Positions 1-45,941 of a stretch of 45,941 nucleotides of DNA are shown piece by piece. The notes under the pieces were generated by a model, which was not told the DNA's origin, made no database searches, and saw nothing but the letters and a program-made list of their open reading frames with translations. Each line of letters opens with the position of its first letter. Positions within the stretch are counted from its first letter, which is position 1. The stretch covers positions 1-45,941 of the forward strand of contig JAMOPO010000026.1 in assembly GCA_027064425.1 (NCBI GenBank), given 5' to 3'. The translations under genes and the position numbers were made by a program. The DNA is from Methanobacteriota archaeon (GTDB lineage: Archaea > JAADCQ01 > Methanopyri > Methanopyrales > Methanopyraceae).

Positions 1-175
1 TACGCCGTGTCCGATAAGGGCTGAAAGCATCCAGGCCCGAAGCGGTCCCCGAAAATAGGCGGCCGTTGAGGCCTCGGGTAAAAGACCCGGTTGATGGGGC
101 GGGGGTGTAAGGGCCGAGGGGCCGTATGGCCCCGAGGCCCTAAGCCCACCGCTCCCAATCGGCCGACGACCCGGC
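1..175 (+). rRNA. rrl: 23S rRNA, 3' end (partial; exact end approximate)
   Basis: Conserved 23S domain VI signatures: GATAAGGGCTGAAAGCATC (13-31), GGTAAAAGACCCGGTTGATGGGGCGGGGGTGTAAG (77-111), GCTCCCAATCGGCCGA (151-166). No 5S gene recognisable downstream. Confidence 0.92.
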
Positions 176-310
176 GGGGGCCGGGCCATCCCCGCCCGGG
201 GCCGGCGAGCGTGAGGGTCGGAGGGAGGACCAGCTGCGAGACTCCCGAAGAGACTCCCGGAGGATGGGCGCGCCCGGGGGAGGCGGGGCTGAATCCTCGG
301 AACGGCCTTC

Positions 311-337
311 GAATCGTTACGACATTCGAAACGATTC
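311..337. repeat. 27-bp palindromic intergenic motif, copy 1 (GAATCGTTACG-ACATT-CGAAACGATTC)
   Basis: 11-bp inverted arms with 5-bp spacer; five similar copies elsewhere in the window. Confidence 0.85.
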
Positions 338-346
338 CCGGGACGC

Positions 347-412
347 TCCGCCCGGGTGAAGTCGATCATCCCGCGGGGCCACCGGTCACCCTCAAGGGCC
401 GACGCTCTTCAT
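347..412 (-). ncRNA. candidate box C/D sRNA (B)
   Basis: Minus strand: C AUGAAGA, guide, D' GUGA, C' GGAUGA, guide UCGACUUCACCCGGG, D CGGA. The C box lies within a 13-bp tandem duplication (404-429). Confidence 0.55.
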
Positions 413-452
413 CGCGGCTCTTCATCGCGGTGTCTTCCGCGCCGGCCGAACC

Positions 453-508
453 TCAGCCCGGGTGAAGTCGATCATCCCCGGCGGGTCACGCGTAACGAGC
501 CTCGTCAC
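453..508 (-). ncRNA. candidate box C/D sRNA (A)
   Basis: Minus strand: C GUGACGA, 12-nt guide GGCUCGUUACGC, D' GUGA, CCC/GGG hairpin, C' GGAUGA, guide UCGACUUCACCCGGG, D CUGA. Confidence 0.65.
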
Positions 509-573
509 TGGCGCCGCTTCCCCACCGTTTCCCCGTGATGCCGCCGTACCCCGGTCGAGTTGAAGGCTTCGCC

Positions 574-600
574 GAATCGTTGCGGGGTTTAGAACGATTA
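574..600. repeat. 27-bp palindromic motif, copy 2 (GAATCGTTGCG-GGGTT-TAGAACGATTA)
   Basis: Same arm sequence and spacing as copy 1, more degenerate right arm. Confidence 0.75.
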
Positions 601-749
601 CCGGCCGGGATCGCGCCCGACGGGTCCCGCGGTCCTCGGCGTCCTGTCGCTCGGGTGCACGTTCGGGTGCGCCGGTGTGGTGCGTGTGCGGCCGGTCGTG
701 GTTGGCGAAGGGTTTTTAGTCTCGGTGCGGTGGGTGCGTGGGTGGAGGC

Positions 750-839
750 GCGGGGGCGCCCGAGCCTGGTCAAAGGGGCGGGAATGAGGATCCCGTGGCC
801 GTAGGGCCGTCCCGGGTTCAAATCCCGGCCCCCGCACCA
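750..839 (+). tRNA. tRNA-Leu(GAG), class II, genomically encoded CCA, C at position 8
   Basis: Acceptor GCGGGGG/CCCCCGC, D arm CCC...GGG, anticodon stem CGGGA/TCCCG with loop ATGAGGA (anticodon GAG 786-788), long variable arm, T arm CCGGG-TTCAAAT-CCCGG, ACCA end. TATA-like TTTTTAG about 30 bp upstream. Confidence 0.97.
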
Positions 840-843
840 GCGG

Positions 844-870
844 GAATCGTTATGGGTCTCGTAACGTTTG
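844..870. repeat. 27-bp palindromic motif, copy 3 (GAATCGTTATG-GGTCT-CGTAACGTTTG)
   Basis: Begins 4 bp after the tRNA CCA end, between the convergent tRNA and vhuD genes. Confidence 0.8.
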
Positions 871-885
871 TGGGTCGGCGGATCC

Positions 886-917
886 GCCCGGGGGTCCCGT
901 TCGGGTTCCCCCCGGGC
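886..917 (-). promoter_or_regulatory. archaeal SECIS element in the 3' UTR of vhuD/mvhD
   Basis: Minus strand GCCCGGGGG-GAA-CCC-GAAC-GGG-A-CCCCCGGGC: GC stem, GAA/A internal loop and three C-G pairs with an apical loop, about 18 nt after the stop codon of a gene with in-frame UGA codons. Confidence 0.92.
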
Positions 918-935
918 CTCATCCCGCCGGTGCGT

Positions 936-1340
936 TTACTCCTGGAAGGGTGGGCCGAGTTCTTCGGCCCGTTTGTGCATTTCTTTGGCGGCTTTGACGA
1001 ACTTGTCGGCGTCGGCGGAGCTCATGAAGTACATCTCGACGCGCTCGGGCTCTAGGCCCATGGCTTCGAGGAGCTTCTTGGTGGCCTGGACGCGGCGTTC
1101 GCACTTGAGGTTGCCGTCCTCGTAGTTGCACTCTCCCTTCTTTCACCCGGCGATGAAGACGGTCCAGGCGCCTCTGGCGAGGGCGGTGAGGATGTGTTCG
1201 ATGCCGATGCGGCCGGTGCAGGGTACTCGGACGATTCTGACGCTGGTGGGGTACTGCATGCGGCTGGTGCCGGCGAGGTCGGCGGCGCCGTAGCCTCACT
1301 CGTAGCAGCAGAAGGCGACGACGATGGGTTCTTCTGCCAT
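936..1340 (-). CDS. mvhD: F420-non-reducing hydrogenase iron-sulfur subunit D (VhuD/MvhD), selenoprotein with Sec15 and Sec66
   Basis: Manual translation: [46 protein letters not shown]...FIAG-U-KKGECNYEDGNLKCERRV...LGPPFQE* (134 aa). In-frame TGA at 1296-1298 and 1143-1145 sit at conserved Cys positions; SECIS downstream; GGGTGA RBS upstream. Confidence 0.95.
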
Positions 1341-1417
1341 GGTGATCACCCGTGCGGGCGCTGGTGGGCTTTGGCTTAAATGGCTTGTCATCGGGGGGTT
1401 CGATCGGGGTGTCGAGC

Positions 1418-2704
1418 GTGGGTCGGGTGGTGTTGGAGGGGGTTCGGGAGGTGTCGGGTGAGGTCTCGCCGCCGCCGTCGAAGAGTGGGTCGCATCGGGC
1501 GTTGTTGGCGGCGGCGTTGTGTGAGGGGGAGACGGTGCTGAGGAACGTGTTGGAGGCGGATGATGTGCGGGCGACGGTGGGTCTGTGTCGGGCGTTGGGT
1601 GCGGGTGTGGGGGTGGAGGGTGAGGGTCGGTGGGTGGTGCGGGTGTCGGGGTTCGGTTGTGAGCCTGGGGTGCCGGGTGATGTGGTGGATTGTGGGAACT
1701 CGGGGACGACGTTGCGGTTGGGGTGTGGTGTGGCGGGGTTGGTGGAGGGTCGGGTGGTGTTGACGGGTGATGAGTCGTTGCGGTCGCGGCCGGTGGGGGA
1801 CTTGTTGGCGGCGCTGCGGTCGTTGGGGGTGGAGGCGTGGGGTCGGGTGCGGGAGGGTGAGGAGTTCCCGCCGGTGGTGGTGTCGGGGCGGCCGTTTCGG
1901 GATCGGGTGGCGGTGTACGGGCGGGTGAGCTCGCAGTTCGTGAGCGCGCTGTTGTTCTTGGGGGCGGGGTTGGGGGAGCTGCGGGTGGATGTGGTGGGTG
2001 GGCTGCGGTCGCGGCCGTACGTGGACTTGACGGTGGAGGTGTTGGAGGCGTTCGGGGTGTCGGTGGGGCGGGAGGGGTCGTCGTTCGTGGTGGAGGGTCG
2101 GCCGGAGTCGCCGGGGGAGTTTCGGGTGGAGAATGACTGGAGCTCGGCGGGCTACTTCGTGGCGTTGGGGGCGATCGGTGGGAAGGTGTGGGTGCGTGGG
2201 GTGGATCTGGACTCGTCGCATCCGGACCGGCGGATCGTGGAGATTGTGGAGGAGATGGGGGCGGTGGTGCGGGAGCGTGGTGATGGTGTGGTGGTGCGGT
2301 CGTCGGGGTCGTTGGAGGGGGTGGAGGTGGATCTGTCGGACGCGCCGGATCTGGTGCCGACGGTGGCGGCGTTGGGGTGCTTCGCGGAGGGTGTGACGCG
2401 GATCGTGAACGTGGGTCACGTGCGGTTCAAGGAGGTGGATCGGCTGCGGGCGTTGGCGGAGGAGCTGCCGCGGTTCGGGGTGGAGGTGCGGGAGGGGCGG
2501 GACTGGTTGGAGGTGAGGGGTGGTGAGCCGGTGGGGGCGCGGGTGAGCTCGCGGGGTGATCATCGGATGGCGATGGCGTTGGCGGTGGTGGGTGCGTTCG
2601 CGCGGGGTGAGACGGTGATCGAGGGTGCGGACGCGGTGTCGGTCTCGTACCCGGGGTTCTGGGAGGATCTGGCGTCGGTGGGGGTGCGGGTGCGGTCGGG
2701 GTAG
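1418..2704 (+). CDS. aroA: 3-phosphoshikimate 1-carboxyvinyltransferase (EPSP synthase)
   Basis: PPSKSGSHRAL, DCGNSGTTLR, SSQFVSALL, RFKEVDRL and GDHRMAM motifs; GTG start chosen from the GGGGTG RBS. Confidence 0.96.
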   Translation: MGRVVLEGVREVSGEVSPPPSKSGSHRALLAAALCEGETVLRNVLEADDVRATVGLCRALGAGVGVEGEGRWVVRVSGFGCEPGVPGDVVDCGNSGTTLRLGCGVAGLVEGRVVLTGDESLRSRPVGDLLAALRSLGVEAWGRVREGEEFPPVVVSGRPFRDRVAVYGRVSSQFVSALLFLGAGLGELRVDVVGGLRSRPYVDLTVEVLEAFGVSVGREGSSFVVEGRPESPGEFRVENDWSSAGYFVALGAIGGKVWVRGVDLDSSHPDRRIVEIVEEMGAVVRERGDGVVVRSSGSLEGVEVDLSDAPDLVPTVAALGCFAEGVTRIVNVGHVRFKEVDRLRALAEELPRFGVEVREGRDWLEVRGGEPVGARVSSRGDHRMAMALAVVGAFARGETVIEGADAVSVSYPGFWEDLASVGVRVRSG

Positions 2705-2766
2705 GCCGGCGGGCCCGGCGCCTGGGGTATTTAAGCGCGGTGGGCGGGTTCGGGGCGGGGTGCTCG

Positions 2767-3945
2767 TTGAACACGCTGGGTCGGTGGTTCCGGGTCACGA
2801 CGTGGGGTGAGTCGCACGGTCGGGCGCTCGGTGCGGTGGTGGATGGGTGTCCGGCGGGGCTGCCGCTCTCGGAGGAGGATGTGCAGCGGGAGCTGGATCG
2901 GCGGCGCCCGGGTCAGTCTTCGGTCTCGACGCCGCGGTCGGAGCGGGATCGGGTGGAGTTCCTGTCGGGCGTGTACGAGGGTCGTACGCTCGGGACGCCG
3001 ATCAGCATGGTCGTGTGGAACGAGGACGTGGACTCGTCCAGGTACGAGCCGGTTAAGACGCGGCCGCGGCCGGGGCACGCGGACCTGACGTACCGGTGGA
3101 AGTACGGGCACGTGGATTGGCGGGGCGGTGGTCGGGCGTCGGGTCGGACGACGGTGGGTGTGGTGATGGGTGGGGCGGTGGCGCGGAAGCTGCTGCGGGA
3201 GGCGCCGCTGGAGGATCCGTTGGGGATCGAGATCGCGGGTCACGTGGTGCGGGTGGGCTCGGTGGAGGTGGGTGAGGTGGGGGAGCTCTCCGCGTCGGAG
3301 ATCCGGCGGCGGGCGGAGTCGAACCCGGTGAGGTGCGTGGACGGGTCGGTGGCGGAGGAGATGGTGGAGGAGATCGAGCGGGCGCGGGAGGAGGGGGATT
3401 CGGTGGGTGGGACGGTGGAGGTGGTGGCGGAGAACGTTCCGCCGGGGTTGGGTGACCCGGTGTTCGGGCGGTTGGACGGGGAGCTGGCGGGGGCGTTGAT
3501 GAGCATTCCGGCGGTGAAGGCGGTGGAGGTCGGGTCGGGCGTGGAGTGCTCGGGCATGCGGGGCTCGGAGCACAACGATCCGATCGTGTGGCGGGAGGGG
3601 CGGCCGGTGGTGGACGGTGATCGGTGCGGTGGGGTGCTGGGTGGGATCTCGTGCGGTGGTCGGCTGGTGGTGCGGGTGCACGTGAAGCCGACGCCGTCGG
3701 TCTCGGTCCCGCAGCGGACGGTGGATCTGGCCTCGGGGGAGGAGGTGGAGCTGTCGGTGGAGGGCCGGCACGACCCGTGCATCTGCCCGCGGGTGGTGCC
3801 GGTGGTCGAGGCGGTGGTGGCGATCGTGCTGGCGGACGCGGTCCTGCGGGCGGGGTACGTGAACCCGGATAGCGTGGAGCTGCCGGCGGCGTCGGTGGAG
3901 GACCGGTGGGAGGTGCTGCGGCGGAATCTGCCGTCGGAGGAGTGA
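2767..3945 (+). CDS. aroC: chorismate synthase
   Basis: TTWGESHG, RPRPGHAD, GGGRASGRTT, GGISCG and GRHDPC motifs; TTG start. Confidence 0.97.
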   Translation: MNTLGRWFRVTTWGESHGRALGAVVDGCPAGLPLSEEDVQRELDRRRPGQSSVSTPRSERDRVEFLSGVYEGRTLGTPISMVVWNEDVDSSRYEPVKTRPRPGHADLTYRWKYGHVDWRGGGRASGRTTVGVVMGGAVARKLLREAPLEDPLGIEIAGHVVRVGSVEVGEVGELSASEIRRRAESNPVRCVDGSVAEEMVEEIERAREEGDSVGGTVEVVAENVPPGLGDPVFGRLDGELAGALMSIPAVKAVEVGSGVECSGMRGSEHNDPIVWREGRPVVDGDRCGGVLGGISCGGRLVVRVHVKPTPSVSVPQRTVDLASGEEVELSVEGRHDPCICPRVVPVVEAVVAIVLADAVLRAGYVNPDSVELPAASVEDRWEVLRRNLPSEE

Positions 3946-4038
3946 GCCCGGGGTGGGCCGGGCCGTTAACCGGAGGTGGGCGCCGGCGGTGTGAGCAGGT
4001 TTTAACCCGCGGCGTGGGGCCGGTGCGGGGGGTTCGGG

Positions 4039-5181
4039 ATGGAGAAGCTGGTGCTGCTGCCGGGCCCGGTCATGGTGCACGAGGACGTGCTGCTGCGGTC
4101 GGCCAAGCAGGTGATGAATCACAGGAGTGAGGAGTTCGAGGAGGTCCTGCGGGAGTGCTTGGAGCTGTCGCGGTACGTGTTTCAGACGGAGGGTGAGGTG
4201 GCGATCATCACGGGCTCGGGCACGGCGGGCATGGAGGCGGCGGTGTACAGCCTGGTGGAGCCGGGCGAGGAGGTGGTGGCGGTGGTGAACGGGAAGTTCG
4301 GGGAGCGGTTCGCGGACATCGCGGAGCGGCGGGGCGCGGAGGTGATCCGGGTGGAGTTCGAGTGGGGTGAGGCGGCGGACCCGGAGCGGGTGGAGGAGGC
4401 TCTGGCGGACTCGGACGCGGAGGTCGTGACGATGGTACACTGTGAGACGTCGACGACGGTGCTGAATCCGGTGGAGGAGGTGGCGCGGGTCTGCCGGGAG
4501 TACGACGTGATCTTCGTGGTGGACGCGATCTCGTCGCTGGGCGGTGCGGAGTTCCGCATGGACGACTGGGGCGTGGACGTGTGCGTGACGGGGTCGCAGA
4601 AGGTGCTGGGCTGTCCGCCGGGGCTGGCGCTGGTGGCGGTGAACGACCGGGCGCTGGAGCGGATGGAGGAGCGGGAGTCGGGCAGCTACTACCTGGACCT
4701 GCCGAAGTACCTGAGGTTCTTGAAGGAGGATCCGATGCAGACGCCGTACACGCCGGCGGTGAACGAGTTCTACGCGCTGTTGGAGGCGCTGAGGCGGCTG
4801 AAGAAGGAGGGGCTGGAGAACCGGTGGGAGCGGTGCCGGGAGCTGCAGCGGGTGGTGCGTGAGGGCATCAGGGCGCTGGGGCTGGAGCTGTTCGTGGAGG
4901 ATGACGAGATCGCCTCGCCGACGGTGACCGGGGTCGTGTACCCGGACGGTGTGGACGACCGGGAGTTCCGGGGCCTGCTGCGGGACAAGTACGACGTGGT
5001 GGTGGCGGGCGGTCAGGACCATCTGGCGGGCAAGATCTTCCGGATCGGTCACATGGGTGAGGTCCGGGTGCGCGACATGGTGACCGCGGTGACGTGCGTG
5101 GGCCTGGCCATGCGGGAGCTGGGCGTGGACGTGGACGTGGGCGCGGCGGCGGAGGCGATGGCGGACGCGATCGGTGGCTAG
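4039..5181 (+). CDS. class V PLP-dependent aminotransferase (alanine-glyoxylate/serine-pyruvate family)
   Basis: LLPGPV, GSGTAGME, HCETST, VDAISSLGG, TGSQKVLG (PLP lysine), FRIGHMG. Confidence 0.9.
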   Translation: MEKLVLLPGPVMVHEDVLLRSAKQVMNHRSEEFEEVLRECLELSRYVFQTEGEVAIITGSGTAGMEAAVYSLVEPGEEVVAVVNGKFGERFADIAERRGAEVIRVEFEWGEAADPERVEEALADSDAEVVTMVHCETSTTVLNPVEEVARVCREYDVIFVVDAISSLGGAEFRMDDWGVDVCVTGSQKVLGCPPGLALVAVNDRALERMEERESGSYYLDLPKYLRFLKEDPMQTPYTPAVNEFYALLEALRRLKKEGLENRWERCRELQRVVREGIRALGLELFVEDDEIASPTVTGVVYPDGVDDREFRGLLRDKYDVVVAGGQDHLAGKIFRIGHMGEVRVRDMVTAVTCVGLAMRELGVDVDVGAAAEAMADAIGG

Positions 5182-5924
5182 CGGAGCTCCCGCAGCGGCC
5201 AGCGCTCGGTCCCCGTCCCCGCCTCCAGGGCCTTCACGGCGTCGACGACGTTGCCGTTCAGGATCATGGTCACGGAGAAGATGACGGTGCCGGGCAGGAC
5301 CTCGGCGGGGGCGCCCCGGTACACGGGCCGGGCGCCCGCGCCCTTGCCCGCGCCGATGAGGGCGCCGACGGTGGGCCCGACCTGGCTGAGGTGGTCCGTG
5401 GTGGCGAGCAGGACGGGGTCGTCCGTCTCGGGACCGACGTAGCCCACGCCGGGGATCTCCGTCGGCTCGCGGATGGGGCCGCCGCCCACGTCGTAGCACA
5501 GGTTCTTGATCGCGCGCAGGCACACCTCCGCGACCTCGTCCACCCGGTTCTCCGCGGCGTAGGTGTCGAACAGGGCGACGACGAGGTCCTGGTACTCGGA
5601 CTCGGGGCACTCGGCCTCGGCGTACGACGGCCCCTCCCCGGCCGTCTCGGGCTCCTCCGAAATCCCCATAACGTCCTCGCCGCCGTACCTCTCGAGCACC
5701 TCCAGGATCGCGGCGTTCAGCTCCTCCACCACGTCCCGCTCAGCCACGTACACCACCGCCAGGTCGTCGCCGCAGGACGGGCCCAGCGCGACGTACAGGA
5801 GCCCCTCCTTGTACCTCGCCTCGAGCTCCTCCAGATCGCGCTCGAGGCTCCGCAGGACGGACCGGGGCACGCGGACGTCGTTCTCGGACACGTCGGCCGA
5901 GATCGCAACGGCGCGAAGGCCCAT
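5178..5924 (-). CDS. hypothetical protein (probably conserved in methanogens)
   Basis: Acidic globular ORF with host-like codon use; GGGGGAG RBS before ATG; family not recognised. Confidence 0.75.
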   Translation of the reverse strand: MGLRAVAISADVSENDVRVPRSVLRSLERDLEELEARYKEGLLYVALGPSCGDDLAVVYVAERDVVEELNAAILEVLERYGGEDVMGISEEPETAGEGPSYAEAECPESEYQDLVVALFDTYAAENRVDEVAEVCLRAIKNLCYDVGGGPIREPTEIPGVGYVGPETDDPVLLATTDHLSQVGPTVGALIGAGKGAGARPVYRGAPAEVLPGTVIFSVTMILNGNVVDAVKALEAGTGTERWPLRELR

Positions 5925-5952
5925 GCGGCCCTCCCCCTTGGGGGGAAGGCCG

Positions 5953-6600
5953 GTGATCACGGTGGTCGAGGAGGAGGACGCGAGCGCCGTGGATCAGGCC
6001 GTGAGCGCCCTGCGCGCGGGAAAGCTCGTCGCCCTCCCCTGCGACACGGTCTACTCGCTCAGCTGCGACGCGACCAGCCCCGAGGCCGTGAAGCGGGTGT
6101 TCGAGGTCAAGCGCCGGCCCCGGGACAAGCCCGTGAGCGTGGCCGTGCACTCGCCCGAGGCCGCGCTGAAGCTGCTTAAGCCCGTGCCGGGGCTCAAGAG
6201 GGCGCTGGAGACGCTCACCCCGGGTCCCGTGACCATCGTCGCCCCGGCCCGATCCGGGGTCGTGGCGGAGCAGGTGACGGCCGGTCGGGACACGCTGGGG
6301 GTGAGGATCCCGGACCACCCCTTCTTCCTCCGGGTCGTGCGCCGCTTCGGCAGGCCCGTGGTGACCACGTCCGCGAACGTCTCGGGCGAGCCGGCCCCGG
6401 TGGACGCGAACGGGGTGATCGAGCAGCTCGGGGACGACCTAGACCTCCTCGTTGAGGGCGAGTGCCCGATCAAGGAGCCGTCAACGGTCATCGAACTCAA
6501 GCCGGACGGTGAGATCGAGATACTCCGCGAGGGGGCCCTGTCCCGCGAGGAGATCCTCGAGGCCCTGGAAGGGGTGGTTCCCGGTGTCGGAAAAGGGTAA
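5953..6600 (+). CDS. L-threonylcarbamoyladenylate synthase (YrdC/TsaC domain only, no SUA5 tail)
   Basis: VALPCDTVYSL, KRRPRDKP, PGPVT, LGVRIP, TTSANVSGEP and PSTVI motifs. Confidence 0.92.
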   Translation: MITVVEEEDASAVDQAVSALRAGKLVALPCDTVYSLSCDATSPEAVKRVFEVKRRPRDKPVSVAVHSPEAALKLLKPVPGLKRALETLTPGPVTIVAPARSGVVAEQVTAGRDTLGVRIPDHPFFLRVVRRFGRPVVTTSANVSGEPAPVDANGVIEQLGDDLDLLVEGECPIKEPSTVIELKPDGEIEILREGALSREEILEALEGVVPGVGKG

Positions 6601-7048
6601 GGGGCTGAAGGCGTTCCTCAACGGCTTCCGGGAGGCGGTCCTCGACGTCACCGACGGCGAGGGGGTGCTCGTCTACTCCGGCTGCGCCGGCACGTGCACG
6701 CCCTTCGCCGAGCTCCTCGCTTTCACACTCCGCGAGACGGACCTCGAGCAGTACTACTCCATCGACCTCAGCCGCGAGTTCCACCGGATGGAGCTCCGGG
6801 AGCACGGGTTCACGGTCACGGACGAGACCGAGCGGCTGGAGGAGGCGGACGCGATCGTCCTCCTCGGCGGCCTGGCGATGCCCATCTCCGACGTAACGGT
6901 CGAGGACGCGCGCGAGTTCGTCGAGGAGCTCGGAAACCCGCCCGTCATCGGCGTCTGCTTCATGAACATGTTCGAGCGGGCGGGCTGGACGGAGAAGCTG
7001 GACTTCCACACCATCATCGACGGGTACCTCGAGGTTACCATCGAGTAG
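6584..7048 (+). CDS. DUF2124-like conserved methanogen protein
   Basis: GCAGTCTPFAELLAF, LLGGLAMP and GVCFMNMFERAGW motifs (family recalled, not searched). Confidence 0.75.
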   Translation: MSEKGKGLKAFLNGFREAVLDVTDGEGVLVYSGCAGTCTPFAELLAFTLRETDLEQYYSIDLSREFHRMELREHGFTVTDETERLEEADAIVLLGGLAMPISDVTVEDAREFVEELGNPPVIGVCFMNMFERAGWTEKLDFHTIIDGYLEVTIE

Positions 7049-7087
7049 GGGGTCCCCCTGATCGGCGTACCCCGCCAGCCGGCGCGG

Positions 7088-7741
7088 GTGCGCGTGGGCG
7101 AGTACGAGCTCCGGTTCCGCCCCTGGGCGCTGGGCGACGCGGACGCGGTCGCCGACGTCCTGTACCGCGAGCTCTACCCGCACGAGCTCCTCGAGGACGC
7201 GCGCGAGGTCATCGACGCGGGCGCGCACGTGGGCGCCTTCACCCTGCTGGCCGCGGCCCTCGGAGCGAGGCGGGTGATCGCCCTCGAGCCGCACCCGAAG
7301 AACGCGGAGCTGCTGCGACGGAACGTGGAGGAGAACGGGATCGACGCCGAGGTAATTGAGGCGGCCGCCTACGACCGCGAGGATGAGGTGAAGATGTACG
7401 TGGCCCCCTCCACCGTCGCGCACTCCGTCGAGATGGTTCGGTCCCGGGAGACCATCCGCACTGAGACGGTCCGGCTGGACGATCTGGACGCGCGCCCGGA
7501 CCTGATCAAGCTGGACGTGGAGGGCGCGGAGGAGCGCGCCCTGCGCGGCGCCGAGCGGACCCTCGAGGAGCGCGCGCCCCGGGTCGTCGTCTCCGCGTAC
7601 CATTACCCCGGGCAGGAGGAGGACGTGCAGCGATGGCTGGAGGAGCGGAACTACCGGGTGGAGATCGAGGTGAGGGAGGCGAGCCCCTACCGGAGTCCGG
7701 CGCTGAGGGTACCGGTGGTGATCGCCGAGCCCCGCGCCTGA
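7088..7741 (+). CDS. FkbM-family SAM-dependent methyltransferase (true start may be CTG at 7058)
   Basis: VIDAGAHVGAFT, ALEPHP and LIKLDVEGAE motifs. Confidence 0.9.
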   Translation: MRVGEYELRFRPWALGDADAVADVLYRELYPHELLEDAREVIDAGAHVGAFTLLAAALGARRVIALEPHPKNAELLRRNVEENGIDAEVIEAAAYDREDEVKMYVAPSTVAHSVEMVRSRETIRTETVRLDDLDARPDLIKLDVEGAEERALRGAERTLEERAPRVVVSAYHYPGQEEDVQRWLEERNYRVEIEVREASPYRSPALRVPVVIAEPRA

Positions 7742-8259
7742 TCGTCCTTCACGCCGGCGACTGCGATCCCAAGGCCTGCACGGCGCTGAAGGCGCACCGG
7801 ATGGGCCTCGTTGACCTCGTCAAGCGCCCTCGAGACGTGCCGTCCGGGGCGGTGGTTCTCGACCCGACGGTGAAGAAGGCGCTCTCCCGGGAGGATCGGG
7901 AGGCGGCGGTGGAGCGCGGGCTGGTCGCCGTGGACTGCTCCTGGAAGCGCGTGGATCGGTACTTCGGGCCGCTGCGATCCCGGTGCGAGCCTCGCATCCT
8001 ACCCTACCTGGTCGCCGCGAACCCCGTGAACTACGGGAGGCCCTGCAAGCTCAGCACGGTGGAGGCCCTGGCCGCCGCGCTGTATATCCTGGGGTTCGAG
8101 CGCGAGGCGGAGGAGCTGCTCGGGCGGTTCAAGTGGGGCCCCGCCTTTCTCGAGCTCAACCGGGAGCGGCTGGAGGCGTACCGCAGGGCCCGAAACAGCG
8201 CCGAGGTCGTGCGGGCTCAGGAGCGCTTCCTGCCGGAGGACGCCCGGCGACAGGGTTAA
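7738..8259 (+). CDS. tsr3: 16S rRNA aminocarboxypropyltransferase Tsr3 (DUF367); start uncertain
   Basis: [42 protein letters not shown] and [11 protein letters not shown] motifs. Confidence 0.93.
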
Positions 8260-8297
8260 GTCGATCCGGGACCGCGCCCCCGCCGGGGGTGTTCGAG

Positions 8298-8447
8298 ATG
8301 GCGCGGTTCCCGGAGGCGGAGGCCCGGCTGTTCAACAAGCTGATCTGCATGCGGTGCAACGCCAGGAACCCGCCGGACGCCACCAAGTGCCGGAAGTGCG
8401 GGTACAAGGGGCTCCGACCCAAGGCCAAGGAGCCGCGAGGAGGCTAA
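8298..8447 (+). CDS. rpl40e: 50S ribosomal protein L40e
   Basis: [42 protein letters not shown]. Confidence 0.96.
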
Positions 8448-8467
8448 CGCCGACAGAGGTGGTCCGC

Positions 8468-9184
8468 ATGGGCGTCTTCGAGGAGCTGCGCGAGCGCTCC
8501 CCCTGCCACCTCACCCTCCTCGACCCGGTGGACGTCGAGCCCGAGGAGGTCGAGCACGCCCTGGAACCGGTGCTCGAGGCCGGCACGGACGCGATCCTGG
8601 TCGGCGGCTCCACCGCCCACTCCAGCCAGGTCGAGGCCGTCGTGAGCGCGGTCAAGGACGTGACCGACCGGCCGGTGATACTCTTCCCCAACGGCCCCGA
8701 GGGGCTCGCCCCCAACGCGGACGCCGTTCTTTTCATGAGCCTGCTTAACTCCCGGAGCACGTACTACCTGATCGAGGCCCAGGTCAAGGGCGCTCCCCTC
8801 GTCGAGGAGTTCGGGCTCGAGAGCATCCCGACCGGTTACCTGGTTCTGGGCGAGTGGGGCACGAGCGTCTCCGTCGTGGGCGACGCCCGGGTGCTCCCCT
8901 TCGACCGGCCCGAGCTGATCGTCGCCCACGCGCTCGCCGCCAAGCACCTCGGCATGCGCGCCGTGTACCTGGAGGCGGGGAGCGGCGCCCCCGAGCCCGT
9001 CCCGCCCGAGATCGTGGAGCGCGTCTCCGAGATCGGACTGTTCACCATCGTCGGCGGCGGGATCCGTGACCCCGACACGGCCCGCGAGCTCGTCCGTGCG
9101 GGCGCGGACGCGATCGTCACCGGCACGGCCGTCGAGGAGGACCCGACGCTCGCCGCCCGGATCGCCGAGGCCGTCAAGTCCTAG
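8468..9184 (+). CDS. geranylgeranylglyceryl phosphate synthase
   Basis: HLTLLDP, TDAILVGGS, VILFP, LFMSLLNSR, YLEAGSGA, VGGGIR and GADAIVTGT motifs. Confidence 0.95.
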   Translation: MGVFEELRERSPCHLTLLDPVDVEPEEVEHALEPVLEAGTDAILVGGSTAHSSQVEAVVSAVKDVTDRPVILFPNGPEGLAPNADAVLFMSLLNSRSTYYLIEAQVKGAPLVEEFGLESIPTGYLVLGEWGTSVSVVGDARVLPFDRPELIVAHALAAKHLGMRAVYLEAGSGAPEPVPPEIVERVSEIGLFTIVGGGIRDPDTARELVRAGADAIVTGTAVEEDPTLAARIAEAVKS

Positions 9185-9193
9185 GGGAGCACC

Positions 9194-9868
9194 ATGCGCG
9201 CCGCCGCACTCCTCAGCGGCGGCAAGGACTCCACCCTCGCCGCCCACCTCGCCGCCGAGCAGGGCTACGAGCTAGCCTACGGCCTCACCGTCGTCCCCTC
9301 CGACCCCGAGAGCATGACGTTCCACGTGCCGAACGCGGACCTCGGCACCCTCGTCGCCGAGGCGATGGGCCTCGAGCCGGTGAAGGTGCGCTCCGGCCGG
9401 GACGACGACGCCGACATCGAGGAAATGACCCGCGTCCTCGAGAAGCTCGACGTGGACGCCCTCGTCTCCGGCGCGATCGCCTCCCGGTACCAGAAGGAGC
9501 GCTTCGACCGAGTCTGCGAGGAGCTCGGGATCGAGCACGTCCACCCGCTCTGGAACATGGATCCCTTCGAGGAGCTCGAGCTCCTCCTCGAGCTCGGCTT
9601 CGAGGTCATCATCGTCGCCGTCTCCGCCGCCGGCATGGACGAGTCCTGGCTCGGCCGGCGCCTCGACGAGAGCGCCATCCGCGACCTCCGCCGCCTCCAC
9701 GAGCGCTACCGCGTCCACCCCGCCGGCGAGGGCGGCGAGTACGAGACCCTAGTCCTCGACGCCCCCCTCTTCCGCAAGCGCCTCGTCATCGAGCGCGCCG
9801 TCAAGCGCTGGGAGGGAGACTCCGGCCACCTGGAGATCCGCGAGCTGCGCACGGAACCCAAGGACTAG
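9194..9868 (+). CDS. diphthine--ammonia ligase family (Dph6-like PP-loop ATPase)
   Basis: LLSGGKDS, SMTFH, GAIASRYQ and HPAGEGGEYETLVLDAP motifs. Confidence 0.9.
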   Translation: MRAAALLSGGKDSTLAAHLAAEQGYELAYGLTVVPSDPESMTFHVPNADLGTLVAEAMGLEPVKVRSGRDDDADIEEMTRVLEKLDVDALVSGAIASRYQKERFDRVCEELGIEHVHPLWNMDPFEELELLLELGFEVIIVAVSAAGMDESWLGRRLDESAIRDLRRLHERYRVHPAGEGGEYETLVLDAPLFRKRLVIERAVKRWEGDSGHLEIRELRTEPKD

Positions 9869-9947
9869 CCCCACCGGTGCGGAGCGGCCGCCCGAGACCG
9901 GTGCAGCTTTAACCGGTTAACTTTCCGGTTGCAAGGGGGTGCCTCCG

Positions 9948-11174
9948 TTGGGCAAGAAGGGCGGCAAGGATGACGAGCGTCACGATGACCACCACGACCA
10001 CCACGAGCGGGAGGACGACCAACCGGGCGACGACCACCACGGCGACCACGGTCAGGACCCGCAGCGGGACCACCCGGAACAGGATCTAGAGCATGACCTC
10101 CGAGACCTCGGCTCCCACAACGATCACGGGCACGATCACGACCACGGGCACGACCACGGCGAGCCCCAGCTCGACCTCGACTCGGACCACGACTCGAAGG
10201 CCGACCAGCCCGACGACGCCTCGGCCGGTCTGCCCGAGGACCCGTTCCGGGACCACGGTCGGGATCACGGCGAGGACCACGACCGGGCCCTCCACGACGC
10301 GTCGTCGGCGGGCGGGGACGACCACGGGTCTGGAGGCGACCCGGGCGACTGGCTGGACGAGCAGCTCAAGAGGTCGGGCTCGGCCGGCGACTCGTCCGGC
10401 GGTCCCGACGTGGGCTCGGACCTGCTCCAAAAGTCCGGGACCGAGGCCTCATCGTCCGGTGGAGGCTCCGGCGGGGACTCGGGGGGCGGAGACTCGGGCG
10501 GGGACGTGACGCCGGAGCCGGACGGCTCCGAGCCGCCGGAGATCGACGTGGACTGGACGAAGATCAACGTGTCCCAGGACGTCTCCGACACCGACGTGGA
10601 CATCACCAGCGTCAACGTCAGCGACAACGACGTGGACGTGGACGCCGACAGCTCGGTGAGCGTGGAGGACAACGACGTGAACGTGGTCGACTCGGACGTG
10701 AGCATCGACGCGGACGGGCCCATCGAGCTGGGTCCCAGCGACGACCCGTACCTCGTGATCGACCCGAGCGACGGGGTGCTGGAGATCAACGTGTTCGATG
10801 ACCCGATCTCGATCTCGGTCGGTGACACGGTGATCAACCAGCTGATCAGCGTCGTGAGCTGGCTGGAGGTACGGGTCGACTCCGGCGCCCTGCCCGAGGG
10901 TGTGGACCCGAGCAGCCTGCTGGACCTACTGTACCGGCTGCTGGCCTACCTGCTCGGCGTCTTCCACGAGGTCGCCCCGCTAAGCGCCATCATCGGCCTG
11001 TTCCAGCGGATCGCCGCCTACGTGCTCGAGGGAAGCCTCACGGTGTCCGTGGTGGAGCAGATCCTCCAGGTCCTGCAGACGGCGACCAGCCCGCTCACCG
11101 CCGCCCTGCAGCTGAAGACGATCCTAGCCGATGCGGGGATCTCGCTGGGCAGCCTCCTCGGCGGCCTCCTCTAA
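9948..11174 (+). CDS. orphan His/Asp-rich acidic protein
   Basis: Open frame of about 408 aa after a GGGGGTG RBS (TTG start). HD-rich N-terminus, Gly/Ser linker, V/D/S/N alternating segment, hydrophobic helical C-terminus. Confidence 0.75.
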   Translation: MGKKGGKDDERHDDHHDHHEREDDQPGDDHHGDHGQDPQRDHPEQDLEHDLRDLGSHNDHGHDHDHGHDHGEPQLDLDSDHDSKADQPDDASAGLPEDPFRDHGRDHGEDHDRALHDASSAGGDDHGSGGDPGDWLDEQLKRSGSAGDSSGGPDVGSDLLQKSGTEASSSGGGSGGDSGGGDSGGDVTPEPDGSEPPEIDVDWTKINVSQDVSDTDVDITSVNVSDNDVDVDADSSVSVEDNDVNVVDSDVSIDADGPIELGPSDDPYLVIDPSDGVLEINVFDDPISISVGDTVINQLISVVSWLEVRVDSGALPEGVDPSSLLDLLYRLLAYLLGVFHEVAPLSAIIGLFQRIAAYVLEGSLTVSVVEQILQVLQTATSPLTAALQLKTILADAGISLGSLLGGLL

Positions 11175-11182
11175 CCCGCCCC

Positions 11183-11247
11183 GCGATGATCGGACTGAGC
11201 TATGGCGAGCGCCGCCGGCGCGATGAGCGAGGACACGGGGGTGAGCG
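11183..11247 (+). ncRNA. candidate box C/D sRNA (tRNA D-arm guide)
   Basis: C GCGAUGA, guide UCGGACUGAGCUAUG, D' GCGA, GC hairpin, C' GCGAUGA, 14-nt guide, D GUGA. Boxes are degenerate. Confidence 0.5.
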
Positions 11248-11250
11248 CGT

Positions 11251-11271
11251 CTAACGTAAACGAAACGAAAA
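11251..11271 (-). terminator. U-rich terminator-like tract downstream of the 11308-11874 gene
   Basis: Minus strand reads TTTTCGTTTCGTTTACGTTAG, a rare T-rich run in this GC-rich DNA. Confidence 0.4.
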
Positions 11272-11307
11272 GCCCGGGGAGCGCACCTCCGACCCTCCCA
11301 GCCCCGC

Positions 11308-11874
11308 CTACCTCCCGTACCACCGCTCGCGCAGCCTCAAGGACAGGTACGGGCGCCAGCGCCCGAGCACACGGCCCAGCTTCCTCCTCAACCGTCCCGG
11401 CAGCTCCGACAGCACGTCCTCCAGCCCCTCCCGCGACTCCTCGAACTTCTCCCCGAACAGCAGCGCATCCTCCACGCGCAGCGCGATCGAGAACGCGAGC
11501 CCCGACGCCGACTCCTTCAGCCCCTCCTCCACCACCTCGCGCACGACGGACCGCACGGCCGACACGACCCGGCCGATCAACCGCCGGAACTCCGACTCCG
11601 AGAGCCCACGCAGCCACCGCACGAACTCGATCGCCCACTCGTTCCGGCCGAGGTAGATCGTCCGACCCCGATTGAACCGGGAGTCCCTCCTCCAACGGGC
11701 CACGTAGTACGGCCCGTACTTCTTCTTCCGACCGTTCACGCGGCGGACCCGGTACGTCCTCTCAAGGCTCGGCGGCTTGCCCCGCCGCGCGCACTCCAGC
11801 AGGATCTTCGTCAGCCGGACCTTCTCCTCGGGCTCCGGCGGGAAGAACATCCGACCCGGGTCGAACCTGGGCAC
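11308..11874 (-). CDS. basic orphan protein with KYGPYYVARWRR...GRTIYLG motif (recalled as Methanopyrus-specific DUF1678-like); start GTG 11874 or ATG 11850
   Basis: Arg/Lys-rich N-terminal half and helical C-terminal half; TTTAAA elements upstream at about 11877 and 11958. Confidence 0.75.
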   Translation of the reverse strand: MPRFDPGRMFFPPEPEEKVRLTKILLECARRGKPPSLERTYRVRRVNGRKKKYGPYYVARWRRDSRFNRGRTIYLGRNEWAIEFVRWLRGLSESEFRRLIGRVVSAVRSVVREVVEEGLKESASGLAFSIALRVEDALLFGEKFEESREGLEDVLSELPGRLRRKLGRVLGRWRPYLSLRLRERWYGR

Positions 11875-11989
11875 GCTTTAAACCCCCGGACCGGTCCGTC
11901 CCCCCACGCGGCCCCACATAACGCTTGCCCTCACCCCCCACACAACGTCCGGCCCGATTTAAAAAGCCCGATGCGACTTCGACAAGAGC

Positions 11990-12296
11990 ATCTATGCATA
12001 ATCCATGCATTGAGGTCGCTGGATCGTGCGTAATCGCTCATACCCACGACGCAACCTGGGCCCCTTAACCGTGCATTTGCTGACCACTGCCTACCGACTA
12101 TCTATGCATTATCTACGTATCATCCGTGCATCCAGGCCCGGCCCCGCACAACCGCCGGCCGCGGCCCCGGGTCCGGGGTAATACTGTATGCGCATGATCT
12201 ACGTACTAACCTTCCAGGACCATGCGTAGATCGTACCTCCGCAGGGCGCACTGCATGCGCACTATCATCGCGTGCTGTACGAACGATCCGTGCAAT
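11990..12296. repeat. AT-rich array of ATCYRYGYAT repeats with 11-bp tandem period
   Basis: Copies at 11990, 12001, 12067 (variant), 12100, 12111, 12122, 12197 and 12286, plus an inverted copy at 12222-12231. Confidence 0.8.
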
Positions 12297-12334
12297 CCGG
12301 GAATTTATTAAGCGGGCCGGGGGCTCCGACACGG

Positions 12335-12399
12335 GGGCGGATGAGCGGGCTGAACTCGGCCGAGGGTCTCGATGAGGAGGGGACCACGGGGCGACGCCC
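12335..12399 (+). ncRNA. candidate box C/D sRNA
   Basis: Terminal stem GGGCG/CGCCC enclosing C GGAUGA, guide, D' CCGA, C' CGAUGA, guide, D GCGA; TATA-like ATTTATTAA at 12303-12311. Confidence 0.55.
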
Positions 12400-12411
12400 G
12401 CGGTAACCCGT

Positions 12412-12479
12412 CGGGATGATGATCGCTCCCGATACGGTTTCCCGCAGACTGGTGACGAGTGCGGGACCCATCTGACCCG
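12412..12479 (+). ncRNA. candidate box C/D sRNA
   Basis: Terminal stem CGGG/CCCG; canonical C AUGAUGA (12416-12422), D' CAGA, C' GUGACGA, 13-nt guide, canonical D CUGA (12472-12475). Confidence 0.75.
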
Positions 12480-12511
12480 GGGGGTTCCCCCTGCTCCCGC
12501 TCCCGCTCCTG

Positions 12512-13858
12512 GTGCTTCTTTGCCCGGCCCCGGCCGCCGCCGACGTGACCGTGGACGTGGTTCCCTACGTTGACAGCGACGCGTGGTCGAAGGAGCACGT
12601 GAAGGCGCTGGAGGACTTCCTGCGGTGGTGCGAGGAGCGCGGGATCAGGGCCGCGATCTTCCACTACAACCTCTGCGAGCGCACGGCGCCCGGGATCACC
12701 GAGGTGATCCGAGGGTTCGCGGACCGGGGCGTGCTCACGGTCGTCGGCCTGCACTCCGCCTCGCACGCGATGGGCGGGCTGCCGCTCGCGATCCAGTACT
12801 GGGAGCTCGCGGTGAACCGCGACTTTCTGGAAAAGAAAGTGGGCCGCGCGGACCCCGTGCTCTCGGTCCCGTACTGGGTCCTGGACGTGAACACGCTGCG
12901 GGCGTGCGCGATGGCGGGCGTCCGGATCCTCGTGGACGGGAACGACCCGGCGGGGATGGGGCCGGAGCCGGGCGAGTGGTCGTCGATTCCGGGGCTATCG
13001 CGGCGGCTGGTCGTGGGCCGGTGGGACGTGGACGGGGTGCGGCTGTACCGGCTGCCCGCGGTGGCGTGGTCGGACCTTTGGGAGGAGGGGTCGACGGTGG
13101 ACGAGGCCTGCAGGCGGCTTCAGCGGGCGGTGTCGGGGTTGGTGGACGGGGGCTGGTGCCGGGAGGGTCGGGTGACGGTGTGGGTCCTGGTGCACCCGTG
13201 GGAGCTGGCGCGGCGGGAGTTCCTGCGGTCGTTTGAGGAGTTCCTGGACCGGGTCCGGTCGGGGAGGCTGGACTTCGAGCACGGCGGCGTCCGGGTGCGG
13301 TTCCGGCTGGCGGACCCGAGGGAGGTGGTGGAGCGGGTGGAGGAGTACGTGGCGCGCCCGCTGCCGAGGCCGGACCTGCCGTGGATCCTGCGGGCGGAGG
13401 GGTTCCCGGATCCCGGGCGGCTGCGGGCGGAGCTGCTGAAGGAGGCGTCGGAGGGGAGGGAGGACGCGGTGAGGGGGCTGCGGGTGCTGGAGATTTGGGA
13501 GCGGTGCATGCAGATCCTGTGGGGTGTAGACGGCGAGCTGCTGGCGCTGACGCGGGCCGGGAAGGTCACCCGTAGGCTCCGGGAGCTGGTTGAGAAGGTG
13601 GTCTCAGTGATCTGGAACGACGTGGGCGTGTACTCGGCGATCCGGGAGTGGAGGGACCTCGACGCGGCCCTGACGTTCGCGCGGCGGATGCTCGCGGACG
13701 TGATGGAGCTGGCGGGGGCCGTCGAGTCGGCCTACGCGGAGTTGGTGGCGTCATCCGGGAGGAAAGGTGGGCGGCGCCCCGTGGCCGCCGTTCCGACCCC
13801 GATTCCTCGCCCGCGGTCAGGAGAGGACGAGGAGGGCGGCGACGACCTGTCCGAGTGA
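12512..13858 (+). CDS. probable secreted polysaccharide deacetylase-like (NodB/CE4) protein; true start may be CTG at 12491
   Basis: Signal-peptide-like LLVLLCPAPAAA; VGLHSASH (HxxxH), SVPYW and VLVHPWE motifs; Pro/Arg-rich tail; 3' end overlaps hypF by 42 bp. Confidence 0.7.
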   Translation: MLLCPAPAAADVTVDVVPYVDSDAWSKEHVKALEDFLRWCEERGIRAAIFHYNLCERTAPGITEVIRGFADRGVLTVVGLHSASHAMGGLPLAIQYWELAVNRDFLEKKVGRADPVLSVPYWVLDVNTLRACAMAGVRILVDGNDPAGMGPEPGEWSSIPGLSRRLVVGRWDVDGVRLYRLPAVAWSDLWEEGSTVDEACRRLQRAVSGLVDGGWCREGRVTVWVLVHPWELARREFLRSFEEFLDRVRSGRLDFEHGGVRVRFRLADPREVVERVEEYVARPLPRPDLPWILRAEGFPDPGRLRAELLKEASEGREDAVRGLRVLEIWERCMQILWGVDGELLALTRAGKVTRRLRELVEKVVSVIWNDVGVYSAIREWRDLDAALTFARRMLADVMELAGAVESAYAELVASSGRKGGRRPVAAVPTPIPRPRSGEDEEGGDDLSE

Positions 13859-16108
13859 GAGCCCGCCGTCTCCGGCCGGCACCTCGTGGTGCTCTTTGAG
13901 CCCCGGGACGCGCCGGCGGAGCTCGAGCGTGATGATCTCGTTGTTCATCACGCCGCCGGAGGCGAGCACGGGCTCGTCGTCGCGGTGCTCCTCGATGAGC
14001 CGGGCGAAGCCGCGGGCGAGGGCCAGGTGGGCGGTGAGGGCGTAGGCCCGGTTCCCGGTCTCCGCGGCGCGGGCGACGACCTCGGAGACGTCGAGCCGGT
14101 CTCCCTTCACCTCGACTTGTGGATCGGGCGCCTCCCGGACGCGGGCCGCGACGGCCTCGAGCTTCATGGCGGGCTCCCCCTCGTACGTGCGCCTGTAGCA
14201 GACGCCCAGGGCGGCGCTGACCGCGTCGAGGAAGCGCCCGGCGCTGGTGGTGTGCAGCTGGGGTCGCTCGAGCTGCGCGAGGAGCACCTCCAGCTCTCGC
14301 TCCCCGTGCTTGAGCGCGTCCGGGTGCTCGCGGAGGTGTCGCCTCAGGAGCTCTCGGATCTCCTCCGGGTCGCGGTCGGCGGCGTGCAGGTGGGCGGCGG
14401 TCATCCGCAGCGGGTGGTACGTGGCCGCGTCGCCGCCGGGCATGGGGACGGGCTCGAGGTGAGCCAGGCGCTCGTAGTCCTCGCCCTCGAGCAGGAGCAG
14501 CTCGCCTCCCCAGGCGTTTCCATCCTCGCCATACCCGTATCCGTCCATCACGAGGGCTAGGGCGGGCTCCTCGGCGGGGTTGAGCCCGTGCTCGGCGGCG
14601 CAGGCGAGGGCGTGGGCGTGGTGGTGTTGGACGCGGATCAGCTCCAGATCGTGCTCCTCGGCCCAGCGCCGGGCGAGCTGGGTGGTGGGGAAGTTGGGGT
14701 GCAGGTCGCAGGCGACGGCGTCCACGTCCTTCCAGTCGAGGCGCAGGAGTCGCATCAGGTGCTCCACGGCCCGCTGGAGGAAGTCCAGGGTCGGCGCGTG
14801 GCCGGTGTTGCCGATGTGCTGGCTGAGGTAGGCCTTGCCGCGGTGCAGGATGCAGGCGGTCACGTCCAGCTCGGGTCCCACGGCGACGATGGTGAGGTCC
14901 TCTGGAGCCCAGTCGAGCTCGATGGGCTCGGGCACGTACCCACGGGAGCGGCGTAGGGGGCGGGGCCTGCCTCCCACCACGCGGACGACGGAGTCGTCGC
15001 AGCGGGCCGCGATCCGGCGGTCGTGGACGAGGAAGTAGTCGGCGACGTCGCGGAGCCGCCGGAGGGCGTCCTCGTTCCGGATGGCCATAGGCTCGCCGGG
15101 CGGGTTGGCGGAGGTCATGACGATGGCGGGCTCGTCGAGGAACTTGCGGAACATGATGTGGTGGAGGCCGGCGTAGGGCAGCATGACGCCGATCGTGTGG
15201 AGGCCCGGTGCCACGAGGTCGGAGAGTGGAAACGGCTCGCGCTTCGGGAGCACGACGATGGGGCGGATGGGACTTCTCAGCAGCTCCTCGGCCGCCTCGT
15301 CCACGCGGGCGAAGGTGCGGACGTCCTCGAGGGAGCCGGACATGACGGCGAAGGGCTGCTGGGGACGGCCCAGCCGCTCCCGGAGGCGGCGCACCGGCTC
15401 GTCCTCCGTGGTCTTGCACGCCAGGTGGAAGCCACCGATCCCCTTGATCGCGACGATCTCGCCCTCCTCGATGGCTCGGCAGGCCTCGCGGATCGCGGCC
15501 AGCTCGTCGTCCTCGACGACCTCGCCCTCGGCGTCGAGCAGCCGGTAGCGCGGCCCGCACCTCGGGCAGCAGGCGACCTGAGCGTGGTACCGCCGGTCCT
15601 CGGGGTCCTCGTACTCGCGGCGGCACTCTCTGCACAGCGGGAAGTCGGCCATGGTGGTGTTCTCGCGGTCGTACGGGATCCCCTCGATGATCGTGAACCT
15701 GGGACCGCAGTTGGTGCAGCCGGTGAACGGGTACAGGTAGCGCCGGTTGTCGGGGTCGAAGATCTCGCGGAGGCAGTCCTCGCAGACGGGGGCGTCCGGC
15801 GGGATCTGGAGCTCGACCTCCTCGCGCTCCTCGCTCTCCTCGATGCGGAACCCGGAGCCGGGCTCGATCTCCTCCTCACAGGGCTCGATGCGGACCTCTC
15901 GGACGCGGGCCAGGGGTGGGTGCTCGCGCTGGAGTCGTCGGGCGAGCTCCTCGGCCCGCTCCCGGTCCGCTCGGACGACGATCTCGACCTCGGAGCCGAG
16001 GTTCCTGACGTACCCGTCGAGCCCCATCTCGGTGCACAGTCGGTACACGAAGGGCCGGAACCCGACGCCCTGGACGATGCCCCGGACGATCAGCCGCCAA
16101 GTGCTCAT
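13817..16108 (-). CDS. hypF: [NiFe]-hydrogenase maturation carbamoyltransferase HypF
   Basis: VRGIVQGVGFRPF acylphosphatase domain, two CxxC Zn fingers, AIKGIGGFHL, VQHHHAH, DGYGYG and GDGGLSLGQ. Confidence 0.98.
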   Translation of the reverse strand: MSTWRLIVRGIVQGVGFRPFVYRLCTEMGLDGYVRNLGSEVEIVVRADRERAEELARRLQREHPPLARVREVRIEPCEEEIEPGSGFRIEESEEREEVELQIPPDAPVCEDCLREIFDPDNRRYLYPFTGCTNCGPRFTIIEGIPYDRENTTMADFPLCRECRREYEDPEDRRYHAQVACCPRCGPRYRLLDAEGEVVEDDELAAIREACRAIEEGEIVAIKGIGGFHLACKTTEDEPVRRLRERLGRPQQPFAVMSGSLEDVRTFARVDEAAEELLRSPIRPIVVLPKREPFPLSDLVAPGLHTIGVMLPYAGLHHIMFRKFLDEPAIVMTSANPPGEPMAIRNEDALRRLRDVADYFLVHDRRIAARCDDSVVRVVGGRPRPLRRSRGYVPEPIELDWAPEDLTIVAVGPELDVTACILHRGKAYLSQHIGNTGHAPTLDFLQRAVEHLMRLLRLDWKDVDAVACDLHPNFPTTQLARRWAEEHDLELIRVQHHHAHALACAAEHGLNPAEEPALALVMDGYGYGEDGNAWGGELLLLEGEDYERLAHLEPVPMPGGDAATYHPLRMTAAHLHAADRDPEEIRELLRRHLREHPDALKHGERELEVLLAQLERPQLHTTSAGRFLDAVSAALGVCYRRTYEGEPAMKLEAVAARVREAPDPQVEVKGDRLDVSEVVARAAETGNRAYALTAHLALARGFARLIEEHRDDEPVLASGGVMNNEIITLELRRRVPGLKEHHEVPAGDGGLSLGQVVAALLVLS

Positions 16109-17229
16109 AGTCCGAACCGCTCTTCCTGCCAGTCCTGATCATCGAAGTACTCGGAGAGGACCTCCGCGGCGACGCTGGTGGAGACGCCGGTCCGGGCGGC
16201 CAGGTGCACGGTGGAGATGTTCTCCCCGTGGACGGCGAGCACGATCGGCAGCTCTCGCTCCGCCCGCTCGGCGTCGGAGGCGGCGTCCACGAGCAGGCTG
16301 ATGTCCACCTCGTCCTTCCACTTCATCTTCCGGTTCACGACGCTCCTCTTCGCCAGCTTCTCGGCCACGGAGCCACCGCGCGGGTGCTTGCTGAGGATGG
16401 CCCAGAACCCGCGCTTCAGGACGACCTCCGCCAGGACCTCCTCGTCGTCCAGCGCCCGCTCGCCCAGCTCCGTGGGCTCGCAGACCTCCGGGTCCGGGTG
16501 CACCAGGAGGTACCGGACCAGGGTCTTGTAGTACCGGAGGAACGTGCTCTCCGACACGCCCAGCTCGGACATGACGAGCTCCGGGTCGCGCAGCTCGTCC
16601 ACCAGCTCCAGCGTCTCCATCAGCGAGGGCGGTGACAGCGGGTTGGTCACGTAGGGCTCCAGCGAGAGCCTGACCCGCCACTGGTGCGAGGGTAGAAGCC
16701 GCGCGTAGGCGAACCCGTGCACCGAGGACTCCACGAACTCGGCGTAGTCCCGCGGGGCGGAGTTGATCGTGTAACCGATCGTCCTGCCGAGCACGCTGTT
16801 CGAGATCGAGCCCTCAGAGGCTCGGATGAAGGACATGTCCGGGCCCGGCTGTCGGCGGACCTCGCCCTCCCCCACCAGGAGCTCGTCCAGCCGCTTCAGC
16901 GCCCCCTCCAGCGTCCCCGAGTCGTTGACCGCGGACTCGACCGGCTCCAGCGTGTGCTCGCCGATCACCTCCCGAAACAGGCTCGCCTCCCGCAGGGCCG
17001 CGACCGTGAGCATGGCCCCCTCCCGCGGGTTCTTCAACCCCGCCAGGATGTCCCTGGCCTTGGAGTACTCACTGTGGACCAGGAGGGCCGCCGCCGTCGA
17101 GATGATGTACTCGTACTCGTTGGTGATCTCCGCCTCCCGGATGATCCTCGCCAGCCGCTGGTAGAGGGTCTTCACTTTTCGCAGCTCTGACCTCATCTCC
17201 ATCAGCGTGGCTATCGCGTCATGGTCCAA
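16105..17229 (-). CDS. hypothetical protein with two possible winged-HTH segments
   Basis: Translationally coupled between mmp10 and hypF. Segments VMSELGVSESTFLRYYKTL and TVHLAARTGVSTSVAAEVL resemble HTH motifs. Confidence 0.65.
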   Translation of the reverse strand: MDHDAIATLMEMRSELRKVKTLYQRLARIIREAEITNEYEYIISTAAALLVHSEYSKARDILAGLKNPREGAMLTVAALREASLFREVIGEHTLEPVESAVNDSGTLEGALKRLDELLVGEGEVRRQPGPDMSFIRASEGSISNSVLGRTIGYTINSAPRDYAEFVESSVHGFAYARLLPSHQWRVRLSLEPYVTNPLSPPSLMETLELVDELRDPELVMSELGVSESTFLRYYKTLVRYLLVHPDPEVCEPTELGERALDDEEVLAEVVLKRGFWAILSKHPRGGSVAEKLAKRSVVNRKMKWKDEVDISLLVDAASDAERAERELPIVLAVHGENISTVHLAARTGVSTSVAAEVLSEYFDDQDWQEERFGL

Positions 17230-17231
17230 CG

Positions 17232-18479
17232 CTATTCCCCCAGCAGGTTGACCGTTTTGATCAGCTCCTCGAACGCGTTCAGCTCGAACTCGATGACCTC
17301 CTCCCGGGTCACTTCACAACTCGCCTCACCATCCAGCGTGAGCCTGTCCGGCCCCCGCAGCACGACCCTTTCGAAACCATCGCGTTTTAACAGTTCCTCC
17401 GCCGTGGAATCATGGACCAGCGCCCGTCCAGGAAGCACCACCGTCCGCTCCAGGGATCGAACGTCCAGCCTCCTCAAATCCTCCTCGGTGATCAGGCACG
17501 CGATGTCCTTCTCCACCGCCACCACGTCCACCCGGTCCCCGCCCCGCACGTGCCGGAACACCTCCTCCAGCATCGGCGCCGCCACCCGGCCCGTGATCAG
17601 CGAGCACCGCACCTCCACCTCCGGCAGCAGCTCACCCAGCTCCTCCCCCAGACTCCGCAGCGCGAACGGCGCCCCCGTCTCCGGGTCCCAGACCGGCGTG
17701 CCCGTCACCCGGAACGAGAACTCCTCGTGCACCTCCGAGACGATCCGCCGGAACTCCTCCAGCCCGTGCGGCTCCACGTCCAGGACCGGGTCATTGCCCA
17801 GGATGATCCCGTGCTCCCGCCGCGTCCCCAGCCGCATCAGCAGGAGCGCGTCGATCCCCAGCTCCTCCAACCACTCGCACGTCTCCCACAGGACGTCCCC
17901 GTCGTTGACCCCCGGGATCAGGACGGCCGCCACCATCACCTCCCGGCACTCGTCCGCGAACACCTCCAGCGCCTGCAGCGAGGCCTCCGGGGACCGATCA
18001 CCCATCCACTCGCGCCGCAGCTCCGGGTCCGCGGCGAAGAGCGTAAACGAGACCGACTCCACGCCCAGCCGGCACAGCTCCTCCACCTCCTCCGGGTCCT
18101 CGAACCCCTTCCCGCTCGTGTACCCGAGCTTGAACCTCCGCAGCCCCAGCGCGTCCCGGATCATGCCCAGCAGCTCGGACAACCACGGGTAGTTGCTCAC
18201 GTCCCCACCACCGCTCACCTCGACCACTCCATCCTCCGGCGGCCCCTGCATGGAGACCGACATGTGCACGGCCTGGAGCACCGCCTGCGGCGGTCGGAAG
18301 GGACCGTGATCCTCCCACACGCTGTCCCTACAGTACTCGCACCCCACCGAGCCCGGCGGGCAGTTCTTGCAGCCGAACGCCCGCTTACGCTCCCAGTCAA
18401 CGCCCCTGAAGTAACAGTACCGGCAGAACCCGCCGCAGTCGACGCCCGGACGACCGCCCACGTCCGCCAGGACGGGCAC
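17232..18479 (-). CDS. mmp10: methanogenesis marker 10, radical SAM McrA arginine methyltransferase
   Basis: DVGGRPGVDCGGFCRYCYF (CxxxCxxC), extra CxxC pairs and a DUF512-like C-terminus; divergent from mcrB as in other methanogens. Confidence 0.93.
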   Translation of the reverse strand: MPVLADVGGRPGVDCGGFCRYCYFRGVDWERKRAFGCKNCPPGSVGCEYCRDSVWEDHGPFRPPQAVLQAVHMSVSMQGPPEDGVVEVSGGGDVSNYPWLSELLGMIRDALGLRRFKLGYTSGKGFEDPEEVEELCRLGVESVSFTLFAADPELRREWMGDRSPEASLQALEVFADECREVMVAAVLIPGVNDGDVLWETCEWLEELGIDALLLMRLGTRREHGIILGNDPVLDVEPHGLEEFRRIVSEVHEEFSFRVTGTPVWDPETGAPFALRSLGEELGELLPEVEVRCSLITGRVAAPMLEEVFRHVRGGDRVDVVAVEKDIACLITEEDLRRLDVRSLERTVVLPGRALVHDSTAEELLKRDGFERVVLRGPDRLTLDGEASCEVTREEVIEFELNAFEELIKTVNLLGE

Positions 18480-18586
18480 CTGACCACCCCGGGCCCGGTG
18501 AGTTCTCCGCCCACGCTCATGAGCACCGGGCCGGCTCGACCCGAGCTCCTCCTACAAGGTAACACCGGAACCCGGTCGGTAAATAT

Positions 18587-18600
18587 GGAAACCCTTTAAA
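18587..18600 (+). promoter_or_regulatory. BRE/TATA promoter of mcrB (GGAAACCCTTTAAA)
   Basis: Archaeal promoter consensus 36 bp upstream of the mcrB ATG. Confidence 0.7.
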
Positions 18601-18636
18601 CGCGGCCGGCACGCCAGACGCCGGGGGCCCGCCCCC

Positions 18637-19971
18637 ATGGCTCGCAAGTTCGAGGACACGGTCGACCTGTACGACGACCGGGGCAACTGCGTGGCCGAGG
18701 ACGTGCCCATTGAGGCGCTCTCGCCGATGAGGAACGAGGCCATTCAGAGCATCGTGAACGACATCAAGCGCACCGTGGCGGTCGACCTGGAGGGTATTGA
18801 GAACGCGCTCCAGAACGCCGCCGTCGGCGGCAAGGGCATGAAGATTCCGGGCCGCGAGCTGGACGTCGACGTGGTGGACAACGCCGAGGCGATCGCGGAC
18901 AAGGTGGAGGAGATGATCCGCGTTCACGAGGACGACAACACGAACGTCGAGCCGCTGTACGACGGCAAGCGACTCCTGGTCCAGCTGCCGGACGAGCGCG
19001 TGAAGGCCATGGCGGACCCGTACTCCGGCACCATGCAGGCCGGCATGGCCGTCGTGTACGCGATCATCGACGTGTGCGAGGTGGACATGTGGGACGCGAA
19101 CATGGTCAAGGCGGCCGTCTTCGGCCGGTACCCGCAGACGATCGACTACCACGGCGGCAACATCATGTCCATGCTGGACGTCCCGATGAAGCAGGAGGGT
19201 GTGGGCTACGCGCTGCGCAACGTCATGGTGAACCACATCGTGGCCGCCACGCGGAAGAACGCGATGCAGGCCGTGTGCCTGGCCGCGACGCTGGAGCAGA
19301 CCGCCATGTTCGAGATGGGTGACGCGCTGGGCCCGTTCGAGCGGCTGCACCTGCTGGGCTACGCGTACCAGGGCCTGAACGCGGACAACATGGTCTACGA
19401 GATCGTGAAGAAGCACGGTAAGGACGGCACCGTGGGTACCGTCGTCCGCGAGGTCGTGGAGCGCGCGCTCGAGGACGGCGTGATCGAGGTCAAGGAGGAG
19501 CTGGACTCCGGTTTCAAGGTGTACAAGGCCAACGACATGGACCTCTGGAACGCGTACGCCGCGGCCGGCCTCGTCGCCGCGGTCATGGTCAACCAGGGCG
19601 CGGCCCGGGCCGCGCAGGGTGTCAGCGCGACCATCCTGTACTACAACGACCTGCTCGAGTACGAGACCGGGCTCCCGGGCGTCGACTTCGGTCGAGCCCA
19701 GGGTACCGCCGTCGGATTCAGCTTCTTCAGCCACTCGATCTACGGCGGCGGTGGCCCGGGTATCTTCAACGGTAACCACATCGTGACGCGGCACTCGAAG
19801 GGCTTCGCGATCCCGCCAGTGGCCGCGGCGATGGCCCTGGACGCCGGAACGCAGATGTTCAGCCCGGAGGTCACCAGCAAGCTGATCGGCGACGTGTTCG
19901 GCGAGATCGACGAGTTCCGCGAGCCCATGAGGTACATCATGGAGGCGGCGGCCGAGGAGGCCAAGCGCTAG
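18637..19971 (+). CDS. mcrB: methyl-coenzyme M reductase beta subunit
   Basis: [50 protein letters not shown]. Confidence 0.99.
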
Positions 19972-20001
19972 CCTCGAACCCCTCCCCTCCCACGCCCGCG
20001 C

Positions 20002-20028
20002 AAATCGTTACGAAACTCGTAACGGAAG
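20002..20028. repeat. 27-bp palindromic motif, copy 4 (AAATCGTTACG-AAACT-CGTAACGGAAG)
   Basis: In the mcrB-mcrD spacer. Confidence 0.8.
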
Positions 20029-20045
20029 CCCGGGGGACGGTCCCC

Positions 20046-20600
20046 GTGGCCGAGCGCGAGCGCCCCCGCATGCTCGAGCGCAAGGTGCCCGAGGACGCCA
20101 ACCCCGAGGTCCAGATCTTCCCCGAGCGCCTGCTCAGCGCCGACACCGTGGAGAAGCTGCTCAACGAGCTCGTCGACCGCGTCGAGGGCATCGGCCGCAT
20201 CGTCCTCCACGGACCCGGCCTGCCCAAGGTGGTCCCCTTCGGCCCCGCCCGGGGTAAGCCCGTCAAGCACCCGGAGCGGAAGCCCATCGAGGTCAAGGGC
20301 GAGAAGATCCCCATGAAGATCCAGGCGGGTCAGGTCATCGTCGAGATCGAGGACGAGGAGCGCCTCGACGAGATCGTCGAGGAGATCGAGGAGGTCTGCC
20401 GCGAGGTCCTACCCTGCGACTTCCAGGTGCAGGTGGGACGCTTCACCAAGCACAAGCCCACGGTGACGGACTACCTCAAGTTCGGGGAGAAGGGCGTCGA
20501 GGAGCTCGACGACCGGCTCCTGGGCCTCGTCGAGCCGCGCGCCCGGCTCGCGGACCGGGTGGCCGTCCTGAAGAAGAAGGAGGAAGAAGAGGATGAGTGA
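20046..20600 (+). CDS. mcrD: methyl-coenzyme M reductase operon protein D
   Basis: [34 protein letters not shown]; position in the cluster. Confidence 0.97.
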
Positions 20601-21219
20601 GGGGGTCGTTACCACGCGCGTCGGCCGGGAGACCTACGTGGTCGCCTGCCGCGAGGCCATGGGGATGGGCAAGGGCGGCAGCCTCGCCCAGCGCGGCACC
20701 ATCGCCGAGGCGGAGCGCAACGAGGTCATCGCCGTCGCCATGTCCCCGGGCGCCCGGCACATCACCAAGCCGGTGTGCGAGATCACCTACGCGCTCCGGG
20801 AGGCCGGGATCCACACCAGCGTCATCGTCCTCAACGCGGGCGCCGGCGTGCCCGCCGAGGCCCCCGTCCAGACGGGCTCCACGATGGGCATCGAGCCGGA
20901 GGAGGCCGAGTACATCAACCGCCACGAGGTCGCCGTCATCCACCTGGGCAACGTCAAGCAGCACATCGTCTGGAAGGCCCGGCTGATCCTCAAGCACTGC
21001 GACGTCCGGGCCGTGATCGTCTGCCAGACGCCCGTCGACTTCGAGGACTTCGCCAAGGTCGGCTGCCGCACCCGGCTGGTCCACCCGCCCGAGCCCGAGA
21101 CCAAGGGGATCGTGGACGAGATCGTCACCGGCGTCATCCGCGGCGAGACCGTCCCGGCCGACAAGATCGAGGAGATCGTCGGCAAGGTCCGACGCGCCCT
21201 CCACCGCGCCCGGTCGTGA
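20593..21219 (+). CDS. mcrC: methyl-coenzyme M reductase operon protein C
   Basis: [34 protein letters not shown]. Confidence 0.97.
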
Positions 21220-21289
21220 TTACCCTCCCGACGCACCCGCACACTAACTCTCACCGTCAACCGGCGATCATAACCCCGCCCCCACTGTC

Positions 21290-21304
21290 GAAACCCCTTT
21301 AAAA
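21290..21304 (+). promoter_or_regulatory. internal BRE/TATA promoter before mcrG (GAAACCCCTTTAAAA)
   Basis: Nearly identical to the mcrB promoter. Confidence 0.6.
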
Positions 21305-21335
21305 TTAGGCGGGCCCCCGCCTCAGGGGGTCCCGA

Positions 21336-22133
21336 ATGGCCGAAAACGTCCGCGAGGAGATGGCTGAGAAGGCCCAGTTCTACCCGGGCGAGACCAAGAT
21401 CGCCGAGAACAGGCGCAAGTACATGGACCCGACCTACGAGCTGAAGCGCCTGCGCGAGATCCCGGACGAGGACATCGTCCGGCTGCTCGGTCACCGCGAG
21501 CCGGGTGAGGAGTACCCGAGCGTGCACCCACCGCTGGAGGAGATGGAGGAGCCGGAGTGCCCGATCCGCGAGCTCGTCGAGCCGACCGAGGGTGCCAAGG
21601 CGGGTGACCGGATCCGGTACATCCAGTTCACGGACTCCGTCTACTTCGCGCCGATCCACCCGTACATCCGCGCCCGCATGTACATGTGGCGCTACCGCGG
21701 CGTGGACACGGGCACCCTGTCCGGACGACAGATCATCGAGGTGCGCGAGCGGGACCTGGAGAAGATCTCCAAGGAGCTGCTCGAGACCGAGATCTTCGAC
21801 CCGGCCCGGACCGGCGTCCGCGGCGCGACCGTGCACGGTCACTCCCTACGACTCGACGAGAACGGCCTGATGTTCGACGCCCTGCGCCGGTACCGGCTGA
21901 ACGAGGAGACGGGTGAGGTCGAGTACGTCAAGGACCAGGTGGGCGTCGAGCTGGACGAGCCCATCTCCATGGGCAAGCCCGCGGACGAGGACGAGCTGAA
22001 GGAGCGGACGACCATCTACCGGATCGACGGCGTCCCGTTCCGCGAGGACGAGGAGCTCCTGCAGGTCATCCAGCGGATCCACGAGCTCCGGACCCTGGCC
22101 GGCTACCGGCCGGACAAGGCGGAGGGTAAGTAG
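21336..22133 (+). CDS. mcrG: methyl-coenzyme M reductase gamma subunit
   Basis: [41 protein letters not shown]. Confidence 0.99.
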
Positions 22134-22170
22134 TCCCACCTCCTCACACTCTCACCCTCGCCCGGTATTT

Positions 22171-22183
22171 GGAAACACTTAAG
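22171..22183 (+). promoter_or_regulatory. possible internal promoter before mcrA (GGAAACACTTAAG)
   Basis: BRE-like GGAAAC plus TTAAG, 38 bp upstream of the ATG. Confidence 0.5.
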
Positions 22184-22221
22184 AATCCAAACCTCCACCC
22201 CCCGGATGGGGTGGGGCCGTC

Positions 22222-23889
22222 ATGGCCTCCCGCAAGAAGGAAGAGAAGCTCTTCATGAAGGCCCTGAAGGAGAAGTTCGAGGAGGACCCGGAGGACGTCA
22301 CGACTCACTTCTACGACTACGGTGGCTGGAAGCAGTCCGAGCGTAAGAAGGAGTTCAAGGAGTACGCGGACAAGATCGCCGAGGAGCGAGGCATCCCGCA
22401 CTACAACCCGGACATCGGCGTCCCGCTCGGCCAGCGGAAGCTGATGTCCTACCAGGTGTCCGGTACGGACGTGTTCGTGGAGGGTGACGACCTGCACTTC
22501 GTGAACAACGCCGCGATGCAGCAGATGTGGGACGACATCCGGCGGACGGTCATCGTCGGACTGGACACGGCCCACCGCGTGCTGGAGCGCCGACTGGGTA
22601 AGGAGGTCACGCCCGAGACGATCAACGAGTACATGGAGACCCTGAACCACGCCCTGCCGGGCGGTGCGGTCGTCCAGGAGCACATGGTGGAGATCCACCC
22701 GGGCCTGACCGCCGACTGCTACGCGAAGATCATCACCGGTGACCTGGAGCTGGCCGACGAGATCGACGACAAGTTCCTGATCGACATCGAGAAGCTGTTC
22801 CCGGAGGAGCAGGCCGAGCAGCTGATCAAGGCCATCGGAGACCGAGTGTACCACGTGCTGCGGATGCCGACGATCGTCGGCCACATCTGTGACGGTGCCA
22901 CGATGTACCGCTGGGCCGCGATGCAGATCGCGATGTCCTTCATCTGCGCGTACAAGATCGCGGCCGGAGAGGCGGCCGTCTCCGACTTCGCGTACGCGAG
23001 CAAGCACGCCGAGGTCATCAACATGGGCGAGATGCTACCCGCCCGGCGGGCCCGAGGTGAGAACGAGCCCGGAGGCGTCCCGTTCGGCATTCTGGCGGAC
23101 TGCGTCCAGACGATGCGGAAGTACCCGGACGACCCGGCCAAGGTCGCGCTGGAGGTCATCGCCGCCGGAGCGATGCTGTACGACCAGATCTGGCTAGGAT
23201 CCTACATGTCCGGCGGCGTCGGCTTCACGCAGTACGCGACCGCCGTGTACACGGACAACATCCTGGACGACTACGTGTACTACGGCCTCGAGTACGTCGA
23301 GGACAAGTACGGCCTGGCCGAGGCCGACCCGAGCATGGACGTGGTGAAGGACGTGGCCACCGAGGTGACGCTGTACGGCCTCGAGCAGTACGAGCGGTAC
23401 CCGGCCGCGATGGAGACGCACTTCGGCGGCTCGCAGCGAGCGGCCGTGGTCGCGGCCGCGGCCGGCTGCAGCGTGGCGTTCGCGACCGGCCACTCGCAGG
23501 CCGGAGTGAACGGCTGGTACCTGTCGCAGATCCTGCACAAGGAGGGTCACGGTCGACTGGGCTTCTACGGCTACGACCTGCAGGACCAGTGCGGTGCGGC
23601 CAACTCGCTGAGCGTGCGGAGCGACGAGGGTCTACCGCTGGAGCTGCGAGGTCCGAACTACCCGAACTACGCGATGAACGTGGGTCACCTGGGCGAGTAC
23701 GCCGGTATCGTCCAGGCCGCGCACGCGGCGCGCGGCGATGCGTTCTGCGCCAACCCGCTGGTGAAGGTGGCGTTCGCGGACCCGGACCTGGTCTTCGACT
23801 TCACGGAGCCGCGGAAGGAGTTCGCCAAGGGCGCGCTGCGAGAGTTCGAGCCGGCGGGCGAGCGGGACATCATCATCCCGGCGGAGTAG
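22222..23889 (+). CDS. mcrA: methyl-coenzyme M reductase alpha subunit
   Basis: [56 protein letters not shown]. Confidence 0.99.
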
Positions 23890-23942
23890 ACTCGCCCCTC
23901 ACGCCCTCCCCACTTTCACAACATTTTTAAGGCGAGCACCTG

Positions 23943-23969
23943 GGATCGTTTCGGGAGGCGTAACGTAAT
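23943..23969. repeat. 27-bp palindromic motif, copy 5 (GGATCGTTTCG-GGAGG-CGTAACGTAAT)
   Basis: In the mcrA-mtrE spacer, about 12 bp downstream of TATA-like ATTTTTAA (23923-23930). Confidence 0.75.
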
Positions 23970-24011
23970 GTCGGTTGTGTTCTGCTCAACTGGAGTTTAG
24001 GGGGTCCACCC

Positions 24012-24908
24012 TTGGTCAGCTTCACGGAGATCGGCCTGGCCGCGGCGATGGGCGCGCTGGCGACCATCGCGGGCGCGTTCGAGGACGCCGAGTCCGACGT
24101 GGGCTCCCAGTCCAACCCGAACTCGCAGGTCCAGCTGGCGCCCCAGATGATGAACTTCCACCGGTACTTCAACAAGGCGATCTCCGGCGAGCCGGTCTCC
24201 TACATGATGTACGGCGCGGTGGCGGGCACGGTGACCTGGGTCATGATGACGAAGTTCGGCCTCCCCTTCCTGGCCGCGGCCGCGATCGGCGTGGGTGTGA
24301 ACGCGCTCGTCCACATGGTGTTCGCGACGACCGCCCACCTGGGTCGAATCGCCAGCGCGGCGGAGTTCGGTCACCCGCTCTACCTGGACGTGGTCCTGTC
24401 CCACCTGGGCCCGATCGCGGGCTTCGGTGGGATCGCGGTCTTCGCGATCGTGGCCCTGGCGTACCTGCAGTGGTCCGCCCTTAAGCACCCGTTCCCGATG
24501 CCGCTCCTGGCCGCGCTCTGGGGCGTGACGGTCGGCGCGATCGGATCCTCGACGGGAGACGTGCACTACGGCGCGGAGCGACTGTACCAGCACTACCCGT
24601 TCGGCGGCGGTGTCCCGGTGGCCGCGCACGGTAACATCACCCGGAAGGCGGAGACGGGCGTCCGGAACTCCATGGACAGCGTGTACTTCTGCGCGAAGTA
24701 CGGCTGCCCGCTCACGGGACTGTGCTTCGGGCTGGTCGTGTTCTTCAGCACGTGGGCGGGCCTGTTCGGCCAGTGGGGCGCGGTGATCGCGATGCTCCTG
24801 GTCACGCTGGCCTGCCTGATCGTGAGCAACCGGATCGAGAAGCGGGCGCGGGAGAACTACGGCACGTACGAGGACGTGGAGCTGGACGAGATCTGCGACG
24901 CGGTGTAA
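24012..24908 (+). CDS. mtrE: tetrahydromethanopterin S-methyltransferase subunit E
   Basis: [36 protein letters not shown]. Confidence 0.98.
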
Positions 24909-24921
24909 GGGGGACCAGGGC

Positions 24922-25695
24922 TTGGGCGAGGCCGCCAAGCTGAACGCCCGCGGCCTGGGCACGGCCTTCGTCATGCTCGCGATCGCCTTCGCGATGACCG
25001 CGGTCAAGTGGACGGCGGTGAGCAAGCTGATCGCGACGCTGGCCCTCATCGTCTACGGCAGCCTCCTCGTGAACGTGGGCGTGCACTACGTGCCCGTGGG
25101 CGGCGCGCCGGCGGCCATGGCGACGGCGACGGGCGTGGGTACGGGTACGACCCAGCTCGCCGCGGGCTCCGGACTGACGGGACTCATCGCGGCCGCGGCC
25201 ATGAGCGACAAGCCCTTCCTGGTGATCCTGGCGAACGGCGCCGCCGGCGCGGCCCTGATGATCGCGATCACGATGCTCGTGGGTAACCTGATCTACGTGT
25301 ACGGCGTGGGCTGCCCGCCGTGCTCGGCGAAGGTGGACAAGGACCCGATCACGGGGTGGGACCAGGAGCCCTACGTGACGCCGGGCACGGAGGGTCACGG
25401 GATCCCGACGGTGAGCTTCGTGAGCGGGATCCTGGGCGGCCTGCTGGGCGGGACGGGCGGCGCGATGACGTACTACGCGCTGTACAAGATCCTCGGCATG
25501 AGCGCGCCGCTCGCGGGCATCCTGGCCATGGGCTTCTTCTACGCTAACGCCGTCCTGGCCTCGTACAACATCGGTGGAACGATCGAGGGTTACCACGACC
25601 CGAAGTTCAAGAAGGTGCCCAAGGCCGCGGCCTGCTCGCTCGCCTTCGGAATCGTGGCGGCGCTGGCGGCCTACTACCTATCCACGTGCGTCTAA
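24922..25695 (+). CDS. mtrD: tetrahydromethanopterin S-methyltransferase subunit D
   Basis: [39 protein letters not shown]. Confidence 0.97.
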
Positions 25696-25711
25696 GGGGG
25701 TGCGCCTCCCC

Positions 25712-26527
25712 TTGCTCGCCCGAACACTCCTCCTGGCGGCGGTGGCACCGGGAGGCGAGGAGGAAGAGGAGGAGGTGGAGGTCGCCGTCGCGATCCCGCC
25801 CTGGCAGATCGCGCTGGCGGGCATCGGCTCGGGGCTCGTGGGCGTCGCCCTGGCCTGGGTGCACCCGGTGATCCCGGCGCTGGCGGCGATCCCGGTGATC
25901 ATGTGGGGCGCGGACGCGGTGCGACGGGTGGCCGGGTACGGCCTGGGAACGGGCGTCCCGTCCATCGGGTTCATGGGACTCGGCGGCGGCTCGGTCGCCG
26001 CGATCCTGGCCGTGGGGCTGACCAACTGCGTGCCCGGCGTGGTCGCGGCGGCGATCGGAACGGTGATCGGCGCCGCCATCGGCGCGCTGCTGGGCGTCCT
26101 GGACCGGCGCGTGATCAAGATGAAGATCCCGGTGATGGAGCAGTGCAGCACGGAGATCGTGGCGGCCGGCACGCTGGCCCTGATCTGCCTGATGGCGGCC
26201 GTCGCCGGTGACTTCACGTGGCCCGCGGTGTACACCCGGGTGATCCAGACGGGCGTCATCGCCGTGCTGTGGGTCGCGTGCGCGCTGGCGCTGCTGCACC
26301 CGTACAACGCGTGCCTGGGTCCCAGCGAGACGCAGGAGCGGACGCTGGCCCTGGGGGCGGAGTGCGGGTCGATCTGCTCCATCATCACCGGGCTGGCCAC
26401 GCTGAACCCGGTCGTGCTGCTCGCGGGAGGCATCGCGTGGCTGATCTCCTTCTGGAAGTTCTGGGACCTGACGAAGCGGGACGCGGCGGACGTGGTCTGG
26501 ACGGGTATCGTGCCGAGGGGTGAGTAA
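25712..26527 (+). CDS. mtrC: tetrahydromethanopterin S-methyltransferase subunit C
   Basis: WGADAVRRVAGYGLGTGVPSIG, HPYNACLGPSE; TTG start after a GGGGGTG RBS. Confidence 0.96.
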   Translation: MLARTLLLAAVAPGGEEEEEEVEVAVAIPPWQIALAGIGSGLVGVALAWVHPVIPALAAIPVIMWGADAVRRVAGYGLGTGVPSIGFMGLGGGSVAAILAVGLTNCVPGVVAAAIGTVIGAAIGALLGVLDRRVIKMKIPVMEQCSTEIVAAGTLALICLMAAVAGDFTWPAVYTRVIQTGVIAVLWVACALALLHPYNACLGPSETQERTLALGAECGSICSIITGLATLNPVVLLAGGIAWLISFWKFWDLTKRDAADVVWTGIVPRGE

Positions 26528-26542
26528 GGGGGTAGCCCCCGC

Positions 26543-26881
26543 ATGGCGATCGTGATCGTGGACCAGGACGCCCAGATCGCGATGGACGCGGTGACCGGAG
26601 CGGTCGCGGAGTGGCGGGAGGACGTGGTCACGCTGGACGTGATGCCCCTGTACGAGGAGGTGGAGAGGCTCGAGGAGTACGTCAACGACATGATGCGCGC
26701 GATGGACCCGTCCACGACCACGTGGGGCACGCTGCCGGGTCGAGAGGGCGCGCACGGCACGGCCGGCTTCCTCACCAACTTCACCCACGGCTTCGTGATC
26801 GGGGCGATGCTGATCGCGCTCGTGGCGTTCACCCTGGCCGCGATGTACAAGCTGCACGCGTTCCGCATGCTGGGCATCTAG
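26543..26881 (+). CDS. mtrB: tetrahydromethanopterin S-methyltransferase subunit B
   Basis: PGREG..TAGFLTNFTHGF motif, single C-terminal TM helix, operon position. Confidence 0.95.
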   Translation: MAIVIVDQDAQIAMDAVTGAVAEWREDVVTLDVMPLYEEVERLEEYVNDMMRAMDPSTTTWGTLPGREGAHGTAGFLTNFTHGFVIGAMLIALVAFTLAAMYKLHAFRMLGI

Positions 26882-26894
26882 GGGGGTGCCGCTC

Positions 26895-27641
26895 ATGGCG
26901 GAGAAGAAGGAGCCGGCCGAGGGCTGGCCCATCGTGGAGGGTGACTACGTCGTCGGCGACCCCGAGGCGCCCGTGCACGTGGTCACGCTCGGCTCTCACA
27001 TCGAGGAGGACATCCTGAAGGCGGCCGGTGAGGACAAGGTGGCCATCGCCGGCCCGTGCAAGACGGAGAACATCGGCATCGAGAAGGTCGTGGCCAACGT
27101 CATCGCCAACCCGAACATCCGGTTCTGCGTGCTCTGCGGCGCGGAGGTGACCGGGCACCTCACGGGGCAGTCGTTCAAGGCCATGTACGAGAACGGCGTC
27201 GACCCGGACTCGGGCGAGATCATCGGGGCGGAGGGCGCCATCCCGTACCTGGAGAACCTGCCGGAGGAGGCGATCGAGCGGTACCGGGACCAGATCGTGG
27301 AGCTCGTGGACCTGATCGACGTGGAGGATATCGACGAGATCGTGAAGGCGATCGAGGAGTGCGTGGAGAAGGACCCGGGAGCCTACGAGGAGGGCCCGAT
27401 GACGGTCTCGCTGGAGGAGGAAGAGGAGGAGGAGCTCGCGGAGGTCGCGGGACTGCCGGTGTCCGCGGAGACGGTCACCGTGGAGTACCGGGTGAACGAC
27501 GTGAAGATGGGCGTCAAGAGCGTGGGAGCGATGCAGCGCTACATGGCGGGCTACCTGTCCGGGCGGACCATGGGCCTGCTGTTCGGGCTGGTGTCGGGGC
27601 TGGTGTTCCTGTTCCTGCCCCTCGTCCTCGTAGGAACGTAA
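26895..27641 (+). CDS. mtrA: tetrahydromethanopterin S-methyltransferase subunit A
   Basis: VTLGSH, GPCKTENIGIEKVVAN, EVTGHLTGQ (corrinoid His), C-terminal TM anchor. Confidence 0.98.
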   Translation: MAEKKEPAEGWPIVEGDYVVGDPEAPVHVVTLGSHIEEDILKAAGEDKVAIAGPCKTENIGIEKVVANVIANPNIRFCVLCGAEVTGHLTGQSFKAMYENGVDPDSGEIIGAEGAIPYLENLPEEAIERYRDQIVELVDLIDVEDIDEIVKAIEECVEKDPGAYEEGPMTVSLEEEEEEELAEVAGLPVSAETVTVEYRVNDVKMGVKSVGAMQRYMAGYLSGRTMGLLFGLVSGLVFLFLPLVLVGT

Positions 27642-27653
27642 GGGGGATGCGGC

Positions 27654-27875
27654 TTGGCCGAGGAGGAAGTGCCCAAGATGATCGCCCCGGAGGACGACAT
27701 CAAGGAGATCCACTCGCGGCTGGACGAGATCGAGCGGCGCCTGGACTTCGTGTGGGGTGAGGTTTACCAGCGCTTCGGCAAGCGGATCGGTCGCGACATT
27801 GGCATCCTGTACGGGCTCGTGATCGGACTGTACCTGTGCATGCTGTACATCCTGCTGGGGGTAGCCTTCCGGTAA
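27654..27875 (+). CDS. mtrG: tetrahydromethanopterin S-methyltransferase subunit G
   Basis: RLDEIERRLDF..GEVYQRFGKRIGRDIGILYG. Confidence 0.97.
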   Translation: MAEEEVPKMIAPEDDIKEIHSRLDEIERRLDFVWGEVYQRFGKRIGRDIGILYGLVIGLYLCMLYILLGVAFR

Positions 27876-27901
27876 AGTGACAATCTTGGGGGTGTTGGCC
27901 G

Positions 27902-28870
27902 TTGTTCTACTTCCCGGGTAAGGAGCAGAAGGTGGTGGACATCTGCGGGGTGAAGGTCGGCGGCCAGCCCGGTGAGTACCCCACGGTGCTCGCGGGCACC
28001 ATGTTCTACGCCGGGCACAAGATCGTGAAGGACGAGGAGAAGGGCGAGTTCGACGAGGAGAAGGCGGAGGAGCTCATCAAGATGGAGGAGGAGCTCGCCG
28101 ACGAGACCGGCAACCCGATGATGGCGCACATCATGGCCGAGTCGGAGGAGGCGATGATCCGGTACCTGGACTGGGTCGCCGACGTGACCGACGCGCCCAT
28201 CATCGTGGACTCCACGGAGGCGAACGTGAAGATCGCCGCCGTCAAGCACGCGCAGGAGGTCGGCCTGGCCGAGCGGATCGTGTACAACTCGATCAACGCC
28301 TCCGCCGAGGACGAGGAGATCCAGGTGATCAAGGAGTCCGACTGCAACTCCGCCATCGTCCTGGCCTTCAACCCGATGGACGAGTCCATCGAGGGTCGCC
28401 TGAAGATCCTCACCGAGGGTGAAGAGGGCGTCTCCGACAAGGGCATGCTGGAGATCGCCGAGGAGTGCGGCATCGAGAACCCACTGATCGACACCGCCGC
28501 CACGCCCTTCGGCTCGGGCGCCGGTCAGTCGGTGAAGGCCGTCATCGCCGTCAAGGCCAAGCTGGGGCTCCCGGCCGGAGGGGCCCCGCACAACATCCCG
28601 TCGGCGTGGGACTGGATGCGAGAGCTGCGGAAGAAGCTGCGCGAGGAGGGCAAGGAGGACTGGGCCAAGGAGATGTGGGAGGCGGTGGACTGGGGCTCGA
28701 ACTTCATCGAGCAGATCCTGGGCGCCGACTTCCTGCTGTTCGGACCCATCGAGAACGCGCCGGCGATCTGGGCAGCGGCGGCGATGATCGACGCGCTGAT
28801 CGCCGAGGCTAACGAGGACATCGGCATCGAGCCGCAGGTCGAGGACCACCCGGCCAACATCGTCCGCTAA
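27902..28870 (+). CDS. mtrH: tetrahydromethanopterin S-methyltransferase subunit H
   Basis: GGQPGEYPTVLAGTMFY, YNSINAS, GADFLLFGPIENA. Confidence 0.98.
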   Translation: MFYFPGKEQKVVDICGVKVGGQPGEYPTVLAGTMFYAGHKIVKDEEKGEFDEEKAEELIKMEEELADETGNPMMAHIMAESEEAMIRYLDWVADVTDAPIIVDSTEANVKIAAVKHAQEVGLAERIVYNSINASAEDEEIQVIKESDCNSAIVLAFNPMDESIEGRLKILTEGEEGVSDKGMLEIAEECGIENPLIDTAATPFGSGAGQSVKAVIAVKAKLGLPAGGAPHNIPSAWDWMRELRKKLREEGKEDWAKEMWEAVDWGSNFIEQILGADFLLFGPIENAPAIWAAAAMIDALIAEANEDIGIEPQVEDHPANIVR

Positions 28871-28881
28871 GCCCCCTCCCG

Positions 28882-30135
28882 CTAACGCCCCCACAGCCCC
28901 CTCTTTTTCGCCTCCTCCAGCACCTCCCGCGCGTACCTGACCACGTACGGATTCTCGTCCGAGAAGCGCCCCTCGTACCGCCGCAGCGTCTCCTCAATCT
29001 TCTCCCAGCACTCGTCCGGCACCCGACCCGTCGTCGCGTCCCAGCCCAGCAGGTTCTTCACCCGCTTCAGCCACTCCGACGCGCCCTTCGCCCCGTGCTC
29101 CAGCATCGCCTCGACCCACTCCTCGTTCGCCAGCTTCTGATCCACCAACCGCCGGAGCTCGTCCTCCAGCGATCGCGTGATCACCCGGTTCGGATCCGTC
29201 ACATCGTGATGATAGCACTCCACCCGCTCGCCCGAGAGCTCCTCCGCCGCCGCGACCATCCCACCGTGGAACGCGAAGTGGCAGCAGCAGCTGAGGATGT
29301 CCCACTCGTGCGAGGACTGCGAGATCGAGACCGCCCGCACGTTGGACAGCGCCCGCTCGAACTCCTCGAAGGCCTCCTCACCGAACGCCTCCCGACCGTA
29401 GGCGTACCCGCCCCACCGCACGTACACCCGCGCCAGGTCCGACCGGCCCTCCCACGCGGACGCGTGCACGGCGTAGTTCACGCCGGCCCCGTACGCCCCG
29501 GGCGGGTCCCCGAAGACGCGGTGACCGCCCCCGTGCCGCTTCACGAAGTTCTCCTCCTCCGACTCGTCCCGGTCCCGAACCAGCTCGAACGCCTCATCGA
29601 GCAGCTCGATCAGGTTCGGGAACGCGTCCCGGAACATCCCGCTGATCCGGACCACCACGTCCACCCTCGGCCGACCCAGCTCCTCGACCGGGACCACCTC
29701 CAGCCCCCGGACCACGCCCGACTCGTCCCACCGGGGTCGCACGCCCAGCAGCCACAGGACCTGCGCCAGCACCTCACCGCCCGTCCGCATCACGTCCGAC
29801 GCCCAGAGCACGACCCCCACCGCGCGCGGGTACTCGCCCCGCTCCTCCCGGTACCGCTCCAGCGTCTTCTCCGCGAGCCGGCGCCCCACCCGCCAGGCCC
29901 GCCGGGTCGGCACCTTCCTCGGGTCCACCGAGTAGAAGTTCTTGCCCGTGGGGAGCACGTCCACGTCGCCTCGCGTGGGGTTGCCCGAGGGGCCCGGCTC
30001 GACGAACTCACCCTCGAGCGCCCTCACCGTGACCTCCAGCTCCCGCTCGCACGCGAGCAGTCGGCGGAGCACCGACCGCGCGAACTCCCGGGCCTCCTCC
30101 GTCACCGCCTCCCGCACGCGCTCCTTAAGACTCAA
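28882..30135 (-). CDS. CobN/ChlH-family chelatase, C-terminal portion
   Basis: LEGEFVEPGPSGNPTRG, VLPTGKNFYSVDP, LGRPRVDVVVRISGMFRDAFP, YGAGV; TTG start after a GGGGT RBS. Confidence 0.9.
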   Translation of the reverse strand: MSLKERVREAVTEEAREFARSVLRRLLACERELEVTVRALEGEFVEPGPSGNPTRGDVDVLPTGKNFYSVDPRKVPTRRAWRVGRRLAEKTLERYREERGEYPRAVGVVLWASDVMRTGGEVLAQVLWLLGVRPRWDESGVVRGLEVVPVEELGRPRVDVVVRISGMFRDAFPNLIELLDEAFELVRDRDESEEENFVKRHGGGHRVFGDPPGAYGAGVNYAVHASAWEGRSDLARVYVRWGGYAYGREAFGEEAFEEFERALSNVRAVSISQSSHEWDILSCCCHFAFHGGMVAAAEELSGERVECYHHDVTDPNRVITRSLEDELRRLVDQKLANEEWVEAMLEHGAKGASEWLKRVKNLLGWDATTGRVPDECWEKIEETLRRYEGRFSDENPYVVRYAREVLEEAKKRGLWGR

Positions 30136-30208
30136 ACCGGACCCCGCCCGCACACCGTACCACGAAACGTTACTAAGGTAACACCGGATAAGCCTTGAGG
30201 GGATCAGC

Positions 30209-32281
30209 GTGCGGGTCCTCTGCGTGTGCTCGAGCACCATCGTGAGAGCCGCCCGGCGCGTCGCCGAGCGCCTCCCCTTCGACCTCGAGGTCGCGACCCA
30301 GGACGACGCGCCCGGGTCCGGGAGCTACGACCTGATCGTCCTGCTCCGCGTCACCCAGCCCGTCGTCCCGGACGAGGACGCGGAGGTGGTGGCCGTCCCC
30401 CTCGACGGCTCCACCGGGGTCCAGACCCTGAACACCGTGCCCGACCGAGTCGTCGATCGCGTGCGCGAGTACGTCGAGCACGGTGGAGAGCGGAACCTGG
30501 AGCACGCCCTCCGCTACCTGGCGAGCGAGGTGCTCGGCCTGGACCTGGAGTACGAGCCCCCGGAGGAGCGACCGTGGGACGGTCTGTACCACCCGGACCG
30601 CGGCCTGCTGGAGGAGGCGCCCGAGCCCTCCGACCGGGAGACGATCGGGGTCTACCTCAGCCGGGAGATGTGGGTCTGGGGCTGCACCGACGTCCCCGAT
30701 CGGCTGATCCGGGAGGTCGAGCGCGCGGGCGGCCGGGCCCTGGGCGTGTTCACCAAGCCGGGCCGCGGGCGCCCGCTGGACGAGCTCCTCACGGTGGACG
30801 GTGAGCCGGTCGTGGACGCCCTGCTGGTCGTCAAGAAGCCCTCCTTCAAGCGGGGGTACGAGCGGGGCTTTGAGGCGCTCCGGCGGCTCGGCGTTCCCGT
30901 GATCAACGCGGTGATCTCCTGGTACCGAACCCGGGAGGAGTGGCGCGAGTCGGAGCAGGGGTTGAGCCCGGGCGACCTGGCGTACGGGGTCGCGATGGGC
31001 GAGCTTCAGGGCCGGGTCGATCCGATCCCGGTCGGGTTCAGGGCCGAGGGCGGGGGCTACGAGCCGGAGCCCGGGCGGTGCCGGCTGGCGGCTCGGCGGG
31101 CGCTGCGCTGGGCCCGGCTGCGCCGGAAGCCGCCGGAGGAGCGCCGGGTGGCGATCGTCCTGAACAACGGGATCTGCTCCCGGGGCGAGGCCGGGATCGG
31201 CGCGGCGATGGGGCTGGACACGTTCGAGAGCTTGGCCCGGCTGCTCCGGCGGCTGCGAGAGGAGGGGTACCGGCTGGACTGGGTGCCGGAGGATGGTCGG
31301 GAGCTGGAGCGGGAGTTCTTCCGGAGGAAGGCGTTCAACGAGTTCAAGAGCACGACCGTGGAGGACATCCTGGCCTCGGGTGGCGCGGTGGACCTGGTCC
31401 CGCTGGACCGGTACCTGGAGTGGTTCGAGGAGCTGCCGGAGGAGCTGCAGGAGCGGATGGTGGAGGAGTGGGGCGAGCCGCCCGGGGACGCGATGGTGGT
31501 GGACGACTGCATTGTAATCGCGGGGATCCGGACGGGCAACGTGTTCCTCGGCGTGCAGCCGAAGCGGGGGTGCGCCGGGACGGATTGTAGCGGCGAGGTC
31601 TGCAGGATCCTGCACGACCCGCACTGCCCGCCGACGCACCATTACTACGCCTTCTACCGGTGGATCCGGGACGAGTTCCGGGCGGACGTGCTCCTGCACG
31701 CGGGCACGCACGGCACGCACGAGTGGCTGCCGGGGAAGTCGGTGGGGCTGTCCGAGACCTGCTGGCCGGAGGTCTGCATCGGCGACCTGCCGGTCGTGTA
31801 CTGGTACATCGTGAGCAACCCGTCCGAGGGCACGCAGGCGAAGCGCCGCGGGTACTCGACGCTCGTGGACCACTGCCCGCCGCCGCTGGGCGGGACGGAG
31901 GCGGGCGTGGAGGAGGTGGAGGAGCGGCTGGACGAGGCGCAGCGGTCGGGCGAGGTGGACCCGCGCCTGTTCGAGGAGTGGGAGGCGAGGGCGGGTGCGT
32001 TCATCGAGAAGGGGCTGCACGTGATCGGGGAGCCGCCGCGAGATCCCGAGCGGCTCGCGGAGTTCCTGTACGCGCTCTGCCGGAACCGGCTCCGGGAGCT
32101 GATCGCCCGGGAGCTGGGCGTGGACCTCGAGGAGGTGCTGGAGCGGCCCGGGGAGGAGAACGAGGAGCTGGGGGTCGCGAACCGGGAGCTCGCCCGGGTC
32201 ATCGATGAGGTGGTTCGAGAGGTGTGTGAGGAGGTGGTGGCGGAGGAGCTCGGGTCCGAAAGGGATAACCCGCGGGAGTGA
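30209..32281 (+). CDS. CobN/ChlH-family chelatase, N-terminal portion
   Basis: RRVAIVLNN, GLDTFES, GNVFLGVQPKRG, HDPHCPPTHHY, HAGTHGTHEWLPGK, EGTQAKRRG, GLHVIG. Confidence 0.9.
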   Translation: MRVLCVCSSTIVRAARRVAERLPFDLEVATQDDAPGSGSYDLIVLLRVTQPVVPDEDAEVVAVPLDGSTGVQTLNTVPDRVVDRVREYVEHGGERNLEHALRYLASEVLGLDLEYEPPEERPWDGLYHPDRGLLEEAPEPSDRETIGVYLSREMWVWGCTDVPDRLIREVERAGGRALGVFTKPGRGRPLDELLTVDGEPVVDALLVVKKPSFKRGYERGFEALRRLGVPVINAVISWYRTREEWRESEQGLSPGDLAYGVAMGELQGRVDPIPVGFRAEGGGYEPEPGRCRLAARRALRWARLRRKPPEERRVAIVLNNGICSRGEAGIGAAMGLDTFESLARLLRRLREEGYRLDWVPEDGRELEREFFRRKAFNEFKSTTVEDILASGGAVDLVPLDRYLEWFEELPEELQERMVEEWGEPPGDAMVVDDCIVIAGIRTGNVFLGVQPKRGCAGTDCSGEVCRILHDPHCPPTHHYYAFYRWIRDEFRADVLLHAGTHGTHEWLPGKSVGLSETCWPEVCIGDLPVVYWYIVSNPSEGTQAKRRGYSTLVDHCPPPLGGTEAGVEEVEERLDEAQRSGEVDPRLFEEWEARAGAFIEKGLHVIGEPPRDPERLAEFLYALCRNRLRELIARELGVDLEEVLERPGEENEELGVANRELARVIDEVVREVCEEVVAEELGSERDNPRE

Positions 32282-32301
32282 GTGGCCCGGAGGGGCTCTC
32301 G

Positions 32302-33744
32302 ATGGGGCTGCTCTCACGCCTTTTCCGCCGCGGCCCCCGGCCGCAGATCGCCGAGAGCGAGAAGGTCACGGGCCCGGCGGCGGTCAGTCGGAACTACTAC
32401 ATCGTCGCGTCGGTGGAGCTGGGCAACACGACGACGAAGTGCATCCTGACGGCCACGGACCTGAAGGAGGGCGTGACGTACCTGATTCACAAGGAGGTTC
32501 GGATGACGCGGGACGTGCGCCCGCCGAGGACGGGTGAGGAGGTGTTCGGGGAGACGGTGTGGGGGGTCAAGCTCACCCGGGAGGCGGTGGCCGAGCTGGT
32601 GGCGGACACGCTCAAGTCCGCGGTCAGGAGCGCGAACATTCGGATCGAGGACGTGCACTTCGTCGTCCGGTCCACCGGCGTCACCGCGGGGTTCGCCTCG
32701 CCCGAGGAGGTGGGCGAGATGATCAAGGCGCTGGCGGACGGGTGCCTTAAGGCCGGGATCCCGCCGAAGCGGATGACGGCGGCGATGAGCAAGGAGAGCA
32801 TCCCGGAGCCGTTCCGGGAGTACTCGCTGATCGACAAGGTGTACTTCGACGGCGCGGTCACCGGCGTCAAGCCGCCGGCGGGCAAGGAGATCGTGGCGAA
32901 CGAGATGGAGGGCGAGCTGGTGATGGCCGGGATCAAGGCGGGCGCCAAGTCCACCAAGGTGGACTTCCGGAACCCGTGCATGGCGATCGACTACGGGACC
33001 ACGCTGGCGGGTCGGATCACGAACGACGAGCTCCCGTACGCGGACACCATCGGCAACCTCTGCGGCCTGGCGGGTGCGATCATGGACGCGATCGCGCGCG
33101 GGTGCGGGGAGATCGACGAGGAGACGGGCTGCGCGCTGGACCTGCCGCAGGACGTGGAGCCGGACGTGGGCGAGAAGGCCCGAGAACTGGCCGAGGAGGC
33201 GCACGAGTACATCGACATTCGGGAGGTCCCGCGCTCCGCGAAGCGGTTCGGCACGGTGCCCGTGGACCCGAAGCGCGCGAAGAAGGCCGGGCTCAAGCTG
33301 ATCGGGTGCGACGTCGGCGAGAACGGCAGCGATCTGCCCGAGCTGACCGAGATCGGGCGGGAGGCGTACGAGGAGGGCGGGTACGAGCTGCTGTTCGGCG
33401 TGCTGGACTGGACCGCCGCGCTCATGGCCAAGCGCCTCATCGAGACCGCCCTCGACCTCGACCTGATCGACGAGAACACGGCCATCGGCATCACCGGGCG
33501 GGCCGGGATCACGGGCAAGAAGCCCGAGCTCATCTGCCGGATAATCCAGGAGGAGTTCGGTGACTACTGGGACCCGGAGGAGGACGTGGTCTTCGTCGAC
33601 GATGGACTCGCCCGCGGCGCCGCGACCATGGCCCGATGCATGAACTGCCTTGGAACGCCCGACAACCCGCTAGGCGGCAACCGAGGGGGAGGGTGCATTC
33701 TCGGCCTCAGAGTCAAGCACCAGCGGAAGGAGAAGGCTTCCTGA
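32302..33744 (+). CDS. methanogenesis marker 14 protein (DUF2114)
   Basis: YYIVASVELGNTTTKCIL, FVVRSTGVTAGF, DYGTTLAGR, DDGLARGAATMARCMN. Confidence 0.88.
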   Translation: MGLLSRLFRRGPRPQIAESEKVTGPAAVSRNYYIVASVELGNTTTKCILTATDLKEGVTYLIHKEVRMTRDVRPPRTGEEVFGETVWGVKLTREAVAELVADTLKSAVRSANIRIEDVHFVVRSTGVTAGFASPEEVGEMIKALADGCLKAGIPPKRMTAAMSKESIPEPFREYSLIDKVYFDGAVTGVKPPAGKEIVANEMEGELVMAGIKAGAKSTKVDFRNPCMAIDYGTTLAGRITNDELPYADTIGNLCGLAGAIMDAIARGCGEIDEETGCALDLPQDVEPDVGEKARELAEEAHEYIDIREVPRSAKRFGTVPVDPKRAKKAGLKLIGCDVGENGSDLPELTEIGREAYEEGGYELLFGVLDWTAALMAKRLIETALDLDLIDENTAIGITGRAGITGKKPELICRIIQEEFGDYWDPEEDVVFVDDGLARGAATMARCMNCLGTPDNPLGGNRGGGCILGLRVKHQRKEKAS

Positions 33745-33769
33745 GCTCCCGCCCGACTCCTTCGACGAG

Positions 33770-34291
33770 GTGCTCTCCGCCTTCGAGGGCATCGAGACCT
33801 ACCGGGAGCTGGCGGCCACCGTGCGGGAGCTCGCCGAGCGGACCGATTTCACGGTGCTCGGGCTCCTGCGCCGCGAGCTGTGGCGCCAGGCCCGCTACAT
33901 CCACCCCAAGCGGTACCGCGAGGACATCCTCAAGACCATGCAGCAGACGCTCGTTGACCGGCTCAACAGGGCGCGCGAGCTCGAGCCCGAGGACTACCCG
34001 AGCGAGCCCATTGAAGGGTACGACGAGTTCCTGCGCGTGGTGCGCGAGTACTCGGAGGACCCGGACTACGACTCCCCGCTGCTCCTGCTGTACGAGGGAC
34101 TGCTCGCGGCCCACGCCGTGTTCCTCGAGGAGGAGCCCGTCCACCCACCCGGCACCACCTTCCCGGGCGTCGGCCGCGTCCGCGAGGAGGATGGCACTTA
34201 TTACTGCCCGATCAAGCGGCTCCGGGAGGACCAGCCCGGCTCGTTCTGCGCCGTCTGCCCGGCCGAGCAGGACCCGGAGGTGAGCCCATGA
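33770..34291 (+). CDS. UPF0305/DUF2115 methanogen protein (start uncertain)
   Basis: PVHPPGTTFPG...YYCPIK...FCAVCPAEQ. Confidence 0.8.
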   Translation: MLSAFEGIETYRELAATVRELAERTDFTVLGLLRRELWRQARYIHPKRYREDILKTMQQTLVDRLNRARELEPEDYPSEPIEGYDEFLRVVREYSEDPDYDSPLLLLYEGLLAAHAVFLEEEPVHPPGTTFPGVGRVREEDGTYYCPIKRLREDQPGSFCAVCPAEQDPEVSP

Positions 34292-35205
34292 CGCCGACGG
34301 TGACGGTCGTCGGCAGCCACCCGGTCAAGCACGAGCCGGGGTTCAAGGACCGCCTGCTCGAGCGGCTGAGGCGAAGGTCCGCGTACGCCCCCGCCATACG
34401 AGAGGCCGTCAAGGACCAGCTGGAGGCGGGGATAGAGCTGATCTCGGACGGCCAGGTCCGCGGAGACATGATCGAGATTTTCGCCTCGTACATCCCCGGA
34501 CTCACCGCGGAGGACGAGCCCGCGGTGATCGGGCGGGTCGAGCCGCCCCGCTCCTCTCCACTGGTGCTGGACTACCGCGAGGCCGCGGAGACGGCGGGCG
34601 AGCGAGCGGAGGTGAAGGCCATCCTCACGGGCCCGGTCACGCTCGCCCACTCCCTACGCTTGGAAACGGATCTGTACCCGTCCACTGATCACCCCAGCCT
34701 GCTGAAGGACCTCTCCCGCGCCCTCGCGGCCGAGGCCCGCCGGCTCCGGGAAGAGGGGGCGGAGGTCCTGCAGGTGGACGAGCCCGTGCTGTCCTCCGGC
34801 GCCGTCGAGGTGGGGAGGGTGGCCCGCTACATCAACCGGGTCCTGCGGGCCTTCCGCGGCGGGACCCGGGTGCTTCACGTCTGCGGCAAGGTCACCGACG
34901 TGTACGAGGAGCTGGAGGAGAAGATCAAGGCGGACGTCCTGGACCACGAGCTCGCGGGCCATCCCGAGAACCTGGAGGTCGTAGCCTCCGGGTCCAAGCC
35001 CATCGGCGTGGGCGTGGTCCGCTCCGACTCGGAGCGCGTGGAGAAGGTGAGCGAGGCGGTGAGGGTGCTGGAACGGGCCCGGGAGGAGCTAGGGGAGCGG
35101 GTCGAGTTCGTGGACCCCGACTGCGGCCTCCGCAAGCTGCCGAGGCGGGTGGCCCGGCGGAAGCTCGAGGTGGTCCGGAAGGCCAGGGATCGTGTGTTTT
35201 CATAA
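34288..35205 (+). CDS. metE: single-barrel core methionine synthase (MetE C-terminal-like, methylcobamide dependent)
   Basis: VVGSHP, ISDGQVR, TGPVTL, LQVDEP, LHVCG and DPDCGL Zn ligands; about 305 aa only. Confidence 0.9.
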   Translation: MTPTVTVVGSHPVKHEPGFKDRLLERLRRRSAYAPAIREAVKDQLEAGIELISDGQVRGDMIEIFASYIPGLTAEDEPAVIGRVEPPRSSPLVLDYREAAETAGERAEVKAILTGPVTLAHSLRLETDLYPSTDHPSLLKDLSRALAAEARRLREEGAEVLQVDEPVLSSGAVEVGRVARYINRVLRAFRGGTRVLHVCGKVTDVYEELEEKIKADVLDHELAGHPENLEVVASGSKPIGVGVVRSDSERVEKVSEAVRVLERAREELGERVEFVDPDCGLRKLPRRVARRKLEVVRKARDRVFS

Positions 35206-35270
35206 TACGAAACCCGGGAAAGATGATAACCCTTAACTTGACTGGCTCGGGTGTGTACGAGGGGGTAACA

Positions 35271-35663
35271 ATGACCGAGCTCGAGGAGCGGATCGCCGAG
35301 ATCCTGGAGCGCGGCGACGGCAGGTACCTGGTCATGGGGATGGTGCAGGCGCACGGGCTGGGGCTGAGGTCCCTCGCCAACTCGCTGGGAGTGCCGGTCG
35401 AGGTGCTCGCGACGATCGAGATCGAGGGGTTCGGCAGGGTTCCCCACCCCTCGCTGGTCAGGAAGATCGCGGAGTGGGTGGAGGAGCGGGATCTGAATCC
35501 CGAGGAGCTGGTTGAGGTGGGTAGGGCCCGGTTCCGCTTGGAGTACGAGTGGGACGAGGTGAAGGAAGAGCTCGAGGAGGAGCTGCTGGACGAGGTGTCC
35601 GGTAAGCACCCGGTGGAGCTGGACTACCAGACGCTGCTCAGGGTGGCGCGGGCGCTGTCCTGA
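35271..35663 (+). CDS. hypothetical protein, possible XRE-type HTH
   Basis: GLGLRSLANSLGVPVEVLATIE...PSLVRKIAEW; GAGGGGG RBS. Confidence 0.65.
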   Translation: MTELEERIAEILERGDGRYLVMGMVQAHGLGLRSLANSLGVPVEVLATIEIEGFGRVPHPSLVRKIAEWVEERDLNPEELVEVGRARFRLEYEWDEVKEELEEELLDEVSGKHPVELDYQTLLRVARALS

Positions 35664-35664
35664 G

Positions 35665-35723
35665 GCCCTCGGTCCGTATGCCCCTCTTCACGCGCTCCGC
35701 CACTCTGCGGCTCGTCATCGGGC
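35665..35723 (-). ncRNA. box C/D sRNA; D guide complementary to a 16S rRNA motif (UCCGUAUGCCCC)
   Basis: Stem GCCC/GGGC; C AUGACGA, 12-nt guide, D' CGGA, C' GUGAAGA, 12-nt guide GGGGCAUACGGA, D CCGA. The C box contains the stop codon of the upstream gene. Confidence 0.8.
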
Positions 35724-36350
35724 GCTGAGGAGGAGCGTTAGCGAGCAGTAGGTGAGCGCCGCCCCGCCCGCCGTCCCCAGGACGATCTGGTCGAGGGTGT
35801 GCGCGTTCATTCTGAGGCGCGCCCAGCAGACGGCCCCGGCTACGGGGAGCCACGCGGTCAAGAGTCCCCAATCCCCGGCGTAGCACAGCAGCCCGATCAG
35901 CGTGCCTGCGGAGGAGGCGTGAATGCTGATCTTCCATCTCCTGGTGACCAGGTACACGATCAGGCACGCGAGCGCGTAGGTAAGGAGGATCGCGGAGGCG
36001 AGCGGTGAGGCGTCCAAGAGCCGGGCCGCGAGGGCCCCGGCCCCGTTGCACGCTCCCCCCACGGCGATCAGGGGCAGCCGGTCCTCTTTCCTCGTAAGGA
36101 ACACGTCGGTGTCGTTGGCCCTGATGTAAGCGAGGGCGGTCGCGAGGACCGTTCCGACGACGGTTAGGCCTAGGAGCGATCCCAGGACGTCCCCGCGCGT
36201 CCAGGGCCAAAGGACGGCGAGTCCCTCCACCGTGAGCGGATTGAGCACCAGGGAGAGCCCGTAAGCGACCCGGTCGGCGAGCGCCGGTCCGTACCGCTCG
36301 CCGCGCTCACTCTCTTCCCACGAGTACCGCTCCCACGACAATGAGTACAC
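35715..36350 (-). CDS. integral membrane protein, PAP2 superfamily-like (start uncertain)
   Basis: Multiple TM helices; WKISIHAS and WARLRMNAHTLDQIVLG motifs. Confidence 0.75.
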   Translation of the reverse strand: MYSLSWERYSWEESERGERYGPALADRVAYGLSLVLNPLTVEGLAVLWPWTRGDVLGSLLGLTVVGTVLATALAYIRANDTDVFLTRKEDRLPLIAVGGACNGAGALAARLLDASPLASAILLTYALACLIVYLVTRRWKISIHASSAGTLIGLLCYAGDWGLLTAWLPVAGAVCWARLRMNAHTLDQIVLGTAGGAALTYCSLTLLLSAR

Positions 36351-36720
36351 ACCCTATCAGCGTGGTCGTGCTCGGTTTTTCCCTGAGGGCGAGGATCGAG
36401 AACAGGGTGGCGAAGAGTGGATACGTGCTGGACAGCGGTACAACCCGGGAGGCCTCGCCGGCGCTGAGCGCGAGGTAGTACAGGTACATCCCCACGCCGC
36501 CTCCTAGGATGCCCCCCAGCACCATGTACCACAGGTACCGGGTGCCGCTGATCCTGGCGTGCCCGACGAGGGCGTAGACCGCGAGGATGAACGCGATCGC
36601 CGCGCAGCTGCGCACGACCGTGGCCGTGAGCGGGTCCACCCCTCGCAGGCCGTACTTCTCCACGACGGGTGCCAGGCCCCAGACGACGGCCGTGAGCAGG
36701 GCGTACAGCTCCGCCTTCAT
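36307..36720 (-). CDS. EamA/DMT-family small membrane transporter
   Basis: ALLTAVVWGLAPVVEKYG...YYLALSAGEASRVVPLSSTYPL...LREK; ATG overlaps the upstream TGA. Confidence 0.88.
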   Translation of the reverse strand: MKAELYALLTAVVWGLAPVVEKYGLRGVDPLTATVVRSCAAIAFILAVYALVGHARISGTRYLWYMVLGGILGGGVGMYLYYLALSAGEASRVVPLSSTYPLFATLFSILALREKPSTTTLIGCVLIVVGAVLVGRE

Positions 36721-36977
36721 CCCAGGAGCTCCACCCTCTCCACCTCGATCACCTTCACCCGCTCGGTCGGCACGTTCTCCTCGGGCTCCTCGTAGTCGGA
36801 GACCACCTTCACCTCCTCGTGCGGCTCGAACTCTCGACCGCACTCCTCCAGGACCAGGTCCCCCTCCCGGAGCAGCATCGCGAACTTCCGCTCCACCCTC
36901 ACGCTCCCGATCCGCACCTCCAGCTCCCGCGTCGGTCCCTCGATGCGCACGCGGTTGAACTGCACCGCGTCAACCAC
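36717..36977 (-). CDS. small hypothetical protein
   Basis: 86-aa acidic ORF coupled to spcS and the EamA gene; GGAGG RBS. Confidence 0.7.
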   Translation of the reverse strand: MVDAVQFNRVRIEGPTRELEVRIGSVRVERKFAMLLREGDLVLEECGREFEPHEEVKVVSDYEEPEENVPTERVKVIEVERVELLG

Positions 36978-38283
36978 CCTCCAGCTCCTTTTCCATCCGC
37001 TCGACCGCCAGCCGGATGTCCTCCTCCCGGGCGCCGATCGCCGCGTTGATGGTCACGTAATCGGAGTGGTACCCTCGCAGCCGGCTGGTTCCGAAGGGAT
37101 CGTCGGCGCGGACGCCTCGGGGCCCCGTCACCCTCCGCACGTACAGCCGGGCGGCGAGGTCCACCGGGTCGTGACCCTCCACGGCGACCGCGGAGGCGAT
37201 GGGATTCTCCACGTCCAGAACGCGCACGTCGTCCCGTCTGCCCTCGAGGTCCTCCAGCAGTTCATCCAAAAGCGCTTTGCACTCCTTCTGCCTCTCCATC
37301 AGGCGCCGGTATCCTTTCATGCCTAGGGACAGGAGAGATATCAGCGCGTGCGCGACCGGCGCCGCGCTCGCCCGGCCCGGGTACGCCCGCGAGATCTCCT
37401 CGAGCACCTCTCGGTCCGGCGAGTAGATGATCCCGCCGCCCACCGGGGTCAGCAGGTTCTTGTCCGTGGAGCTCACGATCGCGTCCACGCGGCCCCGCTT
37501 GATGGCCCGGTTGATCAGGTCGCGGTAGTACTCGTGCTGGATCCCGTAGGCGGAGTTCACGATGTGCGGCACGTCGTACTCCTCGCACAGCTCCGCGATC
37601 TCCGGGAGCGGGTCGCTGCGTCGGGGCGGGAAGAACGTCGCCGTGCTCAGCACGGCCGCGGGCGATTCCGACCGCTCCAGCGCCTCCTCCACGTCCTCCG
37701 GCCGCACCACGATCTCGTCGCCCTCGATCTCCGTGTCCACCACCCGCATCCCCAGACCCGCGAGCCGCACCGCCTTGATCGGGCTCTTGTGCGCCGCGTA
37801 CGGGTAGATCACCTCCTCCCCCTCCGCCAGGGCCGACAGGCACAGGGTGATGCACAGCCCCGTCGCGCCGGGGACGACGAACGCGCCCTCGATGTTGTAA
37901 CCCAGTCGGCGCAGGAAGTCCTCCAGCAGCCGGTTCGTCAGCTGGTACATGATCGAGGCGCCCGGAGCCTTCGGCTGCGGGTCCACCAGCGTGCCGCTCC
38001 TGCCCACGCCGTGACAGAACCCGAAGACCGACTCCTCCGAGAGCCGAGACGCCACCCGAGCCTCCCGCTCCCCGATCCGCGCGGCCCGCGGGTCCTTGTC
38101 CGTGTCCATGCGCGAGAGCTCCCACAGAAAGCTCCAAATTAGGTCCTCCGGCCACCCTTCCTCCGGCACCCTCCGCTCCCTCAGCAGGCGCTCAACGGGC
38201 TCCCGGTAGGACTCCAGCACCACCCGACCGCGATCCAGCATGTGCCTGGGGATGAGGCCCTCGATGTCCTCCGGGTCCAGCAA
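36970..38283 (-). CDS. spcS: O-phosphoseryl-tRNA(Sec) selenium transferase (SepSecS)
   Basis: MDTDKDP..RIGEREAR, HGVGRSGTLVDPQPKAPGAS, HIVNSAYG, SSTDKN (PLP lysine), YPGRAS. Confidence 0.95.
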   Translation of the reverse strand: MLDPEDIEGLIPRHMLDRGRVVLESYREPVERLLRERRVPEEGWPEDLIWSFLWELSRMDTDKDPRAARIGEREARVASRLSEESVFGFCHGVGRSGTLVDPQPKAPGASIMYQLTNRLLEDFLRRLGYNIEGAFVVPGATGLCITLCLSALAEGEEVIYPYAAHKSPIKAVRLAGLGMRVVDTEIEGDEIVVRPEDVEEALERSESPAAVLSTATFFPPRRSDPLPEIAELCEEYDVPHIVNSAYGIQHEYYRDLINRAIKRGRVDAIVSSTDKNLLTPVGGGIIYSPDREVLEEISRAYPGRASAAPVAHALISLLSLGMKGYRRLMERQKECKALLDELLEDLEGRRDDVRVLDVENPIASAVAVEGHDPVDLAARLYVRRVTGPRGVRADDPFGTSRLRGYHSDYVTINAAIGAREEDIRLAVERMEKELEGG

Positions 38284-38302
38284 GCGCCCCTCCCCCACCA
38301 CC

Positions 38303-38641
38303 GTGAGGATCGACGGCGAGCTCCGGGCGGTCTCCCGCGAGGTTGCCGCGGCCCTCAAGGAGCTCGAGCGGGCCGGGGTCAACGTCGTGAGCGCCGGGGT
38401 GAGGGTCGATCCCGAGGACCGGCCCAGCTTCTACGCCGCCCCGTTCCTGGACCTGCCCACCCTCGAACTCGAGCGGGAGGAGCTCGCGGAGGCCATCCGG
38501 GGCGGCACCCGGGTCCGCGCCGAGCCGGGCGCCTATAAACTCTCGGTGAAAGGCGTCGCCATGGGCGCCGGTCGGGTGGGCGAGGACGGCGTCCTGCGCG
38601 TCCGCCTCCCGCGGAAGTACGCCCGGCTCCGGCTGTGGTAA
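38303..38641 (+). CDS. small PUA-like protein resembling the RsmF C-terminal/NIP7-type domain
   Basis: VNVVSAGVR...LELEREE...GVAMGAGRV...VRLPRKY pattern; ends 1 bp before the m5C methylase ATG. Confidence 0.55.
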   Translation: MRIDGELRAVSREVAAALKELERAGVNVVSAGVRVDPEDRPSFYAAPFLDLPTLELEREELAEAIRGGTRVRAEPGAYKLSVKGVAMGAGRVGEDGVLRVRLPRKYARLRLW

Positions 38642-38642
38642 G

Positions 38643-39572
38643 ATGAAGCCGCGACGCCTCGAGACCTTCCGGGAGCGCCTCGAGCTGGTCTTCGAGGACC
38701 GGGCCGAGGACGTGCTCCGCTACCTGCTGGAGGAGCGCCCGCCCACCTACGTCCGCGTGAACACCCTGAAGGCCGACGTCGAGTCCGTGGTCGAGTCCCT
38801 CGAGCGCGCGGGCGTGCGACTGGAGGAGACGCCGCTCCCCTACGCCTTCCGCGTGCTCGAGGCCCCTGGCCCGATGGGCTCCTCCCTGGAGCACGCGGCC
38901 GGGTTGATTTACGTTCAGGATCTCGCCTCAATGATCCCGCCGGAGCTGCTGTCGCCCGAGCCTCCGGGCCCGGTGATCGACGCGTGCGCGGCCCCCGGGA
39001 GCAAGACCACCCAGCTGGCGCAGCTGATGGAGGGCCGGGGCGTCATCCTGGCCGTGGACGTGGACCCCAAGCGGGTGCGCTCCCTGGCGCACAACGTGGA
39101 GCGGATGGGCGCGATCAACGTGATCGTGGCCCGGGAGGACGCGACGAGGCTCCGCGTGGGCGCTCCTTACATCCTCCTCGACCCGCCGTGCACGGGGGAG
39201 GGGACGTTCCACCGCGACTCGCACGCGAGGGAGACCTGGACGCCGGCGAAGGTGCTCCGGTTCGCGCGGAAGCAGGAGCGCCTCCTGCGGGCCGTCGTGG
39301 AGCTGCTGCCGCCCGGGGGCCGGCTGGTCTACTCCACCTGCACCTTCTCTCCCGAGGAGAACGAGCTCGTGATCCACCGGGCGCTCGGGGACGATGACCG
39401 GTTCCGCATCGTGGACGAGCGGCCCCGCTGGCTCCGCCGGCACACGGTGCCGGGCCTGACCGAGTGGGAGGGGGAGGAGCTGCGGCCCGACCTCCGCAAC
39501 GCCTTCCGCGTGGATCCTTCCAGCCTGCGCTCGGACGGGTTCTTCATCGCCGTCATCGAGCGCGTGTCGTGA
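38643..39572 (+). CDS. NOL1/NOP2/Sun (RsmB/RsmF) RNA cytosine-C5 methyltransferase
   Basis: VRVNTLK, YVQDLASM, DACAAPGSKTT, LLDPPCTGEG, LVYSTCT..PEENE. Confidence 0.95.
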   Translation: MKPRRLETFRERLELVFEDRAEDVLRYLLEERPPTYVRVNTLKADVESVVESLERAGVRLEETPLPYAFRVLEAPGPMGSSLEHAAGLIYVQDLASMIPPELLSPEPPGPVIDACAAPGSKTTQLAQLMEGRGVILAVDVDPKRVRSLAHNVERMGAINVIVAREDATRLRVGAPYILLDPPCTGEGTFHRDSHARETWTPAKVLRFARKQERLLRAVVELLPPGGRLVYSTCTFSPEENELVIHRALGDDDRFRIVDERPRWLRRHTVPGLTEWEGEELRPDLRNAFRVDPSSLRSDGFFIAVIERVS

Positions 39573-39620
39573 CCTCAAGTTTAACTACCTCGGGGTGCGC
39601 GGTTCACGCCGGGGAACGCC

Positions 39621-40703
39621 TTGACCGAGGTCGGCGGTGAGACGGTCGACAAGCGGGACATCGCCATCCTCCGAGCGATGGAGGGACTCAGCCGAGCGTT
39701 CGAGTGGGTGCCCGAGGACAAGCTCCTGGAGCGCCTGCCGATGGACTACGCGGAGCTGGCGGCCCGGCTCGAGAAGCTGGACAACCTGGGAGTGATCGAG
39801 TACCGGTACATCGACATGTACCAGACTTACGCGGCGAAGATGAAGGAGAAGGCCTACGACACGCTCGCCCTCTGGGACATGAAAAAGCACGACGTGTACG
39901 AGCGGCTGGGCACGGTCATCGGCGAGGGCAAGGAGGCGACGATCCTGAACGCGAAGGATCCGGACGACGAGTTCATCGTGATCAAGCTCCACCGGTACCA
40001 CGCGCCCGAGTTCCGGCGGATCAAGAAGACGCTCGCGTACGCCGCGGTCAAGGTCCGCGGCGAGGAGCTACAGGTGGAGGATCACCGACTCGACGTGCCC
40101 CGGGCCAAGGCGCAGGTGGAGATGAAGGTGCTCCAGATCTTCAGCTCCAAGGGCTTTCCCGTCCCGGACCCGCGGTCCATCAACCGGCACGCCGTCGCCA
40201 TGGACATGATCGAGGGTAACGCGCCCGGCATCCCGGCCCCGCTCCTGGCCAAGGTCAAGGTCAAGAACCCGGAGGACGCGCTGGAGACGATCCTCGAGGA
40301 CTACAAGGAGATGGTCCTCGAGGGCCACTACGTGCACGGGGACCTCAGCGAGCACAACATCCTCGTCACCCCGGACGGGGAGCTGTACTACGTCGACTGG
40401 CCGCAGGCCGTGCCCGTCGAGCACCCGTCCGCGCCCAAGCTCTGCTACCGGGACATCAAGAACATCATCGAGCACTTCAAGCGCAAGTACCGGATCAACG
40501 TCCCGGACCCGAAGGAGGTGTACAACGAGATCGCCGACGACCTGCAGTCCCTGATGGAGGAGAAGAAGGAGGAGTACGAGGAGCACAAGGAGGCGGCCGA
40601 GAAGACGCTCGAGCGGTTCGAGGAGAGCGTGGAGCGGGTGGAAGGTAAGCGTGAGAAGCGTGAGGCCGGACGCCGGAAGGTTGAGGAGAGTGGGGTTTCC
40701 TGA
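39621..40703 (+). CDS. Rio2-type atypical Ser/Thr kinase
   Basis: N-terminal wHTH (FEWVP, YDTLAL), IGEGKEA, HGDLSEHNIL, VDWPQ. Confidence 0.92.
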   Translation: MTEVGGETVDKRDIAILRAMEGLSRAFEWVPEDKLLERLPMDYAELAARLEKLDNLGVIEYRYIDMYQTYAAKMKEKAYDTLALWDMKKHDVYERLGTVIGEGKEATILNAKDPDDEFIVIKLHRYHAPEFRRIKKTLAYAAVKVRGEELQVEDHRLDVPRAKAQVEMKVLQIFSSKGFPVPDPRSINRHAVAMDMIEGNAPGIPAPLLAKVKVKNPEDALETILEDYKEMVLEGHYVHGDLSEHNILVTPDGELYYVDWPQAVPVEHPSAPKLCYRDIKNIIEHFKRKYRINVPDPKEVYNEIADDLQSLMEEKKEEYEEHKEAAEKTLERFEESVERVEGKREKREAGRRKVEESGVS

Positions 40704-41334
40704 GGTCATCCTGGCCGAGGGCAAGACGGTGGAGGAGATCGAGCACGCCCTCAAGCGCCTCCTCCGCTCGGACGGCCTCGCCATCGTCTCCCGGCTCGAC
40801 CCGGACCGCCGGGAGGAGCTGGACCTGCCGGACGGAGTCGAGACCGAGTACGACGAGCGGGCCCGCCTCCTGATCGCCCGCGTCCCGGACTACGAGCCGC
40901 CCTACCGGGGCGGTCGCGTCGCCGCCCTGGCCGCCGGGACCTCCGACCTCCCGTACCTGCGCGAGTCCACCCGGATCCTCGAGGCCCTGGGCGTCGAGGT
41001 CCGAGAGTGGGTCGACGTGGGCCTCGCCGGCCCCCACCGACTCTTCTCCACCCTGCGCGAGCTGCGCGAGTTCCGCCCGCACGCGGTCATCGCCGCCGCC
41101 GGCATGGACGGGCACCTGCCCGTCCTCGTGAACGCCCTGGTGGACGCTCCCGTGATCGGCCTCCCGACCCCCGTCGGCTACGGGGTGGGCGGGTCCGGGG
41201 AGGCCGCCCTGCTCAGCATGCTCCAGACCTGCTCCCCCGGCCTGACGGTCGTGAACGTCGGGAACGGCGTCGGCGCCGCCGCGGCCGCGATCAAGATCGT
41301 CCGCACAGTCCTGCGGGAGGGAGGTGACGATTAG
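40651..41334 (+). CDS. larB: LarB/CpmA (PurE-like) nickel-pincer cofactor biosynthesis protein
   Basis: RRVGFPEVILAEGKT, AAGTSD, DVGLAGPHRL, AGMDGHL, PTPVGYG, MLQTCSPG..VVNVGNG. Confidence 0.88.
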   Translation: MRSVRPDAGRLRRVGFPEVILAEGKTVEEIEHALKRLLRSDGLAIVSRLDPDRREELDLPDGVETEYDERARLLIARVPDYEPPYRGGRVAALAAGTSDLPYLRESTRILEALGVEVREWVDVGLAGPHRLFSTLRELREFRPHAVIAAAGMDGHLPVLVNALVDAPVIGLPTPVGYGVGGSGEAALLSMLQTCSPGLTVVNVGNGVGAAAAAIKIVRTVLREGGDD

Positions 41335-42667
41335 CACCATGGAGCTCCGCGCCTCGGACCTGCGCACGATCGAGGACGTGGAGCGCTACGTGGGCATCCG
41401 AGAGCGCCTCCTCAGGCGCGGGGTCGGAGGCACCTGCCGCGAGCGCATCGAGGACTTCCTGGTCATGGAGAAGCCGAGCCGGAACACCTACATCCCCCTC
41501 ACCCTGGTCGGCGAGTGTCCCGAGTGCCGGGAGTACCACCGGGGCCGCACCTGCCCCGACTGCGGGGTCGAGCTGAGGCGACCCCGGGTCCACCCGCAGC
41601 TCACGGTCCGGAAGCCGCACACCGTCTTCTACCTCGAGAAGTACGATTGGGACACCCTCAAGGCCGTCCGCCGCATCGCCCGGGCGCTCCACCGTCATCA
41701 CCGCGACTTCGGCATCGCCGGGATGAAGGACAAGCGGGCCGTAACCACCCAGCGCGTGAGCGCCCGCGGCGTCCCGCCGGAGTCCCTCCTCGGGGTCCGG
41801 GTCAGGGACATCCGGATCATCCCCGTCGGCGGAGCCCGACGCAAGCTGCGCCCGGGCGACCTTTGGGGCAACCGCTTCGTGATCACCGTGCGCGGGGCCG
41901 ACGCCCGCCGCGTGGACGCCCTGGTCGAGCGCGTGCGCGAGCTGGGTGGCGTCCCCAACTACTTCGGCCTGCAGCGGTTCGGCAGCCGGCGGCCCGTCAC
42001 CCACGTGGTCGGCAAGTACGTGGTGAAGGAGGACTGGGAGCGGGCCGTGAAGACCTTCCTAACCCTGGAGTACCCGCGGGAGTCCGAAGAGGCCATTGAG
42101 GCCCGCCGGTGGCTCAAGGAGAACTGGGGCGAGTTCGAGGAGGCCCTGCGGCGCTTCCCCCGCTTCCTGGACTACGAGCGGCAGATCCTGGAGCACCTGG
42201 CCCGGCACCCGAACGACTACATCAACGCCTTCCGCCGGCTGCCGATGTGGATCCGCAGGATGTTCATCCACGCGTACCAGTCCTACCTGTACAACCTGAT
42301 CCTCTCGGAGCGCATCGCCCGCGGCCTGCCGCTGGATCGACCCGTCGAGGGCGACATCACCCAGGACGGCCTACCCACCGTGCCGCTCCCCGGCTACCGG
42401 ACGGAGCTCAGCGAGGGTGAGCAGGGGGAGATCGAGCGGGAGATCCTGGAGCGGGAGGGGATTGAGCTGGAGGACTTCAAGATTAAGTCCATGCCGGAGC
42501 TCTCCGCGGGCGGCGACCGGAAGCCCGCCCTTCTCCGCGTGTACGGGCTGCGGGCCGAGGTGCTCCGGGAGGACGTTGTTAGGTTCAAGTTCTCGCTGCC
42601 GAGGGGCGGGTACGCGACCACGGTCCTCCGCGAGCTCCTCGGCTCGAAGGGGATCTACGCGGACTGA
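41324..42667 (+). CDS. truD: tRNA pseudouridine(13) synthase TruD with Zn-ribbon-like insertion
   Basis: EDFLV, GIAGMKDKRAVTTQ, GDLWGNRFVI, PNYFGLQRFG, HAYQSYLYN, FSLPRGGYAT. Confidence 0.95.
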   Translation: MTISTMELRASDLRTIEDVERYVGIRERLLRRGVGGTCRERIEDFLVMEKPSRNTYIPLTLVGECPECREYHRGRTCPDCGVELRRPRVHPQLTVRKPHTVFYLEKYDWDTLKAVRRIARALHRHHRDFGIAGMKDKRAVTTQRVSARGVPPESLLGVRVRDIRIIPVGGARRKLRPGDLWGNRFVITVRGADARRVDALVERVRELGGVPNYFGLQRFGSRRPVTHVVGKYVVKEDWERAVKTFLTLEYPRESEEAIEARRWLKENWGEFEEALRRFPRFLDYERQILEHLARHPNDYINAFRRLPMWIRRMFIHAYQSYLYNLILSERIARGLPLDRPVEGDITQDGLPTVPLPGYRTELSEGEQGEIEREILEREGIELEDFKIKSMPELSAGGDRKPALLRVYGLRAEVLREDVVRFKFSLPRGGYATTVLRELLGSKGIYAD

Positions 42668-42679
42668 GTCCCACCGCCG

Positions 42680-42706
42680 GGAACGTTACGATCCTCGAAA
42701 CGATTC
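42680..42706. repeat. 27-bp palindromic motif, copy 6 (GGAACGTTACG-ATCCT-CGAAACGATTC)
   Basis: Between the convergent truD and small Zn-finger genes. Confidence 0.85.
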
Positions 42707-42722
42707 GGCCGGGGGCGTGGGG

Positions 42723-42887
42723 TCAGTACTCGTAAAAAGCGGCGCTACCGCACTCCTCGCACAGCCCGGCGAACTCCAGCTTCCGCCGCTTCTTGACGGC
42801 CTTCTTGTACTCCTCCTTCGTGCAGTTGGGGCACACGACCGCCGGGTCGTTCGGTGATACTATAGGCACGTGCGAGCTCTTCACCAT
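42723..42887 (-). CDS. 54-aa CxxC...CxxC zinc-finger microprotein (below the ORF-track cutoff)
   Basis: MVKSSHVPIVSPNDPAVVCPNCTKEEYKKAVKKRRKLEFAGLCEECGSAAFYEY*; GGGGGTGA RBS; TTTTTA promoter-like element at about 42924-42929 on the minus strand. Confidence 0.75.
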   Translation of the reverse strand: MVKSSHVPIVSPNDPAVVCPNCTKEEYKKAVKKRRKLEFAGLCEECGSAAFYEY

Positions 42888-42949
42888 GGTTCCATCACCC
42901 CCCGGTCCCGGCGTCCCGGTGGGTAAAAAGCAGCACGGGGGCCCGGACC

Positions 42950-43975
42950 GTGAGCGAGGTGCTGGAGCGGCTCATCCGCGGCGAGGACCTCGCGCGCGAG
43001 GAGGCCCGGGAGCTGATGAGCGAGATCGTGGGCGGGGAGCTCTCCGAGGTTAAAATCGCCGGGATCCTCGTCGCGCTGCGCTGCAAGGGTTACTCGCCCG
43101 AGGAGCTGGCCGGGTTCGTCGAGGGGATGATGGAGCACGCCGTCCGCGTGCGGCCCGACGTGGACACCCTCGTGGACACGGCGGGCACCGGCGGCGACGA
43201 GCTGGACACGTTCAACGCCAGCACGCTGGCCGGCCTCACGGCCGCGGCCGCCGGCGTGCCGGTGGCCAAGCACGGTAACCGGAGCGTCACGAGCGAGTGC
43301 GGGAGCGCGGACCTGCTGGAGGCGCTGGGTGTGAACCTCGAGGCGGGCCCCGAGATCGTGGAGCGGTGCGTGGAGGAGGCGAACTTCGGCTTCATGTTCG
43401 CCCCGCGGTACCACCCGGCGATGAAGAACGTCATGCCCGTGCGCCAGGAGCTGGGCGTGAGAACGGTGTTCAACGTGCTCGGCCCGCTCACCAACCCGGC
43501 CCGGGAGGTCATCACGGGCCAGGTGGTGGGGGTGTACTCGGAGAACCTGCTGGAGCTGGTGGCGGGCGCCCTCGCGGAGCTCGGCGTCGAGCGGGCCGTG
43601 GTGGTCTACGGGCTGGATGGGGTGGACGAGCTCAGCGTCACCTGTGAGAACAAGGTCGTGTACGTGGAGGGCGGCGACGTGGAGGGGCCCGACACGATCG
43701 CTCCGGAGGATGTGGGGCTGGACCGTGCGGAGCCGGAGGAAGTAGCGGGCTCGAGCCCGGAGGAGGCGGCCGAAGAGGCTCGTGAGATCCTGGGCGGCGA
43801 GCTGCCCCAGGATCATCCGAAGGTGCAGATGACGGCGTTCAACGCGGGGGCGGCGATCTTCGTGGGTGGTGAGGCCGACTCGATCGAGGAGGGCGTGGAG
43901 CGGGCGCTGGAGGTGATCGGGGAGGGAGAGCCGCTGCGCGTGCTTGAGCGGGTGGTGGAGCTGTCCCAGGGTTAG
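42950..43975 (+). CDS. trpD: anthranilate phosphoribosyltransferase
   Basis: [41 protein letters not shown]. Confidence 0.97.
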
Positions 43976-45941
43976 CCGCCGTACTCCTCGATGTAGTCCT
44001 CCGGCTCCGGCGGCTCCGGCTTCAGCCCCTTCCGCTCCCGGATCTCCCGGATGATGTCCTCCTCCAGCTCCTCCGGGACCCGCTCGTACCCGGCGTGCTC
44101 CGTGGTCCAGATCGCGCGGCCCTCCGTCGCCGACCGGATGTCGTTCGCGAAGCCGAACATCTCGGCCACCGGCGCCTTGCCCTTGATGATGACCGTGTCA
44201 CCCTCCTGGTTGATCTCCTCGATCGTACCGCGCCGGTTCTGGATCTCCTTCGTGACCGCGCCCATGTAGTCCTGCGGGACGGTGACGTACACGTACTGGA
44301 TGGGCTCCAGCAGGTGCGTGTCCGCCAGGAGCATGCCGCCGTAGATCGCCTTCTTGATCGCCGGGATCACCTGGGCCGGACCGCGGTGCACCGGGTCCTC
44401 GTGGATCTCGGCGTCCACGAGGATCACCTTCACGCCGCGGCACGGCTCCTTGGCCAGCGGGCCCTCCTCCATCGCCTCCTCGAAGCCCTCGATCAGGAGC
44501 TCCATCACCTCGTTCAGGTACTGGACACCGACCGTCTTGTCCAGGAAGAAGTTCGTGCCCTTCACCGCCTGCACGGCCTTCGCGTCGTCCTGGTCCATGC
44601 CGTACTCGATCAGGGCCTCCTCCAGCTCGTCCTCGCTCATCTCTTCCGGGTTGATCTTACCCTCCTCGATGGCCTCGACCACCTCCTCCTCCACGGGCTC
44701 GATGGTCACGTAGAACTTGTTGTGCTTGTTCGGGGACTTGCCCTCCACCTCCTCGTCGCACGTCCCGAACACGCCCTCCCGGTACACCACGATCGGCTCG
44801 GACACCTTGATGTCGACGCCGCGCTCCTTGATCCGGTGCGCGATGATCTCCAGGTGCAGCTCGCCCATTCCGGAGACCAGGTGCTGGCCCGTCTCCTCGT
44901 CGATCTTCACCTCCACCGTCGGGTCCTCCTTCGCGATCTGGTGCAGGATCTCGATCAGCTTGGGCAGATCCTGCGTGTTCTTAGCCTCCACAGCGACCGT
45001 CACCACCGGCTCCGCGAAGTGCCTCAGCTCCTCGAACGGCTCGATCGGGTCGTCCGGGTCCGTGACCGTCTCGCCCGCCCACACGTCCTTCAGACCAGTC
45101 ACCGCCGCGATGTTGCCCGCCGGCACCTCGTCCGTCCGGATCCGGTCCGGACCCATGTAGATGCCGACCTGCTGGACGCGGTCCTCACGCTGCGCGCTCG
45201 CCAGGTAGACCTCCTGCCCCTCCCTGATCGTACCGGAGTACACGCGGCCCGTCGCCACCTCACCCGCGTGCTCGTCGATGCGGACGTCCGTCACGACCAT
45301 CGCCAGCTTCCCGTTCGGGTCGCACTTCTTCAGCATCTCACCGTCCTCACTGTCCGGATCACCCGGCCAGATCTGCTCGATTCGGTACTTCTGCGCCGTG
45401 ACCGGGTCCGGCAGGTGCTTCACGACCATGTCCAGCACGACCTGGTACACCGGGGCCTCCTTCGCCAGCTCCTTCTGCGCGTCCGGCCCCTCCTGGCACG
45501 CCTCGATGATCTCCTTGAACGTGATCCCCGTCTTCTCCATGAACGGGTAGCTGATGCCCCAACCGTAGTACGCGCTGCCGAACGCGACCGAGCCGTCCTC
45601 CACCTTCACCTTCCACTCATCGCGGAACTCCTTCGGCGCCATCTGCTCGATCAGCTTGTTCACCTCCGAGATGATCTCCATGAACCGCTGCTGCATCTCC
45701 TCCGGGCTCAGCTTGAGCTCCGTGATCAGCCGGTCCACCTTGTTGATGTACAGGACCGGCTTCACGCGCTCCCGCAGCGCCTGCCGGAGCACGGTCTCCG
45801 TCTGCGGCATCACGCCCTCGACCGCGCAGACGACCACGATCGCACCGTCCACGGCCCGCATCGCCCGCGTCACGTCACCCGAGAAGTCCACGTGACCCGG
45901 CGTGTCGATCAGGTTGATCAGGTACTCCTCACCCTCGTACT
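43972..45941 (-). CDS. fusA: translation elongation factor EF-2 (5' part outside the window)
   Basis: [53 protein letters not shown] (diphthamide His). Confidence 0.98.

Follow-up and report, generated by a model that had tools for sequence, protein, structure and literature searches.

A 27-bp dyad recurring behind gene 3' ends throughout a Methanopyraceae genus: a candidate two-sided, DNA-level element for transcript 3' end formation

Why should one 27-bp palindrome recur between the genes of a 45,941-nt stretch of Methanopyraceae DNA (the window, analysed over its whole length)? The initial annotation claimed six intergenic copies, mostly behind highly transcribed genes, and proposed that they are sites for a dimeric DNA-binding protein acting as a sequence-specific transcription roadblock. 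The six copies are real and form the complete set: a position weight matrix (PWM) for the dyad, built genome-wide on the genome of the window (G000), gives exactly six matches of at least 10 bits in the window. The earlier pattern, allowing up to three mismatches, finds three of these places (copies 1, 3 and 6, both strands each; mean of 0.00 matches in 100 shuffles of the sequence), and copies 2, 4 and 5, which are more than three letters off that pattern, are recovered by the PWM. The copies and their neighbours, re-identified with Rfam, ARAGORN, Pfam and open reading frames (ORFs), are as follows.

1..178, plus strand: 3' end of the 23S rRNA gene (Rfam RF02540, 131 bits; end at about 178)
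311..337, no strand: motif copy 1, GAATCGTTACGACATTCGAAACGATTC, exact pattern match, 40.7 bits
574..600, no strand: motif copy 2, degenerate, 24.7 bits, in the non-coding stretch ahead of tRNA-Leu
750..839, plus strand: tRNA-Leu (GAG), CCA encoded (ARAGORN; Rfam tRNA)
844..870, no strand: motif copy 3, three mismatches to the pattern, 38.2 bits
942..1340, minus strand: vhuD-type hydrogenase delta subunit (translation; Pfam FlpD, E = 6.4e-49 with TGA read through)
18637..19971, plus strand: mcrB (Pfam MCR_beta), stop 35 nt ahead of the copy 4 core
19972..20001, plus strand: C-rich, G-poor tract from the mcrB stop to copy 4 (sequence)
20002..20028, no strand: motif copy 4, in the mcrB-mcrD gap, 34.5 bits
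20046..20600, plus strand: mcrD, first gene past copy 4 (Pfam MCR_D)
22222..23889, plus strand: mcrA (Pfam MCR_alpha), stop 58 nt ahead of the copy 5 core
23922..23932, plus strand: CATTTTTAAGG box directly ahead of copy 5 (sequence)
23943..23969, no strand: motif copy 5, in the mcrA-mtrE gap, 20.9 bits, weakest of the six
24012..24908, plus strand: mtrE (Pfam MtrE)
41324..42667, plus strand: truD (Pfam TruD), stop 17 nt ahead of the copy 6 core
42680..42706, no strand: motif copy 6, two mismatches to the pattern, 38.3 bits
42723..42887, minus strand: 54-aa ORF with two CxxC pairs, stop 21 nt past the copy 6 core

These neighbours bear out that all six copies are intergenic. Copy 1 lies 133 nt past the 23S rRNA end, and copy 2 shares 75% identity with it across 32 nt. 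Copy 3 begins 4 nt past the CCA of tRNA-Leu and is faced from the other side by the 3' end of the convergent vhuD, which contains two in-frame TGA (selenocysteine) codons. Copy 4 is kept at the same place in 5/5 congeners with diverged flanks, and copy 5, located 10 nt downstream of a TTTTTAA box, is kept in all four alignable congeners (no alignment from G005). Copy 6 separates the convergent truD and 54-aa zinc-finger ORF, the latter with a weak, below cut-off match to Pfam HVO_2753_ZBP (E = 0.002). The claimed preference for highly transcribed genes holds for the tRNA, rRNA and mcr genes, but ordinary housekeeping genes carry the motif too.

The window copies belong to a large family, with 112 matches of at least 14 bits in G000 versus none in a Markov-simulated, composition-matched genome, and 120 in the congener G002 versus one in a composition-matched random genome. 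The consensus, AATCGTTAYGA-N3-TCRTAACGATT, consists of two inverted AATCGTTAYGA half-sites at a single spacing. The fixed 5-nt spacer noted initially is found genome-wide, with CGTTNCG-N5-CGNAACG occurring 29 times in G000 and never with spacers of 0-4 or 6-11, and CGTTA-N9-TAACG occurring 53 times, other spacings of 3-16 giving only 0-2 each. The loop length of RNA hairpins is usually variable; a single spacing is expected from the rigid geometry of a dimer. All six genomes of the genus contain 26-58 copies of CGTTA-N9-TAACG (34 in G002) and 0-1 of a reversed control pattern, and in five other archaeal genera the motif is not above chance. For 30 of the 46 CDS-linked G000 sites, the orthologous place in G002 also has the motif (control genes, 4/174), and at a coding divergence of about 16-18% the flanks diverge while the sites stay. 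Arrays of copies about 120-270 nt apart are present in some non-coding stretches.

The placement of the motif is closely tied to gene 3' ends. Our gene calling was crude and accounted for about 81% of each genome. On this basis, of the 106 G000 sites of at least 20 bits, 78 have a gene 3' end facing them within 150 nt (on both sides in 18 cases), 8 are near 5' ends only, 19 have no called neighbour and 1 is deep in a CDS, so that the matches are neither random nor mainly in CDS; of random positions, 80% fall inside features. In G002, 76/103 sites face a 3' end. Divergent gene pairs flank only 4/119 sites, and no motif site lies less than 15 nt from a stop codon. In G000, all 37 tRNA genes that encode CCA are followed by the motif, the gap from discriminator to core being 11-16 nt (11 nt in 25); in G002 this holds for 29/30, with gaps of 11-14 nt. 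At five CCA-less tRNA genes in G002 the gap shortens to 9-10 nt, so the motif tracks the last encoded nucleotide. About two-thirds of the copies are located behind protein-coding, rRNA or other non-coding loci rather than tRNA genes. Runs of T5 or longer follow only 2.8% and 3.2% of CDS in these genomes, and occur at 1/52 and 4/73 motif sites.

The suggestion that arm mismatches are not compensatory, and that the dyad would make a poor RNA hairpin at about 100 °C, agrees with the genome-wide data. At one-sided sites, sense-strand G.U mismatches are not favoured over A.C mismatches (33:42 in G000, p = 0.36; 47:64 in G002, p = 0.13), and transversion-type mismatches number 97 and 131, respectively. 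The full set of 11 arm pairs is present in only 3/106 copies, and a stable fold at 98 °C is predicted for 0/106. Orthologous sites in the mcrB-mcrD and mcrA-mtrE gaps change without compensation, and one T.T mismatch is preserved in all five genomes with an aligned site. Hairpin-type covariation is absent from both the mismatch counts and the orthologous-site comparison. At one-sided sites, the far half-site keeps 8.9 of 11 positions and the near one 9.5.

RNA ends were studied with four public RNA libraries from one study, mapped on 20 kb of G002 containing seven sites. In assembled contigs, A or T tails 17-24 nt long with no counterpart in the genome were taken to mark RNA 3' ends, for which termination and cleavage origins look alike. 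As a control, three tRNAs have tails where the mature molecule ends (G002 positions 651, 15311/15312 and 18722). The 3' end of a minus-strand mRNA lies at 935, 9 nt ahead of its core, and that of a plus-strand RNA at 4090, 8 nt ahead of its core, both in 4/4 runs. One contig, with 24 letters left unplaced, ends at 614; this is 8 nt ahead of a core shared with tRNA-Gly on the opposite side. Such ends are therefore present at two non-tRNA motif sites and probably at a third. At different sites and on either strand, tailed ends lie 8-9 nt ahead of the core, a distance nearly equalled by tRNA CCA ends; transcript 3' ends are thus present upstream of the core in G002, as a DNA-bound block predicts. 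Among the seven tailed G002 ends linked to neither a tRNA end nor the motif, three follow T-rich tracts.

A compositional bias accompanies these ends. The flank on the transcript-arriving side is 54.5% C and 24.6% G in G000, and 47.7% C and 20.1% G in G002. Where sites are two-sided, this composition holds for both flanks; where they are one-sided, it is less marked in the far flank. Genome-wide, the first 15 nt past the stop codon are 56% C and 25% G with the motif, versus 35% C and 36% G without. Judged from its sequence, the tract at 19972..20001 is the putative arriving-strand-specific part of the copy 4 element.

We interpret the dyad, with moderate confidence, as a genus-wide, two-sided element that acts at the DNA level and forms transcript 3' ends through a putative dimeric DNA-binding protein. 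This protein would read both half-sites as duplex DNA in a sequence-specific manner, and RNA polymerase arriving from either side would halt about 8-9 nt ahead of the core, that is 10-11 nt ahead of the invariant GTT, with the transcript ending at the halt point. The tRNA genes would be placed such that the halt point falls on the encoded CCA or, in CCA-less genes, on the discriminator base; for protein-coding genes, the 3' untranslated regions would come to about 6-50 nt in length. The C-rich, G-poor tract, representing the last 15 nt or so of the arriving transcript, may be a further, strand-specific component of the signal, and the weak copies within operons (mcrB-mcrD and mcrA-mtrE) may be leaky stops. 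The dimeric protein site and roadblock proposed initially are supported, as none of the three contrary outcomes looked for occurred (matches at random or mainly in CDS, motif sites devoid of RNA ends, and hairpin-type covariation).

Candidates for the protein were sought among known families. Neither mTERF nor Myb_DNA-binding, the latter representing the DNA-binding fold of Reb1, has a match above cut-off in G000, and no DNA-binding domain is recognisable in any of the ten genes beside sites that face no 3' end (seven with Pfam matches, three without). The zinc ribbon of TFS, a factor by which blocked polymerases are restarted, is found in 4/4 archaeal control genomes, while 5/5 genomes of the genus lack a match above cut-off. 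This absence agrees with the unusual transcription machinery, lacking TFS, described for this lineage in the available text of PMC7289017. Several observations sit less easily with a roadblock. The C-rich transcript end would form a strong RNA:DNA hybrid, which disfavours spontaneous release. The RNA end lies only about 6 nt ahead of the first conserved base, while roadblock distances are about 10-14 nt, and this spacing fits only if tight contacts start at the invariant GTT.

Among the alternatives, RNA-level processing, in which a protein-held stem-loop of the transcribed dyad directs an endonuclease cut about 6 nt before the stem, is doubtful. The motif was proposed in 2017 to be the target of a tRNA 3' maturation enzyme (PMC5217627), 3' processing comes first in the order of tRNA maturation (PMC3695527, as far as its available text goes), the RNA ends lie at a fixed motif distance matched by tRNA ends, and the strand specificity of the C-rich tract is as expected of an RNA signal. 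Against it, G.U and A.C counts and the many transversions indicate no selection for pairing, species share mismatches instead of compensating for them, none of the copies is predicted to fold at 98 °C, most copies are not behind tRNA genes, and the far half-site is nearly as conserved as the near one. Also distinctly doubtful is a pause of the polymerase inside the dyad, with FttA/aCPSF1 cutting the transcript as it leaves the exit channel, at 15-25 nt behind the active site, and so producing an end at -9. Cleavage at this distance behind the nascent 3' end is described in PMC11616081, G000 contains one beta-CASP gene (127 bits, 699-aa open frame), and the tract directly ahead of the end is G-poor and unstructured. 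The enzyme is, however, reported in the same paper to favour RNA rich in U and to cut at a U, whereas the motif sites have a C-rich tract and very few T5+ runs; moreover, the polymerase would have to stop at core +6 to +16, leaving both half-sites and the rigid spacing unexplained.

A site for a dimeric global regulator, chromatin or topology protein, with nearby ends made otherwise (e.g. by trimming to a protected C-rich tract), is similarly improbable. It would account for the palindromic architecture, the 8/106 copies near 5' ends only, the non-coding arrays and the overlap of copy 5 with the expected mtrE start region, but not for the tight binding of placement to 3' ends (tRNA gaps of 11-14 nt), the ends at one distance on both sides, the stronger C-rich tract on the arrival side, or the rarity of sites between divergent genes. 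Factor-free termination, with the lineage's own polymerase recognising the downstream duplex and stopping, is quite improbable: with the active site at -9, its downstream-DNA reach falls short of core +12 to +22, where the far half-site is nonetheless conserved at rigid spacing. Canonical T-runs are rare in these genomes, and the lineage's unusual, TFS-less machinery (PMC7289017, in part) would suit such a mechanism. Finally, the spread of a selfish REP- or MITE-like palindrome into gene 3' flanks is very improbable indeed. Like bacterial REP elements, the motif is dispersed, extragenic, at 3' ends and inside operons, but G000 has no Y1 (RAYT-type) transposase, the unit is just 27 bp without terminal repeats, all 37 CCA-encoding tRNA genes carry it at a fixed gap, and most CDS-linked sites stay at orthologous places while flanks diverge.

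The element resembles several known systems in part. Bacterial REP/BIME sequences are likewise palindromes about 30 bp long, scattered over transcribed 3' flanks and the gaps between operon genes; they are spread by RAYT transposases and form RNA hairpins protecting 3' ends located downstream of the stem, whereas here the ends are upstream and pairing is not kept. Among terminators in which a DNA-bound factor forms the roadblock, Reb1/Nsi1 and TTF-I act on RNA polymerase I (Reb1 also on polymerase II), and mTERF1 operates in mitochondria. Shared with Reb1/Nsi1, TTF-I and mTERF1 are a sequence-specific DNA site just 3' of the RNA end, which lies about 10 nt before tightly conserved bases, a strand-specific second element upstream, a location behind highly used genes and protection of neighbours. 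By contrast with the polar Reb1 and TTF-I roadblocks, the symmetric dyad seemingly works from both sides; its upstream element is C-rich rather than T-rich, it serves all gene classes of a single archaeal polymerase, and homologues of Myb-type or mTERF factors are missing from G000. A Pol I roadblock is mentioned in the available text of PMC13675443. Archaeal termination by oligo-T (U-tract) and FttA/aCPSF1 (PMC13675443 and PMC11616081, both in part) also defines transcript 3' ends for the archaeal polymerase, but the motif sites mostly lack a T-run, and their signal is a sequence-specific dyad downstream of the RNA end.

The initial annotation knew of no such roadblock in archaea and was unaware that the tRNA-linked motif has been in print since 2017 (PMC5217627); its wider role has not. 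The available text of that study describes a palindromic motif that, in a single strain, lies about 10 bp past roughly half the tRNA genes and that its authors did not find in other genomes. It has the same sequence pattern as the CGTTA-N9-TAACG copies counted here in G000 and G002. The present analysis extends it to essentially all tRNA genes, to the non-tRNA loci holding about two-thirds of the copies and to six genomes, and adds the absence of RNA-type covariation and the RNA ends just upstream on both sides.

Within the mcr-mtr region, copy 5 covers the expected start point of a polymerase directed by the TTTTTAA box before mtrE, which counts against a roadblock there; a protein tightly bound at copy 5 would block mtr transcription too. 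The CATTTTTAAGG box is either a T-run terminator of mcrA or a TATA-like box of mtrE; its position is occupied by T4-T6 runs in G001, G002 and G003, and by none in G004. The upstream regions of mcrB and mcrG have a promoter-like box in common, which fits the putative down-tuning of mcrDC by copy 4.

The six dyad copies of the window are real: a pattern search allowing up to three mismatches returned 311-337, 844-870 and 42680-42706, against a mean of 0.00 matches in shuffled sequences, and the degenerate copies at 574-600, 20002-20028 and 23943-23969 were recovered by a position weight matrix, scoring 24.7, 34.5 and 20.9 bits, respectively. The matrix has exactly six matches of at least 10 bits in the window, the same six copies that the initial annotation had picked out, and its naming of the neighbouring genes was likewise borne out. 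The copies and the features around them are as follows.

311-337: copy 1, by the 23S rRNA end
346-372 and 452-478: 27-nt direct repeat, 96% identical (CTCNGCCCGGGTGAAGTCGATCATCCC), between copies 1 and 2
574-600: copy 2
844-870: copy 3, tRNA-Leu ending 4 nt before it, facing the convergent vhuD
942-1340, minus strand: FlpD-family vhuD-type gene
18587-18602: box GAAACCC(C)TTTAAA before mcrB
20002-20028: copy 4, between mcrB and mcrD
21290-21309: box GAAACCC(C)TTTAAA before mcrG
23943-23969: copy 5, between mcrA and mtrE
42680-42706: copy 6, between the convergent truD and 54-aa ORF
42723-42887, minus strand: 54-aa zinc-finger ORF with two CxxC pairs; its likeness to the HVO_2753 small zinc-finger family is weak and below cut-off

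The palindrome CGTTA-N9-TAACG is exact in copies 1, 4 and 6 and one letter off in copies 2, 3 and 5. The 5-nt spacer described as fixed proved to be so across the whole genome holding the window (G000), where the core CGTTNCG-N5-CGNAACG occurs 29 times, solely at that spacing, and CGTTA-N9-TAACG has 53 copies, against 0-2 at each other spacing from 3 to 16. The consensus is AATCGTTAYGA-N3-TCRTAACGATT, with the G-T-T and A-A-C positions invariant or nearly so. For the direct repeat, where two small RNAs had been suspected, there was no Rfam match and there were no canonical C/D boxes, and a C/D-box scan of positions 150-900 found none. Rfam matched the 23S end alone in the whole window, and around copies 1-3 gave tRNA-Leu plus weak, overlapping tRNA-like model matches below gathering scores, and nothing else.

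The window is one contig (C26) of a 1.54-Mb genome of 67.8% G+C, and the complete congener G002 (1,694,969 bp, 61.2% G+C) was scanned whole. With a symmetrised 31-nt matrix and a threshold of at least 14 bits, 112 sites were found in G000 and none in a first-order Markov copy of it, and 120 in G002 and one in its simulated copy. CGTTA-N9-TAACG occurs in 26-58 copies in all six genomes of the genus (in the taxonomy followed here, its phylum contains no other genus), and the reversed control pattern in 0-1. In five other archaeal genera it occurs 1-3 times, not above control (0-9), and the exact core was found in none of 15 other genera; among the genomes compared, the motif thus appears confined to the Methanopyrus lineage. 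Within it, positions are conserved: for 30 of the 46 CDS-linked sites of G000 the orthologous place in G002 has the motif, compared with 4 of 174 control genes, and each of the five congeners retains the mcrB-mcrD site, as do the four with an alignable mcrA-mtrE region for the site there, with the surrounding spacer diverged in both cases.

Placement was assessed with gene calls from our own crude gene finder (about 81% of each genome covered) and ARAGORN.

Position of sites of at least 20 bits relative to called genes
Facing a gene 3′ end within 150 nt: G000, 78/106 (18 on both sides); G002, 76/103 (23 on both sides)
Near 5′ ends only: G000, 8/106; G002, 9/103
Nothing called nearby: G000, 19/106; G002, 13/103
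Deep inside CDS: G000, 1/106; G002, 5/103

Tested against random placement, the matches concentrate at gene 3′ ends and rarely fall inside CDS, as the initial annotation had anticipated; 80% of random positions lie within features, and of those that are intergenic about one quarter face a 3′ end. Many of the sites that have no called neighbour are at contig ends or in non-coding stretches. By a simpler neighbour classification, 4 of 119 matches of at least 10 bits lie between divergent genes. The distance from a site to a stop codon is never below 15 nt. The motif follows all 37 CCA-encoding tRNA genes of G000, with a discriminator-to-core gap of 11 nt in 25 (the core, the central 19 nt of the dyad, here beginning 8 nt past CCA), and 29 of the 30 in G002, with gaps of 11-14 nt. 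In five G002 tRNA genes that do not encode CCA the gap falls to 9-10 nt, which indicates that motif position tracks the last encoded nucleotide. The suggestion that the copies lie mostly behind highly transcribed genes held only in part: tRNA, rRNA and mcr genes carry the motif, and the 20 genes before the best CDS-linked sites are ordinary and varied, including L32e, ArgRS, NrdD, Topo VI-A, PdxS, rubrerythrin, an ABC ATPase and radical-SAM enzymes, so that confinement of the element to highly expressed genes is ruled out.

RNA 3′ ends were sought in four public libraries (X1-X4; 2013, size-fractionated, one study) that carry the G002 sequence. Library contigs were placed on a 20-kb piece of that genome with seven sites (L132, G002 36501-56500), and the junctions were read against the sequence. 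The contigs bear runs of 17-24 A or T residues that are not in the genome, and these are read as tails put on RNA 3′ ends during library making; the available text of a small-RNA study of M. kandleri mentions trimming of such tails (PMC3695527). Their occurrence at three mature tRNA ends provides an internal control for this reading.

RNA ends before motif sites in L132 (distances to the core)
651, minus strand: mature end of tRNA-Gly, 9-10 nt; X2, X3
15311/15312: mature end of tRNA-Ile, 8 nt; X1, X4
18722: mature tRNA end, 9-10 nt; 4/4 runs
935, minus strand: mRNA end 16 nt past the stop codon, 9 nt; 4/4 runs
4090, plus strand: non-coding RNA end, 8 nt; 4/4 runs
614: contig ending in 24 unplaced letters, 8 nt, at a site that also serves tRNA-Gly from the opposite side; X4 only

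Transcript 3′ ends are therefore present at the motif, as had been proposed, at a few sites of the congener and upstream of the dyad: tRNA ends lie 8-10 nt before the core, and tailed non-tRNA ends 8-9 nt before it at two sites in all four runs and one probable site (614). Ends upstream of the dyad, on the plus or minus strand depending on the site, are what a DNA-bound block predicts, and the opposite of what is expected of a terminator hairpin or an exonuclease-blocking stem. Three of seven other tailed ends listed follow T-rich tracts, showing that ordinary T-run ends exist in G002 too. The site at L132 17186-17204 lies in zero-depth bins, and the tRNA-Ala end falls outside the junctions listed. 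No motif-bridging piece is among the 32 contig pieces listed (228 more exist), contigs being unable to show absence. In the available text of PMC3695527, the tRNA precursors listed carry 5′ leaders or introns and none has a 3′ trailer, and 3′ processing is placed first in the order of maturation; this fits transcripts that end at or next to CCA.

Several familiar explanations of a palindrome behind genes can be set against these data. An intrinsic terminator, with a hairpin and U-tract, would have to fold in RNA, and the arms fit this poorly: all 11 arm pairs are present in 3 of 106 copies, the median being 8 of 11 formed, and ViennaRNA at 98 °C gave a stable fold in 0 of 106, with extrapolated parameters and with cellular high salt outside the model. 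At one-sided sites, G.U mismatches are no commoner than A.C (33 vs 42 in G000, 47 vs 64 in G002), and transversion-type arm mismatches number 97 and 131, respectively. Hairpin-type covariation was sought at orthologous sites and none was found; the mismatches were correctly described as non-compensatory, the mcrB-mcrD and mcrA-mtrE sites changing between genomes without compensation, and one T.T mismatch at the latter being retained in all five aligned genomes. Together with RNA ends that lie before the dyad, this led to rejection of the hairpin-and-U-tract terminator. With the rigid spacing, the mismatch, pairing and folding results point indirectly to duplex DNA read by a putative dimer, not to RNA structure. 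An archaeal oligo-T terminator coinciding with the motif was rejected as well: of the motif-linked CDS, 1 of 52 (G000) and 4 of 73 (G002) have a T5+ run within 80 nt after the stop codon. The dyads are also unlike a mobile element of the REP/BIME type: a search of the 99%-complete G000 for the transposase family PF01797 (Y1, RAYT) gave no match, and variable presence is contradicted by the sites kept at orthologous places.

The sequence that polymerase transcribes before reaching the dyad is itself biased. Across 119 pairs of gene and site, positions -22 to -9 relative to the core are rich in C and poor in G on the sense strand. The bias follows the side from which transcription arrives, and the tract is a candidate second, directional component of the element.

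C/G content beside motif sites and after stop codons
First 15 nt after stop, motif follows: G000, 56%/25%; G002, 45%/21%
First 15 nt after stop, no motif: G000, 35%/36%; G002, 33%/30%
Arriving-side flank, one-sided sites: G000, 54.5%/24.6%; G002, 47.7%/20.1%
Both flanks, two-sided sites: G000, 50.6%/26.9%; G002, 45.7%/25.0%
Far flank, one-sided sites: G000, 42.3%/30.6%; G002, 39.1%/26.4%

The tract is present in the window after mcrB, mcrA and truD. A G-poor RNA tail of this kind, unable to fold, would permit backtracking or factor loading.

The initial annotation's reading of the motif as a protein roadblock is accordingly supported but unproven; for our preferred explanation, a putative dimeric DNA-binding protein acting at the dyad as a two-sided roadblock terminator, we consider the chances evenly balanced. 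The RNA ends lie 10-11 nt from the invariant GTT, close to the block distances of TTF-I, Reb1 and EcoRI-Q111, but only about 6 nt from the first conserved base, which is a weakness of this explanation. A rival explanation is that the ends are made by FttA, a β-CASP (FttA-type) gene being present once in G000; since FttA cuts 15-25 nt behind the active site, according to the available text of PMC11616081, polymerase would then sit inside the dyad. The roadblock would resemble the Reb1, TTF-I and mTERF systems in that RNA 3′ ends stand at a fixed, short distance before a DNA site of specific sequence (here at a few congener sites) and in that the site appears to be read as duplex DNA; the likeness is one of mechanism only and not of protein family, as profile searches of G000 gave no match to Myb_DNA-binding (PF00249) and 11.6 bits, below cut-off, to mTERF (PF02536), and this variant would differ in its archaeal host and symmetric dyad. 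A search for self-regulation, by Pfam scan of ten genes next to sites facing no gene 3′ end, found no recognisable DNA-binding domain; seven of the ten matched (AIR-synthase-like, DUF763, THUMP/SpoU, ParA-like, DUF2117, AcnX and a wyosine-forming enzyme) and three were unmatched.

Archaeal termination is currently viewed as U-tract-based, either intrinsic or FttA-aided. In this lineage, T5+ runs follow 2.8% of called CDS in G000 and 3.2% in G002, only slightly more than the 1.3% and 2.1% of the A-run control, so that most transcription units are without a recognisable terminator. The zinc ribbon of TFS, the transcript-cleavage factor through which blocked and backtracked polymerases resume, has no match above the Pfam cut-off in five of five genus genomes (G000-G004), with four of four archaeal controls positive; one match of 19.3 bits in G003 lies within a 431-aa frame. 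This agrees with the available text of a review in which TFS is missing solely in M. kandleri (PMC7289017). The lack of TFS and the published tRNA-linked motif both fit the name Methanopyrus used in the initial annotation. We infer that, for a polymerase unable to restart, a protein block would be a more final stop. A wider proposal, which we hold more tentatively and rate at somewhat below an even chance, is that this lineage ends much of its transcription by a dedicated putative dimeric DNA-binding protein on about 120 dyads, which halts polymerase from either side, makes mature tRNA CCA ends directly by termination without a 3′ trailer and replaces the T-run signals of other archaea, possibly workable through the loss of TFS; Archaea would then have their first roadblock-type terminator system.

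The motif itself was already known. According to the available text of PMC5217627 (2017), CGTTA(N)9TAACG occurs about 10 bp after roughly half of M. kandleri tRNA genes; it was a by-product of motif finding, and the authors guessed at a role in guiding a tRNA 3′ maturation enzyme. The palindrome, its position about 10 bp past tRNA genes and its lineage restriction are all found again here. In the literature available to us, that paper included and supplements aside, we did not find described the motif behind non-tRNA genes, its genus-wide conservation, the evidence against a hairpin, the upstream RNA ends or the C-rich tract, nor any protein-roadblock terminator for Archaea, PMC5217627 being the only relevant report. 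The available text of a 2026 review of termination signals (PMC13675443) gives roadblocks for Pol I only, and no protein roadblocks or dyads for archaea. The setting is a lineage of GC-rich genomes in which T-runs follow about 3% of genes and the dyad follows nearly all tRNA genes and some 50-70 protein-coding genes. Should the stop signal be a bound protein, this would be a third archaeal termination route, with parallels in the Pol I system of eukaryotes and in that of mitochondria; it would also explain the 3′ ends of CCA-encoding tRNAs at about 100 °C, and offer a portable two-sided terminator part for thermophile work and a means of tuning gene ratios within operons such as mcrBDCGA.

With regard to the mcr operon, the boxes GAAACCC(C)TTTAAA lie about 30-37 nt before the mcrB and mcrG starts, a sequence likeness that suggests a second promoter within the operon. 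The shared box is in keeping with the initial annotation's proposal that copy 4 could lower mcrDC expression, with mcrG restarting from its own promoter. Copy 5 is 10 nt downstream of a TTTTTAA box, which could be the mtrE promoter or a T-run terminator of mcrA. A tightly bound factor at this copy would also impede initiation of mtr transcription, which is a difficulty for the roadblock explanation and may be why copy 5 is the weakest of the window.

Some further observations concern individual loci. An identical 19-nt core, loop included (CGTTACGGGGGTCGTAACG), is kept in five of the six genomes, namely G000 (C3:145634-145652, where the site directly adjoins the next called gene at its start), G001, G002, G003 and G005, which is unusually strict conservation. 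Motif arrays, with copies about 100-270 nt apart in non-coding sequence, occur in G000 at C27:32014-32512, C2:2996-3364 and C13:2058-2303, and further arrays at C48:671-918, C57:192835-193057 and C15:345496-345623. A regex C/D-box scan of seven motif-rich non-coding stretches gave four candidates, spread over three stretches (C2, C57 and C15), so that candidate C/D-box small RNAs lie beside some arrays (C2:3050-3099, C57:192964-193020 and C15:345685-345800), at positions relative to the motif that are not constant. At L132 8228-8291, an RNA contig joins 8291 back to 8228 in three of the four runs, a 64-nt step backwards of the kind expected from a circular small RNA. The vhuD-type gene at 942-1340 contains two in-frame TGA codons, which split it in standard ORF calling; Pfam matched it only with TGA read through, and it probably holds two selenocysteines.

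Follow-up and report, generated by a model that had tools for sequence, protein, structure and literature searches.

What is a gene for a strongly basic protein, set beside a run of short repeats and flanked by small RNAs, doing in the chromosome of a Methanopyraceae archaeon? The locus lies in a 45,941-nt stretch of DNA, hereafter the window, surrounded by small RNAs (Table 1) and by genes for an acidic protein, for a deacetylase-like protein and for HypF. The original prediction saw here a protein with its cognate site, such as a replication initiator with an origin, a partition site or a transposase-less mobile unit. We followed it up in the 1.54-Mb genome that contains the window (G000), the complete Methanopyrus genomes G001 and G002, the closest draft relative G005, and G003 and G004.

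The basic string cited in the original prediction lies inside the 188-aa ORF 11308-11874(-), whose codon-position GC of 0.65/0.48/0.95 is of the coding type. With 45 K+R against 25 D+E and a pI of 11.0, its product does stand out from the proteins nearby, 23/26 of which have a pI of 4.1-5.8. The family name given in the original prediction was correct, because the Pfam search matched the ORF to PF07913 (DUF1678) over residues 11-187 (E 1.1e-33) with 117.2 bits, well above the gathering cut-off of 25 bits. The window's protein belongs to this family and carries 19/19 of its invariant residues. DUF1678 is the only Pfam family matched by the ORF, and no Rep_3, winged-helix or transposase family was found among the matches. 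The true start of the gene may be the ATG at 11850, as suggested by the alignment and by the TTTAAA that precedes the GTG by 5 bp. DUF1678 was present in 5/5 same-genus genomes and in 0/15 of the other archaeal genera searched, and is a Methanopyrus-restricted family. Its name is absent from the papers of the literature searched, and the family has no PHROG match.

Does the protein look like a DNA-binding protein? In the AF2 model, residues 1-125 (pLDDT 89.2) are arranged in the order alpha, three-strand, alpha, alpha, and the C-terminal half is of low confidence. A PDB sequence search returned nothing below E 0.18, and no DNA-binding relative emerged either from Foldseek with the model (E all >0.2) or from a VIA fold search with the N-domain (best Z 4.9). 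When the whole model was used for the fold search, all that appeared were helical bundles resembling its C-terminal half, where confidence is low (Z up to 6.4), and we set these aside. The AP2 or integrase arm-type DNA-binding domain is a three-stranded sheet packed on a helix. The DUF1678 model has three strands followed by helices, and AP2 or integrase N-domain chains are absent from the Foldseek and VIA lists. Ribbon-helix-helix chains are likewise absent among the fold matches, which are weak enough (best Z 4.9) to leave room for that fold. A homodimer prediction scored 0.02, which is no answer and counts neither way. A likeness of another kind is offered by DUF6788, a Pfam family of small GPYW/GPYY...YLG proteins from bacteria and archaea, which resembles DUF1678 in its three-stranded core with G-P-Y ... 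Y-L-G. The distant profile matches P0014-P0024 align over this core and Atlas neighbours bear DUF6788; Pfam itself links the two directly through a single weak signal, on one of the distant matches (E 0.059). The name DUF6788 was not found in the literature searched.

The lower-GC tract upstream of the gene and its phased repeats were both confirmed. The non-coding stretch 11875-12334 has a GC of 0.59 against 0.69 for the whole window, and the window holds 6 exact matches to the box ATCYRYGYAT against 0.40 expected by chance, all of them at 11990-12231; this number was reached in 0/100 shuffles. Nine boxes within one mismatch of ATYYRYGYAT form an array at 11990-12297. Genome-wide, 6/9 exact ATCYRYGYAT matches belong to this cluster, and, with one mismatch allowed, its 9 boxes in 300 bp compare with 3 in the next best cluster; it is the only such array in the 1.54-Mb genome. 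The boxes are 10 bp long and partly palindromic, with the core YYRYGYRT. In block 1, 116-260 bp upstream of the DUF1678 gene, any two of the six plus-strand boxes between 11990 and 12122 have starts that differ by a multiple of 11 bp, and a worn seventh falls on the same register. GC is 0.41 in the boxes and 0.65 in the spacers, against 69% for the genome.

Table 1. Features of the DUF1678 locus, in window coordinates.
Feature	Position	Strand	Remarks
sRNA1 candidate, left flank	11181..11249	(+)	GAUGA...CUGA...GAUGA layout, read from the sequence
T-rich stretch 3' of the DUF1678 gene	11262..11285	(-)	GGGCTTTTCGTTTCGTTT on the minus strand; holds one AAAAGCCCG copy; probable terminator
DUF1678 gene	11308..11874	(-)	188 aa, basic, pI 11.0, intact; Pfam profile match
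Two direct copies of CGTT(G/A)TGTGGGG	11912..11947	(-)	upstream/leader region of the DUF1678 gene; repeat D16
TATA-like TTTAAAAA, GC-rich flank	11949..11966		left arm of inverted repeat I2; putative promoter element
Array block 1	11990..12132	(+)	boxes at 11990, 12001, 12067, 12100, 12111, 12122, worn box at 12023; 11-bp register
Array block 2	12183..12297		boxes at 12197(+), 12222(-), 12286(+), further words resembling the box; does not share the register of block 1
TATA-like AATTTATTAAG	12301..12320	(+)	right arm of I2; sRNA2 follows after ~25 nt; putative promoter element
sRNA2	12334..12408	(+)	orthologue L013 1500-1574 abundant; conserved in G005 and G002
sRNA3, C/D-box-like	12411..12480	(+)	orthologue L013 1591-1666 abundant, depth ~750-800

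Array and gene lie together at several loci. G001 and G002 have a related array at the syntenic locus, no more than ~0.8 kb from a DUF1678 gene that belongs to the window's clade, and the element has stayed in this place through the deepest divergence among the sampled members of the genus. The search for empty sites in relatives proposed by the original prediction did yield one: in G005, 29 bp stand in place of 11247-12337, and gene and array are both absent. Neither the array nor the window's DUF1678 clade was found in G003, G004 or G005, and G003 does not bear on presence or absence at the locus because the syntenic region is outside its assembly. Three of the six genomes are drafts (87-94% complete), and the co-occurrence seen across the six amounts to about two independent events. 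Three clusters of at least five boxes are present in the whole of G002. Two of these have a DUF1678 gene downstream at no more than 1.1 kb, which at one of them, a third array locus of G002, belongs to the same clade but has decayed to a pseudogene. This link between a phased box array and the DUF1678 family is new here.

On the other hand, G001 and G002 each carry a second array copy after the RLI gene, with no DUF1678 gene nearby, and the two copies recombine, since a gene-conversion tract makes the G002 pair 87% alike against 67% for the G001 pair. Both G002 copies are placed between convergent genes and therefore cannot be simple operators there. The solo copies and their recombination, together with 11-bp phased short repeats in two blocks reminiscent of parC of plasmid R1, would suit a docking strip for some other factor, centromere-like in segregation or chromatin-organising, beside which the DUF1678 gene sits incidentally. 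We regard this as rather unlikely: the adjacency recurs at 2/3 of the largest G002 clusters and in the window, gene and array were lost jointly in G005, and no partition NTPase gene is found beside any array copy.

One might also ask whether the array still has a function. The orthologous copies of G001 and G002 have drifted to 74-75% identity, against 91.6% for mcrA, a divergence that is compatible with near-neutral drift and counts against a docking role. Moreover, the array is missing at the G005 locus, the second copy is missing in G000, and transitions would by themselves suffice to produce the Y/R degeneracy seen in the box. The array could then be a decaying AT-rich insertion or a terminator spacer without present function, its repeats being relics. 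Such decay is a minority explanation in our view, at a probability of somewhat under one in five, and it has to face the retention of the element at one locus through that deepest divergence, the state of the G000 boxes, which have kept their AT-richness and 11-bp register between spacers that turned GC-rich, and the lack of a comparable cluster elsewhere in 1.54 Mb.

Further evidence comes from the DNA upstream of other family members, where a clade-specific word is repeated at fixed places before each gene: an inverted one marks the promoter, and the rest are found 60-400 bp upstream. Among 42 metagenome DUF1678 loci, 40 have their own clade word: TTGTAAT at 22 (inverted copy at about -31 in 20 of those) and TTGTATGG at 18 (near -140 and -80; 17 of those also have it inverted at -15). 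Both words occur together at 0 loci, neither at 2, and a box cluster at 0. In G000, 8/12 sites of TTTGTAAT fall within 400 bp of DUF1678 genes, an interval that amounts to 0.8% of the genome. By our own reading, ATTTGTGCGT, which is the word at the syntenic clade's promoter in G002, fits the box pattern at 9/10 positions, and the leader words TTGTGTGG and TTATGTGG of the window, found once and twice in G000, fit 7/8 positions of the box core; the latter may act as an operator, by analogy with other DUF1678 clades. Since TTGTGCG, the word at the promoter in the syntenic clade, differs from the box, the array could be recognised by a protein other than DUF1678. Of the proposed protein and cognate-site module, what stood is the linkage of array and gene, their joint absence in G005 and the clade words. 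What fell is the expectation that every paralogue has an upstream ATCYRYGYAT array: no other G000 paralogue has one, nor does the clade-C pair (G002 542k, G001 810k).

Considering all the above results, our leading reading, to which we give a little less than an even chance, is that DUF1678 is a site-specific DNA-binding protein and that the array is its cognate, helically phased docking and operator region, in an iteron- or parC-like layout that appears dispensable. The solo RLI-side copies, the array-less clade-C pair and the lack of a DNA-binding fold relative all weigh against this reading.

Assuming that the docking reading holds, the DUF1678 gene would encode a small basic protein that recognises specific sequences, and the adjacent array would supply its docking sites. 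Members of the family may be self-contained units, each gene preceded by several copies of its clade word with one inverted at the promoter; for the window's clade, this word would be the ATCYRYGYAT box, multiplied to at least 9 copies. Of these, 6 or 7 would fall on one helix face at 11-bp spacing. Protein units might occupy adjacent boxes in a cooperative manner, forming an unbroken nucleoprotein strip. The two TATA-like elements lie in the arms of the inverted repeat I2, whose left arm (17 nt) is 82% complementary to 12304-12320. Since the strip would abut both the promoter of the gene itself and that of the divergent small RNA, we propose that it may repress or tune both; it could also serve as a chromosomal landmark.

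The flanking RNAs had been described as C/D sRNA candidates on both sides. Small RNAs do flank the locus, and the two right-hand ones have abundant orthologues; the C/D identity comes down to a single sub-threshold match, as Rfam sR7 scores 16 bits on 12412-12477 (sRNA3) against a gathering score of 37, and nothing in the region exceeds an Rfam threshold. sRNA1 and sRNA2 share the GAUGA...CUGA...GAUGA layout. The former has no Rfam match and is conserved beside the diphthamide-synthase gene in G005 and G004; the orthologue of the latter reaches a contig depth of ~2100 and has poly(A)-tail ends. sRNA3 is 89-91% identical to its G001 and G004 counterparts.

Might the array itself act as RNA, being a non-coding RNA or a 3'-UTR element? 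Contigs from the RNA libraries of the G002 organism, which were size-fractionated, begin in the upstream gene and cover the array completely, up to a poly(A)-tailed end at a T-run after a hairpin (L013 643-1081, end 1057), and TATA-like elements precede 3/4 of the G001 and G002 copies. The G002 array appears to be transcribed at a low level as the 3' end of the upstream mRNA, a further point against docking. The transcript's start, strand and level are not given by these data because they are kept as contigs, in which the array has a depth of ~10 against 700-2600 for the neighbouring sRNAs. The syntenic G002 DUF1678 gene is uncovered by the contigs save for a chimeric 112-nt piece, which says nothing on its expression. 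In G000, by contrast, the array is located between two outward-facing TATA-like elements and not in a 3' UTR, no Rfam match covers it, and AT-rich RNA would be unstructured at the organism's growth temperature. An RNA role therefore strikes us as improbable.

The proposed mobile unit found no support. The 9-bp flanking repeat AAAAGCCCG is present but at chance level: the region contains 8 distant exact 9-mer pairs against 4.9 expected, a number matched by 16% of shuffles. We rejected both this repeat and the 10-bp GACACGGGGG, which sits at the G000/G005 junction, as insertion scars, since both occur at chance frequency. A transposon was likewise discarded, with no transposon ends and no transposase family match. 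Homology among paralogues spans only promoter and gene (~690 bp) and ends at the promoter and the stop codon. One G002 paralogue ends in an AT-rich tail of 130 bp, which recurs a single time, as a partial copy.

To our knowledge, no replication origin has been mapped in Methanopyrus, and the array could be imagined as an iteron-type chromosomal origin, with the DUF1678 protein as an initiator independent of Orc1/Cdc6. The layout does recall Rep plus iterons, with phased direct repeats beside a basic-protein gene and a related word at its promoter; G000 has a single array, and the arrays of G001 and G002 are conserved in position. Orc1/Cdc6 was not found in these three genomes, where the best TIGR02928 match scored 23.8 bits against a cut-off of 181.3 and the candidates turned out to be generic AAA+ matches only. 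Passages of two earlier papers also describe the Methanopyrales as devoid of Orc1/Cdc6 and suppose a non-orthologous replacement (PMC3914693, PMC2643942). We nonetheless give this origin reading little credence. The G002 arrays, at 85.8 and 604.4 kb, are off the extremes of the cumulative GC, AT, RY, MK and gene-strand curves, in a species whose skew signal is weak (GCSI 0.023; PMC2684130, Table 2). The GC and gene-strand minima of G002 coincide at ~462 kb, and an origin-like gap at that strand switch was rejected, the stretch being coding and without notable repeats. Genes converge on both G002 arrays, the site is empty in G005 and the array was not found in G003 or G004 either, no helicase, primase or ATPase gene adjoins it, and by-eye comparison with the ORB expressions listed in PMC4164010 revealed no ORB-like motif. 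The GC-skew flip of the original prediction proved to be a local effect of one minus-strand gene, as the 1-kb skew switches sign many times across the window, and no genome-scale inversion marks the arrays of the complete relative G002. Nothing ties the site to replication initiation, and an origin function for the arrays is not supported. It is equally doubtful that a plasmid-like iteron system took over chromosome replication, with one origin in the window's species and two in M. kandleri.

If the docking reading is right, an uncharacterised genus-restricted family gains a concrete candidate role, as site-specific DNA-binding proteins each with its own DNA word, and the DUF1678 protein becomes the candidate binder for the phased arrays of M. 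kandleri. Methanopyrus grows at up to about 110 °C. True binding would imply a new protein fold that recognises helically phased DNA sites under extreme heat, and would provide a precise probe for the role of the array in gene control, chromosome organisation or replication.

The locus can be compared with several known systems. With archaeal oriC, composed of ORB motifs and orc1/cdc6, it shares a unique, non-coding, lower-GC repeat cluster in the chromosome; it differs in a box unlike the ORB motifs (PMC4164010), in lacking an orc1/cdc6 gene and in the converging genes of G002. Iteron replicons also have a direct-repeat array upstream of the presumed binder's gene and a related inverted word at the promoter; the iteron-type phasing of 6-7 boxes in 11-bp register is a layout resemblance only. 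In mini-F RepE, R6K Pi and pPS10 RepA, the direct repeats are ~22 bp apart, against 11 bp here, and our locus further differs in having no Rep_3 or winged-helix match, no sign of initiation and a site dispensable in the near relative G005. Lambda CI and AraC are autoregulators with auxiliary upstream operators and looping, of which the inverted promoter word of DUF1678 genes and its further copies 60-400 bp upstream are reminiscent; their fold is unrelated, and the number and phasing of sites in the window go far beyond a usual operator set. In the type II partition system parC/ParR of plasmid R1, finally, repeats spaced by 11 bp form two blocks, which adjoin a promoter and a gene encoding a small protein that binds DNA. 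Here, the boxes are 10 bp and partly palindromic, the site is chromosomal, the adjacent genes include no partition NTPase, actin-like or other, and no ribbon-helix-helix match was obtained. The spacing, the two blocks and the adjoining promoter and small basic protein gene are nevertheless alike, and the sites of the array could, as in parC, serve both autoregulation and docking.

The protein string quoted in the original prediction is contained in an open reading frame that we regard as a real gene, since its codon-position GC (0.65/0.48/0.95) is the same as in real genes of the window, it matches Pfam DUF1678 with an E-value of 1.1e-33, and its product has a pI of 11.0, compared to pI 4.1-5.8 for 23 of the 26 neighbour proteins. 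The window comes from a methanogen and has a GC of 0.69; among its genes are the mcr and mtr operons, HypF, aro genes and the terminal part of a 23S rRNA. Elsewhere in it, a CobN/Mg-chelatase match is split over two reading frames on opposite strands.

The non-coding stretch located 5' of the DUF1678 gene (460 bp, GC 0.59) harbors six copies of ATCYRYGYAT, against 0.4 expected for the window, and none of 100 shuffles reached six. The whole 1.54-Mb assembly (G000) contains nine exact copies, six of them in this array, and allowing up to one mismatch to ATYYRYGYAT we found 9 boxes in 300 bp at the array vs 3 in the second-best cluster of the genome. A worn copy at 12023 stays in the 11-bp register of the first block. 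The boxes have a GC of 0.41 and the spacers between them 0.65, and two outward-facing TATA-like elements, which together form the inverted repeat I2, flank the array. Box counts, shuffles and register thus confirm the array of phased repeats predicted upstream of the basic gene.

Features of the window and box clusters of the G002 chromosome
Feature	Position	Strand	Remarks
Acidic protein gene	9939-11174	plus	411 aa
sRNA1	11181-11249		small RNA gene
DUF1678 gene	11308-11874	minus	188 aa
Array block 1	11990 to 12122	plus	six boxes, starts spaced at exact 11-bp multiples
Array block 2	12183-12297	mixed (one box inverted)	boxes off block-1 register
sRNA2	12334-12408		small RNA gene
sRNA3	12411-12480		small RNA gene
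Deacetylase-like gene	12512-13858	plus	448 aa
CobN/Mg-chelatase, minus-strand frame	28882-30240	minus	profile positions 676-1083
CobN/Mg-chelatase, plus-strand frame	30209-32281	plus	profile positions 2-519
G002 cluster 1			RLI copy; at least 5 boxes
G002 cluster 2			syntenic copy; at least 5 boxes; 1.06 kb from DUF1678 gene
G002 cluster 3	226.76 kb		at least 5 boxes; 333 bp upstream of decayed DUF1678 gene

While gene and array are real, the flanking repeat and the skew flip described with them did not hold up as signals. The 9-bp repeat AAAAGCCCG is present, but at a frequency not above chance: eight distant exact 9-mer pairs were seen vs 4.9 expected, and 16% of shuffles contain as many. 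Since its two copies lie in a probable T-rich terminator and in a TATA-like element, respectively, we do not take AAAAGCCCG for the scar of an insertion. The skew flip reflects a single minus-strand gene locally, and the 1-kb skew switches sign repeatedly along the window.

DUF1678 is found in five of five other Methanopyrus genomes and in none of the 15 other archaeal genera searched. Copy numbers range from 2 to 19, with about nine places in G000 (ten matches, two being pieces of one gene). Among 1.84 billion representatives, a profile search returned only 24 proteins at E <= 0.001; the distant ones have the G-P-Y ... Y-L-G core alone in common with the family, and both Pfam and the Atlas give a weak lead to DUF6788. 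The literature searched contains no mention of 'DUF1678', of 'DUF6788', or of 'Methanopyrus' jointly with 'iteron'. AlphaFold2 confidently models residues 1-125 (pLDDT 89.2) as a helix, a three-stranded sheet and two helices, and gives a poor model of the C-terminal half. Because neither Foldseek (E > 0.2) nor VIA-align (best N-domain Z 4.9) returned a convincing solved relative, a conceivable resemblance to AP2 or integrase arm domains finds no support in these searches. In a maximum-likelihood tree of 35 rows, which left out same-gene duplicates (L010, L011, L024, L042) and short fragments (L031, L033), the window protein is a long branch that joins the clade of DUF1678 genes at the matching locus of G001 and G002, the complete Methanopyrus genomes (support 93/90, to be taken with caution given the long branches).

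The mcrA tree reads ((G003,G005),G000,(G004,(G001,G002))), G003, G004 and G005 being drafts of the same genus. G005 has an empty site, where 29 bp replace window 11247-12337 and neither the DUF1678 gene nor the array is present. The order there is diphthamide synthase, sRNA1, the 29 bp, sRNA2, sRNA3 and the deacetylase-like gene, the small-RNA region being 86% identical to that of the window; the acidic gene is also lacking. The array is absent from G004 at both junctions matching the window locus, the corresponding locus of G003 is not assembled, and neither clustered boxes nor a gene of the window's clade were found in these three drafts (87-94% complete). Gene and array occur at this locus in G000 as well as in G001 and G002, which is most simply explained by an old module later deleted in the G003/G005 lineage, in which it appears not to be essential.

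Several neighbouring features deserve mention. The acidic protein has a strongly acidic, His/Asp-rich sequence, belongs to no Pfam family, and has a hydrophobic C-terminal domain conserved in G001, G002 and G004; in G005 its gene and the DUF1678-plus-array segment are both gone, yet the intervening sRNA1 was kept. The deacetylase-like protein, whose sole match is a sub-threshold polysaccharide-deacetylase, occurs in the window and G005 and is missing at the same position in G001/G002, which have an 84-aa membrane-like reading frame nearby instead. In G004, about 2 kb at a contig end (L048, C86:1-3000) has 30-47% GC vs 63% for mcrA of the same genome, and is possibly foreign DNA.

At the syntenic site, G001 and G002 carry an AT-rich element of 285 bp that contains boxes of this type, directly 3' of the acidic-gene orthologue and followed by the same small RNAs, a DUF1678 gene and HypF. 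This DUF1678 gene lies ~0.8 kb from the element, beyond the small RNAs, and the region is therefore rearranged relative to the window. Both genomes have a second array copy after the RLI gene, a site without an array in G000. Orthologous G001/G002 arrays are 74-75% identical and group by locus; within genomes, the two G001 arrays share 67% identity and the two G002 arrays 87%, with an almost identical central tract. This pairing by locus and the differing within-genome identities indicate that the duplication predates the G001/G002 split and that recent gene conversion occurred in G002. We tiled the whole G002 chromosome and listed all clusters of at least three boxes, and only three have at least five; the decayed DUF1678 gene near the third has the promoter words of the syntenic clade. 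In G001, a small AT-rich island at ~1,345.5 kb (L046, 1000-1070) contains two exact boxes at a spacing of 11 bp as well as one with at most one mismatch, and is distant from all DUF1678 genes found in that genome.

Four size-fractionated RNA libraries from one study, available as contigs, cover the G002 locus. Their contigs extend from the 3' part of the acidic gene across the entire array, and in one run a contig (L013 643-1081) ends at 1057 with a poly(A) tail at a T-run after a hairpin, at a depth of ~10. The array in this species is therefore part of a low-level 3' transcript, a setting that differs from that of the window, where it lies between outward TATA-like elements. Depths for the sRNA2 and sRNA3 orthologues, located to its right, are 700-2600, and their 3' ends are tailed. 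As for the small RNAs themselves, the GAUGA-N5-CUGA ... GAUGA layout common to sRNA1 and sRNA2 is unusual, and only sRNA3 gives an Rfam C/D-box match, a weak one.

The original prediction proposed testing whether each paralogue has such an array upstream. In G000 the test failed: all seven other full-length paralogues lack boxes in the 200 bp around the 3' end of the gene, and their loci contain no cluster. Instead, each clade has its own upstream words: TTGTATGG upstream and CCATACAA at the promoter in the large G002 clade, TTTGTAAT and ATTACAAA in the G000/G003/G005 clade, and CGCACAAA and TTTGTGCG in the syntenic clade. Of the 12 TTTGTAAT sites in the G000 genome, eight are located 400 bp or less from DUF1678 genes, in regions that together amount to 0.8% of the genome. 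Among 42 independent metagenome loci, TTGTAAT occurs at 22 (inverted copy at about -31 in 20) and TTGTATGG at 18, at about -140 and -80 (inverted copy at -15 in 17, extra copy 333-395 bp upstream in eight); none has both words, two have neither and none has a box cluster. Since these loci repeat the clade-specific pattern, the family is composed entirely of modules in which a gene is paired with sites specific to its clade.

By our reading, and the pattern is degenerate, the syntenic-clade word ATTTGTGCGT in G002 fits the box at 9 of 10 positions and the window gene's leader words fit the core YYRYGYRT at 7 of 8; of these leader words, TTGTGTGG occurs just once in G000 and TTATGTGG twice. In G002, 5 of the 12 large-clade copies are followed by AT-rich tails that include one or two boxes, and box density in the 200-bp 3' flanks is 8 times that of the rest of the loci (7 in 4.4 kb vs 14 in 70 kb), a figure not independent of the AT-richness of these tails. 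Near ~1,363.0-1,363.5 kb of G002 (L016, 69-480), ~1 kb upstream of a paralogue, we noted tandem repeats with a 36-bp word in three exact occurrences, and an AT-rich island at 1,363.5-1,363.9 kb.

A replication origin with its initiator had also been proposed. Passages in two papers describe Methanopyrales as lacking Cdc6/Orc1 and suppose a replacement (PMC3914693, PMC2643942), another refers to a rapidly evolving homologue of Orc1/Cdc6 in class I methanogens (PMC4390880), and we found no Orc1/Cdc6 over the NCBIfam cut-off in G000, G001 or G002. The GC-skew index of M. kandleri (0.023) is below the 0.05 that its authors set for usable skew (Table 2, PMC2684130). In G002, the detrended cumulative GC skew is lowest at 461.9 kb and highest at 1,036.5 kb; a crude gene-strand curve is also lowest at 461.9 kb and peaks later, at ~1.55 Mb. 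None of the GC, AT, RY, MK and strand curves has an extreme at the arrays (85.8 and 604.4 kb), and the genes flanking these arrays converge on them. Skew, strand and gene-direction tests therefore do not favour an origin at the arrays. At ~461.9 kb itself (L084), both minima fall on two divergent genes separated by 18 bp, a weak signal, and inspection of the ~462 kb region revealed nothing origin-like, no repeats and no gap.

Altogether, the best-supported reading is that of a DNA-binding protein, putatively the DUF1678 product, that would bind a cognate, helically phased site array. What is new is that a third species, a GC-rich one, also has the array, that the site is empty in G005, and that the array is tied to DUF1678 with its clade-specific words. 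In architecture the module comes close to iteron/Rep and parC/ParR systems, but it does not display the defining features of either.

Follow-up and report, generated by a model that had tools for sequence, protein, structure and literature searches.

An 11-bp iteron array beside C/D-box sRNA genes in Methanopyrus, a possible docking site for a DNA-binding protein

Introduction

The partition site parC of plasmid R1, part of a type II partition system, consists of direct 11-bp iterons arranged by a promoter in two tandem clusters on one helical face. The iterons are bound by the ParR protein, and arrays of heptad repeats are bound by the omega protein. At archaeal chromosomal origins (oriC), ORB and mini-ORB repeats are located next to orc1/cdc6 and are inverted around an unwinding element. 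To our knowledge, absence of an Orc1/Cdc6 initiator has been reported for two archaeal orders, the Methanopyrales and the Methanococcales, and we know of neither a defined replication origin nor a defined centromere in Methanopyrus, a genus for which we also know of no genetic tools. Three studies record that the Methanopyrales lack Cdc6/Orc1 and that origin prediction in the group is inconclusive (Raymann 2014, PMC3914693; Berthon 2008, PMC2643942; Yu 2017, PMC5504354), and a fast-evolving Orc1/Cdc6 homologue in class I methanogens is mentioned in an arCOG paper (PMC4390880).

Here we describe an array of 11-bp words in an intergenic gap of a Methanopyrus chromosome. The window, by which we mean the whole 45,941-bp stretch of DNA that was analysed, is contig C26 of a draft genome (G000; 57 contigs, 1.54 Mb). 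It opens at its 5' end with the 3' end of an archaeal 23S rRNA gene and a tRNA-Leu gene, encodes methanogen genes further on (the mcr operon, for example) and has ~69% G+C, the figure for G000 being 68%. Five genomes of the same genus were used for comparison (G001 to G005), among them one complete genome (G001), the closest relative of the window's own genome (G005) and three genomes that are 87-94% complete (G003-G005).

The array resembles parC in having direct 11-bp units, with one run of two and one of three spaced at exactly 11 bp, beside putative promoters. It differs from parC, however, in being chromosomal, in having tandem runs of only two and three units together with single sites, one inverted unit and an internal G+C-rich spacer, and in having no ParM-like ATPase or ribbon-helix-helix gene next to it. 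Tandem, phased direct repeats by the gene for a small basic protein are also a feature of iteron plasmid replicons and omega/heptad operators, although no Rep family match lies beside the array. Pfam searches of the neighbouring ORFs returned DUF1678, Dph6 and HypF, and no partition ATPase, ribbon-helix-helix or Rep gene. The likeness to an archaeal ORB origin lies in the array being a unique intergenic cluster of short repeats that is AT-rich in relatives, in a genus with no defined origin; the array words are, however, arranged in tandem at 11 bp, unlike the inverted ORB repeats, and no initiator gene was detected. The 17-nt inverted repeat around the array invites comparison with a MITE; there is one copy in G000 and there are two in G002.

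We found no description of the array in the literature searched; a palindrome that is reported downstream of M. kandleri tRNA genes (PMC5217627) is a different element. What is new here is the orthologous, sharper-worded copy in a G+C-rich species, the synteny of the locus, its pattern of presence and absence within the genus and a negative skew test.

The array and its words

The array lies in a gap of 637 bp (11875-12511) between the DUF1678 gene on the minus strand and a 448-amino acid ORF on the plus strand (12512-13858). Nine copies of the 11-bp word ATCYRYGYAWN, eight of them direct and one inverted, are present at 11990-12296, and a single weight matrix fits them all (Table 1). Every word listed in the first-pass annotation, which was made from the letters of the window, is found in its place.

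Table 1 Features of the array locus (positions in the window)
Feature	Position	Strand	Remarks
Acidic, His/Asp-rich 411-amino acid ORF	9939..11174	+	No Pfam family
DUF1678 gene	11308..11874	-	Pfam E = 1.1e-33; 5' end faces the array
Left arm of inverted repeat: G+C clamp and TATA-like box TTTAAAAA	11949..11965	.	17 nt, 82% complementary
Tandem iteron pair ATCTATGCATA, ATCCATGCATT	11990..12011	+	~25 bp right of the left TATA-like box
Lone iteron AACCGTGCATT	12067..12077	+	Exact 11-bp register with the pair, offset 77
Tandem iteron triple ATCTATGCATT, ATCTACGTATC, ATCCGTGCATC	12100..12132	+	
G+C-rich spacer, 44 bp (4 x 11), with overlapping palindromes	12133..12176	.	Divides the strictly phased left half from the right
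Iteron ATCTACGTACT	12197..12207	+	Register -2
Sole inverted iteron, ATCTACGCATG on the minus strand	12221..12231	-	
Iteron ATCCGTGCAAT	12286..12296	+	Register -1; 8 bp upstream of the right TATA-like box
Right arm of inverted repeat: TTTATTAA and G+C clamp	12304..12320	.	17 nt; same inverted repeat as 11949..11965
Two tandem C/D-box sRNA genes, homologues of M. kandleri C/D box sRNA 50 and 51	12335..12480	+	

The word is concentrated in the array to a degree that base composition does not reproduce. The form ATCYRYGYAT has six matches in the window, every one of them inside 11990-12231, whilst dinucleotide shuffles of the whole window give a mean of 0.40 and a maximum of 2 (0/100 reach six) and shuffles of the gap alone or of the array alone give means of 0.026 and 0.043 (0/2000 reach six in either case). 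The proposal that motif density here would exceed that of shuffled sequence is thus borne out, with six matches against 0.03-0.4 expected and with six of the nine matches in the 1.54-Mb draft falling in the array, the sole cluster of such words in that genome. When the weight matrix is used with a uniform background and an 11-bit threshold, it finds nine sites in the array and none elsewhere in the window. At 14 bits or more it finds 12 sites in the whole of G000, nine of them in the array, a count that is circular for those nine because the matrix was built from them. In keeping with the remark at the outset that the array is not CRISPR-like, the units either abut at 11 bp or stand singly, and neither repeat lengths nor spacings are those of a CRISPR array. 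Nor is this a coding repeat, since 11 is not a multiple of 3.

In the complete genome G001, the homologous element is the only non-coding cluster with at least three sites inside 300 bp. A further cluster of motif matches at 694,134-694,422 of that genome was set aside: by eye, it lies inside a Cys-rich coding region of ferredoxin type, and it can therefore be put down to chance matches arising from Cys codons.

Register and periodicity

The sites at 11990, 12001, 12067, 12100, 12111 and 12122 share one exact 11-bp register, and the starts of the tandem clusters lie 110 bp apart, just as first noted. At period 11 the phase resultant is 0.90 (Monte Carlo P ~0.011), whereas for periods 10 to 12 it stays at 0.21-0.51, and the top self-similarity lag of the array is likewise 11 (z = 4.6). 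Ranked by lag-11 excess, the array region comes first among the 30,457 300-bp windows of G000 and the G001 element comes second among 28,426. The remaining top-ranking lag-11 windows of G000 (C3 100.5 kb, C15 429 kb and C5 15.6 kb) contain no related words by eye.

The left and right halves of the array differ in this respect. The information held in period-11 columns has z = 9.1 in the left half (11990-12132) against 1.4 in the right half (12177-12297), where the direct sites at 12197 and 12286 are out of strict register (Table 1). Among periods 9-13, period 11 scores highest in the left half, but period 13 outscores it both in the right half (z = 1.4) and in the array taken whole (z = 1.3). 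Strict 11-bp register thus extends over the left half but not the right.

Copies in the relatives, described below, are periodic in the same way. Lag 11 is the top lag in all four copies examined (z = 4.6 for the window, 4.2 and 3.6 for the two G002 copies and 2.6 for G001). Period-11 column information reaches z = 5.8 and 4.6 in the G002 copies and 7.4 in the G001 copy, over ~20 rows, with 11 again the best period between 9 and 13 in all three.

The locus in related species

When the gap was compared with the five other genus genomes by BLAST, it matched only at its right end (12335-12510) and in one 21-nt piece of the array. The latter, ATCTACGTATC-ATCCGTGCATC, is the best-conserved piece of the array, with 95% identity over 21 nt to G001, and G002 too has a tandem word pair at 11-bp spacing. 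Both G002 and G001 carry an AT-rich element of ~300 bp, located ~450-600 bp upstream of the sRNA genes, that is built from the same words and includes the tandem pair at 11-bp spacing. The order of features is common to G000, G002 and G001: Dph6, the acidic ORF, the element, sRNA 50/51, HypF, a 374-amino acid gene and a radical-SAM gene. The element locus is orthologous across these three Methanopyrus species. That position and periodicity have both been kept whilst the sequence drifted beyond the reach of BLAST argues for selection.

There are differences between the copies. The window copy is richer in G+C than the copies in G002 and G001, has fewer but far sharper words (nine strong sites) and is split by a G+C-rich spacer; it is located between a divergent gene and the sRNA genes, whereas in G002 and G001 the element is flanked by convergent gene ends. 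The acidic ORF ends just upstream of the element in all of G000, G001 and G002. The N-terminal half of its product is extremely acidic and rich in His and Asp, and its C-terminus is a conserved hydrophobic domain of ~130 amino acids; the last 126 amino acids share 44% identity with the ORF whose end immediately precedes the G002 element, and there is a homologue ahead of the G001 element as well. With this ORF as the query, no match was found in G003-G005. A small gene adjoins the element in G002 (L044 1078-1290, minus strand) and likewise in G001, its product having by eye a pilin-like N-terminus resembling a class III signal peptide; no counterpart was seen in the window between the array and the sRNA genes.

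A search for the tandem pair, with one mismatch allowed, found, besides the orthologous elements, only a second G002 copy (at 85.8 kb) and one small additional site in G001. The pattern was matched in none of the three further genomes G003-G005, which are 87-94% complete, and the reversed-pattern control also gave none. In the closest relative, G005, a syntenic contig shows Dph6 abutting the sRNA genes, with ~2.46 kb absent that corresponds to ~9870-12330 of the window and takes in the acidic ORF, the DUF1678 gene and the array. The second G002 copy (L041 4790-5095) has an ABCE1/RLI-type gene on one side and a metallophosphoesterase gene on the other, each ending toward it. By eye on alignment A1 the two G002 copies look near-identical; they have sharp boundaries and stand in unrelated contexts. 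No element is present at the syntenic site in G000 (C27 1-1700), and the second copy in G002 has the appearance of a ~310-bp sequence that was inserted recently. We take the element to be an accessory chromosomal feature found in part of the genus, and not an essential one.

These observations also bear on a different reading, in which the array is the relic or cargo of a mobile or duplicating non-coding cassette of ~300-370 bp, bounded by A/T-rich boxes and copied to new sites, with the repeats being former binding sites of a recombinase or transposase that have no present function for the host. Such a history would account for the paired G002 copies in their unrelated settings, for the small second site in G001, for the 17-nt inverted repeat that brackets the window array and for the ~2.46-kb difference from G005, and the neighbouring DUF1678 family is an expanded one, with nine matches in G000 and 16 in G002. 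G000, however, holds a single copy, the position and periodicity of the element are kept across deeply diverged species, and the DUF1678 paralogues have no transposon-like ends, their common part being the gene plus ~80 bp upstream. We consider a mobile origin of this kind very unlikely.

A possible docking site for a DNA-binding protein

We favour, tentatively, the reading that the array is an iteron lattice, quite possibly the docking site of a sequence-specific DNA-binding protein that would bind cooperatively on one face of the helix. A cooperative lattice on one face is suggested by analogy with parC, because the word is unique in the genome, is repeated head-to-tail at one helical turn and keeps its register whilst the sequence around it drifts. 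This is the best supported of the readings considered here, and within it we infer the binding, its cooperativity, the promoters and the binder itself. In such a scheme each 11-bp word would be one binding unit; tandem units and a common register would bring all of the units onto one helix face, where neighbouring protein units could touch and bind cooperatively, and the outcome would be a continuous nucleoprotein structure like that of ParR on parC iterons or of omega on heptad arrays.

The array is bracketed by two TATA-like boxes, one in each arm of the 17-nt inverted repeat. The right box lies ~27 bp upstream of 12335, where conservation of the sRNA block starts, and may be the promoter of the sRNA 50/51 homologues. 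By symmetry with it, the left box would fire outward and leftward, and by eye it could be a promoter for the DUF1678 gene, the likely start of which is an ATG at 11850, ~29 bp from a TTTAAA box at 11877-11882. If both assignments are right, occupancy of the lattice in G000 would also set transcription of DUF1678 on the left and of sRNA 50/51 on the right. Such an operator role cannot be general, however, since the elements of G002 and G001 are located between convergent gene ends.

The first-pass annotation had proposed a cooperative protein-binding site or a site of DNA wrapping or unwinding. Binding is favoured by the unique, phased word and by the periodicity kept in two further species. 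Origin-like unwinding is not: at 57% G+C in a genome of 68%, the array is only moderately enriched in A+T, falling in the lowest 1% of windows though not at the minimum, it contains a 44-bp G+C-rich spacer, and the G001 element coincides with no turning point of skew or gene orientation.

The array offers a concrete bait for a sequence-specific DNA-binding protein in Methanopyrus. Should it prove to be a local control element only, a multi-site operator of this one-face kind would still be unusual for a hyperthermophile, and it would give a first functional handle on DUF1678.

Is the array a replication origin?

The array might instead be a chromosomal origin, with its words acting as boxes for a lineage-specific initiator that has replaced the Orc1/Cdc6-ORB system and with the AT-rich body seen in relatives acting as the unwinding element. 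The idea is attractive because the element is unique per genome (one or two loci in each) and AT-rich in the relatives, whose copies have 34-38% G+C in genomes of ~58-61%. In G002 and G001, moreover, the element lies between convergent genes and hence is no promoter there, and none of the three genomes searched (G000, G001 and G002) has a protein that reaches the cut-off of the Orc1/Cdc6 model TIGR02928, the best matches being RFC and TIP49. A cluster of AAA+ matches near the start of G002 was rejected as an initiator locus, as it comprises RFC subunits and TIP49 rather than Orc1, and the adjoining spacer holds a small gene.

Several observations speak against an origin. The element is absent from the syntenic contig of G005 and is thus dispensable in one relative, and the tandem-pair pattern was found in none of the three genomes G003-G005, which are themselves incomplete. 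The second G002 copy has the look of an insertion, with an empty matching site in G000. In the window itself the array has a G+C-rich core, the genes upstream of it, the rRNA operon among them, are oriented toward it, and the 46 kb contain no replication genes, MCM and PolD being encoded on other contigs. In the complete genome G001, the cumulative GC, AT and purine skew curves form a broad plateau at 800-905 kb; the element, at 868 kb, falls within it, 110 kb away from the gene-orientation minimum at 757 kb. The skew evidence is mild only, because skew is weak in the genus (GC skew index 0.023; table in PMC2684130). The orientation minimum was itself considered as an origin and rejected: the 2-kb gap at 757 kb is a low-G+C coding stretch by genes for luciferase-like, CBS and RNA-ligase proteins. 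Taken as a whole, the tests made do not favour the origin reading, which gains nothing from them, and we regard it as unlikely.

sRNA genes and the possibility of an array RNA

The sRNA 50/51 homologues lie beside the array but outside it. They are conserved in four of the five genus relatives, with 87% identity to G005 and 77% to G002, and the G002 counterparts match the coordinates and sequences given for C/D box sRNA 50 and 51 in Table S1 of Su et al. 2013 (PMC3695527). Rfam, at gathering score, does not detect them. In four small-RNA runs of organism A, all from one study, the G002 counterparts are covered at a depth of 700-3700. On the G005 contig C120 (L043 ~1410-1480), words resembling a C box and a D box are visible by eye in the interval that runs from the Dph6 stop codon to the homologue of sRNA 50, and this stretch may be a third C/D sRNA gene.

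In another reading, the array is itself a non-coding RNA gene or a 3' UTR element, with repeats that act at the RNA level. Contigs assembled from the same four runs span the whole of the G002 element at a depth of 10-12, one of them has an A-tail end right after a conserved hairpin and T-run at the right edge of the element, the G002 copy folds with z = -3.9, and in the window a TATA-like box lies ~25 bp ahead of the first repeat. The contigs, however, begin within the upstream gene and have a depth ~100-300 times lower than that over the neighbouring sRNAs, a pattern that fits weak read-through. The window array folds no better than its shuffles (z = -1.35 and -0.11 on the two strands), and the G002 stems are broken, with no compensation, in the other two copies (alignment A1, by eye). 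In the searchable one of the two supplement files of Su et al. 2013 (PMC3695527), no sRNA is listed at either G002 element, and scans of the gap for Rfam families (gathering scores) and tRNAs gave no match. An RNA function of the repeats thus appears extremely unlikely. The stretch ~1107-1184 of the G002 sequence is uncovered in three of the runs, although contigs cannot show absence.

DUF1678 as a candidate reader

If the array is indeed a docking site, the DUF1678 protein is by position the first candidate for its reader. Among the 21 genomes searched, the family is confined to the genus, with matches in all six Methanopyrus genomes and in none of the other 15. In all three genomes that have the orthologous element, a DUF1678 gene lies with its 5' end toward it. 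The predicted N-terminal domain is a helix followed by three strands and a second helix (pLDDT 93) and carries an invariant GPY motif.

It is, however, a weak candidate. In G000 the DUF1678 gene is to the left of the array, divergent and 116 bp away, but in G002 and G001 it is to the right of the sRNA genes, at ~760 bp with other genes between, and belongs to another subfamily. No DUF1678 gene neighbours either the second G002 copy or the small additional site of G001. The word is not enriched at 30 other DUF1678 loci, with 0.051 sites per kb where the genome as a whole has 0.057, and no DNA-binding fold was matched. Against solved structures, the best Foldseek E-value for the N-terminal domain was 0.32 (dsRBD-type rows, with probability <0.5) and the best VIA Z-score was 4.4; for the whole protein the best values were 0.38 and 5.3, the latter on the helical tail. 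No Rep family passes its cut-off either, PF02486 reaching 13.6 bits (E = 0.051; cut-off 29.6 bits) on the N-terminal domain of one of 29 members. These differing subfamilies, sides and distances, the copies with no DUF1678 gene, the lack of word enrichment and the lack of a fold match are what make the protein weak as a binder. In the ESM Atlas, the N-terminal domain resembles DUF6788 (features 0.89, TM 0.52-0.55), which we note as a lead only. An excess at lag 11 of at least 0.10 is seen at two of the 30 other DUF1678 loci, where ~0.25 would be expected from the G001 rate, and is suggestive only.

A bolder extension of these ideas is that the array and a DUF1678-family reader form a replicator-initiator or centromere-adaptor pair specific to Methanopyrus, a lineage-specific replacement of Orc1/Cdc6-ORB. 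We think this distinctly unlikely; were it true, the spacing of 11 bp would suit a helix that is slightly unwound, as is expected near 100 degrees C.

Further observations

The DUF1678 paralogues share only the gene and ~80 bp upstream. At L017, L019 and other DUF1678 loci, this conserved upstream stretch is preceded by several short words resembling GTTACAA/TTGTAATC. L017 also includes, at 2150-2240 of the G000 contig C48 and ~330 bp upstream of a DUF1678 paralogue, a patch of ~60 bp with the related words TATGCAT and GTGCATC, which is the second most 11-bp-periodic window of the genome. In G002, TACG-rich and AT-rich stretches lie just downstream of two DUF1678 paralogues (L007 950-1342 and L072 1000-1478) and have a conserved end in common; one of them has a high lag-11 excess (0.106). 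Elsewhere in the window, a CobN/Mg-chelatase-type protein is encoded in two halves by separate ORFs that stand back to back on opposite strands (28882-30240, minus, and 30209-32281, plus).
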